A stretch of 64,000 bases of DNA from Auanema rhodensis (lineage: Eukaryota > Animalia > Nematoda). A program made the translations under genes and the position numbers. Location of the stretch: NCBI GenBank assembly GCA_964057225.1, contig OZ059899.1, forward strand, positions 8,990,001 through 9,054,000, written 5' to 3'. This document shows positions 1 through 64,000 of this stretch, in pieces (within the stretch, counting starts at the first letter, position 1; each line of letters opens with the position of its first letter). Under the pieces are notes generated by a model, which made no database searches, had not been told where the DNA came from, and worked only from the letters and a program-made list of their open reading frames with translations.

Positions 1-10
1 CTGTTTTCAG

Positions 11-416
11 ATTCCACCATGGACAATTACTAGCCCTTCCACAACTGTCTCACATGGAGGTATTATTCAATATGAAATACTTACTAATTTAAAATATATA
101 GGATGCCAAGATGGCTATCGCTTGGTGCAAACAAGTGCAGATGTGTCTTCAGGTGGAACCGGAAAGTTCGGTGGCTATTTCACTTACGAATCATCTTGTC
201 GGGAGCTTTGCGATAGAGATTATGGTCTTATGCGTTGTATTGGCTATGCTTATGAAACAAAAGACAAAGGTAATAGAAAAACATATTTCAGAAAATATTG
301 AATATCAATCTTTATTTAAACTTATTATTCTAGGAAAATGTACAATATATCAATACAGTATGGGAAAATTCAACAAAATTCCTAATGGTTCAGCTAGTGT
401 GTATAGGCGATGCTAA
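11..416 (+). CDS. 3' exons of a spliced host gene ending in a PAN/Apple-like domain (5' end outside window)
   Basis: GT-AG introns join to give GCQDGY...SCRELCDRDYGLMRCIGYAY...KCTIY...VYRRC*, the Cys spacing of a PAN domain; TAA at 414-416. Confidence 0.65.
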
Positions 417-938
417 GGTGGTACTATAATTTTTTTTCATTAAGTCTTATAATAGGTTAAGAATCATTATTTACATGAAGCTCATGCGTGATTAAGTTGG
501 TTTCTACTATTTGTTGATTGGTGATCTTCCTATATGTAATAAATATATTATTTTTCTGTACATTATTAAGATAAAGATACATTTAGAAGTACTTTTTACT
601 CTCCATGATTCATACATATTGCAGTAAATATTTTAAATGTTGAAACGATTAAAACTAATTTGAGTTCATTATAAAAAGTATAAGTCTCATTGAAAAAAAA
701 AGTTCAAATTAGCTTATATGAATTATACTCATTAATAATGTCAAATTGATAGATATTCTCTACAACGGTTCAAATGAAAAAAACGATGTCATAATCACTT
801 TATTGATCCTGTAATAATTTCAACTAGTTACTTTTGATCCAACCCGTTATTCAAGTAATTCAGATAATCGGTATTGTTAATCTCTGAAATAGATTCATTT
901 TAATTTTCAGTTTTAAGGAGAGCACACAAGTACTTAAT

Positions 939-3680
939 ATGCGTCTCATACATTTATTTTGCTTATTTTATGAAACATATGCTCTAACATGTAAGTAATT
1001 ATAAATATACTATTTTTTAAGTTTATTACCATTGAACAAAGTAAACAAATATCTTTAGGCAAATTACAACCAATACTTCGTGGTATAAATGTGAAACTCG
1101 ATCTTGGCTCAACAAGAAAAAAAGTATATTTTATTTTTTATGGTATATTTAAACATTTACTATAGATTTTACCTGCTGAATCTGATTGCAAAGGTAAATG
1201 TGCGGAAGAAAAAGATTTTAATTGCACTGCGATTCTTTGGCCAGCAGGTGATAAAATAGGAGATTGCTATCTCTTTGATAAAGTAGGCCAAAATAAAATA
1301 TAAAAATATATTTTGAAATATTATAGATAGATCTTTCACGAGAAATGTTTCTTGACCAACGGCCGTTCATATTATATGTTGATGTTTGTGAAGGAAAAAA
1401 AACACCATCAGTTGGTTATTGCCAATTTTTGCTTACAAAAAATAATATTAAACGAACAACAACTGTAGACAAATATATATCCCCAGGTATTTAAGCTTCT
1501 ACTAAAACGTTACATTGAGCAATTTTTGAGGTTCAACATCTGAATCAGCCTGCCATCATTTTTGTGTTGCCAAGTATGGAGGAATTGATTGTAATGGATA
1601 TATTGTATCTTCAACTACATTGTACGTAAATAATATATCAAAGTAAGAAAGACTTTATCAGTACTGCATTATAGACCTTCGCCGTGTACATTATATTCTA
1701 CTATTCCTGCAGAGTTACAAGAAGGTGATCAAAACTTATGGACGAAAAAATGTAAAGCTCCACCAAGTATGTTCGATTTTAATATATAATTGACTTTATC
1801 CCCTTAAAAAATAAATTTCAGCTCTGTTCAGTTCAAGATTTTTTATTAGAAAATAAATTTAAAATTTCTACACAGAGAACTAAAAATTCAGCAATATCGG
1901 TAGCTATCAACAATTACAATAAAAAACAGAAGATAAGAAACAAATAAGTCAATAACTATTTCAAAAAACTAGCAAGTATTGTGAAAATAAGCCATTGCGA
2001 TTAAAACAAGCCATTATACAAATCATATGAAATCTGAAGCTGGGGATATTTTAATAACCTTTTGTCCTTATCTCTTAAAAAATAACTCAACAGATTTATA
2101 ATATAGTATATATTTTAGTTAATTGTGGATACACTTCATGGCAGGAATGGACAGAATGTTCGGCATCATGTGGAGGAGGAAACCGCGACAGATTTAGAAA
2201 AATTAAACAGCAACCAAGTGAAGATGGAGTCCAATGTTTAGAAAGTGAAATGATTGACAGGGAACCGTGCAATATGAAAGTAATTAATTTATAATGATAT
2301 CAAAATAATTCAATTTTTGAAAATAAAGCAATGTTTATAGAAATGTGATTCTCCCTGCATATATACGGAATGGACAAAATACGGGCAATGTAATGCAACG
2401 TGTACACAAACGGGAGTGAAGTAAAATGTTCCTATGTTGATAAATCAATCAATCATTTTTTTTCCAAGAACTAGAACGCGAGCAGCCAAAAACAAAATTT
2501 GTAATGACGTGGTCGATCATAAGGTATTAAGATATAGTTAGTCGTTTACAGTAAAAATAGATATGTGAAAAATCAAATGAGTGCAATAAGCCATGTATGT
2601 ATTCTGAATGGTCAAACTGGTCAAATTGCCTTTCTAACTGTGAAAAAAAAAGAGTCAGAACATTGAAGGTGCTTTCACGTTTACAACTGTTAACTAACTA
2701 CCGCATTACAGTCAGGAAATAAATCAGAATGTGAGGCAGAAATTGGATTTTTACAGGAAAAGTTGAACTGTACCGGAGATTTATGTGGTATGAAATAGTT
2801 GTAAAAATTTCAATCTAATATCAAACATAGATTTGGAAGAAGAGAATGGCAACAATGGTTTGTATCAGACTATTTCACTGATTAGTGGTTATTCTTTAGG
2901 AGTGGAAAAAGGATGCCGTATAAATTCTATAGATCCATCCAATCGTCCATCATCAATTGCTTACAAGGTGAATGATAAAAGTGTATGTTTGATATGCTAT
3001 TGTAGGTTATAAACTCAGCCAAAAATTGTGCTAACAGTTGCGCAAGAGAAACATCATTCCGTTGTGAAGCGTATATAGCGAAAGGTTGTTTTTGAGGTTG
3101 TCCCGAAATAAATTATAAGATTTCAGAGAAAAGTAGTTATTGTGTTATTTATGGACCATTGGACAATAAAGTAATTCAACTCAGTTATAGTAAATATTAT
3201 ATACAAGATATTTATTGTAAAGTTGGTAGTAAGTATTTATGTTTATACAAAATAACGTGATCAACTCCCAATTTAGAAACAAAAAATTCTCCTATATGTC
3301 ACTGGCAAAAATTTAGTTCTGGGTTCGATCCTAACACTTTTATCCCCCAGAAATATGCTTCAATTGGTAAGCTTTATTGTAATCATAAACATTGCTTTTG
3401 GTACTAATAATTTAATCACAAGGATTGACAATCGACGCAAATCATTGTGGGCAACTATGCATGATGAACCATCCTATATTCAAACCAAACCCATGCATAT
3501 CATGGGCATGGAGCCCCCTGATAGGTTACACCTTTTTATTAATTGTCTAAGATATGAGTATTGCTCTTTATAGGATTTACATCATCACTGAAGAACTGTT
3601 TCATGTTTGACTATCAGGTGGAACCTAATTCGAGCACTGTTGGTAGATATGATGTTTATAAACTTATATGTGAAAAATAA
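939..3680 (+). CDS. Multi-exon secreted host protein with PAN/Apple-like domains and three TSP1 repeats
   Basis: TTTTCAG acceptor at 904-910 before ATG 939; signal-like MRLIHLFCLFYETYALT; TSP1 motifs CGYTSWQEWTECSASCGGGNRDRFR, CIYTEWTKYGQC, CMYSEWSNWSNC; many short introns; ends ...YKLICEK* at 3680. Not every exon boundary was verified. Confidence 0.7.
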
Positions 3681-3923
3681 CCAAGTTTAAAGAATAAAAA
3701 TATTAAATGTTTTCGGCTTTATATAAAAACAAAACCTAACAAATAATACTTTCAAAATAAATTTCTAATCATCTAATCTACTATTTGCAACATAAATTTA
3801 ACAAGTCTATTACGATAGTTATGCTTACCACGCTTTTATGGGCATTTATTGTGCTTCTCCACTTGATATCTAAGTCTTATCTAAGATGAAATGAAAAATT
3901 TTTCGTTCACTTCGGTGAGAAGT

Positions 3924-6450
3924 ATGAATCCACTCTTCTACATTGCCTGTAAGTTTCTTAAACATATTTAAAAACCATATTAAGTTTATTTAATAGATTC
4001 ATTATTGGCGAATTTTGCCATAGCTGTGTACGATTCGGAAGGCACTTCTTTTTATTTCAATTTCATTCGGAACGGGGATGACAACCCTGAAGTTCCTAAC
4101 CAAAAACTTTCAATAACAAGTATTTTATGTTTAACTGATTGTGAATATATATTCAACTTATTGTAGTACTAAATGGAAGAAATAACCAAGCGTGTGTATT
4201 AAAATTAAAATATAAGAAGTGCTATAACTGTGATGAGATAACAGCATCTATTGCAACAGATCCAGACTCGTTTACTGAAGTAACTTTGCAGTATTTCATT
4301 TATTGAAGAGTTTTATATAGCACTATTATTATATATAAGCAAATTTCAAACAATCTTAAAATTGAAAAGAAGAATTTTCTTTTTATAATTCACATTTTTC
4401 AGTTTCCTATTCCATCATTCTATGGTTGGCCATATGACTCTCTTTATTCTCCTCAAGATAATAGGATTCCACACGACACACTTTATGCTAATTCAGAATG
4501 TCCCTTAACTCTTTTAGCTAACAACTATGATAATGTGACTGGGAAAGGAGAAACATTTACTGGTATACATTTATTAAATTTTAATAGTTTAATATAAGAA
4601 AAGAACATAAAACAACCAAAGAAATTTTAGTATTACCAACAACTTTCGCTGGAAAAATCTTCTCATTTACACTTCCTCCCGTATATCTCTTAAACCAGTA
4701 TCAGCAAGTTTCTTTTCTACCTGTCGAAGGCTCTGCAGTAGTTACTTTAAAAGTTGCTGGACAAGATAATTTCCCTCCTTTCACAGTAATATTACTCGAC
4801 TTTTTTTTATTATATATTTTTTTGAGGTTAATGACACTGTAGGAACATCTTATATTGCATTGAAATCCCAAACACAGAATGCCGCAATTACTTATCAAAT
4901 TACGGCAACAGCACCTATCATGGTATGCTCGTGTATTCATAATAGTACTTTTTAATTTTAATTTTTTAAACTTTTTAATTTTAATTTTAATGAAATAATT
5001 TTGTTAGATTGTGGCTGGAATAACATGTGCTGGCCAAGATTCTACATCATGTGATCATGTAGCTTACATGCCACATTACTTACCTACTTCAGGTGAACTT
5101 CTAACAATCTGAGATCTTTCTCTCAAAAAAGTATCAGTTTTTATTATTTTTATTTTAGAATGTTTTGAACCTTATCAGACGCAAGATGTTCATTTAACAG
5201 AATCTGATCAGTTTCAATGGTTTGCGGATATTTCGGGGGAATGTGCATTTGCACAAGATGTACCACAAAATTTTCAGATTAATCTATATTTACCGTTTAA
5301 GATCAGAATATTTAATGATGATAGTGAAGAGACCATACAAGTTGCACCTCATAAAGCAAATAAGGCAGTCAAGAGTAATACGAATGCAAGCATGGGTTTC
5401 GAGGATGTGTATGTGTATTGACCAGTTTATGTGTTATATTATCTAAGATATATAGATCTGGTGCTGTACATATAACCAAGTACTACGATGGATCGTCATT
5501 TGGAAAAGGTTCATATATAACTGTGATACCTTCCCTCAAACAGATATCAGTAGATGATAGCTATTTCTACACTAGAAATGAAAATGACATCATTACGGTA
5601 ATGATTGGATTTTTTGTTAACTAAACATTCATTATTGATAGGTTACTTGTGGAATAGAACTATGCGTGAAATTATACTTAGATAATAAGATATTGTTTAA
5701 TACGACTACCTTAAATTCACACGGAAGCGTACATGTTGGTGACGAAAGCTTTTGGATTATTTCGCAATCTGTTCCTACAAAGGTAAAAAGACTCGAACAG
5801 CGTTGCGAATGATAATGTTTTAGGGGTTTCATATATTAAAAGCAAAAAAACCATCGCATTCTTACAGCTTTTATATTCATGACAAAGAACATAGATATGG
5901 ATATTCTGGACAAGTTAATAGTATAATTACAATACATATTTCAGAATATTACAAATACATACTTTTAGAACCTTTAATGAAGATTCTACCAGTTACTACT
6001 GCAACAAAGTCTACAAACTCAACATCTACCACACAATCTCCCTCTTCTTCTACTACACTGGCACTTTCCTCTTCTTCCACCACACGTCCTGCGTCGTCGT
6101 CTTCTAGTACACTGTCACCTTCCTCTTCTTCTAGTACATCCCCTTCTTCTACTACACTGGTACCTTCCTCTTCTTCTACCACACAGCCAGTTTCGTCGTC
6201 TTCTACTACATTAGCACCATCTTCTTCTTCCACTGCACAGACAGTTTCGTCGTCTTCTACTACATTGGCACCTTCTTCTTCTTCCACCGCACAGCCAGTT
6301 TCGTCGTCTACTACTACACTGACACCTTCTTCTTCTTCTACAACATTCCCTTCAACGACAATTATTAATAGTTTGCTCACAACATCTAATGCTTATAAAC
6401 TGTTCACATTAATTCCTATTTTGGTGTCATTCGCGTTGTTTAATATATAG
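3924..6450 (+). CDS. Multi-exon host surface protein: IgGFc-binding-N-terminal-like domain, Ser/Thr mucin stalk, GPI-like hydrophobic tail
   Basis: Signal-like start MNPLFYIAYSLLANFAIA then YDSEGTSFYFNF; motifs VLPTTFAGK, CDHVAYMP, YGYSG; the last exon contains ORF 5977-6450 (S/T repeats, then LFTLIPILVSFALFNI*). Confidence 0.6.
6040..6350 (+). repeat. Coding Ser/Thr-rich tandem repeats (~63 bp, TTLAPSSSSTAQPVSSSS-like)
   Basis: Repeated tcttcttctac/ccacacagccagtttcgtcgtc units. Confidence 0.8.
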
Positions 6451-6733
6451 TTTTTTTTAAAGATCTATGTGCGTTATTGTGTTCAATACAATTTTTATAT
6501 CTCATCTAAGCCTAAAAAATGCAGTTCATTATCTAACGAAAACTTTGCAAAATAAACTTTGTTTAGGCTTGGCCACCACAATGAATATATTTTTTGAAGA
6601 GAAAAAAATACTTTTATGCCTCAGCTGTCAGAATCATAGCGTTCAAAAACCTACTTTCTACCTTGACTCAGAGTTTGAGTGTAAACTTACAAAACATGAA
6701 TTAAATTATTTTTATTTGAATTCATCGAAATGT

Positions 6734-6825
6734 ATGTATAAGTTAAAATTGGATATTATAATTAGAAAAAAAGAAAAAAAAGAAAATGAGAAAGATTGTT
6801 AGATATCCAATTTTAACTTATACAT
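6734..6825. repeat. 23-bp perfect inverted repeat at the left edge of the tRNA array
   Basis: atgtataagttaaaattggatat (6734-6756) and atatccaattttaacttatacat (6803-6825), separated by an A-rich spacer. Confidence 0.8.
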
Positions 6826-7095
6826 TTACTTCGATAAAGAGCCTATTAGATTGAAATTTTCTGTCTTACAGTTCTCCAACAGAACAGACTGATCCTGATT
6901 TCTCTATGATTACATAAAACTCTCGTTTGATATACAAAAAGGAGAGGAATAACGTTTCCAGGATATCAATGATATCGAATCTAGTGATATTGTAGAAAAA
7001 TGTAATGTCAGCTTCATAGCTTTTCTGTTGATTTCTCTCATCACAATTGTCTTAGTTTTTTTCTCATAAGAGTTTCTGAAATCTCAGTTAAACAA

Positions 7096-7168
7096 GGCTG
7101 CGTGGCGCAATGGATAACGCGTCTGCCTACGGAGCAGAAGATTGTAGGTTCGAATCCAGCCGTGGTCG
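7096..7168 (+). tRNA. tRNA-Arg(ACG), copy 1
   Basis: GGCTGCGTGGCGCAATGGATAACGCGTCTGCCT-ACG-GAGCAGAAGATTGTAGGTTCGAATCCAGCCGTGGTCG; A and B boxes; T-run terminator just downstream. Confidence 0.92.
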
Positions 7169-7703
7169 TAAAATTTTTTCATTTCACTTGTCATTTACAA
7201 AAATCGAATTTATTTTTTTCAACGATTTTTTTTGCAATGTGTCATTAGAATTACACAGTTGAACAAAACGTTTTTTAAGAATTTTCTTTGTTGTCAACAT
7301 ATATATTTTCCTGGAATTCGGAAGCATTTGGGATGAAATTAGAAAGAAAAGAACTAGTTTTTCCTTCTTTAAAACAAACAATAAGAAATAAAATGAGAAA
7401 GATTGTTAGATATCCAACTTAAACTTATACATTTACTTTGATAAAAAGCCTATTAGATTGAAATTTTCTGTCTTACAGTTCTCCAACAGAACAGACTGAT
7501 CCTGATTTCTCTATGATTACATAAAACTCTCGTTTGATATACAAAAAGGAGAGGAATAACGTTTCCAGGATATCAATGATATCGAATCTAGTGATATTGT
7601 AGAAAAATGTAATGTCAGCTTCATAGCTTTTCTGTTGATTTCTCTCATCACAATTGTCTTAGTTTTTTTTCTCATAAGAGTTTCTGAAATCTCAGTTAAA
7701 CAA

Positions 7704-7776
7704 GGCTGCGTGGCGCAATGGATAACGCGTCTGCCTACGGAGCAGAAGATTGTAGGTTCGAATCCAGCCGTGGTCG
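7704..7776 (+). tRNA. tRNA-Arg(ACG), copy 2
   Basis: Identical to copy 1. Confidence 0.92.
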
Positions 7777-8311
7777 TAAAATTTTTTCATTTCACTTGTC
7801 ATTTACAAAAATCGAATTTATTTTTTTCAACGATTTTTTTTGCAATGTGTCATAAGAATTACACAGTTGAACAAAACGTTTTTTAAGAATTTTCTTTGTT
7901 GTCAACATATATATTTTCCTGGAATTCGGAAGCATTTGGGATGAAATTAGAAAGAAAAGAACTAGTTTTTCCTTCTTTAAAACAAACAATAAGAAATAAA
8001 ATGAGAAAGATTGTTAGATATCCAACTTAAACTTATACATTTACTTTGATAAAAAGCCTATTAGATTGAAATTTTCTGTCTTACAGTTCTCCAACAGAAC
8101 AGACTGATCCTGATTTCTCTATGATTACATAAAACTCTCGTTTGATATACAAAAAGGAGAGGAATAACGTTTCCAGGATATCAATGATATCGAATCTAGT
8201 GATATTGTAGAAAAATGTAATGTCAGCTTCATAGCTTTTCTGTTGATTTCTCTCATCACAATTGTCTTAGTTTTTTTTCTCATAAGAGTTTCTGAAATCT
8301 CAGTTAAACAA

Positions 8312-8384
8312 GGCTGCGTGGCGCAATGGATAACGCGTCTGCCTACGGAGCAGAAGATTGTAGGTTCGAATCCAGCCGTGGTCG
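8312..8384 (+). tRNA. tRNA-Arg(ACG), copy 3
   Basis: Identical to copy 1. Confidence 0.92.
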
Positions 8385-8919
8385 TAAAATTTTTTCATTT
8401 CACTTGTCATTTACAAAAATCGAATTTATTTTTTTCAACGATTTTTTTTGCAATGTGTCATAAGAATTACACAGTTGAACAAAACGTTTTTTAAGAATTT
8501 TCTTTGTTGTCAACATATATATTTTCCTGGAATTCGGAAGCATTTGGGATGAAATTAGAAAGAAAAGAACTAGTTTTTCCTTCTTTAAAACAAACAATAA
8601 GAAATAAAATGAGAAAGATTGTTAGATATCCAACTTAAACTTATACATTTACTTTGATAAAAAGCCTATTAGATTGAAATTTTCTGTCTTACAGTTCTCC
8701 AACAGAACAGACTGATCCTGATTTCTCTATGATTACATAAAACTCTCGTTTGATATACAAAAAGGAGAGGAATAACGTTTCCAGGATATCAATGATATCG
8801 AATCTAGTGATATTGTAGAAAAATGTAATGTCAGCTTCATAGCTTTTCTGTTGATTTCTCTCATCACAATTGTCTTAGTTTTTTTTCTCATAAGAGTTTC
8901 TGAAATCTCAGTTAAACAA

Positions 8920-8992
8920 GGCTGCGTGGCGCAATGGATAACGCGTCTGCCTACGGAGCAGAAGATTGTAGGTTCGAATCCAGCCGTGGTCG
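8920..8992 (+). tRNA. tRNA-Arg(ACG), copy 4
   Basis: Identical to copy 1. Confidence 0.92.
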
Positions 8993-9527
8993 TAAAATTT
9001 TTTCATTTCACTTGTCATTTACAAAAATCGAATTTATTTTTTTCAACGATTTTTTTTGCAATGTGTCATAAGAATTACACAGTTGAACAAAACGTTTTTT
9101 AAGAATTTTCTTTGTTGTCAACATATATATTTTCCTGGAATTCGGAAGCATTTGGGATGAAATTAGAAAGAAAAGAACTAGTTTTTCCTTCTTTAAAACA
9201 AACAATAAGAAATAAAATGAGAAAGATTGTTAGATATCCAACTTAAACTTATACATTTACTTTGATAAAAAGCCTATTATATTGAAATTTTATGTCTTAC
9301 AGTTCTCCAACAGAACAGACTGATCCTGATTTCTCTATGATTACATAAAACTCTCGTTTGATATACAAAAAGGAGAGGAATAACGTTTCCAGGATATCAA
9401 TGATATCGAATCTAGTGATATTGTAGAAAAATGTAATGTCAGCTTCATAGCTTTTCTGTTGATTTCTCTCATCACAATTGTCTTAGTTTTTTTTCTCATA
9501 AGAGTTTCTGAAATCTCAGTTAAACAA

Positions 9528-9600
9528 GGCTGCGTGGCGCAATGGATAACGCGTCTGCCTACGGAGCAGAAGATTGTAGGTTCGAATCCAGCCGTGGTCG
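9528..9600 (+). tRNA. tRNA-Arg(ACG), copy 5
   Basis: Identical to copy 1. Confidence 0.92.
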
Positions 9601-9946
9601 TAAAATTTTTTCATTTCACTTGTCATTTACAAAAATCGAATTTATTTTTTTCAACGATTTTTTTTGCAATGTGTCATAAGAATTACACAGTTGAACAAAA
9701 CGTTTTTTAAGAATTTTCTTTGTTGTCAACATATATATTTTCCTGGAATTCGGAAGCATTTGGGATGAAATTAGAAAGAAAAGAACTAGTTTTTCCTTCT
9801 TTAAAACAAACAATAAGAAATAAAATGAGAAAGATTGTTAGATATCCAACTTAAACTTATACATTTACTTTGATAAAAAGCCTATTAGATTGAAATTTTC
9901 TGTCTTACAGTTCTCCAACAGAACAGACTGATATTGATTTCTCTAC

Positions 9947-10561
9947 TGTCACATCTGCAAGCACATGGTAAACATGTGCGCGCTATTCAAATAGCGGGAG
10001 CCTGAACAAGCCCCGCCTACAACATGGGACACACATGGCACTCTTGCTTCTGGCCTAACCCAGATAGGTTGTCTTATAGTCATGTGAGTCTCATCTCTAT
10101 ATCATCTCTATATATACTCTATTTAATACTTTATTATATCTCTTTATATTCTTTCTTAATGTAATTCTTATATTGTATTTTCTTGTTATCTGATAATGAA
10201 TCCTTTTCTCTTTAAGTATTTGTCTTAATAAGGAAATCGGGGCGTTCGGGTCTGCCTACCTAAGGAACAAGGTAGAAGTACATATATCTTCCGACCATGA
10301 AAAGACGGGAAGAAACAATCTGTAACGTGGAGGTTCCACCTTGCTTACTTTACTGTTAATTTATTGACAGCAAGTTTACGAGACTTTTGGACTTAATTAC
10401 CCAACAGTGAGGAGTAACCGAGCCGTGCACCATGATTTCCCCAAAAATTATTTTGGCTACCACTTCTCCTCCGCTCAACGAAAACTGGGAGGTGTCTGAG
10501 ACGTTTCGGGAAACTATCAGACAATAGTTTTAACGAGCGTTACCTTTTTGTTATGCACGCG
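9947..10561. mobile_element. Unidentified insertion, possibly an LTR-retrotransposon LTR or fragment
   Basis: The sixth array unit stops abruptly at ...ttctctac; new, more GC-rich sequence starts with TGTCACA (typical LTR start). No second LTR or PBS recognised. Confidence 0.3.
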
Positions 10562-10790
10562 AGTAGAGAGCCATGCCGAATTTACTAACCACGCCCCCAA
10601 ACAGTTGCTAAAAACATACTTTTGAGGGCGTCAGCTGCTAAAAACATACTTTTGGGGGCGTCAGCTGCTAAAAACATACTTTTGGGGGCGTCAGCTGTCA
10701 AAATCATATTTTCGGCGTCAGCTGTCAAAAATATACTTTTCCTCCCGAGGCAGGCTCTCGAGCCTGCGCATGGATCAAAATGCATGATTT
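10562..10790 (+). repeat. Polinton terminus (TIR) with five ~30-bp subrepeats
   Basis: AGTAGAGAGCCATGCCGAATTTACTAACCACGCCCCC then gtcagctgctaaaaacatacttttgggggc-type repeats; recurs at 25639, 41012, 60762 and as a variant at 62700. Confidence 0.88.
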
Positions 10791-11081
10791 TTTTTTAAAA
10801 TCATTTTTAAAATTATTTTTTAATGTATTATTTTAAATGAATTTTTATTATTTATATATTTGTTAATTGTATTTGTAAATATTTTAAAAATTATTTCTTT
10901 TTGAATGTGTTTTTAATAATATTTCTTTTTAAATGTATTTTAATATTTATATATTTTTTAATTGTATCTTTAAAACTGAATAAATTATTTCTCATATATA
11001 TTGGTTTTTAATTATTTAAATTATTTTATAAGGTAATCAATATGTTCACCGTACCTCTTATGGGTTAATCAATGGAACTCA

Positions 11082-11860
11082 TATCGAAGGTTAATTCGAT
11101 AAGAAGTAATAAATATTTAAACTTTAATGAAACACATATCGAAGGTTGATTCGATAAGATATATTTTACATATTTATTTTTTAATTTTATTTGTTTACAT
11201 TGTTTATAGATTGTGTTTATTATAGTTTATAATTATTAATTTAACTTTTAAAAAGTTTGTTGTTTATCTAGGCGAACCATTTTGTTCACCGTACCTCTTA
11301 TGGGTAAATCAATGGAACACATATCGAAAGTTAATTCGATAAGAACGATATGAAATACAAAAGTTAATGGAACACATATCGAAGGTTAATTCGATAAGAA
11401 CGATATGAAATACAAAAGTTAATGGAACACATATCGAAGATTAATTCGATAAGATCGTTAAAACAGGTGCGCTGACCCACACATGTACCACATGGCAAAA
11501 GTTTTGTTCATAAAAATATGATAAATAGCTGTACAGCACAAGTACCCATAACGCTAAAGAATACTTACTATGCCAAGGGGTCATGGGTATATAGTTTTTA
11601 GTATCAAAAATGTTAATGGAACACATATCGAATATCAATTCGATAAGATTGTGGAAACAGATACGTTGACCTACAATGAACCAAATGGCAAAGCACTTGT
11701 TCATTAAAGTATAACAAATAGCTGTATAGCATATGCATCAAGATTTCTAATATTCTCAAATTACGTGGAAAGAAGAGTATATAGAAAATGTTTTAGTGTG
11801 TATATTACTAATATTCTAATACCCTAACTCAAAGAACACATATCGAAGATTAATTCGATA
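11082..11860. promoter_or_regulatory. Seven palindromic TATCGAA-N6-TTCGATA boxes upstream of pPolB
   Basis: Starts at 11082, 11137, 11322, 11377, 11432, 11626, 11841. The function is inferred only. Confidence 0.6.
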
Positions 11861-12094
11861 AGATTGTTGGAACCGGTACGCTGACCACAACAATACATGC
11901 GTATTTATTAACAACGGATTGGCAACTGCCACTGTTGACAGCTGTAATATGATACAATGTTGAGTGTTGGCAACATTGTTACGTCACAATAAAACAACTG
12001 ACTGTTCTTGCAATGAAGTGTAATATAAATGTGTAAAATGAAATATGGATAACTACCTCTCAGAGTTTGCATAATTTTATTCTAACAAGATACA

Positions 12095-15000
12095 ATGGCT
12101 GCTAACAGGTTGTGTTTTTTCCTAGCTTTTTTTTTAAATTAAAATATTTATTTTCAGTTATAAGCGTGTATGTGAAGAGTTGGGGTTCGATTATGAGGAA
12201 ATTTATCAACTCAGGTAATCTAATAATATTTTTAAAATATACATCTTTGTTGTTTTTTTTTTAGTAAGCGCATAAAGCTTACCGAGAGTGGTGGTGTTGA
12301 GCTCTGTGACCCCGCAATAACCACTTCCAATAGTGGTCCCTCGTCATCAAGGGTTATTGAAGTTATCACCTTGGATGACAGCGATAATGAGTAAGCTATC
12401 GTATAATGAAAAAGCATGATTTTTTTTTTCAGAGAATGGAATCCCGAGATGCCATCAACTAGTGGAGAACAATTAGGAGGCGGTTCATCCTTCAACGATA
12501 TTTGTCAAATAAAGGTACGAGCTTTTAACTTTTTTTTTTTATGTTACAATTCTTCTCACTCTATATCTTTTATTTGATTACATATCTTGAGCAATTTTGA
12601 ATTCTGCCATCTATTTTTAAACAAATCATCATACATTTGGTGGCTTTTTGAAAAATAAAATAAAATCTTATCCCAAATCCATGCCATAATATCATTTATT
12701 AAATTTTTATTCATTAAAATACACTTAAATTTAAATATTTTGATGCTCAAAAACTGACACATTTAAATATTTTGTATTTTCTTAACCATTTCACACCATA
12801 TATTTTAAACAATTGTATATTTCTACCACTATTTCATAATTTCATTTTTTAAATTTTTAATCATTAAAAAAAAAAAACATTTAAATTTCAATATTGTGAT
12901 GCTCAAAAACTGAAACATGAAACAGATTTATATTTTCTAAGCCATTTCACTTCATCTCTTTTATTTAATCACATATCTTGAACAAATTTAAATTTCTATC
13001 ACTTTTCCATAATTTCGTTTATTAAATTTTTAATCATTAAAAAACATTTAAATTTCAATATCGTGATGCTCAAAAACTGAAACATTTAAATATTTTGTAT
13101 TTTCTAAGCCATTTCACTTCATCTCTTTCATTTATATATATTTTAAACAATTTTATAATTCTACTATTATTTAATTTTTATTTGTTAAATTTTTAAACAT
13201 TAAAAAAAAAAATTGATGCTCAAAAACTGAAACATTTAAATATTTTGTATTTTTCTAATCGTTTTGAAACAAACTAAACATATATTTGAAAACATTTCAA
13301 TTAAATAAAAAATAACGACTATAACAAACAAAGAGACATAATAATTTAAAGCAAAAGATGAAACAATTCATATATATTCTTAAAACTATTTTTATTTAAA
13401 CTTTTAAAAATAAAAATTAAAAAAAAGCATGTAAGCTGTTATAAATGTTGTTTATTATAGTGGTCACACCGGCGCATAAAACGCACCGGTCGTTTTACCA
13501 ACGTGGTCGTTCGATCGCTCACGTTCCCACACTTGGAAAATGTCGATGAACCAATGCATGTTATCATGCCGCGGTTATTCAACGAATTCCTTGATCGTTG
13601 TCTTGCTGAAAGCGGTGTGCCTGATAAGCAAAAAGCCTTATTTTGTTTATCAATTGAGCACCCTTCCTTTGAAAAGGGCTCCATATTTATGGACTTTCGT
13701 AGAAGGGAGCATCTGGATGGCGTAGCCATTATGAATGCCATCAGCAAGGTGCAGCAATCAAAACGAGAGGCTGTAATCAGCCAGGCAATGAATATTGAGA
13801 TGTATGTGTTTGATGAAAGGCCAGCGCAGCCAAGCCTGATGCCTGGTGAAGGTAGAGTCGGGTTTTATTTTGACCCCGAACTCAAAATACCTGGAACCAT
13901 TGCCAACACTGACTCACATTGTCTGGCTAGATCAGCAGTTGTGGGAATGTGGAAAGCTGACGAGCTGGCCACTGAAGATGGCGATGAGAAGCGAAGGCTG
14001 CAAAACCTTCGTCGCAATTACATCTTATTGCCAAATCAGCCACACCATATCAATTTATTAAATAGGTGTGGTATTTCTGTAGATTTACCAAATTATAATT
14101 TAATTCATTTAAACATTATTGCCAGCTGTAATACAAACTATAAGTTTGTAGTATATGCTAGACCGCCTGGACAGCGTATGTACACTATCCAGAAAATATT
14201 TAATAAAGCGGCTAGCAAATTGGTAACACTAGGTTACCGAAATAATCACTATGATTGTATTACAGCTGGTAGTCGTTCGAAAATTTTTGATGGTATTATA
14301 TGTCAACACTGTAAGTTATCTTACAATACAGTGTTGCATAGATGTAAAGCCAAATGTAAAAAATGCCACACCTATAATTGTAATGCGATGGGGAATGTGG
14401 TTGAGAGTAGCGTGAGGTGTGATAGTTGTAGAGTTTTGTTTAAAACTCAACAATGCTTCGATAGGCATTTGCGAAAAGCCTGCCGAAAATTCAAGGTATT
14501 TTGTGAAAATTTAAAGTTGTACATAACAAGCTTATATTCAGACATGTGTGGCGTGTGATCACTATCACATGGTCCGTGCTGATAGACCGCACAATTGCAA
14601 TGAAAAATTCTGCAAAAAGTGCGGTCAGACAAAGCCTGAAGAGCACTCTTGTTGTTGGGTTCCACCTAACGACAAGAAGAAGGCTCAGCTAAAAAAGAAG
14701 CAAGAAAAGTTCAAGGTTTGTATTTAACATCTTTACAAGTGTAATGCTTACTTGTTTAAGATTATATTTTATGACTTTGAAACAGTTGTGTTAAAAAACG
14801 GCACAAATGTTCATGAATATGCAGATGAACAATGGCCCAATATGGTTGTGTATAACAAATTTTGTGAAAGTTGTATAGATGCCAATTCCTGTGAGAAATG
14901 CACAACCAAGGAGGGCCATTTTGGGTACCAACAAGGTGATAGTGAATGGTCTGTAACAGATCGTTTCCTTGATTGGTTACTCAACTTTTCTGAGAATGAT

Positions 15001-17692
15001 AATGCAATTTTGATTGCGCACAACGGGCCGCGCTTTGACATACATTTCTTGGTGTCTAGGCTGATAAACCGTGGAATATATCCTGACCCCATTTTAAATG
15101 GGACCAAGATTATTAGCATGGTTGTCAAGCCATTAAGAGGTCAAAACATTAACCATTTATGTTTTAAAGATAGTTATTTACTAGTGCCTTTACCCTTATC
15201 AGCGTTACCCAAGGCGTTTGGTGTACCTGATATGAGTAAAGGACAATTCCCATACCTCTTTAACCACCCAATAAATTATGGCAAAGTGCTACCATCCTTG
15301 CCACCAAAGCATTACTATTGTACTGCTAGAATGAAAGCAGAAGACCTAGCTTCATTCAATATTTGGTATGAGGAGCGTAATCAAAGTGTGTTTGATTTTG
15401 ATGAGGAGCTTCTGGAATATTGTAGGACAGATGTCCGTATTTTAACCAACTGTATGAAAGTGTACATGAAGTTGGCCACCGCCACCACTGGCTGGAATCC
15501 TGTCATACAATGTATGACATTTGCCAGTTTCTTTTTATTCCAGGCAAGTTTTTTAAAATACAAGCATTTTCAAAACTAGTATATTACAGTTGAAAATGAA
15601 CCACATTAAAGAGAACCAAGTGGGTATTCTGCCTGAGACTGGTTATTATGCCGGCCAGAAGCAGAGTATAATTGCCATAAAATACATAAAATGGCTAGAA
15701 CACGGATTAGGCCGCCCATTAATGCATAAGCTTAATGGTGGTGAATTTGTTGTGAGAGTAGATGGCCAACGCTATCTACTTGATGCTTATGACAGTGTGG
15801 CTAATCACGGCTATGAGGTGAGTAATTTGTAATAAATGTAAAAAATGATAAAATTTTGTAGTTTAATGGCTGTATTTATCATGGTTGCCCCCAGTGCACC
15901 AACAAGACTGCTATTGCACCAGGCAGAAATGGTGAAACAATGGAAGAGGTAAGCAATACTTTTTTTTAATCATTTTAAGCTGAAACATTTAGGTTTATGA
16001 AAAAACCATGAAAAGGCTTGAGGCTATTCAAAGCCAGGGCATTAGTGTAACCACTGTGTGGGAACACGAAATTACTGCTCAAATGTCATCAAATGAGCAA
16101 ATGGCAAATTTTATGAAGGACACTGAGGTTGTAACTCGATTGGCACCTCGAGATGCCTTCACCGGCGGCCGAACTCAAACATATAAGCTTCTGGCCCAAG
16201 CTTCGGATAGATACTCACTAGAGTATGTGGACTTTTGTTCACTTTATCCATATGTAACGGCATTTGATGCCTATTACCCTGTGGGTAATCCTAAAATGAT
16301 TACTGAGGGCTTTGAGAGTTTTGAGGCATGCTGCCCATACAAGGGCCTTGTGAAATGTGACGTGCTTGCACCCACAAATTTGTTGTATCCTGTATTAGGA
16401 ACACGCATAGGCGGTAAATTAATTTTTACAAACTGCCGCACATGTGCAAACAGAGGCAAAAATGTAACATGCCCGCACCAAGATGATGAAGACGCTCGAA
16501 AGCTGCATCTGACTGTAACGCATGTAGAGCTCGAATGTGCCATACAGCGTGGCTACAAAGTGCTTCATGTTTATGAGGTTTGGCACTGGGATGAATGGCA
16601 GCAAGGAGGCCTATTCAAGGATTTTGTACAAAAGTACATAAAAATTAAGCAAGAGGCATCGGGCTGGCCTAAGCCAAATATGACAGAGGCTGAAAAGGTA
16701 TGTGTCATGAAAAGTATGGCATTAAATAGAATTTTACAGCTAAAATATCTCCAAGAGCACGAGGAGAACACTGGTGTTGCTCTGGAGAGCAACAAAATTG
16801 AAAAGAATGCGGCCATGCGTAGCATTGCCAAACTACAGCTGAATAGGTATGTAAACTTTTAAAAATAAAAATTTACAAATTTGCTTATAGTGTATGGGGT
16901 AAAATGGGTCAAAGACCGGATAAAGCCCAAACCAAGATTATTGGTGTTGAGGATCCTGAAATTGGTAGGATCATAACTGATCCTGCAAGGGAACTCACGG
17001 GCTTCAAAATTGTGGACGATGTGGCGTACTGTACAACAGTGCCAGAGGACTCACACTTGGCACCAGCGCCGTTTACAAATGTAGCCATAGCGGCTTATAC
17101 AACCGCTCATGCAAGGCTACTATTGTATAAGGCAATGGAAAAAATTGGAAAGAACTTGGTGTATACAGGTAATTTTATACTTTGTATACAATTTAAACGT
17201 ACATCATTTAGACACCGATTCTCTAATTTATTTAAAATGCCTCGATCAGCCTGATCCAATTGAGGATATGAAGGGTGAATGGTTAGGTAAACTAACCTCA
17301 GAAATACCCGATGGTTGGTCAATGACCAAATTTGTTTCACCACCTGCAAAAGTTTATAGTTATGAGCTAGTAAATGCAGCTGGTCAGGTCAAGTATATCA
17401 CCAAGGCAAAGGGAGTGGTAAGTATAAAAATATATTATTGAGAAACTTTTTAAAATTACAGACGCTGGACCACACGGCAGCCACCGTGGTAAACTATCAA
17501 AGTATGGAGCGATTGGTTCGAGGACTCGTGATGGATGGAGAAAAATTGGTTTTAAAAACCAAAACAACGTTATTAAAGAGGCAGCTTGGTGCCATATCCA
17601 CGATGGACATGACAAAGAGTACCAAGGTCGTAATGGATAAACTTTGTTATCTAGACGATTTTAGTACTTTACCCTATGGTTATTGTGAATAA
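12095..17692 (+). CDS. pPolB: Protein-primed DNA polymerase B (N-terminal/terminal-protein region, OTU-like, Cys-rich, exonuclease, Vsr-like insert, polymerase), 14 exons, ~1370 aa
   Basis: Exons 12095-12108, 12158-12214, 12265-12390, 12433-12514, 13461-14495, 14542-14715, 14761-15543, 15590-15817, 15862-15948, 15993-16697, 16740-16846, 16891-17168, 17212-17417, 17462-17692 join in frame (4113 nt). Motifs YDFE, AHNGxRFD, YCRTDV, EFNGCIYHGCPQC, DFCSLYP, KLQLNSVWGK, YTDTDS, TLPYGY. Confidence 0.92.
12515..13460 (+). repeat. pPolB intron 4, built of degenerate ~150-170-bp AT-rich repeats
   Basis: tgatgctcaaaaactga core near 12741, 12897, 13064, 13214; units 2 and 3 have one extra copy. Confidence 0.75.
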
Positions 17693-17830
17693 TTTTTAAT
17701 ATATTTGAATTTATAAATTTTATTATTGCGTGTATATTTGTATATGGTTGTATTTATAGATTTTTATGTATAGTTGTATTAATAAATTTTATTCTTCTCA
17801 TCAAATGTTTTAAAGAGTTTATTACATACA

Positions 17831-19165
17831 TTACAAACTGGTATCAATATATGGAGCACGATTGTTGTCAATTGAAAGAATAGAGTCATATTCTGCATAA
17901 ACAATAGCATATAAACCCTCTTGCGGCGTTTGTTGACCAAATTCCAATTTCAGGGCCACATTACCTTGTCGTATAACATCAAATAACTCGGACGAGTGTA
18001 CAGTCGGTGAAATATCAAATACAAAAAATGTGAAGCCGGTTTTATACATTGCTGGTGTAATACCATTGGATGAATCTGTACGACCAAGGCCCAAACCCTC
18101 CAACATATCAATATATGCTGTGGCATAGGAAGAACGCCATTCTAAATTATAAGGGCGGGTAGGTATTACCCGATTGTTGAGCGTCAAGTATATATTTTTC
18201 AATTCAAACGGTTTAAAGTTGAATGGCGAATGTTTAAAAGTACCATTATAGGCGTGTGCGCCGACAAGACCTACTACAACACGTTTCGGTGTATGCGACG
18301 TGAATAATATGTTATTGGGTGAATCCAAACGGCCTCCTTCTATGAAATAAGAGCGCATTTTCACTGACGTCATGGGGTAGTGTATTCGTTCCTTTACAAG
18401 TTTATCTTCTATAGCCATAGCTAATCCAGCGTTTAGATCAAACTCTTGAATAAGCAAGTGCACATCGTTGATATCTATTTTCAGGTTTGGAAACTCCTCC
18501 TTCATTGCAGCATCCTTGCTTTCATTATTCCATCCAAGTGTGTCAATTAAGAAATTATCACGGTTTGGATATGCAGTTAGCTCCATTTTTGAATAGTTTA
18601 CAAACAGTCGTTCCTGATTGAATAAGTCGATACTGATGGAAGCAGCCATCTCACACAATATGCCATTTTTAACAAGCCCTTGTCGCGCTCTAAATCCAGA
18701 ACTGGCTGCATTATCTATATATCTATCCGCATAATAGCCTGATATGGCAAGTTTGCTCTCTTTAACATCGTTGCTATACATTAGAATATTCTCAATATAT
18801 GTTTTGTAGGCATGATTCACGGTAGAGTCATACACGCTAACATCACCAATTTTTAAATGATACGAGTTTATCAAACTGGCTGCAAATTGTTGGCATGGTG
18901 CAAAAACAAGGTTGTCTGGTACTGGATCGCCGTTTGTGTTTACAATTTTGAATTTTACATTCAACCAACACCTTCTCAGATTAAGAAATGATTTGGAATT
19001 TTGGGCTATAACAAATTCCCATGGTCCTTGAGGAAGAAAAGTATTTTTTAAAGGAACTTGTACAGTACGAGTTGATTCAACACCTAATGCCAACGCCGGT
19101 ATGTCACTATAATTAATATTAGGTAAAAGTGCTTGTGCTGATTTTGAATCTATCAATTTAGCCAT
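17831..19165 (-). CDS. Major capsid protein (double jelly-roll, Polinton PY-like), 444 aa
   Basis: Size, position and motifs (SIDLFNQER, PKRVVVGLV, AYNG..SPFNF, YAEYD) match Polinton MCPs; intronless. Confidence 0.88.
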   Translation of the reverse strand: MAKLIDSKSAQALLPNINYSDIPALALGVESTRTVQVPLKNTFLPQGPWEFVIAQNSKSFLNLRRCWLNVKFKIVNTNGDPVPDNLVFAPCQQFAASLINSYHLKIGDVSVYDSTVNHAYKTYIENILMYSNDVKESKLAISGYYADRYIDNAASSGFRARQGLVKNGILCEMAASISIDLFNQERLFVNYSKMELTAYPNRDNFLIDTLGWNNESKDAAMKEEFPNLKIDINDVHLLIQEFDLNAGLAMAIEDKLVKERIHYPMTSVKMRSYFIEGGRLDSPNNILFTSHTPKRVVVGLVGAHAYNGTFKHSPFNFKPFELKNIYLTLNNRVIPTRPYNLEWRSSYATAYIDMLEGLGLGRTDSSNGITPAMYKTGFTFFVFDISPTVHSSELFDVIRQGNVALKLEFGQQTPQEGLYAIVYAEYDSILSIDNNRAPYIDTSL

Positions 19166-19618
19166 TTAAATACGATACGACCGCTCACGAGTTATGCACA
19201 GACGCTTATGAGGTTTTGTGGTTTTGCGTCGTCGCCGCTTGCCCAAACCGGTAAGATCTCGTATAGCCTGCCGGCCGGCTGTTTTAAGAGTTTGCTTGAT
19301 ATTATCGCCCTTGAGCACCCCATCAACAATTTCATTGCTAGTTTTTAGCAACTGGCCGCCAAGAGGTGAATTTACAACTGGACTATTGCTTACAGCACTG
19401 GATAATGCATTCCTTCTAGCATTGATGAGATTTTGGGCTATAGGTGATTGAATAATGCGTGGTAAAAACGATGCCAATGTTGCCAGTATACCACCCAGGC
19501 CATGACCTCTCTGCATACCACGTTGAAACATCATTCCACTAAATGGCGCCCCACCCATTTGTTGATTCAAAAGTGTTGTCCATTGAATTGAGTTCAAGTC
19601 TAGAAGGAGGTGTGGCAT
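19166..19618 (-). CDS. Basic virion core-like protein with GxG protease sites
   Basis: QQMGG, QRGHGLGG, LTGLG then KRRRRK tail; its stop abuts the MCP ATG; probable ATG at 19618. Confidence 0.7.
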   Translation of the reverse strand: MPHLLLDLNSIQWTTLLNQQMGGAPFSGMMFQRGMQRGHGLGGILATLASFLPRIIQSPIAQNLINARRNALSSAVSNSPVVNSPLGGQLLKTSNEIVDGVLKGDNIKQTLKTAGRQAIRDLTGLGKRRRRKTTKPHKRLCITRERSYRI

Positions 19619-19668
19619 ATTGAACCGCACGTGCGCAATACAAAAGTTACACTAGATCATTTTACTAA

Positions 19669-20124
19669 ATGTATTCGTCTGAAATAGCGTCACTATTGCA
19701 ATCTGTCCGCATCACTCGAAAACTATTCCTCGGTGTATTTAGCGCGGATACTCTACCCAAAACACGTCGAAAGAACTTTGCACTTGTTGTAAATACTGAC
19801 ACACACGATAAACCGGGCACACATTGGCAAGTCATCTTTGTACGTAATGATCAAGCCTACTTTTTCTGTAGCTTGGGTTATAAAATGAACAAGTACATTC
19901 GTCATTATCTGGCCAAATATAAAAATGTAAAAGTTAATACTTGCAAACCACAACGCATAATTGAATACACTTGTGGTGGTTATGCAATATTTGTAATACT
20001 AATGTTGTCAGCTGGTAATACATTTGAAAGCATTTGTTCATTTTTTAAACTATTAAAAAACGATGATGTCTTTATTAAAGCGTTTATGCATAAAGTATTC
20101 GACTATAAATTATCTAGCATATGA
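19669..20124 (+). CDS. Adenain/Ulp1-like maturation cysteine protease, 151 aa
   Basis: FLGVF, VNTD..PGTHW, Q.....CG motifs. Confidence 0.88.
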   Translation: MYSSEIASLLQSVRITRKLFLGVFSADTLPKTRRKNFALVVNTDTHDKPGTHWQVIFVRNDQAYFFCSLGYKMNKYIRHYLAKYKNVKVNTCKPQRIIEYTCGGYAIFVILMLSAGNTFESICSFFKLLKNDDVFIKAFMHKVFDYKLSSI

Positions 20125-20382
20125 TCAACTTCGCCATTAAAACGTCACCTGCTACATTAGGTGGTCAGTTATGAATATTCCCTGTCACTGTGAATTATGT
20201 ATAAGATACACGTTGGAACAATCTGTGCCAACACCCCTGTACAAAAAGATTTTGAAACGTATTTCAGTGCCATTCATTAAAGGAATATCTCTGGGACTAG
20301 GCTTTTGTACAACACTAGTCATTATTCCACTCATTATATAAAAGTGAGTTGACTGTGTGTGGTTGTTTTTCAATTTCCTCTA

Positions 20383-20847
20383 ATGGAACTTTTATGTAAC
20401 AAGTATTGTGTTACGTGCAAGGAAATATTTTCATCAGCCAAGCATTTTAGTGATCACGTATTAAAAAGACATGACGGGATTCAACCCGTATGTAACAGTT
20501 ATATCAGCAATGCTGACTTTATTCAAAAATATGGACATTTGGATGGTGTTCGTAGACGTTTGTGCCCTTATTGTAGTGAAACTTTTGGAACAAGATTCAA
20601 TTGTCAGCGTCATATTCGGCGTCTTCATAATAGTAATGGAACGAATGGTAAAGATGGTGATGGAAATGATACCAGCGAACCCTCTGAAAAAACTGAGGAG
20701 TTTGTACAGTCAGCCGAACCAAAACGATGCCGCTGCAATAGTAACCGAGAATATTCACAACACGAGCCGCGCATCAAACAAAACGGCGCTGAACTACCTT
20801 TTAAACCTTCGAAAATCGTAATGTGGTCTTGTATAACTGTTGAATAA
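20383..20847 (+). CDS. Protein with two C2H2 zinc fingers
   Basis: CVTC-x12-H-x4-H and CPYC-x12-H-x4-H; TATATAAAAG about 45 bp upstream of ATG 20383. Confidence 0.75.
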   Translation: MELLCNKYCVTCKEIFSSAKHFSDHVLKRHDGIQPVCNSYISNADFIQKYGHLDGVRRRLCPYCSETFGTRFNCQRHIRRLHNSNGTNGKDGDGNDTSEPSEKTEEFVQSAEPKRCRCNSNREYSQHEPRIKQNGAELPFKPSKIVMWSCITVE

Positions 20848-20852
20848 AACAT

Positions 20853-21712
20853 TTATTTCACATTTTTAACATGTAATGTAACAATTGTAGAACCATAATT
20901 AAATTGCATAGGGCGACCAAATTCATCTAAAATTTCAATACGTATAGTATCGAGTGTTTGCTTAGTGATTGGTACATAACGAATAGGATTAAATGTTTTG
21001 GCAATCATTTTACCAAATTCAGTGGGAGGTGGTACAGGTAAACATGCAAGTAAACTAGCTTTCACATTACCGAGAATGGAATATTCTACAATATCACAAT
21101 ATATATATACATTGTATTAATGTTATTTGAAAAATCAATGGGGCGCCTGGCTATTAACGTGTCGTTGATAATTTTATTCTCAAAGCCAAGAAAATATGCG
21201 AGAGCATCACCGAGTGTTGCATTCAATAATAGCCGCTTACTTGTTACAAACTCTATGCGTTGTAGTGTTTTGTTAAACCGAAAAGTGGCGTCTGCCAGCA
21301 TTTCCTTGACAAGTTTAGCCTCAGCTTGTCGATTATTATACCACTTTTTCACATCTTCATCTTTATCTATCAAACCCTTTATACGTGCTTCTTCCTCAGC
21401 TCCAAGAGGTTTAGTGCTGCTAGCAATAAATTGTTCTTTTCCAGCATTGATTCCGCGTATTATTTCATCACCATTTGCATAGTTACCTTTGGGCAAGTGC
21501 AGAATAAACTTTCTGTTGGAAAAACGTAGTGTATAAGAAAGATTTTTTTGTACATTTAATATCGAACATGGAAAAATTATGTCTGTCAGCCCAATGCAAT
21601 ATCTGTTATTGCGTAGCCTTAATGTTTCAGGTAACCTGGTAAGAAACACTGATGAGGTATTACTTTTTTCAGAGTCAACTGATGACGGCAAAGTAATGTA
21701 AAAATCATCCAT
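20853..21712 (-). pseudogene. Minor capsid (penton, PX-like) gene, frameshifted in unit 1
   Basis: MDDFYITLPSS...YIYCDIV...IRIEILDEFG..TLH; an extra AT in the (AT)n run near 21100 relative to units 2/3 splits the ORF. Confidence 0.85.
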
Positions 21713-21791
21713 CACAGACCACCACCTGATGCGTGCACACTAGTATAAATGAAATCATTTGCATTATAGGTACATTTACGAGTGGTTGATT

Positions 21792-22439
21792 ATGGTTTTC
21801 AGCTTCAAACTACCCAGTCAGACAACTGTAATAGGGGCAACGCAATGTGGTAAAACTACCCTTATAAAACGTATATGTGAAAATACTGAAAAGTTTTTCA
21901 ACGTCCCCATTGATAGAATATTCTGGTTCAGTCAATGTGGAGCATCGTCAGGTGTTCCATTAAATGATGAGCGTTTAATAGTTATTCAAGGACCACCTGA
22001 TCCGGATATAATAAAAGAGCAAAAGGGAGTAAACACCATACTAGTGCTGGATGATTTGATGAATTTTTTCTCATCGAATAAAGCGGCTAAAGAATTACTC
22101 AACAACATTTTTACAGTGTGGGCACATCACTGGAATTTGGCAGTGTTTAATCTTGTGCAAGCTGCATTTCAGCTAGACAGGACCAGTCGAATTAATAGTA
22201 CATATATAATACTGATGAAAAGTCATTCGGATATATTACAAATACGTAATTGTCTGCAACAATTATTTGGCCCCCGCTTTAAAAATGCTCTAGAAGCATA
22301 TGATGATGCAATGTCTACACCCTATAGTCATTTACTGATTGACAACCATCCTTTAACAAATGAGAAACAGCGTATACTATCAGATATAACAGCGGAGCAC
22401 CCTATTGTTTATGTAGCCAGAAATATATTCAGTGTTTAA
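21792..22439 (+). CDS. A32/FtsK-like genome packaging ATPase (only intact copy)
   Basis: Walker A GATQCGKT, Walker B ILVLDD, HHWN, PYSHLLID. Confidence 0.9.
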   Translation: MVFSFKLPSQTTVIGATQCGKTTLIKRICENTEKFFNVPIDRIFWFSQCGASSGVPLNDERLIVIQGPPDPDIIKEQKGVNTILVLDDLMNFFSSNKAAKELLNNIFTVWAHHWNLAVFNLVQAAFQLDRTSRINSTYIILMKSHSDILQIRNCLQQLFGPRFKNALEAYDDAMSTPYSHLLIDNHPLTNEKQRILSDITAEHPIVYVARNIFSV

Positions 22440-22451
22440 TGTGCATGTTCA

Positions 22452-22760
22452 ATGAGTGGTCGTATTTTGTCAAATTACAACTTTTTATCTTCTTGTGCCA
22501 AAACCCCTTGTTCTGTTTCCTCTTTTTCTATTTCACAAATTGAAATTATTGTTGAAATTGTATTTAATATTGTGAAAAATAATAATTTTCTCTTAACTAA
22601 CAAGGAATATAAAACCCTTTTGCCCATATCCTCATTATTACGTCAAATAGCTTTGATACGCACACCCGAAAAGGCTAAAACTTTATTGGCAACGATTTCA
22701 CACAAACAATTGAAAACAATAGTTTCATGTGGAATTGCTTATTTTGGTTTTAAAAGATGA
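22452..22760 (+). CDS. Small uncharacterised Polinton protein, 102 aa
   Basis: Conserved in all copies, between ATPase and the 245-aa ORF; EIVFNIVKNN motif. Confidence 0.65.
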   Translation: MSGRILSNYNFLSSCAKTPCSVSSFSISQIEIIVEIVFNIVKNNNFLLTNKEYKTLLPISSLLRQIALIRTPEKAKTLLATISHKQLKTIVSCGIAYFGFKR

Positions 22761-23494
22761 AACTCAATCATAAATATCGTCTAATCCCTGTTGATGATGA
22801 AACGCTGAATATAGACAAGTTTGATGCTGAATTGAAGCTCTTACGAGAGAATAAATCTATACCCGATTATAAAAAGGCTGAACTATACGAAGACTTGATT
22901 ACCCGTCTCAAAAACTATAGAGAAAGCATAGATGCGCCTATATCAGTACAAGTGGAAAATGCTGATCCACCATTATTGCCAGAATACAAGCTGCCACGAA
23001 AGTATAACGATCTGTGGGAAAGATTTCCAGAGGTGCGTACAAACAAAAATAACCAACTTGTGATTAATAATGAGCCCGTACCAAACACAAATATTACAAA
23101 AATTTCGGATTTTGTACTGGATAAAACAAAGACGGAACCCAATGGATTCTCAGTATTAGCCAAATTCTTAGCCAGTAATGGGGTCTCTAGCCCTAACAAG
23201 AAGGCAAAAAATGAAGAGCCTGCCGTCAGTAACAAGGATTCAGTTGATCCCGTGCCTACATCCACATCGGCTGTCACAGACTTGGATGCTACTATTAATA
23301 TATTACCTAGAACACCACGTCATCGTAAGGCTGTTATTCGATATTCACCCTCTCCGCGTCGTACATTCAAATCCAAAGCTATAAATAAAAAGGCAAAACC
23401 CGCTGACACTGGTGAATCTTATTACACACCTCAGGCGGGAGAAACACAGAATGGCAAAGGCCGTAAACGATTCTACATTAGATTATGGAAGTAA
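22757..23494 (+). CDS. Uncharacterised Polinton protein, 245 aa (ends QNGKG...LWK)
   Basis: ATGA overlap with the upstream ORF; open in five copies. Confidence 0.75.
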   Translation: MKLNHKYRLIPVDDETLNIDKFDAELKLLRENKSIPDYKKAELYEDLITRLKNYRESIDAPISVQVENADPPLLPEYKLPRKYNDLWERFPEVRTNKNNQLVINNEPVPNTNITKISDFVLDKTKTEPNGFSVLAKFLASNGVSSPNKKAKNEEPAVSNKDSVDPVPTSTSAVTDLDATINILPRTPRHRKAVIRYSPSPRRTFKSKAINKKAKPADTGESYYTPQAGETQNGKGRKRFYIRLWK

Positions 23495-24522
23495 TGTTTT
23501 GGAGAACATTTATTATAATATTAAGCATCCAGCTTCTTATACGTCTGCCAAAAATCTATTATTGGAAGCGCGAAAGCATGGCATCGCAAAAGCACAAGTT
23601 GAAAGTTTTTTGCAAGACTCTGAAACTTTTACACGTCATAAACCAACCAGACTGCATATGCAGACTAAAAGACTAGAGGCTGTGGTCGATTCCTAACAAT
23701 GCAAGCAGATTTGGTTGATATGCAAAAATATAAAAAATTAAACGAAGGCTATGCTTACATGTTGACCATGATTGATGTTTATACACGCATGTTATATGTT
23801 AGGCCTTTGAAAACTAAAGGTGGTTTAGAGGTTGCTACTGCATTTGAAAATGTATTCAAGGATTTTATACCAATCCAACTAATAACGGATAACGGTGCAA
23901 AGTTTTATAATAATCATTGTGAAAAACTATTCAAAAAATTCCAAAAGCCATACTGCATGGATCAACAAGTTCACCACAAAAGGCGGCAATGGTAGAGCGA
24001 GCAAATAGAACTTTAAAAACGCGCATGATGAAATATCTCTATTACAAGAATAATCATCGATGGATTGATATACTAGATGACTTGGTCGAAGGAATAAACA
24101 AATCTTATAATCGGTCGATTAAAATGCGCCCCGTAGATGTTACAGCAAATATATTCGTTGAAGAATATGCACCAGCTGTTCGCAACCGATTCAAAATTGG
24201 TGATAATGTTCGCATAAGCAAGAACAGGCTTACTTTTGAAAAAAGTTACGAGTCTGGATATACAATGGAACTATTCACAATTGATGAGATTGTAGCCGGG
24301 AACCCAACCGTGTATAAACTTGTAGATTATAATGGTGAACGTATAAAGGGAATATTCTATGAGCCTGAACTTGTGTTGGCTTCTAATAAAAGCAACCAGT
24401 ATTATATTGAGAAAGTTTTGAAAGAGCGTACACGAAATGGTAAACGCCAAGTATTTGTAAAATGGAGTGGCTATCCCGACAACTTTAATGAATGGATAGA
24501 TGCAGAAAATTTAAATGTATAA
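23451..24522 (+). pseudogene. RVE integrase with chromodomain, two frameshifts
   Basis: QADL / ITDNG / VERAN DDE triad and VKWSGYP; -1 nt in the A-run near 23668 and +5 nt near 23941 versus intact copies. Confidence 0.9.
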
Positions 24523-24819
24523 TTTTTCACTGTTATTGTAAACAATTGTATTAATAATAAATGATTTATTTGATCAATCATTCATATTGTAACAATAAAA
24601 AACTAGCAAAACATAAAAGCCAAGACAATGATATAACCTATAATTATAAACTGATTAATATTTAAATTTTTAATGCTTACCAGTTGGTTAGAGAGTCGGC
24701 TGTTGATGGATAATTTCAAACTTCAAGAGCTGGAAAAAAAAATGTTACGGCTAAGAAAATTTAAATATAACATAACAAAATCAACCAACTGTCCATTAAA
24801 CAGTTTGTGCTTGTTGTAG

Positions 24820-25413
24820 TCAAAATGATGGATCAAAACGGATAAGCATATTCAAGTTGAGCGCCTGTTGACTTAATTTAAAGTAGAACACATTCTGCTT
24901 ATAACCAAAAGACTTGACAGTTGACTCATCAGTATAGATGGCAATGTAACCCATATTATTCAACAATTGTTTTGATGACATGCTAGAATAGGAACGCATC
25001 TGTAAAAGAAAAAATAATAATTAGAATTAATAATTTTATAATCTTACATTGATTGTTGAATTTTCAGGTTTATAATGACGGAAAACTTTTAAAAGCCCTA
25101 AGGCATCATTCCTCGCTCTACACTTGACACAGAGGCTGAAACAGTGGTACTCGTCTACGACTTGCAATGTATCCCTACAAGTTTTGCAGAGACATATTGG
25201 TCTCATAACTACAGGCTGTTGTGGAGAGCTATCCTTTGAGATTTGTACCTGCTTTTTTGGTATGTCTAAACAAAAAATAATTGATAACAAAAATAAAACC
25301 TTACCAAAGAATGTGGCAGCAAAGTTGGGTCCTGGTGTGGGTGGTCGTGGAACATCCGGTTCCGATGTCGAAGGTACAATATTCTCTAAATCAACAAGAG
25401 CGGAACGCTTCAT
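24820..25413 (-). CDS. Spliced 168-aa Cys-rich protein with N-terminal D-box-like motif (subfamily A)
   Basis: Exons 25413-25305, 25265-25048, 24999-24820 join in frame through GT-AG introns; same structure in the divergent B copy. Confidence 0.75.
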
Positions 25414-25520
25414 GTTTGTAGCCCAATTGGAGGCTTTTCCTAAACAACAACGAACTTTTACGTCTAGGGTCCAAGTAGAGTAGAGGAAAGTCCTAGCAGC
25501 AGTCTGTTGACGTTGGATCA

Positions 25521-25636
25521 GATCGTCGGCTTGTTGGCAGAGGTGGATCGGCGAGAAGACTTGGTGGCGGAGCTGGATCGAAGAGTAGACTTGTTGACAG
25601 AGCTGGATCGTAGAGTCGACTTGATGGCGGAGCTGA
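25521..25636. repeat. 30-bp GC-rich tandem repeats (gatcg..gacttg..gagctg)
   Basis: About four copies; also at 40894-41009 and duplicated at 60408-60696. Confidence 0.8.
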
Positions 25637-26184
25637 AAAGTAGAGAGCCATGCCGAATTTACTAACCACGCCCCCAAACAGTTGCTAAAAACATACTTTT
25701 GAGGGCGTCAGCTGCTAAAAACATACTTTTGGGGGCGTCAGCTGTCAAAATCATATTTTCGGCGTCAGCTGTCAAAAATATACTTTTCCTCCCGATGCAG
25801 GCTCTCGAGCCTGCGCATGAATCAAAATGCATGATTTTTTTTTTAAAATTATTTTTTAATGTATTTTTAAATGAATTTTTATTATTTATATATTTGTAAA
25901 TTGTATTTGTAAATATTTTTAAAATTATTTCTTTTTAAATGTATTTTTAATATTTATATATGTCTTAAATATTATTATTTAATTATTTTATATTAAATGT
26001 ATTTTATATATTTTTAAAATATTATTAAAATTATCTCCTTTTAAATGTATTTTTAATATTTATACATTTGAATAAACTTTTTAATATATATTGTTTTTGT
26101 TTTAATTTATAAAATTTGAATAAAATATATAAAAGCTAATTAATATGTTCACCGTACCTTTTATGGGTTAATCAATGGAACTCA

Positions 26185-27241
26185 TATCGAAGGTTAATTC
26201 GATAAGAAGTAATAAATATTTAAACTAAATTTAATGAAACACATATCGAAGGTTAATTCGATAAGATATATTTTATATATTTATTTTTTAATTTTATTTG
26301 TTTACATTGTTTATAGATTGTGTTTTTTATAGTTTATAATTATTAATTGAACTTTTAAAAAGTTTGTTGTTTATCTAGGCGAACCATTTTGTTCACCGTA
26401 CCTCTTATGGGTAAATCAATGGAACATATATCGAAAGTTAATTCGATAAGAACGATATGGAATACAAAAGTTAATGGAACACATATCGAAGGTTAATTCG
26501 ATAAGAACGATATGAAATACAAAAGTTAATGGAACACATATCGAAGGTTAATTCGATAAGATCGTTAAAACAGGTGCACTGACCCACACAAAAACCACAT
26601 GGCAAACGTTTTGTTCATTAAAATATGATAAATAGCTGTACACCACATGTACCAAGTTGTCTAATATTTTCAAATTACATGAAAAATAGTTTAAAGAAAT
26701 TTTTTTTTTAATTTTATATTAATTTATTCTAATATACTAACTCAATAAAACACATATCGAAGGTTAATTCGATAGGATTCACAAACAATTGTGTTGTTTC
26801 CAATGGAACACATATCGAAGATTAATTCGATAAGATCGTTAAAACAGGTGCGCTGACCCACACATGTACCACATGGCAAAAGTTTGTTCATAATAATATG
26901 ATAAATAGCTGTACAGCACAAGTACCCATAACGCTAAAGAATACTTACTATGCCAAGGGGTCATGGGTATATACTTTTTTAGTATCAAAAATGTTAATGG
27001 AACACATATCGAATATCAATTCGATAAGATTGTGGAAACAGATACGTTGACCTACAATGAACCAAATGGCAAAGCACTTGTTCATTAAAGTATAACAAAT
27101 AGCTGTATAGCATATGCATCAAGATTTCTAATATTCTCAAATTACGTGGAAAGAAGAGTATATAGAAAAAGTTTTAGTGTGTATATTACTAATATTCTAA
27201 TACCCTAACTCAAAGAACACATATCGAAGATTAATTCGATA
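26185..27241. promoter_or_regulatory. Nine TATCGAA-N6-TTCGATA boxes (unit 2)
   Basis: As unit 1 plus an additional ~273-bp block. Confidence 0.6.
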
Positions 27242-27475
27242 AGATTGTTGAAACAGTTGCGCTGACCACAACAATACATGCGTATTTATTAACAGCGGAT
27301 TGGCAACTGCCACTGTTGACAGCTGTAATATGATACAATGTTGAGTGTTGGCAACATTGTTACGTGACAATAAAACAACTGACTGTTCTTGCAATGAAAT
27401 GTAATATAAATGTGTAAAATGAAATATGGATAACTACCTCTCAGAGTTTGCATAATTTTATTCTAACAAGATACA

Positions 27476-30400
27476 ATGGCTGCTAACAGGTTGTGTTTTT
27501 TCCTATCTTTTTTTTTTAATTGAAATATTTATTTTCAGTTATAAGCGTGTATGTGAAGAGTTGGGGTTCGATTATGAGGAAATTTATCAACTCAGGTAAT
27601 TTAACAATATTTTTAAAATATACATCTTTGTTTTTTTAGTAAGCGCATAAAACTTACCGAGAGTGGTGGTGTTGAGCTGTGTGACCCCGCAATAACCACT
27701 TCCAATAGTGGTCCCTCGTCATCAAGGGTTATTGAAGTTATCACCTTGGATGACAGCGATAATGAGTAAGCTATCATATAATGAAAAAGCATGAAATTTT
27801 TTTTTTCAGAGAATGGAATCCCGAGATGCCATCAACTAGTGGAGAACAATTAGGAGGCGGTTCATCCTTCAACGATATTTGTCAAGTAAAGGTACGAGCT
27901 TTTAAAATTTTTTTTTTTTTTTTTTTTTTTCATGTTACAATTCTTTTCACTCTATATCTTTTATTTGATTACATATCTTGAGCAATTTTGAATTCTGCCA
28001 TCTATTTTTAAACAAATCATCATACATTTGGTGGCTTTTTGAAAAATAAAATAAAATCTTATCCCAAATCCATGCCATAATATCATTTATTAAATTTTTA
28101 TTCATTAAAATACACTTAAATTTAAATATTTTGATGCTCAAAAACTGACACATTTAAATATTTTGTATTTTCTAAACCATTTCACTCCATCTCTTTTATT
28201 TAATTTCATATTTTAAACAATTTTAAATTTTTACCACTACTTTATAATTTTTATTTATTAAACTTTTTAATCATTAAATTACACTTAAATTTAAATATTT
28301 TGATGCGCAAAAACAGAAACATTTAAATATTTTGTTTTTTCTAAACCATTTCACTCCATCTATTTTAAACAATTGTATATTTCTACCACTATTTCATAAT
28401 TTCATTTTTTAAATTTTTAATCATTAAAAAAAAAAACATTTAAATTTCAATATTGTGATGCTCAAAAACTGAAACATGAAACAGATTTATATTGTCTAAG
28501 CCATTTCACTTCATCTCTTTTATTTAATCACATATCTTGAACAAATTTAAATTTCTATCACTTTTTCATAATTTCGTTTATTAAATTTTTAATCATTAAA
28601 AAACATTTAAATTTCAATATTGTGATGCTCAAAAACTGAAACATTTAAATATTTTGTATTTTCTAAACCATTTCACTTCATCTCTTTTATTTATATATAT
28701 TTTAAACAATTTTATAATTCTACTATTATTTAATTTTTATTTATTAAATTTTTAAACATTAAAAAAAAATTGATGCTCAAAAACTGAAACATTTAAATAT
28801 TTTGTATTTTTCTAATCGTTTTGAAACAAACTAAACATATATTTGAAAACATTTCAATTAAATAAAAAATAACGACTATAACAAACAAAGAGACATAATA
28901 ATTTTAAGCAAAAGATGAAACAATTCATATATATTCTTAAAACTATTTTTATTTAAACTTTTAAAAATAAAAATAAAAAAAGCTTGTAAACTGTTATAAA
29001 TGTTGTTTATTATAGTGGTCACACCGGCGCATAAAACGCACCGGTCGTTTTACCAACGTGGTCGTTCGATCGCTCACGTTCCCACACTTGGAAAATGTTG
29101 ATGAGCCAATGCATGTTATCATGCCGCGGTTATTCAACGAATTCCTTGATCGTTGTCTTGCTGAAAGCAGTGTGCCTGATAAGCAAAAAGCCTTATTTTG
29201 TTTATCAATTGAGCACCCTTCCTTTGAAAAGGGCTCCATATTTATGGACTTTCGTAGAAGGGAGCATCTGGATGGCGTAGCCATTATGAATGCCATCAGC
29301 AAGGTGCAGCAATCAAAACGAGAAGCTGTGATCAGCCAGGCAATGAATATTGAGATGTATGTGTTTGATGAAAGGCCAGCGCAGCCAAGCCTGATGCCTG
29401 GTGAAGGTAGAGTCGGGTTTTATTTTGACCCCGAACTCAAAATACCTGGAACCATTGCCAACACTGACTCACATTGTCTGGCTAGATCAGCAGTTGTGGG
29501 AATGTGGAAAGCTGACGAGCTGGCCACTGAAGATGGCGATGAGAAGCGAAGGCTGCAAAACCTTCGTCGCAATTACATCTTATTGCCAAATCAGCCACAC
29601 CATATCAATTTATTAAATAGGTGTGGTATTTCTGTAGATTTACCAAATTATAATTTAATTCATTTAAACATTATTGCCAGCTGTAATACAAACTATAAGT
29701 TTGTAGTATATGCTAGACCGCCTGGACAGCGTATGTACACTATCCAGAAAATATTTAATGAAGCGGCTAGCAAATTGGTAACACTAGGTTACCGAAATAA
29801 TCACTATGATTGTATTACAGCTGGTAGTCGTTCGAAAATTTTTGATGGTATTATATGTCAACACTGTAAGTTATCTTACAATACAGTGTTGCATAGATGT
29901 AAAGCCAAATGTAAAAAATGCCACACCTATAATTGTAATGCGATGGGGAATGTGGTTGAGAGTAGCGTGAGGTGTGATAGTTGTAGAGTTTTGTTTAAAA
30001 CTCAACAATGCTTCGATAGGCATTTGCGAAAAGCCTGCCGAAAATTCAAGGTATTTTGTGAAAATTTAAAGTTGTACATAACAAGCTTATATTCAGACAT
30101 GTGTGGCGTGTGATCACTATCACATGGTCCGTGCTGATAGACCGCACAATTGCAATGAAAAATTCTGCAAAAAGTGCGGTCAGACAAAGCCTGAAGAGCA
30201 CTCTTGTTGTTGGGTTCCACCTAACGACAAGAAGAAGGCTCAGCTAAAAAAGAAGCAAGAAAAGTTCAAGGTTTGTATTTAACATCTTTACAAGTGTAAT
30301 GCTTACTTGTTTAAGATTATATTTTATGACTTTGAAACAGTTGTGTTAAAAAACGGCACAAATGTTCATGAATATGCAGATGAACAATGGCCCAATATGG

Positions 30401-33247
30401 TTGTGTATAACAAATTTTGTGAAAGTTGTATAGATGCCAATTCCTGTGAGAAATGCACAACCAAGGAGGGCCATTTTGGGTACCAACAAGGTGATAGTGA
30501 ATGGTCTGTAACAGATCGTTTCCTTGATTGGTTACTCAACTTTTCTGAGAATGATAATGCAATTTTGATTGCGCACAACGGGTCGCGCTTTGACATACAT
30601 TTCTTGGTGTCTAGGCTGATAAACCGTGGAATATATCCTGACCCCATTTTAAATGGGACCAAGATTATTAGCATGGTTGTCAAGCCATTAAGAGGTCAAA
30701 ACATTAACCATTTATGTTTTAAAGATAGTTATTTACTAGTGCCTTTACCCTTATCAGCGTTACCCAAGGCGTTTGGTGTACCTGATATGAGTAAAGGACA
30801 ATTCCCATACCTCTTTAACCACCCAATAAATTATGGCAAAGTGCTACCATCCTTGCCACCAAAGCATTACTATTGTACTGCTAGAATGAAAGCAGAAGAC
30901 CTAGCTTCATTCAATATTTGGTATGAGGAGCGTAATCAAAGTGTGTTTGATTTTGATGAGGAGCTTCTGGAATATTGTAGGACAGATGTCCGTATTTTAA
31001 CCAACTGTATGAAAGTGTACATGAAGTTGGCCACCGCCACCACTGGCTGGAATCCTGTCATACAATGTATGACATTTGCCAGTTTCTTTTTATTCCAGGC
31101 AAGTTTTTTAAAATACAAGCATTTTCAAAACTAGTATATTACAGTTGAAAATGAACCACATTAAAGAGAACCAAGTGGGTATTCTGCCTGAGACTGGTTA
31201 TTATGCCGGCCAGAAGCAGAGTATAATTGCCATAAAATACATAAAATGGCTAGAACACGGATTAGGCCGCCCATTAATGCATAAGCTTAATGGTGGTGAA
31301 TTTGTTGTGAGAGTAGATGGCCAACGCTATCTACTTGATGCTTATGACAGTGTGGCTAATCACGGCTATGAGGTGAGTAATTTGTAATAAATGTAAAAAA
31401 TGATAAAATTTTGTAGTTTAATGGCTGTATTTATCATGGTTGCCCCCAGTGCACCAACAAGACTGCTATTGCACCAGGCAGAAATGGTGAAACAATGGAA
31501 GAGGTAAGCAATACTTTTTTTTAATCATTTTAAGCTGAAACATTTAGGTTTATGAAAAAACCATGAAAAGGCTTGAGGCTATTCAAAGCCAGGGCATTAG
31601 TGTAACCACTGTGTGGGAACACGAAATTACTGCTCAAATGTCATCAAATGAGCAAATGGCAAATTTTATGAAGGACACTGAGGTTGTAACTCGATTGGCA
31701 CCTCGAGATGCCTTCACCGGCGGCCGAACTCAAACATATAAGCTTCTGGCCCAAGCTTCGGATAGATACTCACTAGAGTATGTGGACTTTTGTTCACTTT
31801 ATCCATATGTAACGGCATTTGATGCCTATTACCCTGTGGGTAATCCTAAAATGATTACTGAGGGCTTTGAGAGTTTTGAGGCATGCTGCCCATACAAGGG
31901 CCTTGTGAAATGTGACGTGCTTGCACCCACAAATTTGTTGTATCCTGTATTAGGAACACGCATAGGCGGTAAATTAATTTTTACAAACTGCCGCACATGT
32001 GCAAACAGAGGCAAAAATGTAACATGCCCGCACCAAGATGATGAAGACGCTCGAAAGCTGCATCTGACTGTAACGCATGTAGAGCTCGAATGTGCCATAC
32101 AGCGTGGCTACAAAGTGCTTCATGTTTATGAGGTTTGGCACTGGGATGAATGGCAGCAAGGAGGCCTATTCAAGGATTTTGTACAAAAGTACATAAAAAT
32201 TAAGCAAGAGGCATCGGGCTGGCCTAAGCCAAATATGACAGAGGCTGAAAAGGTATGTGTCATGAAAAGTATGGCATTAAATAGAATTTTACAGCTAAAA
32301 TATCTCCAAGAGCACGAGGAGAACACTGGTGTTGCTCTGGAGAGCAACAAAATTGAAAAGAATGCGGCCATGCGTAGCATTGCCAAACTACAGCTGAATA
32401 GGTATGTAAACTTTTAAAAATAAAAATTTACAAATTTGCTTATAGTGTATGGGGTAAAATGGGTCAAAGACCGGATAAAGCCCAAACCAAGATTATTGGT
32501 GTTGAGGATCCTGAAATTGGTAGGATCATAACTGATCCTGCAAGGGAACTCACGGGCTTCAAAATTGTGGACGATGTGGCGTACTGTACAACAGTGCCAG
32601 AGGACTCACACTTGGCACCAGCGCCGTTTACAAATGTAGCCATAGCGGCTTATACAACCGCTCATGCAAGGCTACTATTGTATAAGGCAATGGAAAAAAT
32701 TGGAAAGAACTTGGTGTATACAGGTAATTTTATACTTTGTATACAATTTAAACGTACATCATTTAGACACCGATTCTCTAATTTATTTAAAATGCCTCGA
32801 TCAGCCTGATCCAATTGAGGATATGAAGGGTGAATGGTTAGGTAAACTAACCTCAGAAATACCCGATGGTTGGTCAATGACCAAATTTGTTTCACCACCT
32901 GCAAAAGTTTATAGTTATGAGCTAGTAAATGCAGCTGGTCAGGTCAAGTATATCACCAAGGCAAAGGGAGTGGTAAGTATAAAAATATATTATTGAGAAA
33001 CTTTTTAAAATTACAGACGCTGGACCACACGGCAGCCACCGTGGTAAACTATCAAAGTATGGAGCGATTGGTTCGAGGACTCGTGATGGATGAAGAAAAA
33101 TTGGTTTTAAAAACCAAAACAACGTTATTAAAGAGGCAGCTTGGTGCCATATCCACGATGGACATGACAAAGAGTACCAAGGTCGTAATGGATAAACTTT
33201 GTTATCTAGACGATTTTAGTACTTTACCCTATGGTTATTGTGAATAA
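27476..33247 (+). CDS. pPolB: pPolB, 14 exons (unit 2)
   Basis: Same splice sites and motifs as unit 1. Confidence 0.9.
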
Positions 33248-33385
33248 TTTTTAATATATTTGAATTTATAAATTTTATTATTGCGTGTATATTTGTATAT
33301 GGTTGTATTTATAGATTTTTATGTATAGTTGTATTAATAAATTTTATTCTTCTCATCAAATGTTTTAAAGAGTTTATTACATACA

Positions 33386-34720
33386 TTACAAACTGGTATC
33401 AATATATGGAGCACGATTGTTGTCAATTGAAAGAATAGAGTCATATTCTGCATAAACAATAGCATATAAACCCTCTTGCGGCGTTTGTTGACCAAATTCC
33501 AATTTCAGGGCCACATTACCTTGTCGTATAACATCAAATAACTCGGACGAGTGTACAGTCGGTGAAATATCAAATACAAAAAATGTGAAGCCGGTTTTAT
33601 ACATTGCTGGTGTAATACCATTGGATGAATCTGTACGACCAAGGCCCAAACCCTCCAACATATCAATATATGCTGTGGCATAGGAAGAACGCCATTCTAA
33701 ATTATAAGGGCGGGTAGGTATTACCCGATTGTTGAGCGTCAAGTATATATTTTTCAATTCAAACGGTTTAAAGTTGAATGGCGAATGTTTAAAAGTACCA
33801 TTATAGGCGTGTGCGCCGACAAGACCTACTACAACACGTTTCGGTGTATGCGACGTGAATAATATGTTATTGGGTGAATCCAAACGGCCTCCTTCTATGA
33901 AATAAGAGCGCATTTTCACTGACGTCATGGGGTAGTGTATTCGTTCCTTTACAAGTTTATCTTCTATAGCCATAGCTAATCCAGCGTTTAGATCAAACTC
34001 TTGAATAAGCAAGTGCACATCGTTGATATCTATTTTCAGGTTTGGAAACTCCTCCTTCATTGCAGCATCCTTGCTTTCATTATTCCATCCAAGTGTGTCA
34101 ATTAAGAAATTATCACGGTTTGGATATGCAGTTAGCTCCATTTTTGAATAGTTTACAAACAGTCGTTCCTGATTGAATAAGTCGATACTGATGGGAGCAG
34201 CCATCTCACACAATATGCCATTTTTAACAAGCCCTTGTCGCGCTCTAAATCCAGGACTGGCTGCATTATCTATATATCTATCCGCATAATAGCCTGATAT
34301 GGCAAGTTTGCTCTCTTTAACATCGTTGCTATACATTAGAATATTCTCAATATATGTTTTGTAGGCATGATTCACGGTAGAGTCATACACGCTAACATCA
34401 CCAATTTTTAAATGATACGAGTTTATCAAACTGGCTGCAAATTGTTGGCATGGTGCAAAAACAAGGTTGTCTGGTACTGGATCGCCGTTTGTGTTTACAA
34501 TTTTGAATTTTACATTCAACCAACACCTTCTCAGATTAAGAAATGATTTGGAATTTTGGGCTATAACAAATTCCCATGGTCCTTGAGGAAGAAAAGTATT
34601 TTTTAAAGGAACTTGTACAGTACGAGTTGATTCAACACCTAATGCCGACGCCGGTATGTCACTATAATTAATATTAGGTAAAAGTGCTTGTGCTGATTTT
34701 GAATCTATCAATTTAGCCAT
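33386..34720 (-). CDS. Major capsid protein (unit 2)
   Basis: 444-aa ORF. Confidence 0.88.
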   Translation of the reverse strand: MAKLIDSKSAQALLPNINYSDIPASALGVESTRTVQVPLKNTFLPQGPWEFVIAQNSKSFLNLRRCWLNVKFKIVNTNGDPVPDNLVFAPCQQFAASLINSYHLKIGDVSVYDSTVNHAYKTYIENILMYSNDVKESKLAISGYYADRYIDNAASPGFRARQGLVKNGILCEMAAPISIDLFNQERLFVNYSKMELTAYPNRDNFLIDTLGWNNESKDAAMKEEFPNLKIDINDVHLLIQEFDLNAGLAMAIEDKLVKERIHYPMTSVKMRSYFIEGGRLDSPNNILFTSHTPKRVVVGLVGAHAYNGTFKHSPFNFKPFELKNIYLTLNNRVIPTRPYNLEWRSSYATAYIDMLEGLGLGRTDSSNGITPAMYKTGFTFFVFDISPTVHSSELFDVIRQGNVALKLEFGQQTPQEGLYAIVYAEYDSILSIDNNRAPYIDTSL

Positions 34721-35173
34721 TTAAATACGATACGACCGCTCACGAGTTATGCACAGACGCTTATGAGGTTTTGTGGTTTTGCGTCGTCGCCGCTTGCCCA
34801 AACCGGTAAGATCTCGTATAGCCTGCCGGCCGGCTGTTTTAAGAGTTTGCTTGATATTATCGCCCTTGAGCACCCCATCAACAATTTCATTGCTAGTTTT
34901 TAGCAACTGGCCGCCAAGAGGTGAATTTACAACTGGACTATTGCTTACAGCACTGGATAATGCATTCCTTCTAGCATTGATGAGATTTTGGGCTATAGGT
35001 GATTGAATAATGCGTGGTAAAAACGATGCCAATGTTGCCAGTATACCACCCAGGCCATGACCTCTCTGCATACCACGTTGAAACATCATTCCACTAAATG
35101 GCGCCCCACCCATTTGTTGATTCAAAAGTGTTGTCCATTGAATTGAGTTCAAGTCTAGAAGGAGGTGTGGCAT
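34721..35173 (-). CDS. Basic core-like protein (unit 2)
   Basis: Same protein as unit 1. Confidence 0.7.
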   Translation of the reverse strand: MPHLLLDLNSIQWTTLLNQQMGGAPFSGMMFQRGMQRGHGLGGILATLASFLPRIIQSPIAQNLINARRNALSSAVSNSPVVNSPLGGQLLKTSNEIVDGVLKGDNIKQTLKTAGRQAIRDLTGLGKRRRRKTTKPHKRLCITRERSYRI

Positions 35174-35223
35174 ATTGAACCGCACGTGCGCAATACAAAA
35201 GTTACACTAGATCATTTTACTAA

Positions 35224-35679
35224 ATGTATTCGTCTGAAATAGCGTCACTATTGCAATCTGTCCGCATCACTCGAAAACTATTCCTCGGTGTATTTAGCGC
35301 GGATACTCTACCCAAAACACGTCGAAAGAACTTTGCACTTGTTGTAAATACTGACACACACGATAAACCGGGCACACATTGGCAAGTCATCTTTGTACGT
35401 AATGATCAAGCCTACTTTTTCTGTAGCTTGGGTTATAAAATGAACAAGTACATTCGTCATTATCTGGCCAAATATAAAAATGTAAAAGTTAATACTTGCA
35501 AACCACAACGCATAATTGAATACACTTGTGGTGGTTATGCAATATTTGTAATACTAATGTTGTCAGCTGGTAATACATTTGAAAGCATTTGTTCATTTTT
35601 TAAACTATTACAAAACGATGATGTCTTTATTAAAGCGTTTATGCATAAAGTATTCGACTATAAATTATCTAGCATATGA
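35224..35679 (+). CDS. Adenain-like protease (unit 2)
   Basis: As unit 1. Confidence 0.88.
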   Translation: MYSSEIASLLQSVRITRKLFLGVFSADTLPKTRRKNFALVVNTDTHDKPGTHWQVIFVRNDQAYFFCSLGYKMNKYIRHYLAKYKNVKVNTCKPQRIIEYTCGGYAIFVILMLSAGNTFESICSFFKLLQNDDVFIKAFMHKVFDYKLSSI

Positions 35680-35937
35680 TCAACTTCGCCATTAAAACGT
35701 CACCTGCTACATTAGGTGGTCAGTTATGAATATTCCCTGTCACTGTGAATTATGTATAAGATACACGTTGGAACAATCTGTGCCAACACCCCTGTACAAA
35801 AAGATTTTGAAACGTATTTCAGTGCCATTCATTAAAGGAATATCTCTGGGACTAGGCTTTTGTACAACACTAGTCATTATTCCACTCATTATATAAAAGT
35901 GAGTTGACTGTGTGTGGTTGTTTTTCAATTTCCTCTA

Positions 35938-36402
35938 ATGGAACTTTTATGTAACAAGTATTGTGTTACGTGCAAGGAAATATTTTCATCAGCCAAGCAT
36001 TTTAGTGATCACGTATTAAAAAGACATGACGGGATTCAACCCGTATGTAACAGTTATATCAGCAATGCTGACTTTATTCAAAAATATGGACATTTGGATG
36101 GTGTTCGTAGACGTTTGTGCCCTTATTGTAGTGAAACTTTTGGAACAAGATTCAATTGTCAGCGTCATATTCGGCGTCTTCATAATAGTAATGGAACGAA
36201 TGGTAAAGATGGTGATGGAAATGATACCAGCGAACCCTCTGAAAAAACTGAGGAGTTTGTACAGTCAACCGAACCAAAACGATGCCGCTGCAATAGTAAC
36301 CGAGAATATTCACAACACGAGCCGCGCATCGAACAAAACGGCGCTGAACTACCTTTTAAACCTTCGAAAATCGTAATGTGGTCTTGTATAACTGTTGAAT
36401 GA
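35938..36402 (+). CDS. C2H2 zinc-finger protein (unit 2)
   Basis: As unit 1. Confidence 0.75.
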   Translation: MELLCNKYCVTCKEIFSSAKHFSDHVLKRHDGIQPVCNSYISNADFIQKYGHLDGVRRRLCPYCSETFGTRFNCQRHIRRLHNSNGTNGKDGDGNDTSEPSEKTEEFVQSTEPKRCRCNSNREYSQHEPRIEQNGAELPFKPSKIVMWSCITVE

Positions 36403-36407
36403 AACAT

Positions 36408-37222
36408 TTATTTCACATTTTTAACATGTAATGTAACAACTGTAGAACCATAATTAAATTGCATAGGGCGGCCAAATTCATCTAAAATTTCAATACGTAT
36501 AGTATCGAGTGTTTGCTTAGTGATTGGTACATAACGAATAGGATTAAATGTTTTGGCAATCATTTTACCAAATTCGGTGGGAGGTGGTACAGGTAAACAT
36601 GCAAGTAAATTAGCTTTCACATTACCGAGAATGGAATATTCTACAATATCACAATATATATACATTGTATTAATGTTATTTGAAAAATCAATGGGGCGCC
36701 TGGCTATTAACGTGTCGTTGATAATTTTATTCTCAAAGCCAAGAAAATATGCGAGAGCATCACCGAGTGTTGCATTCAATAATAGCCGCTTACTTGTTAC
36801 AAACTCTATGCGTTGTAGTGTTTTGTTAAACCGAAACGTGGCGTCTGCCAGCATTTCCTTGACAAGTTTAGCCTCAGCTTGTCGATTATTATACCACTTT
36901 TTCACATCTTCATCTTTATCTATCAAACCCTTTATACGTGCTTCTTCCTCAGCTCCAAGAGGTTTAGTGCTGCTAGCAATAAATTGTTCTTTTCCAGCAT
37001 TGATTCCGCGTATTATTTCATCACCATTTGCATAGTTACCTTTGGGCAAGTGCAGAATAAACTTTCTGTTGGAAAAACGTAGTGTATAAGAAAGATTTTC
37101 TTGTACATTTAATATCGAACACGGAAAAATAATGTCTGTCAGCCCAATGCAATATCTGTTATTGCGTAGCCTTAATGTTTCAGGTAACCTGGTAAGAAAC
37201 ACTGATGAGGTATTACTTTTTT
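36408..37222 (-). pseudogene. Minor capsid gene, 5'-truncated (unit 2)
   Basis: Frame open, but a 169-bp deletion removes the ATG and promoter. Confidence 0.85.
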
Positions 37223-37823
37223 AACGCAATGTGGTAAAACTACCCTTATAAAACGTATATGTGAAAATACTGAAAAGTTTTTCAACGTCCCCATTGATAG
37301 AATATTCTGGTTCAGTCAATGTGGAGCATCGTCAGGTGTTCCATTAAATGATGAGCGTTTAATAGTTATTCAAGGACCACCTGATCCGGATATAATAAAA
37401 GAGCAAAAGGGAGTAAACACCATACTAGTGCTGGATGATTTGATAAATTTTTTCTCATCGAATAAAGCGGCTAAAGAATTACTCAACAACATTTTTACAG
37501 TGTGGGCACATCACTGGAATTTGGCAGTGTTTAATCTTGTGCAAGCTACATTTCAGCTAGACAGGACCAGTCGAATTAATAGTACATATATAATACTGAT
37601 GAAAAGTCATTCGGATATATTACAAATACGTAATTGTCTGCAACAATTATTTGGCCCCCGCTTTAAAAATGCTCTAGAAGCATATGATGATGCAATGTCT
37701 ACACCCTATAGTCATTTACTGATTGACAACCATCCTTTAACAAATGAGAAACAGCGTATACTATCAGATATAACAGCGGAGCACACTATTGTTTATGTAG
37801 CCAGAAATATATTCAGTGTTTAA
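37223..37823 (+). pseudogene. Packaging ATPase, 5'-truncated (unit 2)
   Basis: The same deletion removes the ATG and the start of Walker A. Confidence 0.88.
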
Positions 37824-37835
37824 TGTGCATGTTCA

Positions 37836-38144
37836 ATGAGTGGTCGTATTTTGTCAAATTACAACTTTTTATCTTCTTGTGCCAAAACCCCTTGTTCTGT
37901 TTCCTCATTTTCTTTTTCACAAATTGAAATTATTGTTGAAATTGTATTTAATATTGTGAAAAATAATAATTTTCTCTTAACTAACAAGGAATATAAAACC
38001 CTTTTGCCCATATCCTCATTATTACGTCAAATAGCTTTGATACGCACACCCGAAAAGGCTAAAACTTTATTGGCAACGATTTCACACAAACAATTGAAAA
38101 CAATAGTTTCATGCGGAATTGCTTATTTTGGTTTTAAAAGATGA
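37836..38144 (+). CDS. 102-aa Polinton protein (unit 2)
   Basis: As unit 1. Confidence 0.65.
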   Translation: MSGRILSNYNFLSSCAKTPCSVSSFSFSQIEIIVEIVFNIVKNNNFLLTNKEYKTLLPISSLLRQIALIRTPEKAKTLLATISHKQLKTIVSCGIAYFGFKR

Positions 38145-38878
38145 AACTCAATCATAAATATCGTCTAATCCCTGTTGATGATGAAACGCTGAATATAGAC
38201 AAGTTTGATGCTGAATTGAAGCTCTTACGAGAGAATAAATCTATACCCGATTATAAAAAGTCTGAACTATACGAAGACTTGATTACCCGTCTCAAAAACT
38301 ATAGAGAAAGCATAGATGCGCCTATATCAGTACAAGTGGAAAATGCTGATCCACCATTATTGCCAGAATACAAGCTGCCACGAAAGTATAACGATCTGTG
38401 GGAAAGATTTCCAGAGGTGCGTACAAACAAAAATAACCAACTTGTGATTAATAATGAGCCCGTACCAAACACAAATATTACAAAAATTTTGGATTTTGTA
38501 CTGGATAAAACAAAGACGGAACCCAATGGATTCTCAGTATTAGCCAAATTCTTAGCCAGTAATGGGGTCTCTAGCCCTAACAAGAAGGCAAAAAATGTAG
38601 AGCCTGCCGTCAGTAACAAGGATTCAGTTGATCCCGTGCCTACGTCCACATCGGCTGTCACAGACTTGGATGCTACTATTAATATATTACCTAGAACACC
38701 ACGTCATCGTAAGTCTGTTATTCGATATTCACCCTCTCCGCGTCGTACATTCAAATCCAAAGCTATAAATAAAAAGGCAAAACCCGCTGACACTGGTGAA
38801 TCATATTACACACCTCAGGCGGGAGAAACACAGAATGGCAAAGGCCGTAAACGATTCTACATTAGATTATGGAAGTAA
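38141..38878 (+). CDS. 245-aa Polinton protein (unit 2)
   Basis: As unit 1. Confidence 0.75.
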   Translation: MKLNHKYRLIPVDDETLNIDKFDAELKLLRENKSIPDYKKSELYEDLITRLKNYRESIDAPISVQVENADPPLLPEYKLPRKYNDLWERFPEVRTNKNNQLVINNEPVPNTNITKILDFVLDKTKTEPNGFSVLAKFLASNGVSSPNKKAKNVEPAVSNKDSVDPVPTSTSAVTDLDATINILPRTPRHRKSVIRYSPSPRRTFKSKAINKKAKPADTGESYYTPQAGETQNGKGRKRFYIRLWK

Positions 38879-39902
38879 TGTTTTGGAGAACATTTATTAT
38901 AATATTAAGCATCCAGCTTCTTATACGTCTGCCAAAAATCTATTATTGGAAGCGCGAAAGCATGGCATCGCAAAAGCACAAGTTGAAAGTTTTTTGCAAG
39001 ACTCTGAAACTTTTACAGGTCATAATCCAACCAGACTGCATATGCAGACTAAAAAGACTAGAGGCTGTGGTCGATTCCTAACAATGCAAGCAGATTTGAT
39101 TGATATGCAAAAATATAAAAAATTAAACGAAGGCTATGCTTACATGTTGACCATGATTGATGTTTATACACGCATGTTATATGTTAGGCCTTTGAAAACT
39201 AAAGGTGGTATAGAGGTTGCTAGTGCATTTGAAAGTTTATTCAAGAATTTTATACCAATTCAGCTGATTACTGATAATGGCACAGAGTTTTATAATAGTC
39301 ATTGTGAAAAACTATTCAAAAAGTTTGCCATACTGCACGGATCTACAAGTTCACCACAAAAGGCTGCAATGGTGGAGCGAGCAAATAGAACTTTAAAAAC
39401 GCGCATGATGAAATATCTCTATTACAAGAATAATCATCGATGGATTGATATACTAGATGACTTGGTCGAAGGAATAAACAAATCTTATAATCCGTCGATT
39501 AAAATGCGCCCCGTAGATGTTACAGCAAATATATTCGTTGAAGAATATGCACCAGCTGTTCGCAACCGATTCAAAATTGGTGATACTGTTCGCATAAGCA
39601 AAAATAGGCGTACTTTTGAAAAAAGCTACGAGTCTGGATATACAATGGAGCTGTTCACAATTGATGAGATTGTAGCCGGGAACCCAACCGTGTATAAACT
39701 TGTAGATTATAATGGTGAACGTATAAAGGGAATATTCTATGAGCCTGAACTTGTGTTGGCTTCTAATAAAAGCAACCAGTATTATATTGAGAAAGTTTTG
39801 AAAGAGCGTACACGAAATGGTAAACGCCAAGTATTTGTAAAATGGAGTGGCTATCCCGACAACTTTAATGAATGGATAGATGCAGAAAATTTAAATGTAT
39901 AA
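38835..39902 (+). CDS. RVE integrase-chromodomain, open frame (unit 2)
   Basis: DDE triad and chromodomain intact; first ATG at 38835. Confidence 0.9.
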   Translation: MAKAVNDSTLDYGSNVLENIYYNIKHPASYTSAKNLLLEARKHGIAKAQVESFLQDSETFTGHNPTRLHMQTKKTRGCGRFLTMQADLIDMQKYKKLNEGYAYMLTMIDVYTRMLYVRPLKTKGGIEVASAFESLFKNFIPIQLITDNGTEFYNSHCEKLFKKFAILHGSTSSPQKAAMVERANRTLKTRMMKYLYYKNNHRWIDILDDLVEGINKSYNPSIKMRPVDVTANIFVEEYAPAVRNRFKIGDTVRISKNRRTFEKSYESGYTMELFTIDEIVAGNPTVYKLVDYNGERIKGIFYEPELVLASNKSNQYYIEKVLKERTRNGKRQVFVKWSGYPDNFNEWIDAENLNV

Positions 39903-40197
39903 TTTTTCACTGTTATTGTAAACAATTGTATTAATAATAAATGATTTATTTGATCAATCATTCATATTGTAACAATAAAAAACTAGCAAAACATAAAAGC
40001 CAAGACAATGATATAACCTATAATTATAAACTGATTAATATTTAAATTTTTAATGCTTACCAGTTGGTTAGAGAGTCGGCTGTTGATGGATAATTTCAAA
40101 CTTCAAGAGCTGGAAAAAAATGTTACGGCTAAGAAAATTTAAATATAACATAACAAAATCAACCAACTGTCCATTAAACAGTTTGTGCTTGTTGTAG

Positions 40198-40786
40198 TCA
40201 AAATGATGGATCAAAACGGATAAGCATATTCAAGTTGAGCGCCTGTTGACTTAATTTAAAGTAGAACACATTCTGCTTATAACCAAAAGACTTGACAGTT
40301 GACTCATCAGTATAGATGGCAACCCATATTATTCAACAATTGTTTTGATGACATGCTAGAATAGGAACGCATCTGTAAAAGAAAAAATAATAATTAGAAT
40401 TAATAATTTTATAATCTTACATTGATTGTTGAATTTTCAGGTTTATAATGACGGAAAACTTTTAAAAGCCCTAAGGCATCATTCCTCGCTCTACACTTGA
40501 CACAGAGGCTGAAACAGTGGTACTCGTCTACGACTTGCAATGTATCCCTACAAGTTTTGCAGAGACATATTGGTCTCATAACTACAGGCTGTTGTGGAGA
40601 GCTATCCTTTGAGATTTGTACCTGCTTTTTTGGTATGTCTAAACAAAAAATAATTGATAACAAAAATAAAACCTTACCAAAGAATGTGGCAGCAAAGTTG
40701 GGTCCTGGTGTGGGTGGTCGTGGAACATCCGGTTCCGATGTCGAAGGTACAATATTCTCTAAATCAACAAGAGCGGAACGCTTCAT
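40198..40786 (-). pseudogene. D-box Cys-rich gene (unit 2), 5-bp deletion in last coding exon
   Basis: ggcaacccat versus ggcaatgtaacccat in unit 1, near 40320. Confidence 0.7.
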
Positions 40787-41556
40787 GTTTGTAGCCCAAT
40801 TGGAGGCTTTTCCTAAACAACAACGAACTTTTACGTCTAGGGTCCAAGTAGAGTAGAGGAAAGTCCTAGCAGCAGTCTGTTGACGTTGGATCAGATCGTC
40901 GGCTTGTTGGCAGAGGTGGATCGGCGAGAAGACTTGGTGGCGGAGCTGGATCGAAGAGTAGACTTGTTGACAGAGCTGGATCGTAGAGTCGACTTGATGG
41001 CGGAGCTGAAAAGTAGAGAGCCATGCCGAATTTACTAACCACGCCCCCAAACAGTTGCTAAAAACATACTTTTGAGGGCGTCAGCTGCTAAAAACATACT
41101 TTTGGGGGCGTCAGCTGTCAAAATCATATTTTCGGCGTCAGCTGTCAAAAATATACTTTTCCTCCCGATGCAGGCTCTCGAGCCTGCGCATGAATCAAAA
41201 TGCATGATTTTTTTTTTAAATTATTTTTTAATGTATTTTTAAATGAATTTTTATTATTTATATATTTGTAAATTGTATTTGTAAATATTTTTAAAATTAT
41301 TTCTTTTTAAATGTATTTTTAATATTTATATATGTCTTAAATATTATTATTTAATTATTTTATATTAAATGTATTTTATATATTTTTAAAATATTATTAA
41401 AATTATCTCCTTTTAAATGTATTTTTAATATTTATACATTTGAATAAACTTTTTAATATATATTGTTTTTGTTTTAATTTATAAAATTTGAATAAAATAT
41501 ATAAAAGCTAATTAATATGTTCACCGTACCTTTTATGGGTTAATCAATGGAACTCA

Positions 41557-42612
41557 TATCGAAGGTTAATTCGATAAGAAGTAATAAATATTTAAACTAA
41601 ATTTAATGAAACACATATCGAAGGTTAATTCGATAAGATATATTTTATATATTTATTTTTTAATTTTATTTGTTTACATTGTTTATAGATTGTGTTTTTT
41701 ATAGTTTATAATTATTAATTGAACTTTTAAAAAGTTTGTTGTTTATCTAGGCGAACCATTTTGTTCACCATACCTCTTATGGGTAAATCAATGGAACATA
41801 TATCGAAAGTTAATTCGATAAGAACGATATGGAATACAAAAGTTAATGGAACACATATCGAAGGTTAATTCGATAAGAACGATATGAAATACAAAAGTTA
41901 ATGGAACACATATCGAAGGTTAATTCGATAAGATCGTTAAAACAGGTGCACTGACCCACACAAAAACCACATGGCAAACGTTTTGTTCATTAAAATATGA
42001 TAAATAGCTGTACACCACATGTACCAAGTTGTCTAATATTTTCAAATTACATGAAAAATAGTTTAAAGAAATTTTTTTTTTAATTTTATATTAATTTATT
42101 CTAATATACTAACTCAATAAAACACATATCGAAGGTTAATTCGATAGGATTCACAAACAATTGTGTTGTTTCCAATGGAACACATATCGAAGATTAATTC
42201 GATAAGATCGTTAAAACAGGTGCGCTGACCCACACATGTACCACATGGCAAAAGTTTGTTCATAAAAATATGATAAATAGCTGTACAGCACAAGTACCCA
42301 TAACGCTAAAGAATACTTACTATGCCAAGGGGTCATGGGTATATACTTTTTAGTATCAAAAATGTTAATGGAACACATATCGAATATCAATTCGATAAGA
42401 TTGTGGAAACAGATACGTTGACCTACAATGAACCAAATGGCAAAGCACTTGTTCATTAAAGTATAACAAATAGCTGTATAGCATATGCATCAAGATTTCT
42501 AATATTCTCAAATTACGTGGAAAGAAGAGTATATAGAAAAAGTTTTAGTGTGTATATTACTAATATTCTAATACCCTAACTCAAAGAACACATATCGAAG
42601 ATTAATTCGATA
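41557..42612. promoter_or_regulatory. TATCGAA-N6-TTCGATA box array (unit 3)
   Basis: As unit 2. Confidence 0.6.
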
Positions 42613-42846
42613 AGATTGTTGAAACAGTTGCGCTGACCACAACAATACATGCGTATTTATTAACAGCGGATTGGCAACTGCCACTGTTGACAGCTGTAAT
42701 ATGATACAATGTTGAGTGTTGGCAACATTGTTACGTGACAATAAAACAACTGACTGTTCTTGCAATGAAATGTAATATAAATGTGTAAAATGAAATATGG
42801 ATAACTACCTCTCAGAGTTTGCATAAATTTATTCTAACAAGATACA

Positions 42847-43271
42847 ATGGCTGCTAACAGGTTGTGTTTTTTCCTATCTTTTTTTTTTAATTGAAATATT
42901 TATTTTCAGTTATAAGCGTGTATGTGAAGAGTTGGGGTTCGATTATGAGGAAATTTATCAACTCAGGTAATTTAACAATATTTTTAAAATATACATCTTT
43001 GTTTTTTTAGTAAGCGCATAAAACTTACCGAGAGTGGTGGTGTTGAGCTGTGTGACCCCGCAATAACCACTTCCAATAGTGGTCCCTCGTCATCAAGGGT
43101 TATTGAAGTTATCACCTTGGATGACAACGATAATGAGTAAGCTATCATATAATGAAAAAGCATGAAATTTTTTTTTTCAGAGAATGGAATCCCGAGATGC
43201 CATCAACTAGTGGAGAACAATTAGGAGGCGGTTCATCCTTCAACGATATTTGTCAAGTAAAGGTACGAGTT

Positions 43272-43304
<33 letters not shown>

Positions 43305-46300
43305 CATGTTACAATTCTTTTCACTCTATATCTTTTATTTGATTACATATCTTGAGCAATTTTGAATTCTGCCATCTATTTTTAAACAAATCATCATACA
43401 TTTGGTGGCTTTTTGAAAAATAAAATAAAATCTTATCCCAAATCCATGCCATAATATCATTTATTAAATTTTTATTCATTAAAATACACTTAAATTTAAA
43501 TATTTTGATGCTCAAAAACTGACACATTTAAATATTTTGTATTTTCTAAACCATTTCACTCCATCTCTTTTATTTAATTTCATATTTTAAACAATTTTAA
43601 ATTTTTACCACTACTTTATAATTTTTATTTATTAAACTTTTTAATCATTAAATTACACTTAAATTTAAATATTTTGATGCGCAAAAACAGAAACATTTAA
43701 ATATTTTGTTTTTTCTAAACCATTTCACTTCATCTATTTTAAACAATTGTATATTTCTACCACTATTTCATAATTTCATTTTTTAAATTTTTAATCATTA
43801 AAAAAAAAACATTTAAATTTCAATATTGTGATGCTCAAAAACTGAAACATGAAACAGATTTATATTGTCTAAGCCATTTCACTTCATCTCTTTTATTTAA
43901 TCACATATCTTGAACAAATTTAAATTTCTATCACTTTTTCATAATTTCGTTTATTAAATTTTTAATCATTAAAAAACATTTAAATTTCAATATTGTGATG
44001 CTCAAAAACTGAAACATTTAAATATTTTGTATTTTCTAAACCATTTCACTTCATCTCTTTTATTTATATATATTTTAAACAATTTTATAATTCTACTATT
44101 ATTTAATTTTTATTTATTAAATTTTTAAACATTAAAAAAAAAATTGATGCTCAAAAACTGAAACATTTAAATATTTTGTATTTTTCTAATCGTTTTGAAA
44201 CAAACTAAACATATATTTGAAAACATTTCAATTAAATAAAAAATAACGACTATAACAAACAAAGAGACATAATAATTTTAAGCAAAAGATGAAACAATTC
44301 ATATATATTCTTAAAACTATTTTTATTTAAACTTTTAAAAATAAAAATAAAAAAAGCTTGTAAACTGTTATAAATGTTGTTTATTATAGTGGTCACACCG
44401 GCGCATAAAACGCACCGGTCGTTTTACCAACGTGGTCGTTCGATCGCTCACGTTCCCACACTTGGAAAATGTTGATGAGCCAATGCATGTTATCATGCCG
44501 CGGTTATTCAACGAATTCCTTGATCGTTGTCTTGCTGAAAGCAGTGTGCCTGATAAGCAAAAAGCCTTATTTTGTTTATCAATTGAGCACCCTTCCTTTG
44601 AAAAGGGCTCCATATTTATGGACTTTCGTAGAAGGGAGCATCTGGATGGCGTAGCCATTATGAATGCCATCAGCAAGGTGCAGCAATCAAAACGAGAAGC
44701 TGTGATCAGCCAGGCAATGAATATTGAGATGTATGTGTTTGATGAAAGGCCAGCGCAGCCAAGCCTGATGCCTGGTGAAGGTAGAGTCGGGTTTTATTTT
44801 GACCCCGAACTCAAAATACCTGGAACCATTGCCAACACTGACTCACATTGTCTGGCTAGATCAGCAGTTGTGGGAATGTGGAAAGCTGACGAGCTGGCCA
44901 CTGAAGATGGCGATGAGAAGCGAAGGCTGCAAAACCTTCGTCGCAATTACATCTTATTGCCAAATCAGCCACACCATATCAATTTATTAAATAGGTGTGG
45001 TATTTCTGTAGATTTACCAAATTATAATTTAATTCATTTAAACATTATTGCCAGCTGTAATACAAACTATAAGTTTGTAGTATATGCTAGACCGCCTGGA
45101 CAGCGTATGTACACTATCCAGAAAATATTTAATGAAGCGGCTAGCAAATTGGTAACACTAGGTTACCGAAATAATCACTATGATTGTATTACAGCTGGTA
45201 GTCGTTCGAAAATTTTTGATGGTATTATATGTCAACACTGTAAGTTATCTTACAATACAGTGTTGCATAGATGTAAAGCCAAATGTAAAAAATGCCACAC
45301 CTATAATTGTAATGCGATGGGGAATGTGGTTGAGAGTAGCGTGAGGTGTGATAGTTGTAGAGTTTTGTTTAAAACTCAACAATGCTTCGATAGGCATTTG
45401 CGAAAAGCCTGCCGAAAATTCAAGGTATTTTGTGAAAATTTAAAGTTGTACATAACAAGCTTAAATTCAGACATGTGTGGCGTGTGATCACTATCACATG
45501 GTCCGTGCTGATAGACCGCACAATTGCAATGAAAAATTCTGCAAAAAGTGCGGTCAGACAAAGCCTGAAGAGCACTCTTGTTGTTGGGTTCCACCTAACG
45601 ACAAGAAGAAGGCTCAGCTAAAAAAGAAGCAAGAAAAGTTCAAGGTTTGTATTTAACATCTTTACAAGTGTAATGCTTACTTGTTTAAGATTATATTTTA
45701 TGACTTTGAAACAGTTGTGTTAAAAAACGGCACAAATGTTCATGAATATGCAGATGAACAATGGCCCAAGATGGTTGTGTATAACAAATTTTGTGAAAGT
45801 TGTATAGATGCCAATTCCTGTGAGAAATGCACAACCAAGGAGGGCCATTTTGGGTACCAACAAGGTGATAGTGAATGGTCTGTAACAGATCGTTTCCTTG
45901 ATTGGTTACTCAACTTTTCTGAGAATGATAATGCAATTTTGATTGCGCACAACGGGTCGCGCTTTGACATACATTTCTTGGTGTCTAGGCTGATAAACCG
46001 TGGAATATATCCTGACCCCATTTTAAATGGGACCAAGATTATTAGCATGGTTGTCAAGCCATTAAGAGGTCAAAACATTAACCATTTATGTTTTAAAGAT
46101 AGTTATTTACTAGTGCCTTTACCCTTATCAGCGTTACCCAAGGCGTTTGGTGTACCTGATATGAGTAAAGGACAATTCCCATACCTCTTTAACCACCCAA
46201 TAAATTATGGCAAAGTGCTACCATCCTTGCCACCAAAGCATTACTATTGTACTGCTAGAATGAAAGCAGAAGACCTAGCTTCATTCAATATTTGGTATAA

Positions 46301-48621
46301 GGAGCGTAATCAAAGTGTGTTTGATTTTGATGAGGAGCTTCTGGAATATTGTAGGACAGATGTCCGTATTTTAACCAACTGTATGAAAGTGTACATGAAG
46401 TTGGCCACCGCCACCACTGGCTGGAATCCTGTCATACAATGTATGACATTTGCCAGTTTCTTTTTATTCCAGGCAAGTTTTTTAAAATACAAGCATTTTC
46501 AAAACTAGTATATTACAGTTGAAAATGAACCACATTAAAGAGAACCAAGTGGGTATTCTGCCTGAGACTGGTTATTATGCCGGCCAGAAGCAGAGTATAA
46601 TTGCCATAAAATACATAAAATGGCTAGAACACGGATTAGGCCGCCCATTAATGCATAAGCTTAATGGTGGTGAATTTGTTGTGAGAGTAGATGGCCAACG
46701 CTATCTACTTGATGCTTATGACAGTGTGGCTAATCACGGCTATGAGGTGAGTAATTTGTAATAAATGTAAAAAATGATAAAATTTTGTAGTTTAATGGCT
46801 GTATTTATCATGGTTGCCCCCAGTGCACCAACAAGACTGCTATTGCACCAGGCAGAAATGGTGAAACAATGGAAGAGGTAAGCAATACTTTTTTTTAATC
46901 ATTTTAAGCTGAAACATTTAGGTTTATGAAAAAACCATGAAAAGGCTTGAGGCTATTCAAAGCCAGGGCATTAGTGTAACCACTGTGTGGGAACACGAAA
47001 TTACTGCTCAAATGTCATCAAATGAGCAAATGGCAAATTTTATGAAGGACACTGAGGTTGTAACTCGATTGGCACCTCGAGATGCCTTCACCGGCGGCCG
47101 AACTCAAACATATAAGCTTCTGGCCCAAGCTTCGGATAGATACTCACTAGAGTATGTGGACTTTTGTTCACTTTATCCATATGTAACGGCATTTGATGCC
47201 TATTACCCTGTGGGTAATCCTAAAATGATTACTGAGGGCTTTGAGAGTTTTGAGGCATGCTGCCCATACAAGGGCCTTGTGAAATGTGACGTGCTTGCAC
47301 CCACAAATTTGTTGTATCCTGTATTAGGAACACGCATAGGCGGTAAATTAATTTTTACAAACTGCCGCACATGTGCAAACAGAGGCAAAAATGTAACATG
47401 CCCGCACCAAGATGATGAAGACGCTCGAAAGCTGCATCTGACTGTAACGCATGTAGAGCTCGAATGTGCCATACAGCGTGGCTACAAAGTGCTTCATGTT
47501 TATGAGGTTTGGCACTGGGATGAATGGCAGCAAGGAGGCCTATTCAAGGATTTTGTACAAAAGTACATAAAAATTAAGCAAGAGGCATCGGGCTGGCCTA
47601 AGCCAAATATGACAGAGGCTGAAAAGGTATGTGTCATGAAAAGTATGGCATTAAATAGAATTTTACAGCTAAAATATCTCCAAGAGCACGAGGAGAACAC
47701 TGGTGTTGCTCTGGAGAGCAACAAAATTGAAAAGAATGCGGCCATGCGTAGCATTGCCAAACTACAGCTGAATAGGTATGTAAACTTTTAAAAATAAAAA
47801 TTTACAAATTTGCTTATAGTGTATGGGGTAAAATGGGTCAAAGACCGGATAAAGCCCAAACCAAGATTATTGGTGTTGAGGATCCTGAAATTGGTAGGAT
47901 CATAACTGATCCTGCAAGGGAACTCACGGGCTTCAAAATTGTGGACGATGTGGCGTACTGTACAACAGTGCCAGAGGACTCACACTTGGCACCAGCGCCG
48001 TTTACAAATGTAGCCATAGCGGCTTATACAACCGCTCATGCAAGGCTACTATTGTATAAGGCAATGGAAAAAATTGGAAAGAACTTGGTGTATACAGGTA
48101 ATTTTATACTTTGTATACAATTTAAACGTACATCATTTAGACACCGATTCTCTAATTTATTTAAAATGCCTCGATCAGCCTGATCCAATTGAGGATATGA
48201 AGGGTGAATGGTTAGGTAAACTAACCTCAGAAATACCCGATGGTTGGTCAATGACCAAATTTGTTTCACCACCTGCAAAAGTTTATAGTTATGAGCTAGT
48301 AAATGCAGCTGGTCAGGTCAAGTATATCACCAAGGCAAAGGGAGTGGTAAGTATAAAAATATATTATTGAGAAACTTTTTAAAATTACAGACGCTGGACC
48401 ACACGGCAGCCACCGTGGTAAACTATCAAAGTATGGAGCGATTGGTTCGAGGACTCGTGATGGATGAAGAAAAATTGGTTTTAAAAACCAAAACAACGTT
48501 ATTAAAGAGGCAGCTTGGTGCCATATCCACGATGGACATGACAAAGAGTACCAAGGTCGTAATGGATAAACTTTGTTATCTAGACGATTTTAGTACTTTA
48601 CCCTATGGTTATTGTGAATAA
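42847..48621 (+). CDS. pPolB: pPolB, 14 exons (unit 3)
   Basis: Same splice sites and motifs. Confidence 0.9.
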
Positions 48622-48759
48622 TTTTTAATATATTTGAATTTATAAATTTTATTATTGCGTGTATATTTGTATATGGTTGTATTTATAGATTTTTATGTAT
48701 AGTTGTATTAATAAATTTTATTCTTCTCATCAAATGTTTTAAAGAGTTTATTACATACA

Positions 48760-50094
48760 TTACAAACTGGTATCAATATATGGAGCACGATTGTTGTCAA
48801 TTGAAAGAATAGAGTCATATTCTGCATAAACAATAGCATATAAACCCTCTTGCGGCGTTTGTTGACCAAATTCCAATTTCAGGGCCACATTACCTTGTCG
48901 TATAACATCAAATAACTCGGACGAGTGTACAGTCGGTGAAATATCAAATACAAAAAATGTGAAGCCGGTTTTATACATTGCTGGTGTAATACCATTGGAT
49001 GAATCTGTACGACCAAGGCCCAAACCCTCCAACATATCAATATATGCTGTGGCATAGGAAGAACGCCATTCTAAATTATAAGGGCGGGTAGGTATTACCC
49101 GATTGTTGAGCGTCAAGTATATATTTTTCAATTCAAACGGTTTAAAGTTGAATGGCGAATGTTTAAAAGTACCATTATAGGCGTGTGCGCCGACAAGACC
49201 TACTACAACACGTTTCGGTGTATGCGACGTGAATAATATGTTATTGGGTGAATCCAAACGGCCTCCTTCTATGAAATAAGAGCGCATTTTCACTGACGTC
49301 ATGGGGTAGTGTATTCGTTCCTTTACAAGTTTATCTTCTATAGTCATAGCTAATCCAGCGTTTAGATCAAACTCTTGAATAAGCAAGTGCACATCGTTGA
49401 TATCTATTTTCAGGTTTGGAAACTCCTCCTTCATTGCAGCATCCTTGCTTTCATTATTCCATCCAAGTGTGTCAATTAAGAAATTATCACGGTTTGGATA
49501 TGCAGTTAGCTCTATTTTTGAATAGTTTACAAACAGTCGTTCCTGATTGAATAAGTCGATACTGATGGGAGCAGCCATCTCACACAATATGCCATTTTTA
49601 ACAAGCCCTTGTCGCGCTCTAAATCCAGGACTGGCTGCATTATCTATATATCTATCCGCATAATAGCCTGATATGGCAAGTTTGCTCTCTTTAACATCGT
49701 TGCTATACATTAGAATATTCTCAATATATGTTTTGTAGGCATGATTCACGGTAGAGTCATACACGCTAACATCACCAATTTTTAAATGATACGAGTGTAT
49801 CAAACTGGCTGCAAATTGTTGGCATGGTGCAAAAACAAGGTTGTCTGGTACTGGATCGCCGTTTGTGGTTACAATTTTGAATTTTACATTCAACCAACAC
49901 CTTCTCAGATTAAGAAATGATTTGGAATTTTGGGCTATAACAAATTCCCATGGTCCTTGAGGAAGAAAAGTATTTTTTAAAGGAACTTGTACAGTACGAG
50001 TTGATTCAACACCTAATGCCGACGCCGGTATGTCACTATAATTAATATTAGGTAAAAGTGCTTGTGCTGATTTTGAATCTATCAATTTAGCCAT
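48760..50094 (-). CDS. Major capsid protein (unit 3)
   Basis: 444-aa ORF. Confidence 0.88.
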   Translation of the reverse strand: MAKLIDSKSAQALLPNINYSDIPASALGVESTRTVQVPLKNTFLPQGPWEFVIAQNSKSFLNLRRCWLNVKFKIVTTNGDPVPDNLVFAPCQQFAASLIHSYHLKIGDVSVYDSTVNHAYKTYIENILMYSNDVKESKLAISGYYADRYIDNAASPGFRARQGLVKNGILCEMAAPISIDLFNQERLFVNYSKIELTAYPNRDNFLIDTLGWNNESKDAAMKEEFPNLKIDINDVHLLIQEFDLNAGLAMTIEDKLVKERIHYPMTSVKMRSYFIEGGRLDSPNNILFTSHTPKRVVVGLVGAHAYNGTFKHSPFNFKPFELKNIYLTLNNRVIPTRPYNLEWRSSYATAYIDMLEGLGLGRTDSSNGITPAMYKTGFTFFVFDISPTVHSSELFDVIRQGNVALKLEFGQQTPQEGLYAIVYAEYDSILSIDNNRAPYIDTSL

Positions 50095-50547
50095 TTAAAT
50101 ACGATACGACCGCTCACGAGTTATGCACAGACGCTTATGAGGTTTTGTGGTTTTGCGTCGTCGCCGCTTGCCCAAACCGGTAAGATCTCGTATAGCCTGC
50201 CGGCCGGCTGTTTTAAGAGTTTGCTTGATATTATCGCCCTTGAGCACCCCATCAACAATTTCATTGCTAGTTTTTAGCAACTGGCCGCCAAGAGGTGAAT
50301 TTACAACTGGACTATTGCTTACAGCACTGGATAATGCATTCCTTCTAGCATTGATGAGATTTTGGGCTATAGGTGATTGAATAATGCGTGGTAAAAACGA
50401 TGCCAATGTTGCCAGTATACCACCCAGGCCATGACCTCTCTGCATACCACGTTGAAACATCATTCCACTAAATGGCGCCCCACCCATTTGTTGATTCAAA
50501 AGTGTTGTCCATTGAATTGAGTTCAAGTCTAGAAGGAGGTGTGGCAT
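50095..50547 (-). CDS. Basic core-like protein (unit 3)
   Basis: As unit 1. Confidence 0.7.
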   Translation of the reverse strand: MPHLLLDLNSIQWTTLLNQQMGGAPFSGMMFQRGMQRGHGLGGILATLASFLPRIIQSPIAQNLINARRNALSSAVSNSPVVNSPLGGQLLKTSNEIVDGVLKGDNIKQTLKTAGRQAIRDLTGLGKRRRRKTTKPHKRLCITRERSYRI

Positions 50548-50597
50548 ATTGAACCGCACGTGCGCAATACAAAAGTTACACTAGATCATTTTACTAA

Positions 50598-51053
50598 ATG
50601 TATTCGTCTGAAATAGCGTCACTATTGCGATCTGTCCGCATCACTCGAAAACTATTCCTCGGTGTATTTAGCGCCGATACTCTACCCAAAACACGACGAA
50701 AGAACTTTGCACTTGTTGTAAATACTGACACACATGATAAACCGGGCACACATTGGCAAGTCATCTTTGTACGTAATGATCAAGCCTACTTTTTCTGTAG
50801 CTTGGGTTATAAAATGAACAAGTACATTCGTCATTATCTGGCCAAATATAAAAATGTAAAAGTTAATACTTGCAAACCACAACGCATAATTGAATACACT
50901 TGTGGTGGTTATGCAATATTTGTAATACTAATGTTGTCAGCTGGTAATACATTTGAAAGCATTTGTTCATTTTTTAAACTATTACAAAACGATGATGTCT
51001 TTATTAAAGCGTTTATGCATAAAGTATTCGACTATAAATTATCTAGCATATGA
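50598..51053 (+). CDS. Adenain-like protease (unit 3)
   Basis: As unit 1. Confidence 0.88.
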   Translation: MYSSEIASLLRSVRITRKLFLGVFSADTLPKTRRKNFALVVNTDTHDKPGTHWQVIFVRNDQAYFFCSLGYKMNKYIRHYLAKYKNVKVNTCKPQRIIEYTCGGYAIFVILMLSAGNTFESICSFFKLLQNDDVFIKAFMHKVFDYKLSSI

Positions 51054-51311
51054 TCAACTTCGCCATTAAAACGTCACCTGCTACATTAGGTGGTCAGTTA
51101 TGAATATTCCCTGTCACTGTGAATTATGTATAAGATACACGTTGGAACAATCTGTGCCAACACCCCTGTACAAAAAGATTTTGAAACGTATTTCAGTGCC
51201 ATTCATTAAAGGAATATCTCTGGGACTAGGCTTTTGTATAACACTAGTCATTATTCCACTCATTATATAAAAGTGAGTTGACTGTGTGTGGTTGTTTTTC
51301 AATTTCCTCTA

Positions 51312-51776
51312 ATGGAACTTTTATGTAACAAGTATTGTGTTACGTGCAAGGAAATATTTTCATCAGCCAAGCATTTTAGTGATCACGTATTAAAAAGACA
51401 TGACGGGATTCAACCCGTATGTAACAGTTATATCAGCAATGCTGACTTTATTCAAAAATATGGACATTTGGATGGTGTTCGTAGACGTTTGTGCCCTTAT
51501 TGTAGTGAAACTTTTGGAACAAGATTCAATTGTCAGCGTCATATTCGGCGTCTTCATAATAGTAATGGAACGAATGGTAAAGATGGTGATGGAAATGATA
51601 CCAGCGAACCCTCTGAAAAAACTGAGGAGTTTGTACAGTCAACCGAACCAAAACGATGCCGCTGCAATAGTAACCGAGAATATTCACAACACGAGCCGCG
51701 CATCGAACAAAACGGCGCTGAACTACCTTTTAAACCTTCGAAAATCGTAATGTGGTCTTGTATAACTGTTGAATGA
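51312..51776 (+). CDS. C2H2 zinc-finger protein (unit 3)
   Basis: As unit 1. Confidence 0.75.
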   Translation: MELLCNKYCVTCKEIFSSAKHFSDHVLKRHDGIQPVCNSYISNADFIQKYGHLDGVRRRLCPYCSETFGTRFNCQRHIRRLHNSNGTNGKDGDGNDTSEPSEKTEEFVQSTEPKRCRCNSNREYSQHEPRIEQNGAELPFKPSKIVMWSCITVE

Positions 51777-51781
51777 AACAT

Positions 51782-52596
51782 TTATTTCACATTTTTAACA
51801 TGTAATGTAACAACTGTAGAACCATAATTAAATTGCATAGGGCGGCCAAATTCATCTAAAATTTCAATACGTATAGTATCGAGTGTTTGCTTAGTGATTG
51901 GTACATAACGAATAGGATTAAATGTTTTGGCAATCATTTTACCAAATTCGGTGGGAGGTGGTACAGGTAAACATGCAAGTAAATTAGCTTTCACATTACC
52001 GAGAATGGAATATTCTACAATATCACAATATATATACATTGTATTAATGTTATTTGAAAAATCAATGGGGCGCCTGGCTATTAACGTGTCGTTGATAATT
52101 TTATTCTCAAAGCCGAGAAAATATGCGAGAGCATCACCGAGTGTTGCATTCAATAATAGCCGCTTACTTGTTACAAACTCTATGCGTTGTAGTGTTTTGT
52201 TAAACCGAAACGTGGCGTCTGCCAGCATTTCCTTGACAAGTTTAGCCTCAGCTTGTCGATTATTATACCACTTTTTCACATCTTCATCTTTATCTATCAA
52301 ACCCTTTATACGTGCTTCTTCCTCAGCTCCAAGAGGTTTAGTGCTGCTAGCAATAAATTGTTCTTTTCCAGCATTGATTCCGCGTATTATTTCATCACCA
52401 TTTGCATAGTTACCTTTGGGCAAGTGCAGAATAAACTTTCTGTTGGAAAAACGTAGTGTATAAGAAAGATTTTCTTGTACATTTAATATCGAACACGGAA
52501 AAATTATGTCTGTCAGCCCAATGCAATATCTGTTATTGCGTAGCCTTAATGTTTCAGGTAACCTGGTAAGAAACACTGATGAGGTATTACTTTTTT
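51782..52596 (-). pseudogene. Minor capsid gene, 5'-truncated (unit 3)
   Basis: Same 169-bp deletion as unit 2. Confidence 0.85.
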
Positions 52597-53197
52597 AACG
52601 CAATGTGGTAAAACTACCCTTATAAAACGTATATGTGAAAATACTGAAAAGTTTTTCAACGTCCCCATTGATAGAATATTCTGGTTCAGTCAATGTGGAG
52701 CATCGTCAGGTGTTCCATTAAATGATGAGCGTTTAATAGTTATTCAAGGACCACCTGATCCGGATATAATAAAAGAGCAAAAGGGAGTAAACACCATACT
52801 AGTGCTGGATGATTTGATGAATTTTTTCTCATCGAATAAAGCGGCTAAAGAATTACTCAACAACATTTTTACAGTGTGGGCACATCACTGGAATTTGGCA
52901 GTGTTTAATCTTGTGCAAGCTACATTTCAGCTAGACAGGACCAGTCGAATTAATAGTACATATATAATACTGATGAAAAGTCATTCGGATATATTACAAA
53001 TACGTAATTGTCTGCAACAATTATTTGGCCCCCGCTTTAAAAATGCTCTAGAAGCATATGATGATGCAATGTCTACACCCTATAGTCATTTACTGATTGA
53101 CAACCATCCTTTAACAAATGAGAAACAGCGTATACTATCAGATATAACAGCGGAGCACCCTATTGTTTATGTAGCCAGAAATATATTCAGTGTTTAA
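52597..53197 (+). pseudogene. Packaging ATPase, 5'-truncated (unit 3)
   Basis: Same deletion. Confidence 0.88.
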
Positions 53198-53209
53198 TGT
53201 GCATGTTCA

Positions 53210-53518
53210 ATGAGTGGTCGTATTTTGTCAAATTACAACTTTTTATCTTCTTGTGCCAAAACCCCTTGTTCTGTTTCCTCATTTTCTTTTTCACAAATTG
53301 AAATTATTGTTGAAATTGTATTTAATATTGTGAAAAATAATAATTTTCTCTTAACTAACAAGGAATATAAAACCCTTTTGCCCATATCCTCATTATTACG
53401 TCAAATAGCTTTGATACGCACACCCGAAAAGGCTAAAACTTTATTGGCAACGATTTCACACAAACAATTGAAAACAATAGTTTCATGCGGAATTGCTTAT
53501 TTTGGTTTTAAAAGATGA
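53210..53518 (+). CDS. 102-aa Polinton protein (unit 3)
   Basis: As unit 1. Confidence 0.65.
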   Translation: MSGRILSNYNFLSSCAKTPCSVSSFSFSQIEIIVEIVFNIVKNNNFLLTNKEYKTLLPISSLLRQIALIRTPEKAKTLLATISHKQLKTIVSCGIAYFGFKR

Positions 53519-54252
53519 AACTCAATCATAAATATCGTCTAATCCCTGTTGATGATGAAACGCTGAATATAGACAAGTTTGATGCTGAATTGAAGCTCTT
53601 ACGAGAGAATAAATCTATACCCGATTATAAAAAGTCTGAACTATACGAAGACTTGATTACCCGTCTCAAAAACTATAGAGAAAGCATAGATGCGCCTATA
53701 TCAGTACAAGTGGAAAATGCTGATCCACCATTATTGCCAGAATACAAGCTGCCACGAAAGTATAACGATCTGTGGGAAAGATTTCCAGAGGTGCGTACAA
53801 ACAAAAATAACCAACTTGTGATTAATAATGAGCCCGTACCAAACACAAATATTACAAAAATTTTGGATTTTGTACTGGATAAAACAAAGACGGAACCCAA
53901 TGGATTCTCAGTATTAGCCAAATTCTTAGCCAGTAATGGGGTCTCTAGCCCTAACAAGAAGGCAAAAAATGTAGAGCCTGCCGTCAGTAACAAGGATTCA
54001 GTTGATCCCGTGCCTACATCCACATTGGCTGTCACAGACTTGGATGCTACTATTAATATATTACCTAGAACACCACGTCATCGTAAGGCTGTTATTCGAT
54101 ATTCACCCTCTCCGCGTCGTACATTCAAATCCAAAGCAATAAATAAAAAGGCAAAACCCGCTGACACTGGTGAATCTTATTACACACCTCAGGCGGGAGA
54201 AACACAGAATGGCAAAGGCCGTAAACGATTCTACATTAGATTATGGAAGTAA
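53515..54252 (+). CDS. 245-aa Polinton protein (unit 3)
   Basis: As unit 1. Confidence 0.75.
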   Translation: MKLNHKYRLIPVDDETLNIDKFDAELKLLRENKSIPDYKKSELYEDLITRLKNYRESIDAPISVQVENADPPLLPEYKLPRKYNDLWERFPEVRTNKNNQLVINNEPVPNTNITKILDFVLDKTKTEPNGFSVLAKFLASNGVSSPNKKAKNVEPAVSNKDSVDPVPTSTLAVTDLDATINILPRTPRHRKAVIRYSPSPRRTFKSKAINKKAKPADTGESYYTPQAGETQNGKGRKRFYIRLWK

Positions 54253-55276
54253 TGTTTTGGAGAACATTTATTATAATATTAAGCATCCAGCTTCTTATAC
54301 GTCTGCCAAAAATCTATTATTGGAAGCGCGAAAGCATGGCATCGCAAAAGCACAAGTTGAAAGTTTTTTGCAAGACTCTGAAACTTTTACACGTCATAAA
54401 CCAACCAGACTGCATATGCAGACTAAAAAGACTAGAGGCTGTGGTCGATTCCTAACAATGCAAGCAGATTTGGTTGATATGCAAAAATATAAAAAATTAA
54501 ACGAAGGCTATGCTTACATGTTGACCATGATTGATGTTTATACACGCATGTTATATGTTAGGCCTTTGAAAACTAAAGGTGGTATAGAGGTTGCTAGTGC
54601 ATTTGAAAGTTTATTCAAGAATTTTATACCAATTCAGCCGATTACTGATAATGGCACAGAGTTTTATAATAGTCATTGTGAAAAACTATTCAAAAAGTTT
54701 GCCATACTGCACGGATCTACAAGTTCACCACAAAAGGCTGCAATGGTGGAGCGAGCAAATAGAACTTTAAAAACGCGCATGATGAAATATCTCTATTACA
54801 AGAATAATCATCGATGGATTGATATACTAGATGACTTGGTCGAAGGAATAAACAAATCTTATAATCGGTCGATTAAAATGCGCCCCGTAGATGTTACAGC
54901 AAATATATTCGTTGAAGAATATGCACCAGCTGTTCGCAACCGATTCAAAATTGGTGATACTGTTCGCATAAGCAAAAATAGGCGTACTTTTGAAAAAAGC
55001 TACGAGTCTGGATATACAATGGAGCTGTTCACAATTGATGAGGTTGTAACCGGAAACCCAACCGTGTATAAACTTGTAGATTATAATGGTGAACGTATAA
55101 AGGGAATATTCTACGAACCTGAACTTGTCTTGGCTACTAATAAAAGCAACAAGTACTATATAGAAAAAGTTTCAAAAGAGCGTACTCGAAGCGGTAAACG
55201 TCAAGTATTTGTAAAATGGAGTGGATATCCCGACAACTTTAATGAATGGATAGATGCAGAAAATTTAAATGTATAA
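54209..55276 (+). CDS. RVE integrase-chromodomain (unit 3)
   Basis: Open frame, DDE triad intact. Confidence 0.9.
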   Translation: MAKAVNDSTLDYGSNVLENIYYNIKHPASYTSAKNLLLEARKHGIAKAQVESFLQDSETFTRHKPTRLHMQTKKTRGCGRFLTMQADLVDMQKYKKLNEGYAYMLTMIDVYTRMLYVRPLKTKGGIEVASAFESLFKNFIPIQPITDNGTEFYNSHCEKLFKKFAILHGSTSSPQKAAMVERANRTLKTRMMKYLYYKNNHRWIDILDDLVEGINKSYNRSIKMRPVDVTANIFVEEYAPAVRNRFKIGDTVRISKNRRTFEKSYESGYTMELFTIDEVVTGNPTVYKLVDYNGERIKGIFYEPELVLATNKSNKYYIEKVSKERTRSGKRQVFVKWSGYPDNFNEWIDAENLNV

Positions 55277-55573
55277 TTTTTCACTGTTGTTGTAAACAAT
55301 TGTAATTATAATAAATGATTTATTTGATATATCGCATAATGTAACAATAAAAAACCAGCAAAATACAAACAACAATTCAACCTGGAAAAAAAAATGTAGA
55401 CTATTCAAATTTTCAAATTCTTACCAGTTGGTTGATCATTCGTCCTCAATTGATGAGCCATTGATGGATATTCGCAAGAGCTGGAAAAAAAAAATGTTAC
55501 GGCTGAGAATATAAAAATGCCACATAACAAAACAAGAATAAAACGCCAATTGTACTATTTGTGCTTGTTGTAG

Positions 55574-56160
55574 TCAAAATGAAGGATCAAAGCGGATAAA
55601 CATGTTCAGGTTGAGTGCTTCAGGACTTAGTTTAAAGTAGAATACATTCTGCTTATAACCAAAAGTCTTTACAGTAGCCTCATCTGCATATATAACAATA
55701 TAGCCCATATTGTTCAACAATTGCTTGCACGTCATGGTGTTATAAGAGCGCATCTAAAAAAAATTATAAAATTGAAAATAAATAAATATGCAAGCTTACA
55801 TTAATAGAAAAGTTTTCGGGCTTATAGTGACGAAACTCCTTCAAAAGACCCAACGCATCATTCCTTCCTCTACACTTTATACAGAGGCTGAAACAGTGAT
55901 ACTCGTCTATAACCTGCAATGATTCCCTACAAGTTTTGCAGAGACAAATTGGTCTCATTAATACACTCCTTGGTGGAGTGCTCTCTCTCAGAATCTCCAT
56001 CTGCTTTATTGGTGAATCTAAATTAAAGATTTAAAAAAGACAAGTTAAGGTTCATACCAAAACTTGTGAAATTTGGTGCTGGTGTGGGTGGTCGTGGTAC
56101 TTCAGGTTCAGGCGATTTGCGCACAACATTTGTCACATCAGCAAGTACAGCACGCTTCAT
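55574..56160 (-). CDS. Spliced D-box Cys-rich protein, subfamily B, intact
   Basis: MKRAVLADVTN...PPTP...PICLCKTC...HCFSLCIKC...IRFDPSF*; same two intron positions as subfamily A. Confidence 0.75.
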
Positions 56161-56982
56161 TTCCGCTAAAGATCCAACTTTCTAAAATATAAGGCAAACT
56201 TGCAGAGAGGAGCAGTCTATGGCGATTGGCAAAGAGTGGCAGGAGATGGTGAAACGTCGGATCCTCGGATAGTCGGCAGAGCTGAAATGTAAATGTAGCA
56301 AAATTGCCAACCTTTTATACAAAGATTTTTGTAAAGTACAACCCATTGTGTTACAATCAAGTTTGCTGATGAAATTCTTTTATTAATTAGATTTTACAGC
56401 ATATTTATGCAGATATACTCATCTCATCGACAGTTGCCAACAGTTGGCGCACTCTGAACCTGTAAACAATCTGCATATTAATTAGTTTTTACATCTCTTT
56501 AAACATTATTGTTTACCGTTTGTGCCATAAACAACAGCCATCTCTGTAAAACATTTAGGCTTTTTAAACTTTGCTTAATAGCTCATATATTATTCATAGT
56601 ATAGTTTTACACCCATATTGTAGCACAAAACATATGACTGCCAACGTTTTATATGTAAAAATATTTCATTCTTGAATATTTAAAAATGATTATATTACGA
56701 AACTAAAACTTTTGAAATGTTAAAATGATTATACTATATTTAAACCCCCACAGTGCAGTTATTACTGTTTATTAACCATCGATATGCGTTTCATTGAGGT
56801 CAGCGCAACTGTTTGTTAATCTTATTGTATTTACCTTCAATGTGTGCTCTATAGAGTTATTGTATTGTTATATTAGTAAAATAAAGTTTAAAACTAATCT
56901 TTTATTATAATTTGAAACCTTTACTTGTTAGAATAAATATAATTAATAACAATTCGCAATTTCAAAAATTAATAATTTAATG

Positions 56983-57052
56983 TCGTTCTTATCGAATTAA
57001 CTTTCGATATGTGTTCCATTGAATTACCCATAACAAGTACGGTGAACAAAAT
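56983..57052 (-). repeat. Inverted copy of left-arm subterminal sequence including one palindromic box
   Basis: Reverse complement resembles 11279-11349 (ttttgttcaccgtac..tatgggtaa..caatggaacacatatcgaaagttaattcgataagaacga). Confidence 0.8.
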
Positions 57053-57559
57053 TATCTACATGCAAAAATTTTATTGATCTTTAAAAATACAAATAAAATA
57101 GTACAAACACAATACAATAAAAAATAAACAAAATAAGTAAACAAACATTATTAATAAATATAATAAAGAAATAAAGAAATAAATAAAATTTAAAAACAAA
57201 TTTATATATTTAAAATTTAAATATAATTTATATATAAAATTTAAAGTTTAAATATAATTTATATATATAAAATTTAAATATAATTTAAATATTTAAAGTT
57301 TAAATAAAATTTATATATATATAAAATTTAAGTATAATTTAAATATTTAAAATTAAGATGTCTGCAACAATTATTTGGCCCCCGCTTTAAAAATGCTCTA
57401 GAAGCATATGATGATGCAATGTCTACACCCTATAGTCATTTACTGATTGACAACCATCCTTTAACAAATGAGAAACAGCGTATACTATCAGATATAACAG
57501 CGGAGCACCCTATTGTTTATGTAGCCAGAAATATATTCAGTGTTTAATGTGCATGTTCA

Positions 57560-57868
57560 ATGAGTGGTCGTATTTTGTCAAATTACAACTTTTTATCTTC
57601 TTGTGCCAAAACCCCTTGTTCTGTTTCCTCATTTTCTTTTTCACAAATTGAAATTATTGTTGAAATTGTATTTAATATTGTGAAAAATAATAATTTTCTC
57701 TTAACTAACAAGGAATATAAAACCCTTTTGCCCATATCCTCATTATTACGTCAAATAGCTTTGATACGCACACCCGAAAAGGCTAAAACTTTATTGGCAA
57801 CGATTTCACACAAACAATTGAAAACAATAGTTTCATGCGGAATTGCTTATTTTGGTTTTAAAAGATGA
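57560..57868 (+). CDS. 102-aa Polinton protein (fragment 4)
   Basis: As unit 1. Confidence 0.6.
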   Translation: MSGRILSNYNFLSSCAKTPCSVSSFSFSQIEIIVEIVFNIVKNNNFLLTNKEYKTLLPISSLLRQIALIRTPEKAKTLLATISHKQLKTIVSCGIAYFGFKR

Positions 57869-58602
57869 AACTCAATCATAAATATCGTCTAATCCCTGTT
57901 GATGATGAAACGCTGAATATAGACAAGTTTGATGCTGAATTGAAGCTCTTACGAGAGGATAAATCTATACCCGATCATAAAAAGGCTGAACTATACGAAG
58001 ACTTGATTACCCGTCTCAAAAACTATAGAGAAAGCATAGATGCGCCTATATCAGTACAAGTGGAAAATGCTGATCCACCATTATTGCCAGAATACAAGCT
58101 GCCACGAAAGTATAACGATCTGTGGGAAAGATTTCCAGAGGTGCGTACAAACAAAAATAACCAACTTGTGATTAATAATGAGCCCGTACCAAACACAAAT
58201 ATTACAAAAATTTTGGATTTTGTACTGGATAAAACAAAGACGGAACCCAATGGATTCTCAGTATTAGCCAAATTTTTAGCCAGTAATGGGGTCTCTAGCC
58301 CTAACAAGAAGGCAAAAAATGAAGAGCCTGCCGTCAGTAACAAGGATTCAGTTGATCCCGTGCCTACATCCACATTGGCTGTCACAGACTTGGATGCTAC
58401 TATTAATATATTACCTAGAACACCACGTCATCGTAAGGCTGTTATTCGATATTCACCCTCTCCGCGTCGTACATTCAAATCCAAAACAATAAATAAAAAG
58501 GCAAAACCCGCTGACACTGGTGAATCTTATTACACACCTCAGGCGGGAGAAACACAGAATGGCAAAGGCCGTAAACGATTCTACATTAGATTATGGAAGT
58601 AA
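57865..58602 (+). CDS. 245-aa Polinton protein (fragment 4)
   Basis: As unit 1. Confidence 0.7.
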   Translation: MKLNHKYRLIPVDDETLNIDKFDAELKLLREDKSIPDHKKAELYEDLITRLKNYRESIDAPISVQVENADPPLLPEYKLPRKYNDLWERFPEVRTNKNNQLVINNEPVPNTNITKILDFVLDKTKTEPNGFSVLAKFLASNGVSSPNKKAKNEEPAVSNKDSVDPVPTSTLAVTDLDATINILPRTPRHRKAVIRYSPSPRRTFKSKTINKKAKPADTGESYYTPQAGETQNGKGRKRFYIRLWK

Positions 58603-59626
58603 TGTTTTGGAGAACATTTATTATAATATTAAGCATCCAGCTTCTTATACGTCTGCCAAAAATCTATTATTGGAAGCGCGAAAGCATGGCATCGCAAAAG
58701 CACAAGTTGAAAGTTTTTTGCAAGACTCTGAAACTTTTACACGTCATAAACCAACCAGACTGCATATGCAGACTAAAAAGACTAGAGGCTGTGGTCGATT
58801 CCTAACAATGCAAGCAGATTTGGTTGATATGCAAAAATATAAAAAATCAAATGACGGCTATGCTTACATGTTGACCATGATTGATGTTTATACACGCATG
58901 TTATATGTTATGCCTTTGAAAACTAAAGGTGGTTTAGAGGTTGCTACTGCATTTGAAAATGTATTCAAGGATTTTATACCAATCCAACTAATAACGGATA
59001 ACGGTGCAGAGTTTTATAATAGTCATTGTGAAAAACTATTCAAAAAATTTGCCATACTGCATGGATCAACAAGTTCACCACAAAAGGCGGCAATGGTGGA
59101 GCGAGCAAATAGAACTTTAAAAACGCGCATGATGAAATATCTCTATTACAAGAATAATCATCGATGGATTGATATACTAGATGACTTGGTCGAAGGAATA
59201 AACAAATCTTATAATCGGTCGATTAAAATGCGCCCCGTAGATGTTACAGCAAATATATTCGTTGAAGAATATGCACCAGCTGTTCGCAACCGATTCAAAA
59301 TTGGTGATAATGTTCGCATAAGCAAGAACAGGCGTACTTTTGAAAAAAGTTACGAGTCTGGATATACAATGGAACTATTCACAATTGATGAGATTGTAGC
59401 CGGGAAACCAACCGTGTATAAACTTGTAGATTATAATGGTGAACGTATAAAGGGAATATTCTATGAGCCTGAACTTGTGTTGGCTACTAATAAAAGCAAC
59501 CAGTACTATATTGAGAAAGTTTTAAAAGAGCGTACACGAAATGGTAAACGCCAAGTATTTGTAAAATGGAGTGGCTATCCCGACAACTTTAATGAATGGA
59601 TAGATGCAGAAAATTTAAATGTATAA
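58559..59626 (+). CDS. RVE integrase-chromodomain (fragment 4)
   Basis: Open frame, DDE triad intact. Confidence 0.9.
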   Translation: MAKAVNDSTLDYGSNVLENIYYNIKHPASYTSAKNLLLEARKHGIAKAQVESFLQDSETFTRHKPTRLHMQTKKTRGCGRFLTMQADLVDMQKYKKSNDGYAYMLTMIDVYTRMLYVMPLKTKGGLEVATAFENVFKDFIPIQLITDNGAEFYNSHCEKLFKKFAILHGSTSSPQKAAMVERANRTLKTRMMKYLYYKNNHRWIDILDDLVEGINKSYNRSIKMRPVDVTANIFVEEYAPAVRNRFKIGDNVRISKNRRTFEKSYESGYTMELFTIDEIVAGKPTVYKLVDYNGERIKGIFYEPELVLATNKSNQYYIEKVLKERTRNGKRQVFVKWSGYPDNFNEWIDAENLNV

Positions 59627-60933
59627 TTTTTCACTGTTGTTGTAAACAATTGTATTAATAATAAATGATTTATTTGATCAATCGTTCTTATTGTAACAAT
59701 AAAAAACCAGCAAAACATAAAAGCCAAGACAATGATATAACCTATAATTATAAACTGATTAATATTTAAATTTTCAATGCTTACCAGTTGGTTAGAGAGT
59801 CGGCTGTTGATGGATAATTTCAAACTTCAAGAGCTGGAAAAAAATGTTACGGCTAAGAAAATTTAAATATAACATAACAAAATCAACCAACTGTCCATTA
59901 AACAGTTTGTGCTTGTTGTAGTCAAAACGATGGATCAAAACGGATAAGCATATTCAAGTTGAGCGCCTGTTGACTTAATTTAAAGTAGAACACATTCTGC
60001 TTATAACCAAAAGACTTGACAGTTGACTCATCAGTATAAATGGCAATGTAACCCATATTATTCAACAATTGTTTTGATGACATATTGGTCTCATAACTAC
60101 AGGCTGTTGTGAAGAGCTATCCTTTGAGATTTGTACCTGCTTTTTTGGTATGTCTAAACAAAAAATAATTGATAACAAAAATAAAACCTTACCAAAGAAT
60201 GTGGCAGCAAAGTTGGGTCCTGGTGTGGGTGGTCGTGGAACATCCGGTTCCGATGTCGAAGGTACAATATTCTCTAAATCAACAAGAGCGGAACGCTTCA
60301 TGTTTGTAGCCCAATTGGAGGCTTTTCCTAAACAACAACGAACTTTTACGTCTAGGGTCCAAGTAGAGTAGAGGAAAGTCCTAGCAGCAGTCTGTTGACG
60401 TTCGATCAGATCGTCGACTTGTTGGCAGAGGTGGATCGGCGAGAAGACTTGGTGGCGGAGCTGGATCGAAGAGTAGACTTGTTGACAGAGCTGGATCGTA
60501 GAGTCGACTTGATGGCGGAGCTGAAATGCAAATTTCGGATCGTCGACTTGTTGGCAGAGGTGGATCGGCGATCGGTGATCAGATCGTCGACTTGTTGGCA
60601 GAGGTGGATCGGCGAGAAGATTTGGTGGCGGAGCTGGATCGGAGAGTAGACTTGTTGACAGAGCTGGATCGTAGAGTCGACTTTTTGGCGGAGCTGAAAT
60701 GCATATTTCGGTCTAAAAAATTTTGCCACCTTTTATACAAACTTTGTTGTAAAGCTATACCAGTAGAGAGCCATGCCGAATTTATTAACCACGCCCCCAA
60801 ACAGTTGCTAAAAACATACTTTTGAGGGCGTCAGCTGCTAAAAACATACTTTTGGGGGCGCCAGCTGTCAAAATCATATTTTCGGCGTCAGCTGTCAAAA
60901 ATATACTTTTTCTCCCGAGGCAGGCTCTCGAGC

Positions 60934-61905
60934 TTTTTCTAAAACTTTTTCTATATAGTACTTGTTGCTTTTATTAGTAGCCAAGACAAGTTCAGGTTCG
61001 TAGAATATTCCCTTTATACGTTCACCATTATAATCTACAAGTTTATACACGGTTGGGTTTCCGGTTACAACCTCATCAATTGTGAACAGCTCCATTGTAT
61101 ATCCAGACTCGTAGCTTTTTTCAAAAGTACGCCAATTTTTGCTTATGCGAACAGTATCACCAATTTTAAAGCGGCTTTTAACAGCTGTTGCATATTCTTC
61201 AATGAATATATTTGCTTTAACATCAATGGGCCGCATTTTTATAGAGCGGTTATAAGATTTGTTTATTCCTTCAACCAAATCATCTAGTATATCAATCCAT
61301 CGATGATTATTCTTGTAATAGAGATATTTCATCATGCGCGTTTTTAAAGTTCTATTTGCTCGCTCCACCATTGCCGCCTTTTGTGGTGAACTTGTTGATC
61401 CATGCAGTATGGCAAATTTTTTGAATAGTTTTTCACAATGACTATTATAAAACTCTGCACCGTTATCCGTTATTAGTTGGATTGGTATAAAATCCTTGAA
61501 TACATTTTCAAATGCAGTAGCAACCTCTAAACCACCTTTAGTTTTCAAAGGCATAACATATAACATGCGTGTATAAACATCAATCATGGTCAACATGTAA
61601 GCATAGCCGTCATTTGATTTTTTATATTTTTGCATATCAACCAAATCTGCTTGCATTGTTAGGAATCGACCACAGCCTCTAGTCTTTTTAGTCTGCATAT
61701 GCAGTCTGGTTGGTTTATGACGTGTAAAAGTTTCAGAGTCTTGCAAAAAACTTTCAACTTGTGCTTTTGCGATGCCATGCTTTCGCGCTTCCAATAATAG
61801 ATTTTTGGCAGACGTATAAGAAGCTGGATGCTTAATATTATAATAAATGTTCTCCAAAACATTACTTCCATAATCTAATGTAGAATCGTTTACGGCCTTT
61901 GCCAT
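60934..61905 (-). pseudogene. Integrase truncated within the chromodomain
   Basis: Ends YYIEKVLEK and then reads into the terminus sequence. Confidence 0.85.
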
Positions 61906-62599
61906 TCTGTGTTTCTCCCGCCTGAGGTGTGTAATAAGATTCACCAGTGTCAGCGGGTTTTGCCTTTTTATTTATTGCTTTGGATTTGAATGTGCGACGC
62001 GGAGAGGGTGAATATCGAATAACAGCCTTACGATGACGTGGTGTTCTAGGTAATATATTAATAGTAGCATCCAAGTCTGTGACAGCCAATGTGGATGTAG
62101 GCACGGGATCAACTGAATCCTTGTTACTGACGGCAGGCTCTTCATTTTTTGCCTTCTTGTTAGGGCTAGAGACCCCATTACTGGCTAAAAATTTGGCTAA
62201 TACTGAGAATCCATTGGGTTCCGTCTTTGTTTTATCCAGTACAAAATCCAAAATTTTTGTAATATTTGTGTTTGGTACGGGCTCATTATTAATCACAAGT
62301 TGGTTATTTTTGTTTGTACGCACCTCTGGAAATCTTTCCCACAGATCGTTATACTTTCGTGGCAGCTTGTATTCTGGCAATAATGGTGGATCAGCATTTT
62401 CCACTTGTACTGATATAGGCGCATCTATGCTTTCTCTATAGTTTTTGAGACGGGTAATCAAGTCTTCGTATAGTTCAGCCTTTTTATGATCGGGTATAGA
62501 TTTATTCTCTCGTAAGAGCTTCAATTCAGCATCAAACTTGTCTATATTCAGCGTTTCATCATCAACAGGGATTAGACGATATTTATGATTGAGTTTCAT
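61862..62599 (-). CDS. 245-aa Polinton protein (inverted copy)
   Basis: Open ORF. Confidence 0.7.
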   Translation of the reverse strand: MKLNHKYRLIPVDDETLNIDKFDAELKLLRENKSIPDHKKAELYEDLITRLKNYRESIDAPISVQVENADPPLLPEYKLPRKYNDLWERFPEVRTNKNNQLVINNEPVPNTNITKILDFVLDKTKTEPNGFSVLAKFLASNGVSSPNKKAKNEEPAVSNKDSVDPVPTSTLAVTDLDATINILPRTPRHRKAVIRYSPSPRRTFKSKAINKKAKPADTGESYYTPQAGETQNGKGRKRFYIRLWK

Positions 62600-62699
62600 C
62601 TTTTAAAACCAAAATAAGCAATTCCGCATGAAACTATTGTTTTCAATTGTTTGTGTGAAATCGTTGCCAATAAAGTTTTAGCCTTTTCGGGTGTGCGTA

Positions 62700-64000
62700 A
62701 GTAGAGAGCCGTGCAAAATTTACTAACCACGCCCCCAAACAGCTGTCAAAAACATACTTTTGGGGGCGTCAGCTGCTAAAAACATACTTTGGGGCGCGTC
62801 AGCTGTCAAAAACATATTTTTGAGCGTCAGCTGTTAAAATCATATTTTGGGATCATGGTTCATGGATTCTCCTTTTTTAAATTTAAAAATCATGATTTAA
62901 AGCATGATATGGGTGTAAAAGTATACTATGAATAATATATGAGCTATTAAGCAAAGTTTAAAAAGCCTAAATGTTTTACAGAGATGGCTGTTGTTTATGG
63001 CACAAACGGTAAACAATAATGTTTAAAGAGATGTAAAAACTAATTAATATGCAGATTGTTTACAGGTTCAGAGTGCGCCAACTGCTGGCAACTGTCGATC
63101 AGATGAGTATATCTGCATAAATATGCTGTAAAATCTAATTAATAAAAGAATTTCATCAGCAAACTTGATTGTAACACAATGGGTTGTACTTTACAAAAAT
63201 CTTTGTATAAAAGGTTGGCAATTTTGCTTCATTTACATTTCAGCTCTGCCAACTATCCGAGGATCCGACGTTTCACCATCTCCTGCCACTCTTTGCCAAT
63301 CGCCATAGACTGCTCCTCTCTGCAAGTTTGCCTTAATTTTCAGAAAGTTGGATCTTTAGCGGAAATGAAGCGTGCTGTACTTGCTGATGTGACAAATGTT
63401 GTGCGCAAATCGCCTGAACCTGAAGTACCGCGACCACCCACACCAGCTCCAAATTTCACAAGTTTTGGTATGAACCTTAACTTGTATTTTTTTTAATCTT
63501 TAATTTAGATTCACCAATAAAGCAGATGGAGATTCTGAGAGAGAGCATTCCACCAAAGAGTGTATTAATGAGACCAATTTGTCTCTGCAAAACTTATAGG
63601 GAATCATTGCAGGTTATAGACGAGTATCACTGTTTCAGCCTCTGTATAAAGTGTAGAGGAAGGAATGATGCGTTGGGTCTTTTGAAGGAATTTCGTCATT
63701 ATAAGCCCGAAAACTTTTCTATTAATGTAAGCTTGCATATTTATTTATTTTCAATTTTATCATTTTTTAGATGCGCTCTTATAACACCATGACGTGCAAG
63801 CAATTGTTGAACAATATGGGCTATATTGTTATATATGCAGATGAGGCTACTGTAAAGACTTTTGGTTATAAGTAGAATGTATTCTACTTTAAACTAAGTC
63901 CAGAAGCACTCAACCTGAACATGTTTATCCGCTTTGATCCTTCATTTTGACTACAACAAGCACAAATAGTACAATTGGCGTTTTATTCTTGTTTTGTTAT
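62700..64000 (-). mobile_element. Right end of an inverted subfamily-B Polinton (variant TIR plus right arm), continues beyond window
   Basis: AGTAGAGAGCCGTGCAAAATTTACTAACCACGCCCCC at 62700; ~62907-64000 is the reverse complement of ~55525-56618. Confidence 0.88.
63365..63950 (+). pseudogene. D-box Cys-rich gene, subfamily B, with nonsense mutation
   Basis: CAG>TAG at 63873-63875 and CKTC>CKTY. Confidence 0.72.

What the first reader, a model, noticed from the sequence alone, without database searches (positions are those of the whole stretch)
10562..64000. Self-nesting, head-to-tail Polinton cluster: five termini facing one way, four inside other copies
Seen: AGTAGAGAGCC termini at 10562, 25639, 41012, 60762 and 62700, with no reverse-complement terminus found in the window. 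The junctions at 25639 and 41012 are identical (...gagctgaaa|AGTAGAG) and interrupt sequence that reads gagctgaaatgca at ~60520. The 60762 terminus interrupts the same right arm, and 62700 interrupts the 102-aa ORF. Known: Polintons normally have two TIRs and a 6-bp TSD. Inference: the element repeatedly integrates into itself. One junction was then amplified, either by unequal crossover or through a one-ended circle made by autointegration, giving a provirus concatemer.
Basis: partly seen in the sequence, partly recalled or inferred. Interest (0 to 1): 0.85.

Follow-up and report, generated by a model that had tools for sequence, protein, structure and literature searches.

The report
Nested and tandemly duplicated nematode Polinton pile-up
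A 53-kb stretch of what is probably a nematode genome is filled with copies of one virus-like Polinton/Maverick transposon. Copies have inserted into each other, and one such join was later copied by ordinary unequal recombination, which is a tidy example of known transposon behaviour rather than a new mechanism.

Summary
The 11-base terminus occurs five times, always on the + strand and never reversed (0.23 expected by chance). Four of the five lie inside Polinton DNA. The element is a real Polinton/Maverick: protein-primed polymerase, rve integrase with a chromodomain, a double-jelly-roll capsid protein, a Walker-type ATPase and a weak protease match. Its closest named relatives are in rhabditid nematodes.

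The interpretation needs three corrections.

1. Only U1–U3 are head-to-tail. The copies starting at 60762 and 62700 have their genes reversed, and 62700 is a right-end terminus.
2. The two identical junctions are one junction duplicated. Unit 2 is a clean chimera: it matches unit 3 at 127 sites left of 39653–39669 and unit 1 at 320 sites to the right, with no exceptions on the right. That fits one unequal homologous exchange. Independent joins therefore number four: host DNA, site X, X+62 bp and the 102-aa ORF.
3. Nesting does not close inside the window. Unit 3 lacks its last 207 bp and abuts an old inverted left-arm fragment.

No unit has all genes unbroken. Related loci were not fetched, because this is a provirus-like element of an animal. 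Interest is moderate: a new member of a known kind.

The parts
6762..9945 (+). Neighbour: tandem array of five tRNA-Arg(ACG) genes with a 608-bp period. The last tRNA ends at 9600, 961 bp before the first Polinton terminus.
10562..25638 (+). Unit U1 (15,077 bp): left terminus joined to non-Polinton DNA. It has body type 1 and right arm A, and is cut at site X (...GAGCTGAAA).
25639..41011 (+). Unit U2 (15,373 bp, the repeat period): a chimera with the head of U3 and the tail of U1. It is cut at the same site X.
41012..56618 (+). Unit U3: the same head as U2 (about 99.8% identical) and right arm B, which runs through the X-equivalent (56279-56291). It stops 207 bp short of where copy C6 has its terminus.
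25630..25649 (+). Junction J, first copy: site X of arm A joined to the exact left terminus.
41003..41022 (+). Junction J, second copy: identical by descent to the first.
39653..39669 (+). Switch interval in U2: U3-like to the left (127 sites) and U1-like to the right (320 sites, no exception). This is the inferred point of unequal exchange. It lies inside the chromodomain-coding end of the integrase gene, where arms A and B begin to diverge.
56771..57352 (-). Fragment F: an old, inverted left-arm fragment, 69-76% identical to the left arms of U1 and U2, with no terminus. The stretch 56619-56770 is unassigned.
57359..60761 (+). Copy C4: 5'-truncated, starting inside the ATPase gene. It has body type 1, a whole integrase, and arm A with site X uninterrupted (60518, 60691) inside a 173-bp tandem duplication. 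It is cut 62 bp past X by the next terminus.
60762..62699 (-). Copy C5: a left-type terminus of 172 bp (97.7% identical to the U2/U3 left end) joined, inside a short palindrome, to reverse-complement integrase, p245 and part of p102. The chromodomain end of the integrase is missing.
62700..64000 (-). Copy C6: a right-type terminus (150 bp, 88-89% identical to the left ends), then 58 bp, then the reverse complement of arm B (98% identical to U3 55524-56618). It runs off the window.
29037..33238 (+). Protein-primed DNA polymerase B gene of U2. The same gene is at 13482-17683 in U1 and 44411-48612 in U3. Its reading frame is discontinuous in all three.
33386..34720 (-). Major capsid protein, 444 aa, with a double-jelly-roll fold. 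It is unbroken in U1, U2 and U3.
34721..35185 (-). 154-aa Gly-rich protein with a basic tail, unassigned. It is unbroken in all three units.
35224..35679 (+). 151-aa protein with a sub-threshold match to the adenovirus-type protease family. It is unbroken in all three units.
35914..36402 (+). 162-aa ORF with sub-threshold C2H2 zinc-finger matches.
36408..37202 (-). 264-aa ORF, unassigned; it may be the penton/minor capsid protein by position only. U2 and U3 lack its first codons. The U1 copy (20853-21715) is broken.
21759..22439 (+). Packaging ATPase of U1, 226 aa, with visible Walker A and B motifs; it is whole. The U2 copy (37224-37823) and the U3 copy (52598-53197) are 5'-truncated.
37836..38144 (+). 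102-aa ORF. The C5 copy of it is the target of the C6 terminus.
38141..38878 (+). 245-aa ORF, unassigned. It is unbroken in U1, U2, U3, C4 and C5.
38796..39902 (+). Integrase (rve core plus C-terminal chromodomain) of U2. It is whole also in U3 (54170-55276) and C4 (58520-59626). It is broken in U1 (23412-24522) and C-terminally cut in C5 (60895-61944, - strand).
25639..25788 (+). Terminal repeat of about 150 bp containing 30-bp sub-repeats. The same feature is at 10562-10740, 41012-41161, 60762-60933 and 62700-62848.
25811..29036 (+). AT-rich left arm with 55-bp and 167-bp tandem repeats. It has no ORF of 90 aa or more, apart from an ORF at 28994-29302 (-) that overlaps its last 43 bp, and no fusogen-sized gene.

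Best explanation
The region from 10562 to 64000 is a pile-up of one Polinton/Maverick family in what is probably a rhabditid nematode genome, lying just downstream of a tRNA-Arg gene array.

Four independent integrase-type joins are visible, each starting at the exact terminal base:
- U1 into non-Polinton DNA.
- A type-B copy (now U3) into the right sub-terminal arm of U1 at site X, in the same orientation.
- C5 into the same arm of another copy (C4), 62 bp further on.
- C6 into the 102-aa ORF of C5.

Because U1 and U3 lay head-to-tail with 13-14 kb of homologous body, one unequal homologous exchange between them created the chimeric unit U2. The exchange point is at U2 39653-39669, 1.35 kb left of the junction. 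It duplicated the junction with a 15,373-bp period.

What is shown: the exact termini, the chimeric make-up of U2, the orientations and the gene content. What is inferred: that the joins were two-ended integrations whose other ends lie beyond the window, and that clustering reflects the integrase's chromodomain steering integration to silenced, repeat-rich chromatin, so that old copies attract new ones.

Later deletions and rearrangements removed the end of U3 and whatever followed it.
For: Family identity:
- Pfam DNA_pol_B_2 at 3.6e-21 and 5.1e-17, plus rve and Chromo domains.
- Full-length polymerase relatives of 1,224-1,331 aa.
- The capsid model has pLDDT 76.5 and matches Sputnik, PBCV-1 and mavirus capsid proteins at E about 1e-15.
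- Walker A and B motifs are visible in the U1 ATPase ORF.
- The best named integrase relatives are Auanema and Caenorhabditis.

Exact ends: similarity starts at the same base in all five copies, after four different flanks.

One junction, duplicated:
- U2 equals U3 at 127 informative sites, all left of the switch, and equals U1 at 320 sites, all to the right. There are 0 contrary sites on the right. On the left there are 22 U3-private and 11 U2-private sites.
- The U1 and U2 tails differ by no substitution between the two and 7 gap columns. One U2-private site falls in the window that spans the switch.
- The U2 and U3 heads are about 99.8% identical.

U2 is the recombinant: the independent copy C4 shares U1's states at 25 of 27 discriminating sites left of the switch and has arm A on the right (211 sites). 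'Body 1 + arm A' is therefore a natural haplotype.

Not an exact-copy artefact: every unit has private substitutions.

Orientation of C5 and C6.

Precedents:
- Transposon dimers formed by insertion and then expanded by unequal exchange (PMC5932611).
- Several Polintons at one C. elegans locus, with rearrangements (PMC11414722).
- Chromodomain integrases associated with heterochromatin (Gao et al. 2008, PMC2259100, as cited in PMC6839031).
Against: - No copy has both ends in the window, so no target-site duplication could be checked.
- The nest does not close where it should. After U3 there is no right terminus and no remainder of U1's arm A. U3 lacks its last 207 bp and abuts unassigned DNA and an old inverted fragment, so a later deletion has to be assumed.
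- The exchange point lies at the extreme right edge of the U1/U3 homology, in a stretch only about 95-97% identical, not in the long 100% identical middle. This is unexpected for a random crossover, though it fits repair started by a break near the junction.
- U1 is itself a mosaic relative to U2/U3, so a two-parent scheme is a simplification.
- Read-level support for three units could not be examined.
- The role of the chromodomain is inferred from other families, not tested.
Confidence: 0.6

Rival explanations
1. Circle or concatemer route. An intramolecular join of the left terminus to site X of the same molecule gave a 15.4-kb circle, which is exactly the repeat unit. This circle, as a monomer or multimer, entered a resident copy by homologous recombination. 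The resident copy would then be U1's head plus U3's tail.
For: - The unit length equals the distance from the left terminus to X.
- The junction joins an exact terminus to an internal site in the same orientation.
- U3 carries an uninterrupted arm, as the last unit of such an array would.
- The array is followed by non-arm-A DNA, so only a 207-bp loss has to be assumed rather than the loss of a whole nested remainder.
- The site patterns are equally compatible with this route.
Against: - The circle would need to be 'body 2 + arm A', a combination seen only in U2. 'Body 1 + arm A' is seen in two separate copies, U1 and C4, so this route needs an extra earlier recombination.
- No target duplicate of U1's left flank is found after U3.
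- Nothing in the window shows circular molecules.
Confidence: 0.12
2. Assembly artefact: the true locus has one junction (U1-J-U3) or a single unit, and the assembler created the extra unit.
For: - Near-identical 15-kb repeats are hard to assemble.
- U2 contains no large segment that is absent from U1 and U3.
- No reads were available to check.
Against: - U2 has 11 private substitutions and U3 has 22 in the shared head. Units also differ by small length changes.
- Assemblers usually collapse repeats of this kind rather than expand them (own knowledge).
- The other nested joins do not depend on the array.
Confidence: 0.08
3. The junctions are scars of deletion or illegitimate recombination between neighbouring copies, not integrations, as proposed for some transposon arrays whose junctions lack terminal sequence.
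For: - No target-site duplication or closing end can be shown.
- The cluster clearly suffered other rearrangements: the truncation of U3, the 5' cut of C4, the internal join of C5 and the 173-bp duplication.
- Deleted termini are common in DNA-transposon dimers (PMC5932611).
Against: At all four independent joins the Polinton side begins at exactly the terminal base, the same base as at the join to non-Polinton DNA. A random deletion endpoint would hit that base about once in hundreds to thousands of positions, and it would have to do so three times.
Confidence: 0.08
4. Two separate integrations into the same base of site X: U2 into U1, then U3 into U2, through strict sequence specificity.
For: - Two independent joins (X and the C5 site) fall within 62 bp of the same arm, hinting at a preferred region.
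- Site preference is known to drive transposon dimer formation (PMC5932611).
Against: - The tail of U2 shows no substitution against the tail of U1 over 1.35 kb, while the 1.2 kb immediately to the left differs at 30 sites.
- U2's 14-kb head is about 99.8% identical to U3's. This is the pattern of a recombinant, not of a third independent element.
- The other joins use different target sequences.
Confidence: 0.03

Closest known systems
Nematode Polintons/Mavericks (Polinton-1_CB-like; Jeong et al. 2023, PMC10748475; also Kapitonov & Jurka 2006 and Widen et al. 2023, as cited there)
   Same: - Size is about 15.8 kb.
- It has a protein-primed polymerase, an rve integrase, a double-jelly-roll capsid protein, an ATPase, a protease-like ORF and terminal repeats.
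- The closest named integrase relatives are in Auanema and Caenorhabditis.
   Different: - No fusogen (PC1)-sized ORF. The left 3.3 kb is AT-rich and non-coding with tandem repeats.
- The polymerase frame is discontinuous.
- Capsid identity to any database protein is at most 73%.
- Whether the family belongs to the pPolB1 or pPolB2 class was not determined.
Transposon tandem dimers and arrays formed by insertion followed by unequal exchange (hobo, Bari1 and R1 in Drosophila; McGurk & Barbash 2018, PMC5932611)
   Same: - Head-to-tail copies share one identical junction.
- Expansion is by unequal exchange.
- Site preference is the seed of the dimer.
   Different: - Here the seed is a nested insertion 538 bp inside the right end, not a second insertion at the duplicated target site. 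Each junction therefore lacks the right end of the left-hand unit.
- The unit is a 15-kb virus-like element.
- There are only three units.
- The recombinant unit itself can be read.
The eri-6/7 locus of C. elegans, with several Polinton insertions, remnants, inversions and terminal repeats turned into direct repeats (Zhang et al. 2024, PMC11414722)
   Same: A nematode locus that repeatedly received Polintons and was reshaped by recombination between them.
   Different: That locus holds remnants around a host gene. Here near-complete copies are nested and tandemly duplicated, and no host gene is involved apart from the neighbouring tRNA array.
Chromodomain integrases of chromoviruses (Ty3/gypsy) that direct integration to heterochromatin (Gao et al. 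2008, PMC2259100, as cited in PMC6839031)
   Same: A C-terminal chromodomain on an rve integrase, with copies piling up on each other.
   Different: This is a DNA virus-like element, not an LTR retrotransposon. Targeting was not tested here, and the chromatin state of the locus is unknown.
Retroviral autointegration products (own knowledge)
   Same: A terminus joined to an internal site of the same kind of molecule, in the same orientation. The unit equals the distance from terminus to target.
   Different: The haplotype evidence favours a join between two different copies. No circular DNA is shown.

Membership tests
Polinton/Maverick | Protein-primed family B DNA polymerase | tested here: met
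   Pfam DNA_pol_B_2 at 76 and 62 bits against a cut-off of 25.8. There are 2,096 relatives at E<=1e-10, including full-length proteins of 1,224-1,331 aa. The gene is present in U1-U3, but its frame is discontinuous.
Polinton/Maverick | Retroviral-type (rve) integrase | tested here: met
   The rve match scores 33-39 bits against a cut-off of 32.6, and Chromo scores 30-35 bits against a cut-off of 25.1, in U2, U3 and C4. Ninety homologues were found, most with the same two domains.
Polinton/Maverick | Double-jelly-roll major capsid protein | tested here: met
   AlphaFold model with pLDDT 76.5 and pTM 0.80. Foldseek matches Sputnik, PBCV-1, iridovirus and mavirus capsid proteins at E 3e-15 to 1e-11. 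There is no sequence-level match in Pfam or the PDB.
Polinton/Maverick | Minor capsid (penton) protein | tested here: inconclusive
   The candidates, p264 and p154, match no family or solved structure. The single-sequence model of p264 was unusable (pLDDT 41).
Polinton/Maverick | Adenovirus-type cysteine protease | tested here: inconclusive
   Peptidase_C5 scores 18.8 bits, below the cut-off of 21.3, with E 0.0014.
Polinton/Maverick | FtsK/HerA-type packaging ATPase | tested here: inconclusive
   Walker A and Walker B motifs can be read in the U1 ORF. Only sub-threshold P-loop family hits were found.
Polinton/Maverick | Terminal inverted repeats on one element | tested here: inconclusive
   The same 150-bp sequence heads the left arm (U1-U3) and, in inverted relation, the right arm of C6 at 88-89% identity. 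No single copy shows both ends in the window.
Polinton/Maverick | Target-site duplication of 5-8 bp | not testable with these tools
   Every closing end lies outside the window or is deleted. The source assembly is not available, and fetching related loci was barred.
Nematode Polinton core set (Jeong et al. 2023) | PC1/fusogen gene of about 730 aa or more | tested here: not met
   Within the units, the longest ORF outside the genes annotated above is a 213-aa reverse-strand ORF that overlaps the right-arm repeats and crosses the junction. The left arm has no ORF of 90 aa or more. No fusogen protein was in hand for a translated search.
Tandem transposon array by insertion plus unequal exchange | Identical junctions whose flanks are identical by descent, and a unit that is a recombinant of its neighbours | tested here: met
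   Site patterns show 127 sites on one side and 320 on the other, with a single switch point. The outgroup copy C4 supports this.
Tandem transposon array by insertion plus unequal exchange | Seed dimer made by transposition (target duplication at the far side) | not testable with these tools
   The exact terminal base at the junction supports this, but the far side is deleted or outside the window.
Autointegration circle or concatemer | Array flanked by one resident element's two ends on host DNA with one target duplication; extrachromosomal junction copies | tested here: inconclusive
   The right end of U3 is truncated and no duplicate of the left-flank hexamer follows it. The haplotype argument goes against this reading. 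No read data were available.

The most novel reading that the evidence does not exclude
This integrase may prefer a short stretch of the family's own right sub-terminal arm, beside the 30-bp repeat block. Two independent joins lie 62 bp apart, about 480-540 bp from the right terminus. A rough post-hoc estimate of the chance that any two of three random sites in a 15.8-kb element lie that close is about 2%.

If so, the family would build its own landing pads. Same-orientation nests would then seed 15-kb tandem arrays, an early stage of satellite birth from a virus-like element.

In addition, copy C5 carries a left-type terminus fused, inside a palindrome, to its inverted body. It could be a fossil of end regeneration by strand switching during extrachromosomal protein-primed replication.
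Probability: 0.2. Interest if true: 0.65.

Novelty: new member of a known kind. Interest (0 to 1): 0.4.

Why it matters
Polintons are usually catalogued as isolated full-length copies with two terminal repeats, and pile-ups like this one fail such screens and go uncounted. This locus shows, base by base, three things: how nested same-orientation insertion gives a head-to-tail pair; how one unequal exchange turns that pair into an array whose middle unit is a readable recombinant; and how later deletions hide the history.

It also offers a testable hint that a chromodomain-bearing Polinton integrase returns to its own silenced copies, and possibly to one spot in them. Finally, it records a nematode Polinton lineage without a fusogen gene. 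None of this requires a new mechanism.

Tried and rejected
1. Reversed termini. I searched for the 11-mer with one mismatch and for the 30-bp sub-repeat with three mismatches. No reversed copy was found.

2. The 735 bp between U3 and C4 as host DNA. Rejected in part: 56771-57352 is an old inverted left-arm fragment, and 0 of 30 control host stretches gave any hit.

3. The flank 1-10561 as decayed Polinton. blastn and tblastx found nothing. Only a weak terminal-sub-repeat-like stretch near 6600-6670 turned up.

4. p264 as the ATPase. Rejected: it has no P-loop, and the ATPase is the next gene.

5. p264 as the penton. There were no family or structure hits, and the single-sequence model was useless.

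6. Polymerase discontinuities as introns.
- In favour: the spacers are short (31-95 bp with the best reference) and AT-rich (24% against 41% GC).
- Against: none shows a GT...TTTCAG pattern. The nematode acceptor motif used in this test comes from my own knowledge.
- This is left unresolved.
- A joined-exon test of a splice model was left out, because no tool predicts these introns and relatives could not be compared.

7. Host identification from flank ORFs. Nothing usable was found.

8. Steps left out. I did not fetch related loci (search for related loci, the look-up of encoding contigs, collection scans with the DNA search), because the host looks like an animal and the operators bar fetching an animal's virus by any road.

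- Early on, before the host was known, my working and note 1 used ORF-piece bounds of the polymerase gene taken from the ORF listing.
- One search prints gap counts per 500 alignment columns.
- Once in my working I recalled a tRNA sequence from memory.
- After that I kept to counts and outer bounds.

Full report
OBSERVATION. The 11-base terminus AGTAGAGAGCC occurs at 10562, 25639, 41012, 60762 and 62700. All five are on the + strand and none is reversed, even with one mismatch allowed; 0.23 matches are expected by chance. The 30-bp sub-repeats that follow it are likewise found only on the + strand. When the five ends are aligned, similarity begins at exactly the same base, after four different upstream flanks, and the flanks of 25639 and 41012 are identical. 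The uninterrupted form of the interrupted site, GAGCTGAAATGCA, is at 60518 and again at 60691, because copy C4 carries a 173-bp tandem duplication of that block. A one-mismatch version lies in the other arm type at 56279 and, reversed, at 63234.

WHAT THE ELEMENT IS. One 15.4-kb unit carries the following genes.
- A protein-primed family B polymerase: Pfam DNA_pol_B_2 at E 3.6e-21 and 5.1e-17. A library scan found 2,096 relatives at E<=1e-10, including full-length proteins of 1,224-1,331 aa.
- A 444-aa protein whose model (pLDDT 76.5) matches the double-jelly-roll capsid proteins of Sputnik, PBCV-1, iridovirus and mavirus at E about 1e-15.
- A weak adenovirus-protease-like ORF.
- An ATPase with readable Walker A and B motifs.
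- An rve integrase with a C-terminal chromodomain.

This is a Polinton/Maverick. The closest named integrase relatives are from Auanema sp. (66% identity over 57% of the query) and Caenorhabditis. The capsid protein has no database match above 73% identity. The host is therefore probably a rhabditid nematode whose proteins are not in the database. Compared with the nematode core gene set (PMC10748475), no fusogen-sized ORF is present. The left 3.3 kb is AT-rich, non-coding and full of 55-bp and 167-bp tandem repeats.

MAP. Self-comparison gives the following layout.
- 1-10561: non-Polinton flank, holding a five-copy tRNA-Arg(ACG) array with a 608-bp period.
- U1, 10562-25638.
- U2, 25639-41011.
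- U3, 41012-56618.
- 56619-56770: unassigned.
- F, 56771-57352: an inverted left-arm fragment, 69-76% identical to the other left arms; none of 30 control host stretches gave a hit.
- C4, 57359-60761: + orientation, starting inside the ATPase gene.
- C5, 60762-62699.
- C6, 62700-64000.

Two right-arm types exist. Arm A is in U1, U2 and C4. Arm B is in U3 and C6. They share the site-X motif but are otherwise 50-80% identical.

The DNA behind the 62700 terminus is the reverse complement of arm B, 98% identical to U3 55524-56618. That terminus is therefore the right end of a copy lying in the opposite gene orientation.

The DNA behind the 60762 terminus is reverse-complement integrase, p245 and p102 sequence. 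This terminus, however, is left-type: 97.7% identical to the U2/U3 left end over 172 bp, against 88% to C6's right end. It is joined to the inverted body inside a short palindrome.

'Head-to-tail' therefore applies to U1-U3 only.

ONE JUNCTION, NOT TWO. A three-way alignment of the units gives these site patterns.
- U2 shares U3's base at 127 informative sites, all to the left of U2 39653-39669.
- U2 shares U1's base at 320 sites, all to the right of that interval, with no exception on the right.
- On the left there are 22 U3-private and 11 U2-private sites.
- The tails of U1 and U2 (1.35 kb up to the junction) differ by no substitution between the two and 7 gap columns.
- The heads of U2 and U3 (14 kb) are about 99.8% identical.

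U2 is thus the head of U3 fused to the tail of U1, and the two junctions are identical by descent. Adding C4 as an outside copy shows which unit is the recombinant. Left of the switch, C4 agrees with U1 against U2 and U3 at 25 sites, with 2 contrary. Right of the switch, it agrees with U1 and U2 against U3 at 211 sites. 'Body type 1 + arm A' is therefore a haplotype seen in two separate copies, which makes U2 the recombinant. This is the signature of one unequal homologous exchange between a head-to-tail pair U1-J-U3. It is the route by which transposon dimers are thought to expand into arrays (PMC5932611). The private substitutions in every unit argue against an exact-copy assembly artefact, although reads could not be checked.

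HOW MANY SELF-INSERTIONS. Four joins are independent: U1 into non-Polinton DNA; a type-B copy into arm A at X; C5 into arm A of C4, 62 bp past the X-equivalent; and C6 into the 102-aa ORF of C5. At each, the Polinton side starts at the terminal base. This is hard to get from random deletion and is what an integrase-made join looks like. In arm B the X-equivalent lies 538 bp from the right terminus. Two of the three intra-element targets therefore fall in one 62-bp stretch of the right sub-terminal arm, a hint of a preferred spot (roughly 2% by chance, post hoc).

WHAT DOES NOT FIT SIMPLE NESTING. If U3 were a two-ended insertion in U1, its right terminus and the rest of U1's arm A should follow it. 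Instead U3 stops 207 bp short of its terminus and abuts unassigned DNA and fragment F, so a later deletion must be assumed. The closing ends of C4, C5 and C6 would lie beyond the window, so no target-site duplication can be tested. The exchange point also sits at the very edge of the U1/U3 homology rather than in the long identical middle. This fits repair started near the junction but was not predicted.

The main rival is a 15.4-kb circle, made by an intramolecular join at X and then recombined into a resident copy. It explains the unit length and needs a smaller deletion. It also requires the otherwise unseen 'body 2 + arm A' molecule.

STATE OF THE GENES. These are counts only.
- The capsid protein, p154, the protease-like ORF, the zinc-finger ORF, p102 and p245 are unbroken in U1, U2 and U3. 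p102 and p245 are unbroken also in C4, and p245 in C5.
- Polymerase: 5-7 frame switches and 1-2 in-frame stops against the three best-covered full-length relatives, the same in all three units. The spacers are short and AT-rich, like nematode introns, but lack the usual acceptor motif.
- p264: one frame switch in U1. In U2 and U3 its first codons are missing.
- ATPase: whole in U1. In U2 and U3 it is 5'-truncated by one deletion that the two units share. In C4 it is cut by the copy's boundary.
- Integrase: two frame switches in U1; whole in U2, U3 and C4; C-terminally cut in C5, where the chromodomain is lost.
- No unit has every gene unbroken.

MECHANISM AND COMPARISON. The most likely history has five stages.
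1. An old copy (F) and later U1 and C4 landed in the same few kilobases next to a tRNA array.
2. Younger copies landed in them.
3. A same-orientation nest (U1, U3) underwent unequal exchange, giving U2.
4. Deletions trimmed the right side.
5. The clustering itself is most simply explained by the chromodomain on the integrase. In chromoviruses that domain goes with integration into heterochromatin (Gao et al. 2008, cited in PMC6839031). This stage is inference.

Repeated Polinton insertion and rearrangement at one nematode locus has a precedent at eri-6/7 in C. elegans (PMC11414722). My literature searches found no description of self-nested or tandem Polintons as such. Both processes are nevertheless standard transposon biology.

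VERDICT. The feature is real. The cluster is a new member of a known kind, of moderate interest (0.4). The more novel readings are a self-targeting hot spot in the right arm and C5 as a fossil of end regeneration during protein-primed replication. They are not excluded, but each rests on a single window.

LIMITS AND SLIPS.
- Related loci were not fetched, as barred.
- The joined-exon test was left out.
- One search prints gap counts per 500 columns.
- I once recalled a tRNA sequence from memory in my working, without using it in any tool call or conclusion.

Noticed in passing
window 6762-9945: Five identical tRNA-Arg(ACG) genes form a 608-bp tandem repeat (98-99% identical units). The array ends 617 bp before the first Polinton terminus. 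Whether the family favours tRNA neighbourhoods is unknown.
   Followed up: partly
window ~6600-6670: A stretch just upstream of the tRNA array resembles two of the 30-bp terminal sub-repeats, in + orientation (a 20-mer with 2 mismatches; 0.03 such matches expected). It may be a very old terminus remnant or may be chance. No other Polinton homology was found in the flank.
   Followed up: partly
window 29037-33238 (and the U1 and U3 copies): The polymerase frame is discontinuous at 5-7 points, while about 6 kb of other genes in the same units carry no break. The spacers are 31-95 bp long and 24% GC, against 41% GC in the coding parts. This looks intron-like, but no TTTCAG acceptors are present. 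The contrast is unexplained.
   Followed up: partly
window 60762-60937: C5's left-type terminal 172 bp is fused to its inverted body inside a short palindrome (an 8-bp stem with a 2-base loop). This is compatible with a large inversion, or with a lost right arm replaced by an inverted copy of the left end.
   Followed up: partly
window 60416-60761: There is a 173-bp tandem duplication of the 30-bp-repeat block plus site X in C4's right arm. The C5 terminus sits in the second copy.
   Followed up: yes
window 25811-29036 (and the U1 and U3 left arms): The left arm is 3.3 kb long, 27-29% GC and non-coding, with 55-bp and 167-bp tandem repeats. No fusogen gene is present, unlike described nematode Polintons. 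U1's left arm is only 90-95% identical to that of U2 and U3 and differs in length.
   Followed up: partly
window 35914-36402: A 162-aa ORF inside the element has sub-threshold C2H2 zinc-finger matches (23 bits against a cut-off of 27). It is conserved in all three units.
   Followed up: no
window 34721-35185: A 154-aa Gly-rich protein with a strongly basic C-terminus lies immediately upstream of the capsid gene on the same strand. It has a weak match to a membrane-active peptide family. It could be a core or membrane-lytic virion protein.
   Followed up: no
window 38408-39402: Six of the eleven U2-private substitutions cluster within about 1 kb just left of the exchange point. This could be a small conversion tract or repair-associated mutation.
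   Followed up: no
window 5949-6450: A Ser/Thr-rich low-complexity ORF (157 aa) overlaps a reverse-strand Glu/Val-rich ORF. They lie over an internally repeated stretch (6039-6338) in the flank.
   Followed up: no
window 25530-25635, 40903-41008, 60416-60523, 60589-60696: The right-arm 30-bp repeats next to site X contain a 6-base match to the start of the terminus motif and a GAGCTG core that resembles the CAGCTG core of the terminal sub-repeats. They may be protein-binding sites near the preferred target.
   Followed up: no
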